This document shows, piece by piece, positions 1 through 64,000 of a stretch of 64,000 nucleotides of DNA. The notes beneath the pieces are model-generated. The model was not told the DNA's origin. It did not search any database and was given only the letters and a program-made list of their open reading frames with translations. Source of the DNA: Leucoraja erinacea (Eukaryota); the NCBI RefSeq assembly GCF_028641065.1, contig NW_026576392.1, forward strand, positions 1-64,000, in the 5' to 3' direction. Within the stretch, counting starts at the first letter, position 1; each line of letters starts with the position of its first letter. The position numbers and the translations under genes are program-made.

Positions 1-767
1 TGAGTTCCTGATGATGCCGGTACCAAATAAGTTGTAGCTCGTTTCTGCGGTATTATAGGTGCAGTTAAAAGTCACCGACTCTCCTTCTACTACCTGTGCT
101 GACGGCAGCGATTGTGTGACGGTATCTCCATGATTGGGATCTGAAAAAATATATGGATTAGGTTTAGGCTTGTCATGCGTGCACCGAAATACGCGGAAGA
201 CCTTTGTATTACATGTCACCCAAACACATCAACTGATAATATACTTAAATACAATCAAACCAAACGCACGTTCAATAGATAGTTAAATGGAAGATGGCGA
301 GTGCAGAATAAAGTTATTATTATTGTAGCGAATCAGTTCCAGAGACAAAGGCCAATGTCGACACTGGGGTGGATATGCATCGCATAGTTCCCTTGCATAT
401 CGAGGTGAATCGAACATGGCCGCGGCTCAGTGGTAGGAAGGAACTGCAGATGCTGACTTAAACCGAAGTTAGACACGAAAAGCTGGAGTAACTCAGCGGA
501 TCTGCCAGCCTCCATTGGCAAAAGGAATAGGTGACCCAAATAAGGATCTCGACCCGAAACATTACCTATACCAATTCATTTTCTCCATGGCATATGGATG
601 GCGATTAGATAGTACCCGGCTTTCCATTTACATGTAGGGAGAGATTAGACAGGTTTCGCATTCACAATGATGGTCGACCTTTCGTCGGAGCAAGTAGCCG
701 GATTAATTGTTGCGACTTTACCTATCAGGCATGCTCCCCACACAATCCAAATGGCAAGTACGCGCAT
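1..767 (-). CDS. TCR alpha/delta V gene, family A (A0), truncated by window start; leader 767-722, V exon from 140
   Basis: Leader MRVLAIWIVWGACLI-G with GTAAAG donor; ttttcAG acceptor then DPNHGDTVTQSLPSAQVVEGESVTFNCTYNTAETSYNL; apparent -1/+1 indel pair around the WYR codons in the first 30 nt. Confidence 0.85.
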
Positions 768-2379
768 TTTCCCTGTGAAAGGCTCTTTGTGAACTTCCTT
801 CCTCGACCTGGTGCTGTGCGGCTTTCGGATGTTCTCGCCTCTCCTGCTGGTGCTGGTGGCGCTGGGGTAAAGGTGAGCGGGAAGCGGCTGACTTCCGCCT
901 ACCTCAACTTCCTCCCTCCTTGGGACTCGGTCAGCGTTCTTTCAGGTTCGGCATGTAGTGACTGGGTGGGGGAAGGAAACGTCTTCGTCGCTGTAACAGG
1001 GGAAACTCGGCTCGGCTTTTGGGAGGAACTCCATGGTATCATAATGTAAAGGAACTATGAGGAGCGGGTCAATGCGGGATTTATAGGTTACGTTGATTGC
1101 CTGGCGAAATGTACTTTCTGTTTAAATTTAATTCCGAGTTAGAAATGACCCCCATTCCCACATCGAACCGCAAGGAACGGATTCGATGCGAGATAGATGC
1201 AAGTTAGGATGCGAGGCCACCTTTAGAGTATTGCGTTCCGTTTTGGGCACGTGTCATATGAAAGATGTTGTCCAGCAGGGAAGGGTGCAGAGAAAACGTG
1301 CGATGATGTTGCCAGCACCCAAGGGACTGAGTTTGATTCGTGTAGTTCAGAGATACAGCGCGGAAACTGGCCCTTCGGCCCCACTGTGTCCACACCTACC
1401 AGTGATCCCCGCACATCAACAATACCCTACACACACTAGGGACAGTTTTACGTTGATCAAGTCAAGTCAAGGCAACTTCTATAGCACATTTAATAACAAC
1501 TCTCGTTGTGCAAAGTGCTTTATATTAGTGCAGGTTCTAAACGTGCTACAAACAGTTGTACATAGATCAACAATACACACATAAGTACATACATACAGCG
1601 CTCTCACAGAGGATCTCAAGAAAGGCTTGAGAGTAGAATTACGTTTTCGGTCTAGGCTTAAAAGAGTTGATGGAGGGGGCTGTTCTGATGGGAAGAGGGA
1701 TGCTGTTCCATAGTCTGGGTGTTTATAACAAGCCAATTAACCTACAAACATGTACGTCTTTGGATTGTGGGCGAAACCCCAAGATCTCGGAGAAAGCCCT
1801 CGCAAGTCACGACGAGAGCGTACAAACTGTACATACAAGCACCCGTAGTCGGGATACCCGTGTCTCTGGCGCAGTGAGGAAGTAGCTATACCGTTACGTC
1901 ACCGTGCCGCCGTGCCACTGTGCTACATGGTGAGGATGAGGTGGCTAGGACTATTCCATGATGCGCAGGGGGGTGAAGGGTGTCCAAAATCGTGAGAGGA
2001 GTAGATCTGGTAAATGCACAGAGTCACTTGCCCCGTATAGGGGAATAGAGAACCAGTGGAAACAGTTTGATTCTGTGTGTGTGTGTGTGTGTGTGTATGG
2101 TGGGGCTTTAATATGAACCATTGTCTGTACACAGTTTGTACGCTCTCCCCGCGCCTTGCGTGGGTTTTCTCCGAGATCTTGGTTTTCCGCCCACACTCCA
2201 AAGGCGTCCATGTTTGTAGATTAATTGACTTATTATCAATGTAAAATTGTCCCTAGTTTGGGTATTGTTAATGTGCGGGGATCACTGGTAGGTGCGGACT
2301 CGGTAGGCCGAAGGGCCCGTTTCCGCGCTCTATCTCTGAACTACACTAAACAAAACTCATTCCCTTGGGTGCTGGCAAC

Positions 2380-2383
<4 letters not shown>

Positions 2384-2424
<41 letters not shown>

Positions 2425-2716
2425 CCTTTATTGTCATCTTGCAAGGAACAGTTGTAAAGTGCAAAATTAAAAGACGTTTTTCCCAGGGAATAGCGGCGCA
2501 TCGCACATGAAATTTAAAACATTTCACACACAGTAACACGAAAAACAATCCAGTCCCTGATGGAACAGTATAAATAGTTAAAAGCAGGTAAACCACAACG
2601 TTAAAATACAATAAACCAATCATAAAAATGTCTGGGGCAGCTGATTTGAGTGGCCAGTGCCAGTTGTTAAAGTGTCCGTGCCAGCCGCAGAATCAAGTGA
2701 CTGTGAGTACAGAGTG
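2384..2716 (-). mobile_element. Retroposon 3' fragment with (ATTG)n tail (also ~16145-16498 and, inverted, ~22051-22337)
   Basis: (TCAA)n run plus AATAAA on minus strand; ATCA duplication; empty site ggcaacatcatcccaag in other units. Confidence 0.7.
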
Positions 2717-3245
2717 ATCATCCCAAGTTTGCTCGACATCCCTTCCTGCTTAACAACATGTTTCATATGACAAGTGCCCAAAACGGAACGCAATACTCTA
2801 AAGGTGGCCTCGCATCCTAACTTGCATCTCTCTCGCATTGAATCCGTTCCCTGCGGTTCGATGTTGGAATGGGGACAATTTCTAACTCGGAGATAAATTT
2901 AAACGGAAGGTACATTTCGCCAGGCCATCAACGTAACATATCAACCCATCATTGACCCGCACCTCACAGTTCCTTTACATTATGATACCTCACAAAAGCC
3001 GAGCCGAGTTTCCCCTGTTACAGCGATGACGACGTTTCCTCCCCCCACCCAGTCACTACTTACCTAGCCTGAAAGAACGCTGACCGAGTCCCAACTGGGG
3101 AGGAATTTGGGGTGGGCGGAAGTCAGTCACTTCCCGCCACCGTTGCCACAGCGCCACCAGCAGCAGCAGGAGAGGTGAGAACATCCGAAAGCCGCACAGC
3201 ACCAGATCGAGGAGAGAATTTCACAGAGAGTTTTTCACAGGGAAA

Positions 3246-4177
3246 TTGCGCGTATTTGCCATTTGGATTGTGTGGGGAGCATGCCTGATAGGTAAAGTCG
3301 CAGCAGTTAATCCGGCTACTTGCTCCGTCGAAAGGTCGACCACCATTGTGAATGAGAACCGGTCTAATATTTCCCTATATGTAAATGGAAAGCCGGGTAC
3401 TATCTAATCGCCATCCATATGCCATGGAGAAAATTAATTGGTATAGGTAATGTTTCGTGTCGAGACACTTCTTCTAGTCACCTATTCCTATTTTCAAGAG
3501 AGGCTGACTGTCCTGCTGAATTACTCCAGATTTTTGTGTCTAACTTCGGTTTAAGTCAGCATCTGCAGTTCCTTAATACCTCTCAGCCGCGGCCAGGTTC
3601 GATTTACCTCGATATGCAAGCGACCTATGCGATGCATATCTACCCCAGTGTCGACATTGGCCTTTGTCTCTGGAACTGATTCGCTACAATAAAAATAACT
3701 TTATTCAGCACTCGCTATCTTCCCTTTATCTATATATTGAACGTACGTTTGATTTGATTGTATTAAAGTATATTGTCAGTTGATGTGTTTGGGTGACTTG
3801 TAACACTAAGGTCTTACGCGTATTCCGGTGCACGTATGACAAACCTAAACTTTATCCATATATCTTTCAGATCCCAATCATGGAGATACCGTCACACAAT
3901 CGCTGCCGTCAGCACAGAAGGTAGAAGGAGAGTCGGTGACTTTCAGCTGCACTTATGATACCGAAGCAACGAGCTACGTCTTACTTTGTTACCGGCATCA
4001 TCAGGACTCAAGGCCCGAGTTCATACTGTGGAAAGATTCAAGTGGAACAGAGAAGAATGCAGATTTTGTAGGCGCTCGCTTCTCTGCCCAGCTCCAGACC
4101 GATAGAAAATTCGTCAGTTTAACCCTTTCGGGGCTGGAGCTGAGCGACTCTGCAATTTATTACTGCGCCCTGAGCCT
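3246..4177 (+). pseudogene. TCR alpha/delta V, family A (A1), probably non-functional; leader 3246-3291, V exon 3871-4177
   Basis: Start codon reads TTG (ggaaaTTGcgc vs ggaaaATGcgc in paralogues); conserved Trp replaced by Cys (LLCYRHH); open frame to YYCALS. Confidence 0.85.
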
Positions 4178-4216
4178 CACAGTGATGGAAACCAGTGAAA
4201 CCTTCCTACAAAAACA
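4178..4216 (+). other. 23-RSS of A1
   Basis: CACAGTG + 23 nt + ACAAAAACA. Confidence 0.95.
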
Positions 4217-6031
4217 TCTACTTGTGCTTTGCCTGCTGCAGCTTGATACGTCTGCATCGCGCTTGCTGGTTGTGGATTCCCGCCGCCTGAGAATTCTTCC
4301 CCACTCACTCAGTTTCTCTCGAGGGCGGCTTGCCGTGTCATCGGTGCAGCTAAAACCCACCGACTCCCTTTCTGTCCTCCGTGCTGAGAGCGGCATATGT
4401 GTGAACAGAATCGCCATGTCTGGTGTCTGGAAAACACATGGATTGGGTTTAGATTTATAATGGCCAGAGATATTGTGATGAACTATGCTTTGCATTCCAT
4501 ATATTTTACAATGTCTGGCAGACGCCGCTGAGATCCTCCAACACATAATTTTAGATTTGCTGATCATTCCAGCATCTCTAGGCATACGTGACTTGTTTTT
4601 AAGAATGGACTGGAAGGCTGTTCTGGTAGAATGGGTAAGATATACGGAATAAACGCTTAGCACGAACCTAATTCCTACCATAGGAAGCGAACCAAGCACG
4701 ATGGAAATTATCTTTATTTCAAATAAAAACACGTTGCTACAAAAAAATGTGTTCGTTAAAGTGGATATCTTTCTGGAAAATGCTGTCGTGTCTTAAAATG
4801 TTCGAATGTTATTGATCTGCCTGAACTCAGCTGCGAAAATAAGTGATCGGCAGAATAACCTTGTATTTAATTGTTATAGAGGGAATGGATGGTCATCGAA
4901 GTGTACACAGGCGTGGATCCCGGTTAGTTGGACAATCGGGTAACTACACTGCAGCTTCTTTCCCAAATACTCCGACTAATAACAGATCTACAGAGTCGAA
5001 CTTGGGGGGCACTGCTACTGTTGGACCTACGGTATATTTTATCTGAATACAGTAATCAGTGAGGCAAACCTTGGGGTGAAACACGTCGGGTGAATATCGG
5101 TAACAATAATGTTCTAAGAGAATGCCAAAGATAGGCTTCAAGTCGCCAAAGATTTCCACAACGGCGCTCGCTCTTCAAAATAACAGTGACAAGAATGTGT
5201 CAATTAATTCAATGAATTATCTTACAACATACATACAACTAATCCCACTGATAATAATATTGTAGCAATCGAGCTTGGGGATGAAAGGGGATAAGGGTCA
5301 AGGCACGAGTAGGGGCGATATGTGGGAAAGGCCTGTGTAAAATGGCAAAGAGATGTTAAGAGAAAGGCATGGAATCCGAGATTGAGATGAAGATTTGAAC
5401 GACAAGACGCTCCTCTACTTTAACAACCATATGTCACATTTCAAATCGCTGCAAGTTATCTTGTTGGTTGTTCATCTCCAAATTCAATGAGTTCGCTTCA
5501 TCAAACATTTACCAGATCACAGTTTATTCAATGAGGAGAAGGCTATTTTGTTGTTTTGAAGGGTTTTTTTAGCGTGTGGAAATCGCTTTTGACTTGGTGA
5601 CTATCTTTATTATTCTCCGCGAAAATGCGTTGTGTTCATTTACCAACATTCAAGGTGCTCTTCCAAACCGCAAAGCATTCGCGTGAATTATTTTTCCTGC
5701 CCACCATTCCAACCCAACACAACCAAATTAAATTCCGGGCGGCCACGGTGGCGCAGCAGCAGAGTTGCTGCCTTACAGCACTTGCAGCGCGGGAGACACG
5801 GGATCGATCCCGTCTACGGGTGCTCTCTGTGCGGAGTGCGTAGGTTCTCGCCGTGACCTCGTGGGTCTTCTCCGAGATCCTGCTGACTCGATGTACTGCT
5901 CTCAGCTGCAATGAGCTACATTGCGTTCCCCAATCGAGCCGAATATCGCCAATGTAGGGAACACACAGATTTCAATTTCGTTATCATTCATAATCGCACT
6001 AATTTTTCTGTTTGAATGTCAAGTTGTTGCA

Positions 6032-6032
<1 letters not shown>

Positions 6033-6081
<49 letters not shown>
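6033..6081. repeat. Poly-C tract (49 nt)
   Basis: Homopolymer run. Confidence 0.9.
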
Positions 6082-6761
6082 AGCTAACAATGATATTAGA
6101 CATTTCCCGGACCTGCGTCCGTTTTAATCTCTCTTTAATCTCTCGTTTTCACACCCTACCGTTCCATATCTCTAGTCTCCCTCTCTCCTGAATCTCGGTC
6201 TTGACCCGAAACGTCACCCATCTTCTCTCCGGATATGCCTTCTGTCCCACCTGCATTTTGTGTCTATCTTCGGCAGGGTACTGCAGGATTTAACTCCATA
6301 AAGTAGAGTACAGGCCGGTGCACATCGACCCCATTGTGGACATTGGGATTTGATTCTGGAATTGATGCGCTACATTGTGGAGAACTTTGTTCTGCACTCT
6401 GTATCTTTCCCTTTGCTCTATCTATTGCACTTCGGTTTGAATGGGTTGTATTTATGGATCGTTTTCTGATCTGCCAGCTAGTATGTAAAGCATAGTTCAT
6501 CACTTTATCTCTGGCCATTATAAATCTACACCCAATCCATGTGATCTCCAGACACCAGACATGGCGATTCTGTTCACACAGATGCCGCGCTCAGCACGGA
6601 GCACAGAAAGGGAGTCGGTGGGTTTCAGCTGCGCCAATGACACCGCAAGCCGCCCTCGAGAGAAACTGAGTGAGTTGGGAAGAATTCTCAGACGGCGGGA
6701 AACTACAACCAGCAAGCGCGGTGCAGACGTATCTCACTGCAGCAGGCAAAGCAGAACCTGA

Positions 6762-6800
6762 TGTTTTTGTATGAAGGTTTCACTGGTTTCCATCACTGTG
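6762..6800 (-). other. 23-RSS of A2
   Basis: CACAGTG + 23 nt + ACAAAAACA on minus strand. Confidence 0.95.
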
Positions 6801-7731
6801 AGGCTAAAGGCGCAGTAATAAACTGCAGAGTCGATCAGCTCCAGCCCGGATAGGGTTAAACTGACTAATTTTCTATCGGTCTGGAGCTGGGCAGAGAAGC
6901 GATCGCCTGCAAAATCGGCTTTATCCTCGTTTCCTCCTGAATGTTTATACAGTATGAACTCGGGCCTTGAGTCCTGATGATGCCGGTACCAAAATAAGAA
7001 GTAGCGCGTTTCTGCGGTATCATAGGAGCAGCTGAAAGTCACCGACTCTCCCTCTACCTTCTGTGCTGACGGCAGCGATTGTGTGACGGTATCTCCATGA
7101 TTGGGATCTGAAAAAATATTTGGATTAGGTTTAGGTTTGTCATGCGTGCCCCGAAATACGCGGAAGACCTTTGTATTACATGTCACCCAAACACATGAAC
7201 TGATAATATACTTAAATACAATCAAATCAAACGCACGTGCAATAGGTAGTTAAATGGCAGATGGCGAGTGCAGAATAAATTTCATATTATTGTAGCGAAT
7301 CCGTTCCAGAGACAAAGGCCAATGTCGACACTGGGGTAGATATGCATCGCATAGTTCCCTTGCATATCGAGGTGAATCGAACATTGCCGCGGCTGAGAGG
7401 TAGGAAGGAACTGCAGATGCTGACTTAAACCGAAGTTAGACACAAGCTGGAGTAACTAAGCGGGTCTGCCAGCCTCCCTTGGCAAAAGGAATAGGTGACC
7501 CAAAGAAGGATCTCGACCCGAAACATTACCTATACCAATTCATTTTCTCCATGCCATATGGATGGCGATTAGATAGTACCCGGCTTTCCATTTACATGTA
7601 GGGAAAGATTAGACCGGTTTCGCATTCACAATGATGGTCGACCTTTCGTCGGAGCAAGTAGCCGGATTAACTGTTGCGACTTTACCTATCAGGCATGCTC
7701 CCCACACAATCCAAATGGCAAGTACGCGCAT
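6801..7731 (-). CDS. TCR alpha/delta V gene, family A (A2), intact; leader 7731-7686, V exon 7107-6801
   Basis: 46-nt leader, GT/AG sites, C..WYRH..DSAVYYCAFS V domain. Confidence 0.93.
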
Positions 7732-9889
7732 TTTCCCTGTGAAAAACCCTTTGTGAAATTCTCTCCTCGATCTGGTGCTGTGCGGCTTTCGGATGTTCTC
7801 GTCTCTCCTGCTGGTGCTGGTGGCGCTGTGGTAAAGGTGGGCGGGAAGCGGCAGACTTCCGCCTACCTCAACTTCCTCCCCAGTTGGGACTCGGTCAGCG
7901 TTCTTTCAGGTTAGGCATGTAGTGACTGGGTGGGGGAAGGAAACGTCTTCATCGCTGTAACAGGGGAAACTCGGCTCGGCTTTTGTGAGGAACTCTAAGG
8001 TATCATAATGTAAAGGAACTATGAGGAGCGGGTCAATGCGGGATTTATAGGTTACGTTGATTGCCTGGTGAAATGTACTTTCTGTTTAAATTTTATTCCG
8101 AGTTAGAAATGACCCCCATTCCCACATCGAACCGTAAGGAACGGATTCGATGCGAGATAGATGCAAGTTAGGATGCGAGGCCACCTTTAGAGTATTGCGT
8201 TACTTTTGCGCACTTGTCATATGAAAGATGTTGTCCAGCAGGGAAGGGTGCAGAGAAAACGTGCGATGATGTTACCAGCACCCAATGGACTGTGTTTGAT
8301 TCGTGTAGTTCAGAGATACAGCGCGGAAACAGGCCCTTCGGCCCCACTGTGTCCGCACCTACCAGTGACCCCCGAACATCAACAATACCCTACACACACT
8401 AGGGACAGTTTTACATTGATCAAGTCAAGTCAAGTCAATTTTATTTCTATAGCACATTTAAAAACGGCTTTCGTTGTGCAAAGTGCTTTACATTAGTGCA
8501 GGTACTAAACGTGCTACAAACAGTTGTACATAGATCAACAATACATACATAAGTACATACATACATACAGCGCTCTCACAGAGGACCTCAAGAAAGGCTT
8601 GAGAGTAGAAATACGTTTTCAGTCTAGGCTTAAAATAGTTGATGGAGGGGGCTGTTCTGATGGGAAGAGGGATGCTGTTCCATTGTGTTGGTATTTATAA
8701 CAAGCCACTTAACCTACAGACATGTACGTCTTTGGATTGTGGGCGAAACCCCAAGATCTCGGAGAAAACCCTCGCAAGTCACGGGGAGAGCGTACATATT
8801 GTACATACAAGCACCCGTAGTCAGGATCCCCGTGTCTCTGGCGCAGTAAGGAAGTAGCTATACCGTTACGTCACCGTGCCGCCGTGCCACCGAGCTACAT
8901 GGCGAGGATGAGGTGGCTAGGACTATTCCATGATGCGCAGGGGGGGTGAAGGGTGTCCAAAATCGTGAGAGGCGTAGATCTGGTAAACGCACAGAGTCAC
9001 TTGCCCCGTATAGGGAAATAGAGAACCAGTGGAAACAGTTTGATTTTGTGTGTGTGTGTGTGTGTGTGTGTGGTGGGGCATTAATATGAACCATTGTCTG
9101 TACACAGTTTGTACGCCCTCCCCGCGCCTAGCGTGGGTTTTCTCCGAGATCTTGGGTTTCCGCCCACACTCCAAAGGCGTCCATGTTTGTAGGTTAATTG
9201 GCTTGCTATCAATGTAAAATTGTCCCTAGTGTGTGTAGGGTATTGTTGATGTGCGGGGATCAATGGTAGGTGCGGACTCGGTGGGTCGAAGGATCCGTTT
9301 CCGGCCTCTATCTCTGAACTACATTAAACAAAACTCAGTCTTTTGGGTGCTGGCAACATCATCCCAAGTATTCTCTGCACCCTTTCCTGCCTGACGACAT
9401 GTTTCATATGATAAATGCCCAAAGCGGAACGCAATACTCTAAAGGTGGCCTCGCATCCTAACTTGCATCTATCTCGCATTGAATCCGTTCCTTGCGGTTC
9501 GATGTGGGAATGGGGATAATTTCTAACTCGGAGATAAATGTAAACAGAAAGTACATTTCGCCAGGCCATCAACGTGACCGATAATTCCCGCATTGACCCG
9601 CTCCTCATAGTTGCTTTACATTATGATACATTTGAGTTCCTCACAAAAGCAGATCCGAGTTTCCCCTGTTACAGCGTTGAAGACGATTCCACCCCTAACC
9701 CAGTCACTACATGCCTAACCTGAAAGAACGCTGACCGAGTCCCAACTGGGGAGGAGGTTGAGGTAGGCGGAAGTCACTCACTTCCCGCCCACCGTTACCA
9801 CAGCGCCACGCAGGAGAGGCGAGAACATCCGAAAGCCGCACAGCACCAGATCGAGGAGAGAATTTCACAGAGAGTTTTTCACAGGGAAA

Positions 9890-10386
9890 ATGCGCGTATT
9901 TGCCATTTGGATTGGGTGGGGAGCATGCCTGATAGGTAAAGTCGCAACAGTCAATCCGGCTACTTGCTCCGATGAAAGGTCGACCATCATTGTGAATGCG
10001 AAACCTGTCTAATCTTTCCCTACATGTAAATGGAAAGCCGGGTACTATCTAATCGCCATCCATATGCCATGGTGAAAATGAATTGGAACAGGTAATGTTT
10101 CGGGTCGAGATCCTTCTTCAGGTCACCTATTCCTTTTGTCAAGAGAGGCTGGCAGACCCGCTGAGTTACTCCAGCTTGTTGTGTCTAACTTCGGTTTAAG
10201 TCAGCATCTGCACAGTTGCTTACTACCTCTCAGCCGCGGCCATGTTCGATTCACCTCGATATGCAAAGGAACTATGCGATGCATATCCACCCCAGTGTCG
10301 ACATTGGCCTTTGTCTCTGGAACTGATTCGCTACAATAATAATAACTTTATTCTGCACTCGCTATCTTCCCTTTATCTATCTATTG
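9890..10386 (+). pseudogene. Family A V relic (A3): leader exon 9890-9935 and partial intron; V exon and RSS missing
   Basis: Leader MRVFAIWIGWGACLI-G/GTAAAG; intron homology stops at 10386 where a LINE fragment begins. Confidence 0.88.
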
Positions 10387-11314
10387 GGCGAACAGGGATG
10401 AACAATTTTTGTAGTTCATCCATGCAGTCTTTAAATGCCTTCCATTGCATATCCACCGTCAACCCTTTTAGAATTAATTACCAGTCAATCTTGGCCAATT
10501 CACGTCTCATACCCTCAAAGTTACCTTTCTTTAAGTTCAAAACCATTGTTTCTGAATTAACAATGTCACTCTCTATCCTAATGAAGAACTCAACCATATT
10601 ATGGTCACTCTTGCCCAAGGGGCCACGCACAACAAGACTACTAACTAACCCTTCCTCATTACTCAATACACAGTCTAAAATAGCCAGCTCTCTCGTTGGT
10701 TCCTCTACATGTTGATTTAGATAACTATCCCGCATACATTCCAAGAAATCCTCTTCCTCAGCACCCCTGCCAGTTTGATTCAACCAATCTATATGTAGAT
10801 TGAAGTCACCCATTATAACTGCTTTGCCTTTGTCGCAAGCATTTCTAATTTCCTGTTTGATACCATCTCCAACTTCACTACTACTGTTAGGTGGCCTGTA
10901 CACAACACCCACCAGCGTTTTCTGCCCCTTATTGTTTCGCAGCTCTTCCCATACCGATTCCACATCCTCCAAACTAATGTCCTTCCTTTCCATTGCGTTA
11001 ATCTCCTCTCTAACCAGCAACACTACCCCACCTCCTTTTCCTTTCTCTCTATCCCTCCTGAATATTGAATATCCCTGGATGTTCAGCTCCCAGCCTTGGT
11101 CACCCTGGAGCCATGTCTCCGTGATCCCAACTATATCATAATCATTAATGGCTATCTGCACGTTCAACTCATCCACCTTGTTGCGAATACTCCTTGCATT
11201 GAGACACAAAGCCTTCAGGCTTGTTTTTACAACGCTTTTACCCCTTATACAATTATGTTGAAAAGTGGCCCTTTTTGATGTTTGCCCTGGTTTTGTCTGC
11301 CTGCCACTTTTACA
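10387..11314 (-). mobile_element. CR1-like non-LTR retrotransposon fragment, APE endonuclease region of ORF2
   Basis: ORF 10478-11410 has LNARS, GITETWL, GGGV, VVYRPP, MGDFN, LD, SDH motifs of the exonuclease-endonuclease-phosphatase domain. Confidence 0.9.
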
Positions 11315-13589
11315 TTGCATTCCATATCTTGTACAATGTCTGACAGACGCCGCTGAGAGCCTCCAACACATAATTTTAGATTTGCTGCACATTCCAGCAT
11401 CTCTAGTCATACGTGACTTGTTTTCAAGAATGGACTGGAAGGCTGTTCTGGTAGAATGGGTCAGTTATACAGAATAAACGCTTAGCACAAACGTAATTAC
11501 TGCATCAGGAAGCAAATAAGCACGATGAAAATCATATATTTTTTTCAAATAAAGTCACAATGCTACATAAAATTGCTTCGTTAAAGTGGATATCTTTCTG
11601 GATAATGTTGTCGTGCCTTAAAATGTTCAAATGTTATTGATCTGCCTGAACTCAGCTGCGAAAATAAGTGATCGGCAGAATAACCTGGTATTTAATTGTT
11701 ATAGAGGGAATGTATCGTCATCGCAGTGTACACAGGCGTGTATCCCGGTTAGTTGGTCAATCGGGTAACTACACTGCAAGCTTCTTTCCCAAATACTCCG
11801 ACTAATAACAGATCTACAGAGTCGAATTTGGGGGGCACTGCTACTGTTGGACCCACGGCATATTTCATCTGAATACAGTAATCAATGAGGCAGACCTTGG
11901 GGTGAAACACGTCGGGTGAATATCCGTAACAATAATGTTCTAAGAGAATGCTAAAGATTGGCTTCAAGTCGCTAAAGATTTCCACACCGGCGCCCGCTCT
12001 TCAAAATAACAGTGACAAGAATTTCTCAATTAAATCAATGAATTATCTTACAACATACATACAACTAATGCCACTGATAATAATATTGTAGCAATCGAGC
12101 TTTGTCAGGGGATGAAATGGCATAAGAGTCAAGGCACGAGTAGGGGCGATATGTGGGCAAGTGCTTTGTAAAATGTCACAGAGGAGATGTTAAGAGAAAG
12201 GCATGGAATCCGAGATGGAGGTGAAGGTTTGAACGCCAAGACGCTCCTCTACTTTAACAACCATATGTCACACTTCAAACTGCTGCAAATTATTCTGTTG
12301 GTTGTTCATCTCCAGTTTCAATGATGAGATCCACCCCTCGCTTCATCAAACATTCACCAGATCACAGTTTATTCAATGAGGAGAAGGCTATTTTGTTGTT
12401 TTGAAGGGTTTCTTTAGCGTGTGGAAATCTTTTTTGACTGTGCCTATCTTTATTATTATCCGCCAAAATGCGTTGTGTTCATTCAACAACATTCACGGTG
12501 CTCTCCCAAACCGCAAAACATTCGCGTGAATGATTTACCCTGCCCACCATTCCAACCCAACCAAATTAAATTCCGGGCGGCCACGGTGGCGCAGCAGTAG
12601 AGCTGCTGCCTTACAGCACTTGCAGCGCCGGAGACACGGAATCGATCCCGTCTATGGGTGCTGTCTGTACGGAGTTTGTAGGTTCTCGCCGTCACCTCGT
12701 GGGTCTTCTCCGAGATCCTGCTGACTCGATGTACTGCTCTCAGCTGCAATGAGCTACATTGCGTTCCCCAATCGGGCCAAATATCGCCAAAGTAGGTAAC
12801 ACATAGATGAAGAAGATGATGTTGATCGGCGTCGCCAGTAAGCGATACATTTTCAATTTCGTTATCATTCATAATCGCACTAATGTTTCTGTTTGAATGC
12901 CAAGTTGTTGCCTTCCCCCCAGCTAACAATGATATTAGACATTTCCTGGACCAGCGTCCGTTTTAATCTCTCGTTATCACACCTTACCGTTCCATATCTC
13001 TAGTCTCCCTCTCTCCTGAATATCGGTCTCGACCCGAAACGTCACCCATCTTCTCTTCGGATATGCGTCCTGTCCCACCTGCATTTTGTGTCTATCTTCG
13101 GCAGGGTACAACAGGATTTAACTCCGTAAAGTAGAGTACAGGCCGGTGCACATCGACCCCATTGTGGACATTGGGATTTGATTCTGGAATTGATGCGCTA
13201 CAATGTGGGGAACTTTATTCTGCACTCTGTACCTTTCCCTTTGCTCTATCTATTGCACTTCGGTTTGAATGAGTTGTATTTATGGATCGTTATCTGATCT
13301 GCCAGCTAGTATGTAAAGCATAGTCTATCACTGTATCTCTGGCCATTATAAATCTAAACCCAATCCATGTGTTTTCCACACACCAGACATGGCGATTCTG
13401 TTCACACAGATGACGCCCTCAGCACGGAGCATAGAAAGGGAGTCGGTGTGTGTCAGCTGCGCCGATCACACCGCAAGCCGCCCTCGAGAGAAACTGAGTG
13501 AGTTGGGAAGAATTATCAGACCGCGGGAAACTACAACCAGCAAGCGCGGTGCAGACGTATCTCACTGCAGCTGGCAAAGCAGAAGCTGA

Positions 13590-13628
13590 TGTTTTTGTAT
13601 GAAGGTTTCACTGGTTTCCATCACTGTG
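13590..13628 (-). other. 23-RSS of A4
   Basis: CACAGTG + 23 nt + ACAAAAACA. Confidence 0.95.
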
Positions 13629-14561
13629 CGGCGAAAGGCGCAGCAATAAACTGCAGAGTCGCTCAGCTCCAGCCCCGATAGGGTTAAACTGACTAATTTT
13701 CTATCGGTCTGGAGCTGGGCAGCGAAGCGATCGCCTGCAAAATCGGCTTTCTTCTCGCCTCCACTTGAATATTTCTTCAATATGAACTCGGGACTTGAAT
13801 CCTGATGATGCCGGTACCAAAATAACTCGTAGCTCGTTGCTGTGGTGTCATAGGTGCAGCTGAAAGTTATCGACTCTCCTTCCACCTTCTGTGCTGACGG
13901 CAGCGATTGTGTGACGGTATCTCCATGATTGGGATCTGAAAAATATATGGATTAGGTTTAGGTTTCTCATGCGTGCACCGAAATACGCGGAGGACCTTTG
14001 TATTGTATGTCACCCAAACACATCAACTGACAATATACTTAAATACAACCGGATCAAACGCACGTGCAATAGATAGTTAAATGGAAGATAGCTAGTGCAG
14101 AATAAAATAATTATTCTTGTAGCGAATCAGTTCCAGAGACAAAGGCCAATGTCGACACTGGGGTGGATATGCATCACATAGTTCCCTTGCATATCGAGGT
14201 GAATCGAGCATTGCCGCGTCTTATCCGTAGGAAGGAACTGCAGATGCTGACTTAAACCGAAGTTAGACACAAAAAGCTGGAGTAACTGAGCGGGTCTGCC
14301 AGCCTCTCTTGACAAAATGAATAGGTGACCCGAAGAGGGGGCTCGACACGAAACATTACCTATACCAATTCATTTTCTCCATGGCATATGGATGGCGGTT
14401 AGATAGTACCCGGCTTTCCATTTACATGTAGGGAAATATTAGACCGGTTTCGCAATCACAATGATGGTCGACGTTCCGTCGGAGCAAGTAGCCGGATTAA
14501 CTGTTACGACTTTACCTATCAGGCATGCTCCCCACACAATCCAAATGGCAAGTACGCGCAT
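13629..14561 (-). CDS. TCR alpha/delta V gene, family A (A4), open frame with YCC in place of YYC; leader 14561-14516, V exon 13935-13629
   Basis: Leader, splice sites and V domain intact; DSAVYCCAFR. Confidence 0.9.
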
Positions 14562-16141
14562 TTTCCCTGTGAAAAACCCTTTGTGAAATTCGCTCCTCGA
14601 TCTGGTGTTGTGCGGCTTTCGGATGTTCTCGCCTCTCCTGCTGGTGCTGGTGGCGCTGGGGTAAAGGTGGGCGGGAAGCGGCTGACTTCCGCCGACCTCA
14701 ACTTCCTTCCCCCTTGGGACTCGGTCAGCGTTCTTTCAGGTTCGGCATGTAGTGACTGGGTGGGGGAAGGAAACGTCTTCATCGCTGTAACGCTGGAAAC
14801 TCGGCTCGGCTTTTGTGAGGAACTCTAAGGTATCATCATGTAAAGGAACTATGAGGAGCGGGTCAATGCGGGATTTATAGGTTACGTTGATTGCCTGGCG
14901 AAATGTACTTTCTGTTTAAATTTAATTCCGACTTAGAAATAACTCCCATTCCCACATCGAACCGCAAGGAACGGATTCGATGCGAGAAAGATGCAAGTTA
15001 GGATGCGAGGCCACCTTTAGAGTATTGCGTTCCGTTTTGGGCACGTGTCATATGAAAGATGTTGTCCAGCAGGGAAGGGTGCAGAGAAAACTTGCGATGT
15101 TGTTGCCAGCACCCAATGGACTGAGTTTGATTCGTGTAGTTCAGAGATACAGCGCGGAAACTGGCCCTTCGGCCCAACGAGCCCGCCACCTTCCAGTGAT
15201 CCCCGCACATCAACAATACCCTACACACACTGTGGACAATTTTACATTGATCAAGTCAAGTCAATTTTATTTCTATAGCACATTTAAGAACAACTCTCGT
15301 TGTGCAAAGAGCTTTATATTAGTGCATGTACTAAACGCGATACAAACAGTTGTACAGAGATCAACAATACATACAGAAGTACACACATGCAGCGCTCCCT
15401 CAGGGGACCTCAAGAAAGGCTTGAGAGTAGAAATAGGTTTTCAGTCTAGACTTAAAGGAGTTGATGGAGGGGCTGTTCTGGTGGGAAGAGGGATGCTGTT
15501 CCATTGTGTTGGTATTTATAACAAGCCACTTAACCTACAAACATGTACGTCTTTGGATTGTGGGCGAATCCTCAAGATCTCGGAGAAAGCCCACGCAAGT
15601 CACGGCGAGAGCCTACAAATTGTACATACAAGCACCCGTAGTCAGGATACCCGTGTCTCTGGCGCAGTAAGGAAGTAGCTATACCGTTACGTCACCGTGC
15701 CGCCGTGCTACTGAGCTACATGGTGAGGATGAGGTGGCTAGGACTATTCCATGATGTGCAGGGGGGTGAAGGGTGTCCAAAATCGTGAGAGCAGTAGATC
15801 TGGTAAATGCACAGAGTTACTTGCCCCGTATAGAGGAATAGAGAACCAGAGGATACAGGTTGATGGTGTGTGTGTGTGTGGTGGGGCTTTAATATGAACC
15901 ATTGTCTGTACACAGTTTGCGTGGGTTTTTCTCCGAGATCTTGGTTTTCCGCCCACACTCCAAAGGCGTCCATGTTTGTAGGTTAATTGACTTATTATCA
16001 ATGTAAAATTGTCCCTAGTTTGGTTATTGTTAATGTGCGGGGATCACTGGTAGGTGCGGACTCGGTGGGCCGAAGGGCCCGTTTCCGCGCTCTATCTCTG
16101 AACTACACTAAACAAAACTCAGTCCCTTGGGTGCTGGCAAC

Positions 16142-16173
<32 letters not shown>

Positions 16174-16879
16174 GTCAATCAATCAACCTTTATTGTCATC
16201 TTGCAAGCAACAGTTGTACAGTGCAAAATGAAAAGACGTTTCCCAGGGAATAGCGGCGCATAGCACATGAAATTTAAAACATTTCACACATAGTAACACG
16301 AAAAACAATCCAGTCCCTGATGGAACAGTATAAATAGTTAAAAGCAGGTAAAACACAACGTTAAAATACAATAAACCAATCATAAAAATGTCCGGGGCAA
16401 CTGATTTGAGTGGACCGTGCCAGTTGTTAAAGTGGCCAGTGCCAGTTATTAAAGTGAACGTGTCAGCCGCAGAATCAAGTGACTGTGAGTACAGAGTGAT
16501 CATCCCAAGTTTTCTCTACACCCTTTCCTGCTTGACAACATGTTTCATATGACAAGTGCCCAAAACGGAACGCAATACTCTAAAGGTGGCCTCGCATCCT
16601 AACTTGCATCTCTCTCGCATTGAATCCGTTCCCTGCGGTTCGATGTTGGAATGGGGACAATTTCTAACTCGGAGATAAATTTAAACGGAAGGTACATTTC
16701 GCCAGGCCATCAACGTAACATATCAACCCATCATTGACCCGCACCTCACAGTTCCTTTACATTATGATACCTCACAAAAGCCGAACCGAGTTTCCCCTGT
16801 TACAGCGATGACGACGTTTCCTCCCCCCACCCAGTCACTACTTACCTAGCCTGAAAGAACGCTGACCGAGTCCCAACTG

Positions 16880-16920
16880 GGGAGGAAGTTGAGGTCGGCG
16901 GAAGTCAGTCGCTTCCCGCC
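16880..16920 (+). promoter_or_regulatory. Candidate family A V promoter, ETS-site cluster 110-150 bp upstream of ATG (present in most copies)
   Basis: GAGGAAGT (PU.1/Spi-like) followed by GGCGGAAGT-cagtc-(g/a)CTTCCCGCC. Confidence 0.45.
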
Positions 16921-17028
16921 CGCCGTTACCACAGCGCCACCAGCATCAGCAGGAGAGGCGAGAACATCCGAAAGCCGCACAGCACCAGGTCGAGGAGAGA
17001 ATTTCACAAATAACCTTTCACAGGGAAA

Positions 17029-17960
17029 ATGCGCGTATTTGCCATTTGGATTGTGTGGGGAGCATGCCTGATAGGTAAAGTCGCAACAGTTAATCCGGCT
17101 ACTTACTCCGATGAAAGGTCGACCATCATTGTGAATGCGAACCGGTCTAATATTTCCCTACATGTAAATGGAAAGCCGGGTACTATCTAATCGTCATCCA
17201 TATGCCATGGAGAAAATGAATTGGTACAGGTAATGTTTCGGGTCGAGATCCTTCTTTGGGTCACCTATTCATTTTGCCAAGGGAGGCTGGCAGACCTGCT
17301 GAGTTACTCCAGCTTTTTGTGTCTAACTTCGGTTTAAGTTAGCATCTGCATTTCCTTCCTACCTCTCAGCCGCGGCCATGTTCGATTCACCTCGATGTGC
17401 AAGGGAACTATGCGATGCATATCTACCCCAGTGTCGAAATTGGCCTTTGCTTCTGGAACTGATTCGCTACAATAATATGAACTTTATTCTGCACTCGCTA
17501 TCTTCACTTTAACTATCTTTTGCACGTGCGTTTGATTTGATTGTATTGAAGTATATTATCAGTTGATGTGTTTGGGTGGCATGTAATACAAAGGTCTTCC
17601 GCGTATTTCGGTGCACGCATGACGAACCTAAACTTAATCCATATATTTTTCAGATCCCAATCATGGAGATACCGTCACACAATCGCTGCCGTCAGCACAG
17701 AAGGTAGAAGGAGAGTCGGTGACTTTCAGCTGCACCTATGATACCGTAGCAACGTACTACACCTTATTTTGGTACCGGCATCATCAGGACTCAAGGCCCG
17801 AGTTCATACTGTATAAAGATTCAAGAGGAAACGAGGAGAAAGCCGATTTTGCAGGTGATCGCTTCTCTGCCCAGCTCCAGACCGATAGAAAATTAGTCAG
17901 TTTAACCCTATCGGGGCTGGAGCTGAGCGACTCTGCAGTTTATTACTGCGCTCTGAGCCT
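17029..17960 (+). CDS. TCR alpha/delta V gene, family A (A5), intact; leader 17029-17074, V exon 17654-17960
   Basis: MRVFAIWIVWGACLI leader; V domain ending DSAVYYCALS. Confidence 0.93.
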
Positions 17961-17999
17961 CACAGTGATGGAAACCAGTGAAACCTTCCTACAAAAACA
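17961..17999 (+). other. 23-RSS of A5
   Basis: CACAGTG + 23 nt + ACAAAAACA. Confidence 0.95.
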
Positions 18000-20549
18000 T
18001 CTACTTGTGCTTTGCCTGCTGCAGCTTGATACGTCTGCACCGCGCTTGCTGTTTGTGGTTTCCCGCCGCGTGAGAATTCTTCCCAACTCACTCAGTTTCT
18101 CTCGAGGGCGGCTTGCCGTGTCATCGGCGCAGCTGAAACCCACCGACTCCCTTTCTGTGCTCCGTGCTGAAGGCGGCAACTGTGTGAGCAGAATCGCCAT
18201 GTCCGGTGTCTGGAAAACACATGGATTGGATTTAGATTTATAATGGTCAGAGATATAGTGATGAACTATACTTTGCATTTCATATCTTGTACAATGTCTG
18301 TCAGACGCCGCTGAGATCCCCCAACACATAATTTTAGATTTGCTGCACATTCCAGCATCTCTAGTTATACGTGACTTGTTTTCAAGAATGGATTGGAAGG
18401 CTGTTCTGGTAGAATGGGTCAGATATACAGAATAAACGCTTAGCACGAACCCAATTACTGCATCAGCAAGCGAAATAAGCACGATGGAAATAATCTATAT
18501 TTCAAATAAAGACATATTGCTACATAAAATTGCTTCGTTAAAGTGGATATCTTTCTGGATAATGTTGTCGTGCCTTAAAATGTTCAAATGTTATTGATCT
18601 GCCTGAACTCAGCTGCGAAAATAAGTGATCGGCAGAATAACCTGGTATTTAATTGTTATAGTGGGAATGGATGGTCATCGAAGTGTACACAGGCGTGTAT
18701 CCCGGTTAGTTGGTCAATCGAGTAACTACACTGCAAGCTTCTTTGCCAAATACTCCGACTAATGACAGATATACAGAGTCGAACCTGGGGGCACTGCTAC
18801 TGTTGGACCTACGGTTTATTTTATCTGAATACAGTAATCAGTGAGGCAAAGCTTGGGTGAACCACGTCGGTTGAATATCGGTAATGTTTGTTGAATGTTC
18901 AAAGAGAATGATAAAGATAGGTTTCAAGTCGCCAAAAACGTCCACACCGGCGCCCGCTCTTCAAAATAACAGTGACAAGAATTTCTCAATTAATTCAATG
19001 AATCATTTTACAACATACATACAACTACTGCCACTGATAATAATATTGTAGCTTTGACAGGGGATGCAAGGGGATAAGAGTCAAGGCACGAGTAGGGGCG
19101 ATATGTGGGCAAGTGCTTTGTAAAATGGCACAGAGGAGATGTTAAGAGAAAGGCACTGAATCCGAGATTGAGATGAAGGTTTGAACGCCAAGACGCTCCT
19201 CTACTTTAACAACCATATGTCACATTTCAAATTGCTGCAAGTTATTCTGTTGGTTGTTCATCTCCAGTTTCAATGATGAGATCCACCCCTCGCTTCATCA
19301 AACATTTACCAGCTCACAGTTTATTCAAGGAGGAGAAGGCCATTTTGTTATTTTGAACGGTTTTTTTAGCGTGTGGAAATCTTTCTTGACTTGGTGCCTA
19401 TCTTTATTATTCTCCGCGAAAATGCGTTGTGTTCATTTACCAACATTCACGGTGCTCTCCCAAACCGCAAAGCATTCGCGTGAATTATTTACCCTGCCCA
19501 CCATTCCAATCCAACCCAACCAAATTAAATTCCGAACGGCCACGGTGGCGCAGCAGTAGAGTTGCTGCCTTACAGCACTTGCAGCGCCGGAGATACGGGA
19601 TCGATCCCGTCTACGGGTGCTGTCTGTACGGAGTCTGTAGGTTCTCGCCGTGACCTCGTGGGTCTTCTTCGAGATGCTGCTGACTCGATGTACTGCTCTC
19701 AGCTGCAATGAGCTACATTGCGTTCCCCAATCGAGCCAATAATCGCCAATGTAGGGAACACGCAGATGAAGAAGATGATGTTGCTCGGCGTCGCCAATAA
19801 GCGATACATTTCCAATTTCGTTATCATTCATAATCTCATTAATGTTTCTGTTTGAATGCCAAGTTGTTGCCTTCTACCACAGCTAACAATGATATTAGAC
19901 ATTTCCTGGACTTGCGTCCGTTTTAATCTCTCGTTATCACACCTTACAGTTCCATATCTCTAGTCTCCCTCTCTCCTGAATCTCGATCTTGACCCGAAAC
20001 GTCACCCATCTTCTCCCCGGATATGCCTTATGTCCCACCTGCATTTTGTGTCTATCTTCGGCAGGGGACTACAGGATTTAACTCCGTAAAGTAGAGTACA
20101 GGCCGGTGCACATCGACCCCATTGTGGACATTGGGATTTGATTCTGGAATTGATGCGCTACAATGTGGAGAACTTTATTCTGCACTCTCTATCTTTCCCT
20201 TTGCTCTATCTATAGCACTTCGGTTTGAATGGGTTGTATTTATGGATCGTTATCTGATCTGCCAGTTAGTATGTAAAGCATAGTTAATCACTGTATCTCT
20301 GACCATTATAAATCTAAACACAATCCTTGTGTTTTCCAGACTACAGACAAGGCGATTCTGTTCACACAGATGCCGCGCTTAGCACGGATGACAGAAAGGG
20401 AGTCGGTGGGTTTCAGCTGCGCCGATGACACCGCAAGCCGCCCTCGAGAGAAACTGAGTGAGTTGGGAAGAATTCTCAGACCGCGGGAAACCACAACCAG
20501 CAAGCGCGGTGCAGACGTATCTCACTGCAGCAGGCAAAGCAGAAGCTGA

Positions 20550-20588
20550 TGTTTTTGTATGAAGGTTTCACTGGTTTCCATCACTGTG
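20550..20588 (-). other. 23-RSS of A6
   Basis: CACAGTG + 23 nt + ACAAAAACA. Confidence 0.95.
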
Positions 20589-21519
20589 AGGCTAAAGGCG
20601 CAGTAATAAACTGCAGAGTCGCTCAGCTGCAGCCCCGATAGGGTTAAACTGACTAATTTTCTATCGATCTGGAGCTGGGCAGAGAAGCGATCGCCTGCAA
20701 AATCGGCTTTCTTCTCGGTTCCTCCTGAATGTTTCCACAGTATGAACTCGGGCCTTGAGTCCTGATGATGCCGGTACCAAAATAAGAGGTAGTTCGTTGC
20801 TGCGGTATCATAGGTGCAGCTGAAAGTCACCGACTCTCCTTCCACTTTCTGTAATGACGGCAGCGATTGTGTGACGGTATCTCCATGATTGGGATCTGAA
20901 AAAATATATGGATTAGGTTTAGGTTTGTCATGCGTGCACCGAAATACGCGGAAGACCTTTGTATTACATCACCCAAACACATCAACTGATAATATACATA
21001 AATACAATCGTATCAAACGCACGCGCAATAGATAGACATAGGGAAGATAGCGAGTGCAGAATAAAGTTACTATTATTGTAGCGAATCAGTTCCAGAGACA
21101 AAGGCCGATGCCGACACTGGGGTGGATATGCATCGCATAGTTCCCTTGCATATCGAGGTGAATCGAACATGGCCGCGGCTGAGAGGTAGGAAGGAACTGC
21201 AGATGCTGACTTAAACCGAAGTTAGACACGAAAATCTGGAGTAACTCAGCGGATCTGCCAGCCTCTCTTGGCAAAAGGAATAGGTGACCCAAAGAAGGAT
21301 CTCGACCCGAAACATTACCTATACCAATTCATTTTCTCCATGGCATATGGATGGCGATTAGATAGTACCCGGCTTTCCATTTACATGTAGGGAAAGATTA
21401 GACCGGTTCGCATTCACAATGATGGTCGACCTTTCATCGGAGTAAGTAGCCGGATTAACTGTTGCGACTTTACCTATCAGACATGCTCCCCACACAATCC
21501 AAATGGCAAAAACGCGCAT
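20589..21519 (-). CDS. TCR alpha/delta V gene, family A (A6), intact; leader 21519-21474, V exon 20895-20589
   Basis: Leader, splice sites, V domain ending DSAVYYCAFS. Confidence 0.93.
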
Positions 21520-22337
21520 TTTCCATGTGAAAGGCTCTTTGTGAAATTCTCTCCTCGACCTGTTGCTGTGCGGCTTTTGGATGTTCTCGCCTCTCCTGCT
21601 GGTGCTGGTGGCGCTGTGGTAACGGCGGGCGGGAAGCGACTGACTTCCGCCGACCTCAACTTCCTCCCCAGTTGGGACTCGGTCAGCGTTCTTTCAGGCT
21701 AGATAAGTAGTGACTGGGTGGGGGGAGGAAACGTCGTCATCGCTGTAACAGGGGAAACTCGGCTCGGCTTTTGTGAGGTATCATAATGTAAAGGAACTGT
21801 GAGGTGCGGGTCAATGATGGGTTGATATGTTACGTTGATGGCCTGGCGACATGTACCTTCCGTTTAAATTTATCTCTGAGTTAGAAATTGTCCCCATTCC
21901 AACATCGAACCGCACGGAACAGATTCAATGCGAGAGTGATGCAAGTTAGGATGCGAGGCCACCTTTAGAGTATTGCGTTCCGTTTTGGGCACTTGTAATA
22001 TGAAACATGTTGTCAAGCAGGAAAGGGTGTAGAGAAAACTTGGGAGGATCACTCTGTACTCACAGTCACTTGATTCTGCGGCTGACACGGACACTTTAAT
22101 AACTGGCACTGGCCATTTTAACAACTGGCACTGTCCACTCAAATCAGTTGCCCCGGACATTTTTATGATTGGTTTATTGTATTTTAACGTTGTGTTTTAC
22201 CTGCTTTTAACTATTTATACTGTTATTGCTTTTCGTGTTGTTATGTGTGAAATGTTTTAAATTTCATGTGCTATGCGCCGCTATTCCCTGGGAAACGTCT
22301 TTTCATTGTGCACTGTACAACTGTTGCTTGCAAGATG

Positions 22338-22518
22338 NNNNNNNNNNNNNNNNNNNNNNNNNNNNNNNNNNNNNNNNNNNNNNNNNNNNNNNNNNNNNNN
22401 NNNNNNNNNNNNNNNNNNNNNNNNNNNNNNNNNNNNNNNNNNNNNNNNNNNNNNNNNNNNNNNNNNNNNNNNNNNNNNNNNNNNNNNNNNNNNNNNNNNN
22501 NNNNNNNNNNNNNNNNNN
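22338..22518. other. Assembly gap
   Basis: N run. Confidence 1.
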
Positions 22519-24115
22519 AGGGACTGAGTTTTGTTTAGTGTAGTTCAGAGATAGAGCGCGGAAACGGGCCCTTCGGCCTACCGAGTCCGCACCTCCCAGT
22601 GATCCCCGCACATTAACAATACCCAAACTAGGGACAATTTTACATTGATAATAAGTCAATTAACATACAAACATGGACGCCTTTGGAATGTGGGCGGAAA
22701 CCCAATATCGCGGAGAAAACCGACGCAAGGCGCGGGGAGAGCGTACAAACTGTGTACAGACAACGGTTCATAATAAAGCCCCCACACACACACACACACA
22801 CACACACACCATCAACCTGTATCCTCTGGTTCTCTACTCCCCTAAACGGAGCAGGTGTATCTGTGCGTTTACCCGATCAACACCTTTCATGATTATGGAC
22901 ACCCTTCACGCCCCTGCGGATCGTGGAATGGTCCTAGCCACCTCCTCCTCATCATGTAGCACAGTGGCACGGCGGCACGGTGACGTAACAGTATAGCTAC
23001 TTCCTTACTGCGCCAGAGACTCGGGTATCCTGACTACGGGTGCTTGTATGTACAGTTTGTACGCTCTCCCCGTGACTTGCGAGGGTTTTCTCCGAGATCT
23101 TGGGTTTTCGCCCACAATCCAAAGACGTACATGTTTGTAGGTTAAGCGGCTTGTTATAAATACCAACACAATGGAACAGCATCCCTCTTCCCATCAGAAC
23201 AGCCCCCTCCATCAACTATTTTAAGCCTAGACCGAAAACGTAATTCTACTCTCAAGCCTTTCTTGAGATCCTCTGTGAGAGCGCTGTATGTATGTACTTA
23301 TGTGTGTATTGTTGATCTATGTACAACTGTTTGTAGCACGTTTAGAACCTGCACTAATATAAAGCACTTTGCACAACGAGAGTTGTTATTAAATGTGCTA
23401 TAGAAGTTGCCTTGACTTGACTTGATCAACGTAAAACTGTCCCTAGTGTGTGTAGGGTATTGTTGATGTGCGGGGATCACTGGTAGGTGTGGACACAGTG
23501 GGGCCGAAGGGCCAGTTTCCGCACTGTATCTCTGAACTACACGAATCAAACTCAGTCCCTTGGGTGCTGGCAACATCATCGCACGTTTTCTCTGCACCCT
23601 TCCCTGCTGGACAACATCTTTCATATGACACGTGCCCAAAACGGAACGCAATACTCTAAAGGTGGCCTCGCATCCTAACTTGCATCTATCTCGCATCGAA
23701 TCCGTTCCTTGCGGTTCGATGTGGGAATGGGGGTCATTTCTAACTCGGAATTAAATTTAAACAGAAAGTACATTTCGCCAGGCAATCAACGTAACCTATA
23801 AATCCCGCATTGACCCGCTCCTCATAGTTCCTTTACATTATGATACCATGGAGTTCCTCCCAAAAGCCGAGCCGAGTTTCCCCTGTTACAGCGATGAAGA
23901 CGTTTCCTTCCCCCACCCAGTCACTACATGCCTAACCTGAAAGAACGCTGACCGAGTCCCAAATGGGGAGGAAGTTGAGGTAGGCGGAAGTCAGCCGCTT
24001 CCCGCCCACCTCTACCCCCAGCTCCACCAGCACCAGCAGGAGTGGCGAGAACATCCGAAAGCCGCACAGCACCAGATCGAGGAGAAAATTTCACAAAGGG
24101 TTTTTCACAGGGAAA

Positions 24116-25049
24116 ATGCGCGTACTTGCCATTTGGATTGTGTGGGGAGCATGCCTGATAGGTAAAGTCGCAACAGTTAATCCGGCTACTTGCTCCGACG
24201 AAAGGTCGACCATCGTTGTGAATGCGAAACCGGTCTAATCTTTCCCTACATGTAAATGGAAAGCCGGGTACTATCTAATCGCCATCCATATGCCGTGGAG
24301 AAAATTAATTGCTATTGGTAATGTTTCGTGTCGAGACCCCTCTTCCGGTCACCTATTACTTTTGCCAAGAGAGGCTGGCTGATCCGCTGAGTTACTCCAG
24401 CTTTTTGTGTCTAACTTCGGTTTAAGTCAGCATCTGTAGTTTCTTCCTACCTCTCAGCGGCGGCAATGTTCGATTCACCTCGATATGCAAGGGAACTATG
24501 CGATGCATATCCACCCCAGTGTCCGACATTGGCCTTTGTCTCTGGAACTGATTCGCTACAATAATAATAACTTTATTCTGCACTCTCTATCTTCCCTTTA
24601 ACTATCTATTGAACGTGCGTTTGGTTTGATTGTATTTATGTATATTATCAGTTGATGAGTTTGGGTGACATGTAATACAAAGGTCTTCCGCGTATTTCGG
24701 TGCACGCATGACAAACCTAAACCTAATCCATATATTTTTCAGATCCCAATCATGGAGATACCGTCACACAATCGCTGCCGTCAGCACAGAAGGTGGAAGG
24801 AGAGTCGGTGACTTTCAGCTGCACCTATGATACCGCAGCAACGAGCTACTTCTTATTTTGGTACCGGCATCATCAGGACTCAAGGCCCGAGTTCATACTG
24901 TATAAACGTTCAAGAGGAAACGAGGAGAAAGCCGATTTTGCAGGCGATCGCTTCTCTGCCCTGCTCCAGACCGATAGAAAATTTGTCAGTTTAACCCTAT
25001 CGGGGCTGGAGCTGAGCGACTCTGCAGTTTATTACTGCGCTCTGAGCCT
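24116..25049 (+). CDS. TCR alpha/delta V gene, family A (A7), intact; leader 24116-24161, V exon 24743-25049
   Basis: Leader, splice sites, V domain ending DSAVYYCALS. Confidence 0.93.
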
Positions 25050-25088
25050 CACAGTGATGAAAACCAGTGAAACCTTCATACAAAAACA
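25050..25088 (+). other. 23-RSS of A7
   Basis: CACAGTG + 23 nt + ACAAAAACA. Confidence 0.95.
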
Positions 25089-25536
25089 TCTACTTGTGCT
25101 TTGCCTGCTGCATACGTCTGCACCGCACTTGCTGTTTGTGGTTTCCCGCCGCGTTAGAATTCTTCCCAACTCACTCAGTGGATTGGGTTTAGATTTATAA
25201 TGGTCAGAGATAAAGTGATGAACTATGCTTTGCATTCCGTTTCTTGTACAATGTCTGGCAGACGCCGCTGAGATCCCCCAACACATAATTTTAGATTTGC
25301 TGCACATTCCAGCATTTCTAGACATACGTGACTTGTTGTCAAGAATGGACTGGAAGGCTGTTCTGGTAGAATGGGTAAGATATACGGAATAAACGCTTAG
25401 CACGAACCTAATTCCTACCATAGGAAGCGAAACAAGCACGATGAAAATAATCTTTATTTCAAATAAAGACACGTTGCTACTAAAAAATGTGTTCGTTAAA
25501 TTGGATATATTTCTGGAAAATGTTGTCGTGTCTTAA

Positions 25537-26165
25537 CATAGAAACATATAAATTATGTGCAGGAGTAGGCCATTCGGCCCTTCGAGCCTGCACCGCCATT
25601 TAATATGATCATGGCTGATCATCCAACTCAGTATCCCGTACCTGCCTTCACTCCATACCCTCTGATCCCCCCGGCCACAAGGGCCACATCTAACTCCCCC
25701 TTAAATATAGCCAATGAACTGGCCTCAACTACCCTCTGTGGCAGAGAGTTCCAGAGATTCACCACTCTCTGTGTGAAAAAAGTTCTCCTCATTTCGGTTT
25801 TAAAGGATTTCCCCCTTATCCTTAAGCTGTGACCCCTTGTCCTGGACTTCCCCAACATCGGGAACAATCTTCCTGCATCTAGCCTGTCCCACCCCTTAAG
25901 AATTTTGTAAGTTTCTATAAGATCCCCTCTCAATCCCCTAAATTCTAGAGAGTATAAACCAAGTCTATCCAGTCTTTCTTCATAAGACAGTCCTGACATC
26001 CCAGGAATCAGTCTGGTGAACCTTCTCTGCACTCCCACTATGGCAATAATGTCCTTCCTCTGATTTGGAGACCAAAACTGCAGGTGTGGTCTCACCAAGA
26101 CCCTGTACAGCTGCAGTAGAACCTCCCTGCTCCTATAGTCAAATCCCCTTGCTATGAAAGCCAAA
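25537..26165 (-). mobile_element. 5'-truncated CR1-like LINE 3' end with TTAA target duplication
   Basis: ORF2 C-terminus (SYEERLDRLGLYSLE..RGDLIETYKIL..TRGH..FFTQRVVNLWNSLP), short-repeat tail; paralogous units show the empty site tcttaaaatg. Confidence 0.9.
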
Positions 26166-27491
26166 TTAAAATGTTCGAATGTTAGTGATCTGCCTGAACT
26201 CAGTTGCGAAAATAAGTGATCGGCAGAATAACCTTGTATTTAATTGTTATAGAGGGAATGTATCGTCATCGAAGTGTACAAAGGCGTTTATCCCGGTTAG
26301 TTGGTCAATCGGGTAAGTACACTGCAAGCTTATTTCCCAAATACTCCGACTAATCACAGATCTACAGAGTCGAACTTGGGGGCACTGCTACTGTTGAACC
26401 TACGGTATATTTTATCTGAATACAGTAATCAGGGAGGCAAACCTTGGGGTGAAACACGTCGGGTGAATATCGGTAACAATAATGTTCAAAGAGAATGATA
26501 AAGATAGGCTTCAAGTCGCCAAAAACGTCCACACCGGCGCTCGCTCTTCAAAATAACAGTGACAAGAATGTCTCAATTAATTCAATGAATTATCTTACAA
26601 CATACATACAACTAATGCCACTGATAATAATATTGTAGCAATCGAGCTTTCTCAGGGGATGAAAGGAGATAAGGGTCAAGGCACGAGTAGGGGCGATATG
26701 TGGGCAATTGCTTTGTAAAATGGCACAGAGGAGATGTTGAGAGAAAGCATTGAATCCGAGATGGAGATGAAGGTTTGAACGCCAAGACGCTCCTCTACTT
26801 TAACAACCATATGTCACATTTCAAACTGCTGCAAATTATTCTGTAGGTTGTTCATCTCCAGTTTCAATGATGAGATCCATCCCTCGCTTCATCAAACATT
26901 TACCAGATCACAGTTTATTCAAGGAGGAGAAGGCTGAGAAACGTCACCCATCTTCTTTCCGGATATTCCTCCTGTCCCACCTGCATTTTGTGTCTATCTT
27001 CGGCAGGGGACTGCAAGATTTAACTCCATAAATTAGAATACAGGCCGGTGCACATCGACCCCATTGTGGACATTGGGATTTGATTCTGGAATTGATGCGC
27101 TACAATGAGGAAAACTTTATTCTGCACTCTGTATCTTCCACTTTGCTCTATCTATTGCACTTCGGTTTGAATGGGTTGTATTTATGGATCGTTATCTGGT
27201 CTGCCAGCTAGTAAGCAAAGCATAGTATATCACTGTATCTCTGGCCATTTTAAATCTAAACCCAATCCATTTGTTTTCCGGACACCAGACATGGCGATTC
27301 TGTTCACACAGATGCCGCCCTCAGCACGGAGCACAGAAAGGGAGTCGGTGGGTTTCAGCTGCGCCGATGACACCGCAAGCCGCTCTCGAAAGAAACTGAG
27401 TGAGTTGGGAAGAATTCTCAGGCGGCGGGAAACCACAACCAGCAAGCGCGGTGCAGACGTATCTCACTGCAGCAGGCATTGCTGAAGCTGA

Positions 27492-27530
27492 TGTTTTTGT
27501 ATGAAGGTTTCACTGGTTTCCATCACTGTG
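27492..27530 (-). other. 23-RSS of A8
   Basis: CACAGTG + 23 nt + ACAAAAACA. Confidence 0.95.
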
Positions 27531-28463
27531 CGGCCAAAGGCGCAGTAATAAACAGCAGAGTCGCTCAGTTCCAGCCCCGATAGGGTTAAACTGAATAATT
27601 TTCTATCGATCTGGAGCTGGACAGAGAACCGATCGCCTGCAAAATCGGCTTTCTTCTCGGTTCCTCCTGAATATTTATACAGTATGAACTCGGGCCTTGA
27701 GTCCTGATGATGCCGGTACCAAAATAAGTCGTAGCCCGTTGCTGCGGTGTCATAGGTGCAGCTGAAAGTCATCGACTCTCCTTCCACTTTCTGTGCTGAC
27801 GGTAGCGATTGTGTGACGGTATCTCCATGATTCGGATCTGAAAAAATATATGGATAAAGTTTAGGTTTGTCATGCGTCCACCGAAATACGCGGAAGACCT
27901 TTGTATTACATGTCACCCAAACACATCAACTGATAATATACTTAAATACAATCAAATCAAACGCACGTTCAATAGATAGACAAAGGGAAGACAGAGAGTG
28001 CAGAATAAAATCATTATTATTGTAGCGAATCAGTTCCAGAGGCAAAGGCCAATGTCGACACTCGGGTAGATATGCATCGCATAGTTCCCTTGCATATCGA
28101 GGTGAATCGAACATTGCCGCGGCTGAGAGGTAGGAAGGAACTGCAGATGCTGACTTAAACCGAAGTTAGACACAAAAAGCTAGAGTAACTCAGCGGGTCT
28201 GCCAGCCTCTCTTGACAAAAGGAATGGGTGACCCGAAGAGGGGTCTCGACACGAAACATTACCTATACCAATACATTTTCTACATGGCATATGGATGGCG
28301 ATTAGATAGTACCCGGCTTTCCATTTACATATAGGGAAAGATTAGACCGGTTCGCATTCACAATGATGGCCGACGTTCCGTCGGAGTAAGTAGCCGGAAA
28401 AACTATTGCGACTTTACCTATCAGGCATGCTCCCCACACAATCCAAATGGCAAATACGCGCAT
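27531..28463 (-). CDS. TCR alpha/delta V gene, family A (A8), intact; leader 28463-28418, V exon 27837-27531
   Basis: Leader, splice sites, V domain ending DSAVYYCAFG. Confidence 0.93.
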
Positions 28464-30059
28464 TTTTCCTGTGAAAGGCTCTTTGTGAACTTGCCTCCTC
28501 CACCTGGTGCTGTGCGGCTTTCGGATGTTCTCGCCTCTCCTGCTGGTGCTGGTGGCGCTGGGGTAACGGTGGGCGGGAAGCGGCTTACTTCCGCCGACCT
28601 CAACATCCTCCCCAGTTGTGACTCGGTCAGCGTTCTTTCAGGTTAGGCATGTAGCGACTGGGTGGGGGAAGGAAACATCTTCATCGCTGTAACAGGGGAA
28701 ACTCGGCTCGGTTTTTGTGAGGAACTCTAAGGTATCATAATGTACAGGAACTATGAGGAGCGGGTCAATGCGGGATTTATAGCTTACGTTGATTGCCTGG
28801 CGAAATGTACTTTCTGTTTAAATTTAATTTCGAGTTAGAAATGACCCCCCATTCCCACAGCGAACCGCAATGAACGGATTCGATGCGAGATAGATGCAAG
28901 TTAGGATGCGAGGCCACCTTTAGAGTATTGCGTTCCGTTTTGGGCACGTGTCATATGAAAGATGTTGTCCAGCAGGGAAGGGTGCAGAGAAAACGTGCGA
29001 TGATGTTGCCAGCACCCAATGGACTGAGTTTGATTCGTGTAGTTCAGAGATACAGCGCGGAAACTGGCCTTTCGGCCCACTGTGTCCGCACGTACCAGTG
29101 ATCCGCGCAAATCAACAATACCGTACACACACTAGGGACAATTTTACATTGATCAAGTCAAGTCAAGTCAATTTTATTTCTATAGCACATTTAAAACAAC
29201 TCTCGTTGTGCAAAGTGCTTTACATTAGTGCAGGTACTAAACGTGCTACAAACTGTTGTACAGAGATCAACAATACATACATAAGTGCATACATGCAGCG
29301 CTCCCTCAGGGGACCTCAAGAAAGGCTTGAGAGTAGAAATAAGTTATCAGTCTAGACTTAAAAGAGTTGATGGAGGGGGCTGTTCTGGTGGGAAGAGGGA
29401 TGCTGTTCCATTGTGTTGGTATTTATAACAAGCCACTTAACCTACAAACATGTACGTCTTTGGATTGTGGGCGAAAACCCAAGATCTCGGAGAAAGCCCT
29501 CGCAAGTCACGGCGAGAGCGTGCAAACTGTACATACAAGCACCCGTAGTCTAGATACCCGTGTCTCTGGAGCAGTAAGGAAGTAGCTATACCGTTACGTC
29601 ACCGTGCCGCCCTGCCACCGAGCTACATGGCGAGGATGAGGTGGCTAGGACTATTCCATGATGCGCAGGAGGGGTGAAGGGTGTCCAAAATCGTGAGAGG
29701 CGTAGATCTGGTAAACGCACAGAGTCACTTGCCCCGTATAGGGAAATAGAGAACCAGTGGAAACAGTTTGATTGTGTGTGTCTGTGTCTGTGTGTGTGGT
29801 GGGGCATTAATATGAACCATTGTCTGTACACAGTTTGTACGCCCTTCCCGCGCCTAGCGTGGGTTTTCTCCGAGATCTTGGGTTTCCGCCCACACTCCAA
29901 AGGCGTCCATGTTTGTAGGTAATGTAGGTAAATTGGCTTGCTATCAATGTCAAATTGTCCCTAGTGTGTGTAGGGTATTGTTGGTGTACGGGGATCAATG
30001 GTAGGTGCGGACTCGGCGGGTCGAAGGACCCGTTTCCGGCCTCTATCTCTGAACTACAT

Positions 30060-30548
30060 AGAATAGAATAGAATAGAATAGAATAGAATAGAATAGAATA
30101 GTTTCTTTATTGTCATTGTAACATGGACCATGTACAACGAAATTTAAAATGTCAGCCAGTCAGTGCAGCATTCAAACATTTCTAAAAGCTAACGATACAT
30201 ACACGGTAAAATAATAAAGATAAACAACTAAATAAATATCACGAACACAGCACGCATGCACACCCAACCCTCCATCCTTCTGTCGATTCCACAGTTACCA
30301 CAGTCCCTTAGTCTGTATCGCCCCTGCGTTCCTTGGCGGCTACATTTAGTGCCTTTATAGCAGTGGGGTAAAAACTGTTTTTGAGTCTGTTTGTCCTTGT
30401 CCTTGTAGATCTGTACCGTCTGCCTGGCGGCAACAGTTCAAACAGGGAGTGTCCGGGGTGGGAAATGTCCTTTATGATATTCTGGGTTTTTTTGGTGCAG
30501 CGGGAACTGTGTAAGTCCTCCAAGGTAAGGAGAGGGCAGCCGACAATC
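30060..30548 (-). mobile_element. Rex1/Babar-like non-LTR retrotransposon 3' fragment with (TTCTA)n tail
   Basis: Peptide SHPGHSLFELLPPGRRYRSTRTRTNRLKNSFYP; absent at the same site in other units. Confidence 0.75.
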
Positions 30549-31119
30549 AAACAAAACTCAGTCATTTGGGTGCTGGCAACATCATCCCAAGCATTCTCTG
30601 CTCCCTTTCCTGCCTGACGACATGTTTCATATGATAAGTGCCCAAAACGGAACGCAATACTCTAAAGGTGGCCTCGCATCCTAACTTGCATCTATCTCGC
30701 ATTGAATCCGTTCCTTGCGGTTCGATGTGGGAATGGGGATAATTTCTAACTCGGAGATAAATTTAAACAGAAAGTACATTTCGCCAGGCCATCAACGTGA
30801 CCGATAATTCCCGCATTGACCCGCTCCTCATAGTTGCTTTACATTATGATACCTTAGAGTTCCTCACAGAAGCAGATGCGAGTTTCCCCTGTTACAGCGT
30901 TGAAGACGATTCCTCCCCTAACCCAGTCACTACATGCCTAACCTGAAAGAACGCGGACCGAGTCCCAACTGGGGAGGAAGTTGAGGTAGGCGGAAGTCAC
31001 TCACTTCCCGCCCACCGTCACCACTGCGCCACCAGCACCAAAAGTAGAGGCGAGAACATCCGAAAGCTGCACAGCACCAGGTCGAGGAGGGAAGTTCACA
31101 AAGGGTTTTTCACAGTGAA

Positions 31120-31689
31120 ATGCCATTTGCCATTTGCATTGTGCGGGGAGCATGCCTGATAGGTGAAGTCGCAACAGTTAATCCGGCTACTTACTCCGAC
31201 TGAATGTCGACCATTATTGTGAATGCGAACCGGTCTAATCTTCCCCTACATGTAAATGGAAAGCCGGGTATTATCTAATCGCCATCATATGCCATGGAGA
31301 AAATGAATTGGTATAGGTAATGTTTCGTGTCGAGACCCTTCTTCAGGTCACCTATTCCTTTTATTCTGCACTCGCTATCTTCCCTTTATCTATCTATTGA
31401 ACGTGCGTTTGATTTGATTGTATTTAAGTATATTATCAGTTGATCTGTTTGGGTGACATGTAATACAAAGGTCTTCCGCGTATTTCGGGGCACGTATGAC
31501 AAACCTGAACCTAATCCATACATTTTTTCAGATCCCAATCATTGAGATACCGTCACACAATCGCTACCGTCAGCACAGAAGGTGGAAGGAGAGTCGATGA
31601 TTTTCAGCTGCACTTGTGATACCGCAGCAACGTACTACGTCTTATTTTGGTACCGGCATCATCAGGACTCAAGGCCCGAATTCATACTG
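31120..31689 (+). pseudogene. TCR V pseudogene, family A (A9); leader 31120-31162, V exon from 31532
   Basis: GGA>TGA stop at the start of exon 2 (CAT TGA GAT); about 400 bp deleted after EFIL, removing the 3' half of V and the RSS. Confidence 0.92.
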
Positions 31690-34040
31690 GAAAACACATG
31701 GACTGGGTTTAGATTTATAATGGTCAGTGATATAGTGATGAACTATGCTTTGCATTCCATATCTTATACGTTGTCTGTCAGACGCCGCTGAGATCCTCCA
31801 ACACATAATTTTAGATTTGCTGCACATTCCAGCATCTCTAGTCATACGTGACTTGTTTTCAAGAATGGACTGGAAGGCTGTTCTGGTAGAATGGGTCAGA
31901 TATACAGAATAAACGCTTAGCACGAACCTAATTACTGCATCAGGGATCGAAATAAGCACGATGAAAATAATCTATATTTCAAATAAAGCCACATTGCTAA
32001 ATAAAATTGCTTCGTTAAAGTGGATATCTTTCTGGATAATGTTGGCGTGTCTGAAAATGTTCAAATGTTATTGATCTGCTTGGACTCAGCTGCGAAAATA
32101 AGTGATCGGCAGAATAACCTTGTATTTAATTGTTATAGAGGGAATGGATGGTCATCGAAGTGTACACAGGCGTGTATCCCGGTTAGTTGGTCAATCGGGT
32201 AACTACACTGCAAGCTTCTTTCCCAAATAATCCGACTAATAACAGATCTACAGAGTCGAACTTGGGGGGCACTGCTACTGTTTGACCTATGGTATATTTT
32301 ATCTGAATACAGTAATCAGTGAGGCAAACCTTGGGGTGAAACACGTCGGGTGAATATCGGTAACAATAATGATCTAAGAGAATGCTAAAGATAGGCTTCA
32401 AGTCGCCAAAGATTTCCACACCGGCGCTCGCTCTTCAAAATAACAGTGACAAGAATGTCTCAATTAATTCAATGAATTGTCTTACAACATGCATACAACT
32501 AATGCCACTGATAATAATATTGTAGCAATCGAGCTTTGTCAGGGGCTGAAAGGGGATAAGGGTCAAGGCACGAGTAGGGGCGATATGTGGGCAAGGCCTT
32601 TGTAAAATGGCACAGAGGAGATGTTAAGAGAAAGGCATGAAATCCGAAATTGAGATGAAGGTTTGAACGCCAAGACGCTCCTCTACTTTAACAACCATAT
32701 GTCACACTTCAAACTGTTGCAAATTATTTCATTGGTTGTTCATCTCCAGTTTCAATGATGATATCCACCCCTCGCTTCATCAAACATTTACCAGATCACA
32801 GTTTATTCAAGGAGAAGGTCATTTTGTTATTTTGTAGCGTGTGGAAATCTTTCTTGACTTGGTGCCTATCTTTATTATTCTCCGCGAAAATGCGTTGTGT
32901 TCATTTACCAGCATTCACGGTGCGCTCCCAAACCGCAAAACATTCGCGTGAATTATTTATCCTGCCCACCATTCCAATCCAACCCAACCAAACTAAATTC
33001 CGGGCGGCCACGGTGGCGCAGCAGTAGAGTTGCTGCCTTGCAGCACTTGCAGCGCCGGAGACACGGGATCGATCCCGTCTACGGGTGCTGTCTGTACGGA
33101 GTTTGTAGGTTCTCGCCGTGACCTCGCGGGTCTTCGCCGAGATGCTGCTGACTCGATGTACTGCTCTCAGCTGCAATGAGCTACATTGCGTTCCCCAATC
33201 GAGGCGAATATCGCCAATGTAGGGAACACACAGATGAAGAAGATGATGTTGATCGGCGTCGCCAATAAGCGATACATTTTCAATTTCGTTATCATTCATA
33301 ATCGCACTAATGTTTCTGTTTGAATGCCAAGTTGTTGCCTCCCTCCCCACCCCCCCCCCCCCCTCCCCCCCCAGCTAACAATGATATTAGACATTTCCTG
33401 GACCAGCGTCCGTTTTAATCTCTCGTTATCACAATTACCGTTCCATATCTCTAGTCTCGCTCTCCCCTGAATCTCAGTCACGAACCCAAACGTCACCCAT
33501 CGTCTCTCCGGAAATGCCTCCTGTCCCACCAGCATTTTGTGTCTATCTTCGGCATGGTACTACAGGATTTAACTCCGTAAAGTAGAGCACAGGCCGGTGC
33601 ACATCGACCCCATTGTGGACATTGGGATTTGATTCTGGAATTGATGCGCTACAATGTGGAGAACTTTATTCTGCACTCTGTATCTTTCCCTTTGCTCTAT
33701 CTATTGCACTTCGGTTTGAATGGGTTGTATTTATGGATCGTTATCTGGTCTGCCAGCTAGTATGTAAAGCACAGTTCATCACTATATCTCTGACCATTAT
33801 AAATCTAAACCCAATCCATGTGTTTTCCAGACACCAGACATGGCGATTCTGTTCACACAGATGCCGCCCTCAGCACGGAGCACAGAAAGGGAGTCGGTGG
33901 GTTTCAGCTGCGCCGATGACACCGCAAGCCGCCCTCGAGAGAAACTGAGTGAGTTGAGAAGAATTCTCAGGCGGCTGGAAACCACAACCAGCAAGCGCGG
34001 TGCAGGCGTATCTCACTGCAGCAGGCAAAGCAGAAGCTGA

Positions 34041-34079
34041 TGTTTTTGTATGAAGGTTTCACTGGTTTCCATCACTGTG
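34041..34079 (-). other. 23-RSS of A10
   Basis: CACAGTG + 23 nt + ACAAAAACA. Confidence 0.95.
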
Positions 34080-35014
34080 CGGCTAAAGGCGCAGTAATAA
34101 ACAGCAGAGTCGCTCAGCTCCAGGCCCGATAGGGATAAACTGACTAATTTTCTATCGGTCTGGAGCTGGGCAGCGAAGCGATCGCCTGCAAAATCGGCTT
34201 TCTCCTCGCTTCCACTTGAATATTTATTCAGTATGAACTCGGGCTTTGAGTCCTGGTGATGCCGGTACCAAAATAAGACGTAGCTCGTTTCTGCGGTGTC
34301 ATAGGTGCAGCTGAAAGTCACCGACTCTCCTTCCACCTTCTGTGCTGACGGTAGCGATTGTGTGACGGTATCTCCATGATTGGGATCTGAAATAAATATA
34401 TGGATTAGGTTTAGGTTTGTCATGCGTGCATCGAAATACGCGGAAGACCTTTGTATTACATGTCACCCAAACACATCAACTGATAATATACTTAAATACA
34501 ATCAAATCAAACCCACGTTCAATAGATAGACGAAGGGAAGACAGAGAGTGCACAATAAAATAATTGTTATTGTAGCGAATCAGTTCCAGAGACAAAGGCC
34601 AATGTCGACACTGGGGTGGATATGTATCGCATAGTTCCCATGCATATCGAGGTGAATCGAACATTGCCGCGGCTTATACGTAGGAAGGAACTGCAGATGC
34701 TGAATTAAACCGGAGTTAGACACAAAAAGCTGGTGTAACTCAGCGGATCTGCCAGCCTCTCTTGGCAAAAGGAATAGGTGACCTGAAGAAGGGTCTCGAC
34801 CCGTAACATTACCTATACCAATTCATTTTCTCCCAGGCATATGGATGGCGATTAGATAGTACCCGGCTTTCCATTTACATCTAGGGAAATATTAGACCGG
34901 TTTCGCATTCACAATGATGGTCGACCTTTCATCGGAGTAAGTAGCCGGATTAACTGTTGCGACTTTACCTATCAGGCATGCTCCCCACACAATCCAAATG
35001 GCAAGTACGCGCAT
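34080..35014 (-). CDS. TCR alpha/delta V gene, family A (A10), intact; leader 35014-34969, V exon 34386-34080
   Basis: Leader, splice sites, V domain ending DSAVYYCAFS. Confidence 0.93.
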
Positions 35015-36289
35015 TTTCCCTGTGAAAAACCCTTTGTGAAATTCTCTCCTCGATCTGGTGCTGTGCGGCTTTCGGATGTTCTCGCCTCTCCTGCTGGTGC
35101 TGGTGGCGCTGTGGTAAAGGTGGGCGGGAAGCGGCAGACTTCCGCCTACCTCAACTTCCTCCCCAGTTGGGACTCGGTAAGCGTTCTTTCAGGTTAGGCA
35201 TGTAGTGACTGGGTGGGGGAAGGAAACGTCTTCATCGCTGTAACAGGGGAAACTCGGCTCGGCTTTTGTGAGGAACTCTAAGGTATCATAATGTAAAGGA
35301 ACTATGAGGAGCGGGTCAATGCGGGATATATAGGTTACGTTGATTGCCTGGTGAAATGTACTTTCTGTTTAAATTTTATTCCGAGTTAGAAATGACCCCC
35401 ATTCCCACATCGAACCGTAAGGAACGGATTCGATGCGAGATAGATGCAAGTTAGGATGCGAGGCCACCTTTAGAGTATTGCGTTACTTTTGCGCACTTGT
35501 CATATGAAAGATGTTGTCCAGCAGGGAAGGGTGCAGAGAAAACGTGCGATGATGTTACCAGCACCCAATGGACTGTGTTTGATTCGTGTAGTTCAGAGAT
35601 ACAGCGCGGAAACTGGCCCTTCGGCCCACTGAGCCCGCACCTACCAGTGACCCCCGCACATCAACAATACCCTACACACACTAGGGACAGTTTTACATTG
35701 ATCAAGTCAAGTCAAGTCAATTTTATTTCTATAGCATATTTAAAAACGGCTTTCGTTGTGCAAAGTGCTTTACATTAGTGCAGGTACTAAACGTGCTACA
35801 AACAGTTGTACATAGATCAACAATACATACATAAGTACATACATACATACAGCGCTCTCACAGAGGACCTCAAGAAAGGCTTGAGAGTAGAAATACGTTT
35901 TCAGTCTAGGCTTAAAATAGTTGATGGAGGGGGCTGTTCTGATGGGAAGAGGGATGCTGTTCCATTGTGTTGGTATTTATAACAAGCCGCTTAACCTACA
36001 AACATCTACGTCTTTGGATTGTGGGCGAAAACCCAAGATCTCGGAGAAAACCCTCGCAAGTCACGGGGAGAGCGTACATATTGTACATACAAGCACCCGT
36101 AGTCAGGATCCCCGTGTCTCTGGCGCAGTAAGGAAGTAGCTATACCGTTACGTCACCGTGCCGCCGTGCCACTGAGCTACATGATGAGGATGAGGTGGCC
36201 AGGACTATTCCATGATGCGCAGGGGGGTGAAGGGTGTCCAAAATCATGAGAGGAGTAGATCGGGTAAACGCACATATACACCTGCCCCG

Positions 36290-36293
<4 letters not shown>

Positions 36294-36323
<30 letters not shown>

Positions 36324-37151
36324 TTTATTTATATAGCACTTTTCAAGAAAACCAGTATTTGAACCAAAGTGCTTTACAGAGATTGATTAAAATTAATTGA
36401 ACAGATCAATGCAATAAATCCATACAAATCAAAAAAAAGAAAAAAAGAAAAAAGACACAGAAACAGTACACTATAGAAATCAACATGAAACGTCCCCCCA
36501 CAGCAGAATTCACTGTGAGGGAAGGCACTAAAAATACCCAGTTCTCCCCCTCATAGTCCACCCGAGGTTGGGGCCTATATCTGGCCTCCTCAGCCAACCC
36601 GGTGTTTTCAGGTGCTCTTGCCGCGAAGCTGGATCATCGGCGTCGGTGAACATCCATCAGCGGCTTGGACTGAAGCGGCCGCTTCCCCCCCGAAGACTGC
36701 AACGACCAAAGTTCACAGGCCGCGCCGGCCGAACCTCCGACTCTGGCGATCTCGGATCCCAGGCTCCGCGGTGGTGTCGGCGGTCACAGTGCCCCGGAGC
36801 TTACCGCAAGGCGACCCGATAAGGCATCGCCCGCTCCATGTAGGTGTCCCAGCATCTACACCGCCGTCGAATCTGCAGTCCCGGCAGGAAACGCCGCTCC
36901 AGCGCTGCTCCAGTTCGATTGTAGGCCGCACAGAGAGGACGAACATGCGGTTCCGAGAAAAACCGCATCTCCGACCAGGTAGGACTGGGGTTAAAATAGT
37001 TTCCCCCTTCCCTTCCCCCACCCTAAAAGAAGACCTCCAAGAAACATTCTATACGAACAGGACTAAAAATAAAATAAAAAAGGGTGAAAGGACGGAATGC
37101 AGGAGGAGCAGCCGTACACAACGGCGCATCACCCCCGCAGTCCGCCATCTT
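36294..37151 (-). mobile_element. ~860-bp non-coding retroposon with GTATA target-site duplication and (TTA)n tail
   Basis: Interrupts gccccGTATAg.ggaa seen intact in other units; starts AAGATGGCGG, ends aaaagtgctatataaataaac(att)n on minus strand. Confidence 0.8.
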
Positions 37152-37583
37152 GTATAGAGGAATTGAGAACCAGAGGATAATGGTTGATGGTGTGTGTGTG
37201 TGTGTGTGTGTGTGTGTGATGGGGCTTTAATATGAACCATTGTCTGTACACAGTTTGTACGCTCTCGCCGCGCCTTGCGTGGGTTTTCTCCGCGATATTG
37301 GGTGTCCGCCCACACTCCAAAGGCGTCAATGTTTGTAGGTTAATTGGCTTGTTATCAATGTAAAATTGTCCCTAGTGTGTGTAGGGTATTGTTGATGAGC
37401 GCGGATCACTGGTAGGTGCGGACTCGGTGGGCCGAAGGGCCCGTTTCCGCGCTGTATCTCTGAACTACACGAAACAAACTCAGTCCCTTGAGTGCTGGCA
37501 ATACCATCCCAAGTACCGAACATCCGAAAGCCGCAGAGCACCAGGTCGAGGAGACACATTCTCAAGGGGTTTTCTCGGGGGAA

Positions 37584-37738
37584 ATGCGCGTTTTTGCCAT
37601 TTGCATTGTGTGGAGGGCATGCCTGACAGGTAAAGTCTCAACAGTTAATCCAGCTACTTGCTCCGACGGAACGTCGACCATCATTGTGAATGCGAACCGG
37701 TCTAATCTTTCCCTACATGTAAATGGAAAGCCGGGTAC
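37584..37738 (+). pseudogene. Family A orphan leader (A11), leader exon 37584-37629; V exon and RSS deleted
   Basis: MRVFAICIVWRACLT-G/GTAAAG; intron joins directly to distal 3'-flank sequence at ~37750. Confidence 0.85.
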
Positions 37739-38019
37739 GAAATTATTTAATCTCCAGTTTCAATGATGAGATCAACTCCTCGCTTCATCAAACATTTACC
37801 AGATCACAGTTTATTTAAGGAGGAGAAGGCAATTTTGTCATTTTGAAGGGTTTTTATATCGTGTGGAAACCTATTTTTAACTTATTGCCTATCTTTATTA
37901 TTCTCCGCGAAAATGCGTTGTGTTCATTTACCAACATTCACGGTGCTCTCCCAAACCTCAAAGTATTCGCGTGAATTATTTATCCTGCCCACCATTCCAA
38001 CCCAACCAAATTAAATTCC

Positions 38020-38240
38020 GGGCGGCCTCGGTGGCGTAGCAGTAGAGCTGCTGCCTTACAGCACTTGCAGCGCCGGAGACCCGAGTTCGATCCCGACTAC
38101 GGGAGCTGTCTGTACGGAGTTTGTACCTTCTCGCCGTGACCTCGTGGGTTTTTCTCCGAGATCTGTGGCGTACAAGTATGCAGGTTAATTGGCTTGGTGT
38201 AAGTGCAAATTGTCCCCAGTGTGTGTAGGATAGTGTTAAT
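38020..38240 (+). mobile_element. HE1/V-SINE-like tRNA-derived SINE (shorter copies ~5737-5879, 12574-12718, 19536-19675, 33002-33144)
   Basis: A box GGTGGCGTAGCAGTAG, B box GAGTTCGATCCC, followed by tgtacggagtttgtaccttctc..cgtgggttttt V-domain-like sequence. Confidence 0.7.
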
Positions 38241-38494
38241 CAATGGGGCTGACTAATGTGTCAGTTCGGTCTCGCTGCCTGCCCGCTGAGTTACTCCAGA
38301 ATTTTAGTACACCCACCTGCCTGCGTTTTGCCCATATCCTTCTAAACCTGTCCAATGCATGTCCCTGTATCAATGTTTCTTCAACATTACGACACTCGTT
38401 GCCTTAACTGCCTCCTCGGGCAGCTCGTTCCATACGTGTGTGGAAAAGCTTAGCCCTCAGGTTTCTATTATCCCCCCCCCCACCCAACCCCCCC

Positions 38495-38525
<31 letters not shown>

Positions 38526-62452: not shown

Positions 62453-63312
62453 GGCCTCAGAGCGCAGTAATACATCGCCGAGTCTCGGAGCCGCGTTTGT
62501 GACACCGTCAGCGGGACTGTTCCTGTCGAATCGTCGAGCTCCGCAGAGAAACGTTCCCCGGCATTGTTCTTTGGGGCGGCTTCGTATTTCGTTCTGAGCA
62601 GCAGGAACTCAAGAGATCCACCAGGATACTGACGGTACCAGATTAATCCAGGGCTGCTGGTGCCTGTAGCTGTATAGCTGCAATTCAACTGGGCGTCATC
62701 CCCTTCATTCACTGTTACCGCTGCCGGTGTCTGAGAAACGGCGTCGCCTCGACAATTCCCTGCAAGAGTCCAGGGATAAAAATAACACAACATCACCTAA
62801 TTCAGCTCATATTTCAGAATACCCCTCATCCTGATACTGATATGAGGTACAATGACATCAAACATACCCCTCCTCTAAAAGCTAAATAAAGATGGGCGGA
62901 AAGGCGCTAGGAAATGTCTAATTGATTCATCTTTAAAGATATTACAACCCGTTCCATCGGACTGGACGTCGTTATTGCTTCCGGGGAGGAAGGGGGAAAT
63001 CGTAGATCACTCGTGCGTGAACCACCGGTGTGTTCTAACTCTACGATGCTTCACCGTCGCGGCTGCTTTCCAACAATTAACCTGGAAACTCACCTCGAAT
63101 TTCCGAACATCAATTACTGTGAAACTGCATCTTTTTTCCTAATGTGCTCTGCGTTTACTGTCCTCATACGGACTCATTTTCTAAAGCCGTTGTGTTGCAT
63201 TCAAGGCATTTGGTTGATTAAATATGTTGCCCTACATTATTGGAAACGTGGTGAACTTACCGGTTAAGAGAGCTGCAGCTGTAAGAAGCCAATACATTGT
63301 CAAGGCCAGCAT
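62453..63312 (-). CDS. TCR alpha/delta V gene, family C (C7); leader 63312-63261, V exon 62759-62453
   Basis: Leader with GTAAGT donor; intact V domain ending YYCALR. Confidence 0.92.
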
Positions 63313-64000
63313 GTTGTAATTGCATTGAGAGTGAATATGAACTGAAATGGTCTCACCCGGAAACAGGTTTAATCTGATATTGTGAAAGAGCTGTGGTCTA
63401 GGTTCTTCATTCATTGGCTTATTCTTGACAGCGTCACATCCCGTCGGCGCGGAGCTAATTTGTTCTCCAACTCCCCGAAGTTTCTTAATTCCGCCAATCA
63501 CATCACTGCTTTTGTTGCCCAATCATCTCACACCTCCTTCCTTTTCTGTTCCAGGGCGTCACAGGAGGGGCAAGGCCGGAAGTACAATATATAATTAGAT
63601 TAGATTAGATTAGATTCAACTTTATTGTCATTGCACATTTACAGTACAAAGAAATGGTTTAACCGAGCTGTCATAACATAGAATAAAATAACAAAACACA
63701 CACTCAACACAGTTTTAGCATCCACCACAGTGAGTCCACCAGGCACCTCCTCACTGTGATGGAAGGCAAAAGTCCCAAAGTCCTTGTAATAAACAAAATT
63801 CAATAAATTAACAACCAAGTCCATGTGCATAAGATGCATGAAGTGCTTAATGCAACCGAAGACATTTCATAGTTCATCTTTTAGTGCGGTGTGGGGTTCA
63901 AGAACCTAATATTTGTTTGTTAGAAGCTATTCTTCAACCCAATTATCATGGTCGTTTTTTTTAATATTTAAAAATCGAGTATTAATGACAGCAAACACAC

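What the first reader, a model, noticed from the sequence alone, without database searches (positions are those of the whole stretch)
1..38240. Palindromic TCR V array with strictly alternating orientation
Seen: 12 family A loci run -,+,-,+ throughout. Each unit holds two V genes head-to-head (ATGs 2.2-2.7 kb apart) on ~2-kb inverted arms, and 23-RSSs of adjacent units face each other. Known: the 12/23 rule blocks V-V joining, and V orientation relative to D/J decides deletional versus inversional joining. Inference: near-identical V genes are offered in both recombination modes wherever D/J/C lies. Inversional joins would keep intervening V genes available for secondary alpha rearrangement.
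Basis: partly seen in the sequence, partly recalled or inferred. Interest (0 to 1): 0.75.

Follow-up and report, generated by a model that had tools for sequence, protein, structure and literature searches.

The report
Half-decayed mirror-paired T-cell receptor array
In a cartilaginous fish, T-cell receptor building-block genes sit as six back-to-back pairs, likely because one mirrored pair was copied in tandem; four of the six reversed copies are broken, so this is likely ordinary gene-family turnover rather than a design for two cutting modes.

Summary
The alternation is real but counts remnants. Twelve family-A TCR alpha/delta V leaders run -,+ with starts 2,159-2,654 bp apart. Only 7 of 12 have ATG, open V exon and 23-RSS: 5 of 6 on minus, 2 of 6 on plus (p 0.24). 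Within-pair arms are 0.2-1.8 kb at 86-93%, V proteins 80-94% identical, all CDRs differ. The pattern is one head-to-head pair repeated every ~6.9 kb. The window's contig has no J or C. I found J-alpha, D and two C exons on C875 and tiled six homologous overlaps to the window: minus copies point at D-J-C about 0.5 Mb away (deletional), plus copies are inverted. Inverted V genes also occur elsewhere in this locus. Pair 4 has its spacer flipped, swapping promoters between arms. Both-orientation use and preservation by inversion are already published (salmon TRA, mouse Igk); alternating V arrays are known in birds. I found no paper on this layout in elasmobranch TRA/D. Expression is untested. An unreviewed scan note reports a similar alternating shark IgM array in another genome.

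The parts
1..767 (-). Family-A V, pair 1: leader and intron intact, V exon with 1-base frameshift, cut by the contig start
3246..4216 (+). Family-A V, pair 1: TTG for ATG, Cys for conserved Trp, intact 23-RSS; likely non-functional
6762..7731 (-). Family-A V, pair 2: intact leader, V exon, 23-RSS
9890..10386 (+). Family-A remnant, pair 2: leader and most of the intron, no V exon
10478..11464 (-). LINE-type endonuclease frame (PF14529 E 1.3e-11) where the pair-2 plus V exon would lie
13590..14561 (-). Family-A V, pair 3: open, 23-RSS, YCC instead of YYC
17029..17999 (+). Family-A V, pair 3: intact, inverted relative to D-J-C
   Evidence: (PF07686 E 1.2e-16)
20550..21519 (-). Family-A V, pair 4: intact; plus-type promoter on a minus-type 3' flank
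21519..24116 (.). Head-to-head spacer of pair 4, inverted relative to the other five spacers (holds an N stretch, 22338-22518)
24116..25088 (+). Family-A V, pair 4: intact, inverted; minus-type promoter on a plus-type 3' flank
27492..28463 (-). Family-A V, pair 5: intact
31117..31689 (+). Family-A pseudogene, pair 5: no ATG, shortened intron, stop in leader part 2, exon ends before CDR2
34041..35014 (-). Family-A V, pair 6: intact
37584..37756 (+). Family-A remnant, pair 6: leader and start of intron only; the same break is in C989:12036
6316..6645 (+). Older V remnant (about 70% identity, intron end plus frameshifted FR1) facing the RSS of the minus gene; copies at 13144, 20104, 27046, 33595
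39145..39476 (-). Single V exon of another family with 22-spacer RSS; anchor for the overlap with C989
41526..42490 (+). Further intact family-A V outside the finding, minus-type 3' flank in plus orientation
47520..49003 (+). Diverged family-A relative with 22-spacer RSS
52134..62796 (-). First 7 of 28 tandem V genes of a third family, all on minus, running to the contig end

Best explanation
This is a stretch of the T-cell receptor alpha/delta V region in which six head-to-head V pairs repeat every ~6.9 kb, likely made by one inverted duplication followed by tandem copying, and whose inverted members are mostly broken. SHOWN: alternation, period, gene status, consensus 23-RSSs in both orientations, orientation-specific 3' flanks, one flipped spacer. 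INFERRED from contig overlaps: minus copies face D-J-C about 0.5 Mb away and would join by deletion; plus copies would join by inversion. INFERRED mechanism: unequal crossing-over between direct repeats changes pair number; recombination between the inverted arms of one pair flips the spacer (pair 4); selection acts on CDR diversity, not on keeping alternation; inverted copies are usable but dispensable. UNTESTED: whether 17029+ and 24116+ are rearranged and expressed.
For: Direct repeats up to 8.3 kb at 91%. All 10 of 10 tail-spacer comparisons are collinear at 88-94%; five of six head spacers are collinear. The 140-base 3' flank separates orientations: plus-plus 94.1%, minus-minus 96.1%, plus-minus 90.4%, as expected if two lineages were amplified together. 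Lesions were copied with the unit: C1211:31117, C989:17610 and C989:28829 share the shortened intron and the exon break; 37584 and C989:12036 share a break. Intact counts: 5 of 6 minus, 2 of 6 plus; C989 array (12-34 kb) 3 of 4 and 0 of 3. Pair 4: 21519- has the plus letter at 45 of 46 upstream diagnostic columns and the minus letter at 10 of 10 downstream; 24116+ is the reverse. CDR1+2 pN/pS 2.96 against 0.34 in frameworks, 7 genes. Orientation: J cluster, 2 D segments (12-D-23) and two C1-type exons on C875 minus; overlaps C875-C977-C1316-C928-C924 all plus, C924-C989 minus, C989-C1211 minus. 13 of 60 V calls on the oriented path are inverted, 10 of them outside 1-38240.
Against: The decay bias is not significant (Fisher p 0.24) and the copies are not independent. 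Two inverted copies in the array, plus 41526+ and its match C989:8080, are fully intact with consensus heptamers, and CDRs are diversifying, which fits use. The tree does not cleanly split orientations: 2 changes, the three array plus genes supported only 77/89, bootstrap unsettled; introns show little separation (90.8, 92.2, 91.3%). The orientation rests on six 94-99% overlaps between contigs taken as alternate haplotypes; the weakest is C1316-C928 (about 5.6 kb main block), and a haplotype-specific inversion between the array and D-J-C would reverse the assignment. The pair-4 spacer holds an N stretch and no read spans it. The diagnostic columns were defined on only two plus genes, and the crossover's inner bound rests on one column.
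Confidence: 0.72

Rival explanations
1. Alternation is kept by selection because it serves secondary alpha rearrangement: after either a deletional or an inversional join, a same-family V in deletional orientation would lie within one or two units upstream of the new VJ.
For: Both orientations have consensus heptamers, unlike the one-way third family with CACGGTG, CACGGAG or CACGGAA in 27 of 28. Strong RSSs allow inversional capture at mouse Igk (PMC11153149, abstract) and secondary joins use the V genes just upstream (PMC13190342, abstract). The J-alpha cluster is large (115 reverse pattern matches genome-wide against 10 for the control). Inverted salmon TRAV are expressed, 13 of 14 (PMC8559430, passages).
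Against: 4 of 6 inverted copies are broken here and 3 of 3 in the C989 array; broken copies were duplicated along with the unit; after an inversional join at 17029+ only broken plus copies remain among the proximal pairs in this contig. Other inverted V genes exist without pairing.
Confidence: 0.12
2. As proposed for bird IGH, inverted duplications feed a pool of close paralogues and pseudogenes that act as gene-conversion donors (germline, or somatic through AID) for expressed TCR alpha V genes.
For: AID-type mutation acts on nurse shark TCR alpha (PMC5931798, passages). CDR motifs look like a patchwork, 52% of informative site pairs are incompatible, the truncated pseudogenes keep FR1-CDR1-FR2, and pair 4 shows real exchange between arms. 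Bird model: 10.64898/2026.09.05.749481 (abstract, section 5).
Against: A PHI-like clustering test on 14 V exons was negative (p 0.85), so recurrent mutation under selection explains the patchwork as well. Most family members here are RSS-bearing open genes, the opposite of the bird pattern. No transcripts were available.
Confidence: 0.08
3. The array or its alternation is an assembly artefact (fold-back or mis-joined repeats).
For: The locus is broken into unplaced contigs, the array touches the contig start, and no laid record spans a unit.
Against: Copies differ by 4-12% with private insertions and lesions; a second contig, C989, has the same unit, spacer orientation and lesions but a different copy set.
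Confidence: 0.04

Closest known systems
Atlantic salmon TRA/TRD locus (PMC8559430, passages)
   Same: TRAV genes in both orientations; both used at comparable frequency; the authors state that inversion preserves intervening genes for secondary rearrangement.
   Different: There orientation comes in two large blocks and most V genes are inverted to C. Here V genes lie upstream of D-J-C, 47 of 60 calls on the tiled path are in line with it, and one family alternates gene by gene.
Avian IGH inverted-duplication architecture and chicken alternating pseudo-V arrays (10.64898/2026.09.05.749481; abstract, passages, section 5)
   Same: Alternating strands made by inverted duplications of a few kb, direct and inverted copies of one unit, fast structural change.
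   Different: There the whole locus, irregular inversions of many sizes, mostly pseudogene donors and few functional genes. Here one family, a regular ~6.9-kb period, a TCR locus, 7 of 12 genes open with RSS. The preprint compares IG loci of birds, mammals and reptiles; 'shark' and 'T cell receptor' do not occur in its main text.
Mouse Igk (PMC11153149, PMC13190342; abstracts)
   Same: Deletional and inversional V genes with strong RSSs, repeated secondary rearrangement.
   Different: Orientation is by cluster, an Ig locus, and usage is measured; here usage is unknown.
Elasmobranch TCR alpha/delta translocon (PMC6795676, PMC12227049, PMC5931798; passages)
   Same: V-D-J-C(delta)-many J-C(alpha) order, IgH-like V genes near D, families of close alpha/delta V genes.
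   Different: The passages seen give no V orientation map; two key nurse-shark locus papers (Deiss 2019, Ott 2021) could not be read.

Membership tests
TCR alpha/delta V gene segments (TRAV/TRDV) | Split leader, GT-AG intron, V-set exon with Cys, Trp and YYC | tested here: met
   46-base leader, 578-582-base intron, open exon in 7 of 12 loci; PF07686 E 1.2e-16; one of the seven has YCC
TCR alpha/delta V gene segments (TRAV/TRDV) | 3' RSS with 23-base spacer | tested here: met
   8 of 8 full-length exons in 1-38240
TCR alpha/delta V gene segments (TRAV/TRDV) | Closest single-domain relatives are TCR alpha or delta V | tested here: met
   Best single-V-domain PDB hits are TCR chains (1tvd E 2.7e-16, 7lli delta V3 E 5.9e-16, then alpha chains); higher rows are multi-domain constructs
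TCR alpha/delta V gene segments (TRAV/TRDV) | Linked upstream of D-J-C(delta) and J-C(alpha) | tested here: inconclusive
   Not on the same contig; supported by a chain of six homologous overlaps. The alpha and delta names of the two C exons come from position; PDB only shows C1-type domains
TCR alpha/delta V gene segments (TRAV/TRDV) | Rearranged and expressed with C alpha or C delta | not testable with these tools
   No RNA holder listed; the one RNA run laid is of unknown tissue and only 6% was read
Avian-type inversion-driven donor array | V genes alternate through inverted duplication | tested here: met
   local to one family
Avian-type inversion-driven donor array | Few functional genes, many RSS-less pseudogenes, locus-wide | tested here: not met
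   7 of 12 open with RSS; 28 of 28 neighbouring third-family genes on one strand
Avian-type inversion-driven donor array | Gene-conversion tracts in expressed V genes | not testable with these tools
   No transcripts; germline clustering test negative, p 0.85
High-identity palindrome kept by arm-to-arm conversion (Y-chromosome type; recalled) | Arms more alike within a palindrome than between palindromes, near 100% | tested here: not met
   Within-pair arms 86-93%; same-orientation copies of different pairs 91-95%

The most novel reading that the evidence does not exclude
An elasmobranch TCR alpha/delta locus has its own version of the bird-type inverted-duplication architecture, built from functional RSS-bearing V genes: flips between the arms reshuffle promoters and V parts in the germline, the strong-RSS inverted copies join by ~0.5-Mb inversion that spares the delta genes, and alternation or the half-genes feed secondary rearrangement or AID-driven conversion.
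Probability: 0.15. Interest if true: 0.65.

Novelty: new variant of a known kind. Interest (0 to 1): 0.33.

Why it matters
It gives same-family V genes with almost identical RSSs and promoters, 2.5 kb apart in opposite orientation: a natural control for asking whether orientation alone changes V usage in an early-branching jawed vertebrate, which bears on scanning versus diffusion models of RAG capture. It also shows that alternating inverted-duplicate V arrays are not confined to birds, at least locally and at a TCR locus. The tiling gives a draft order and orientation for a fragmented elasmobranch TRA/TRD locus. If usage data show nothing special, it is ordinary birth-and-death evolution.

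Tried and rejected
First guess at the leader (a hydrophobic stretch 130-180 bases before the V exon) was rejected: in-frame stop, no ATG; the true leader lies about 625 bases upstream. C17:38.15-38.29 Mb and C15:45.00-45.06 Mb were fetched as possible homes of J/C: no J found; C15 gave 2 V calls. The Pfam C1-set search did not list the TCR alpha/delta C exons (150 of 220 candidates scored). No RNA holder listed. RNA run X23 laid no reads on the three V exons in 13000-22300, only on interspersed repeats; tissue unknown, another organism code, 6% read: no evidence either way. Short-read contigs of six DNA or unlabelled runs carry family-A pieces but none spans a unit or the flipped spacer. Two weak 12-RSS-like sites (36511+, 30511-) have no D or J and were treated as chance; no shuffle control was run. 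PHI-like test negative. C1519 (22 V calls, one strand) could not be linked and was left out of orientation counts. One of 11 allelic V pair checks gave 8 of 97 in an ungapped comparison, likely a one-residue register shift as the printed sequences show; the other ten gave 88-96 of 97. No structure prediction was run; it would not decide anything here.
Full report
What the window is. The window is the first 64 kb of G000:C1211, an unplaced 107,651-base contig in a 2.19-Gb genome. It holds only V segments; no J or D was found in it. The V exons are V-set domains whose best single-domain PDB matches are TCR delta and alpha chains. Ig constant exons scattered over many contigs and IgH-like V genes beside the D segments point to a cartilaginous fish. 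That is my inference; an earlier unreviewed note (e1-9942770) calls the genome skate-type, which I did not test.

Observation. A probe for the leader exon finds 12 family-A loci in 1-38240 in strict -,+ order, with head-to-head starts 2159-2654 bases apart. Status: minus 7731, 21519, 28463 and 35014 are intact; 14561 is open with YCC; 767 is frameshifted and cut by the contig start. Plus 17029 and 24116 are intact; 3246 has TTG and Cys for Trp; 9890, 31117 and 37584 are remnants. So 5 of 6 against 2 of 6 (Fisher p 0.24). The frameshift at 767 is one base in a T run and could be a sequencing error, though C989:30949 has a one-base loss in the same stretch. All 8 full exons have CACAGTG-23-ACAAAAACA. 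RSSs face each other at 3 of 5 junctions. Within-pair arms are 241-1789 bases at 86-93%. V proteins are 80.4-93.8% identical and every CDR1 and CDR2 differs; pN/pS is 2.96 in CDRs and 0.34 in frameworks for 7 genes (raw pairwise counts, no significance test).

How it arose. The minus genes recur every 6551-6964 bases, all 10 tail-spacer comparisons are collinear, and five of six head spacers are collinear. The 3' flank splits by orientation (94.1 and 96.1% within, 90.4% between), while introns and the tree separate poorly. Broken plus copies share lesions across contigs. This is what tandem copying of one inverted pair gives, so the 0.0005 chance figure for 12 independent orientations does not apply. 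Each unit also carries an older inverted V remnant. In pair 4 the spacer is reversed: the minus gene has plus-type letters at 45 of 46 upstream diagnostic columns and minus-type at 10 of 10 downstream, and its partner is the mirror case. That is the signature of recombination between the two arms; no read spans it and it holds an N stretch.

Second copy. C989:6.6-34 kb matches the window in reverse, 95-97% in the unique part near 37-43 kb, with a different set of copies. In its array (12-34 kb) 3 of 4 genes in the window's minus sense are intact and 0 of 3 in the plus sense; outside it, 8080 (plus sense) and 5496 (minus sense) are intact. I read C989 as the other haplotype; a paralogous duplicate is not excluded.

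Where D-J-C lies. A J pattern gave 115 reverse matches against 10 for the control, and most of the 100 listed lie on C875 and C121. On C875 minus, in transcription order: two 12-D-23 segments, four J at 167-178 kb, a C exon at 162 kb, J segments from 134 to 6 kb, a C exon at 4.5 kb. Both C exons are C1-type; delta and alpha are assigned by position. Overlaps of 94-99%: C875-C977 (+, 16 blocks), C977-C1316 (+, 4), C1316-C928 (+ collinear blocks, main one 5.6 kb and mostly unique; minus blocks there involve a repeat), C928-C924 (+, 6), C924-C989 (-, 11), C989-C1211 (-). Ten of 11 V pairs across links match at 88-96 of 97 residues. C875:10001-70000 and 50 kb of C928 were not fetched. The result: window minus is in line with D-J-C, about 515 kb from the delta C. 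By the established rules of V(D)J joining, minus copies join by deletion and plus copies by inversion. On this path 47 of 60 V calls are in line and 13 inverted, 10 of those outside 1-38240 (calls need an RSS and an open last 85 residues; C1519 left out).

Mechanism and rivals. Best reading (0.72): structural turnover, with diversifying selection on CDRs and dispensable inverted copies. Selection for alternation (0.12) is helped by strong RSSs in both orientations and hurt by the decay. A donor-pool reading (0.08) has AID activity and arm exchange for it, and a negative clustering test (p 0.85) against it. Artefact (0.04) is unlikely given 4-12% divergence and the second contig. Reads could not test assembly or expression.

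What is known. Salmon TRA uses both orientations and the paper states the preservation argument (PMC8559430, passages). Newt TRB has expressed inverted clusters (PMC12698447, passages). Mouse Igk mechanisms: PMC11153149 and PMC13190342 (abstracts). Bird IGH alternation by inverted duplication: 10.64898/2026.09.05.749481 (abstract, passages, section 5). Shark TCR background: PMC5931798, PMC12227049, PMC6795676 (passages). Eight searches returned no description of an alternating V array in an elasmobranch TRA/D locus. Two nurse-shark locus papers were not held, and I read no supplements; locus maps there could already show mixed orientation. An unreviewed scan note (e1-9879868) reports an alternating shark IgM array in another genome.

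Verdict. Real, partly overstated, explained by ordinary duplication. New variant of a known kind; interest 0.33, mainly as a natural test of orientation effects on V usage.

Noticed in passing
window 21519-24116: Pair-4 spacer is inverted; crossover likely between 17 bases before and 268 bases after the ATG, so promoters (and perhaps leaders) were swapped while V exons stayed.
   Followed up: yes
window 6316-6645, 13144-13473, 20104-20433, 27046-27375, 33595-33924; shorter mirror pieces at 4335-4455 and 18118-18238: An older, about 70% identical V remnant faces the family-A RSS from the opposite strand: an earlier round of inverted duplication carried in every unit.
   Followed up: partly
window 51843-64000 and G000:C1211 to 106620: 28 tandem V genes of one family, all minus, 27 with non-consensus heptamers CACGGTG, CACGGAG or CACGGAA, next to the two-way family with consensus heptamers.
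   Followed up: partly
G000:C989:5496-8080: Two intact family-A genes tail-to-tail with RSS heptamers about 720 bases apart; the window has only one of them at the matching place.
   Followed up: partly
G000:C875:197427-225183 and C977:62756-91459: Two IgH-like V genes near the D segments (TAILV-like by recalled description); one lies inverted with its own J about 2 kb downstream.
   Followed up: no
G000:C875:5980-134103 and C121:27792-48367: Very large J-alpha cluster with local tandem expansions that differ between the two contigs; not counted in full (C875:10001-70000 not fetched).
   Followed up: partly
G000:C989:144843-165505: A second inverted V duplicate pair (2-kb arms, 91%) of another family.
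   Followed up: no
G000:C25:22.30-22.98 Mb: 19 similar C1-set exons in runs of both orientations, probably an Ig light-chain cluster array.
   Followed up: no
G000:C1519: 22 V calls, all on one strand, no overlap found with the tiled contigs.
   Followed up: partly
window 39145-39182 and 48966-49003: Two V genes with 22-base RSS spacers.
   Followed up: no
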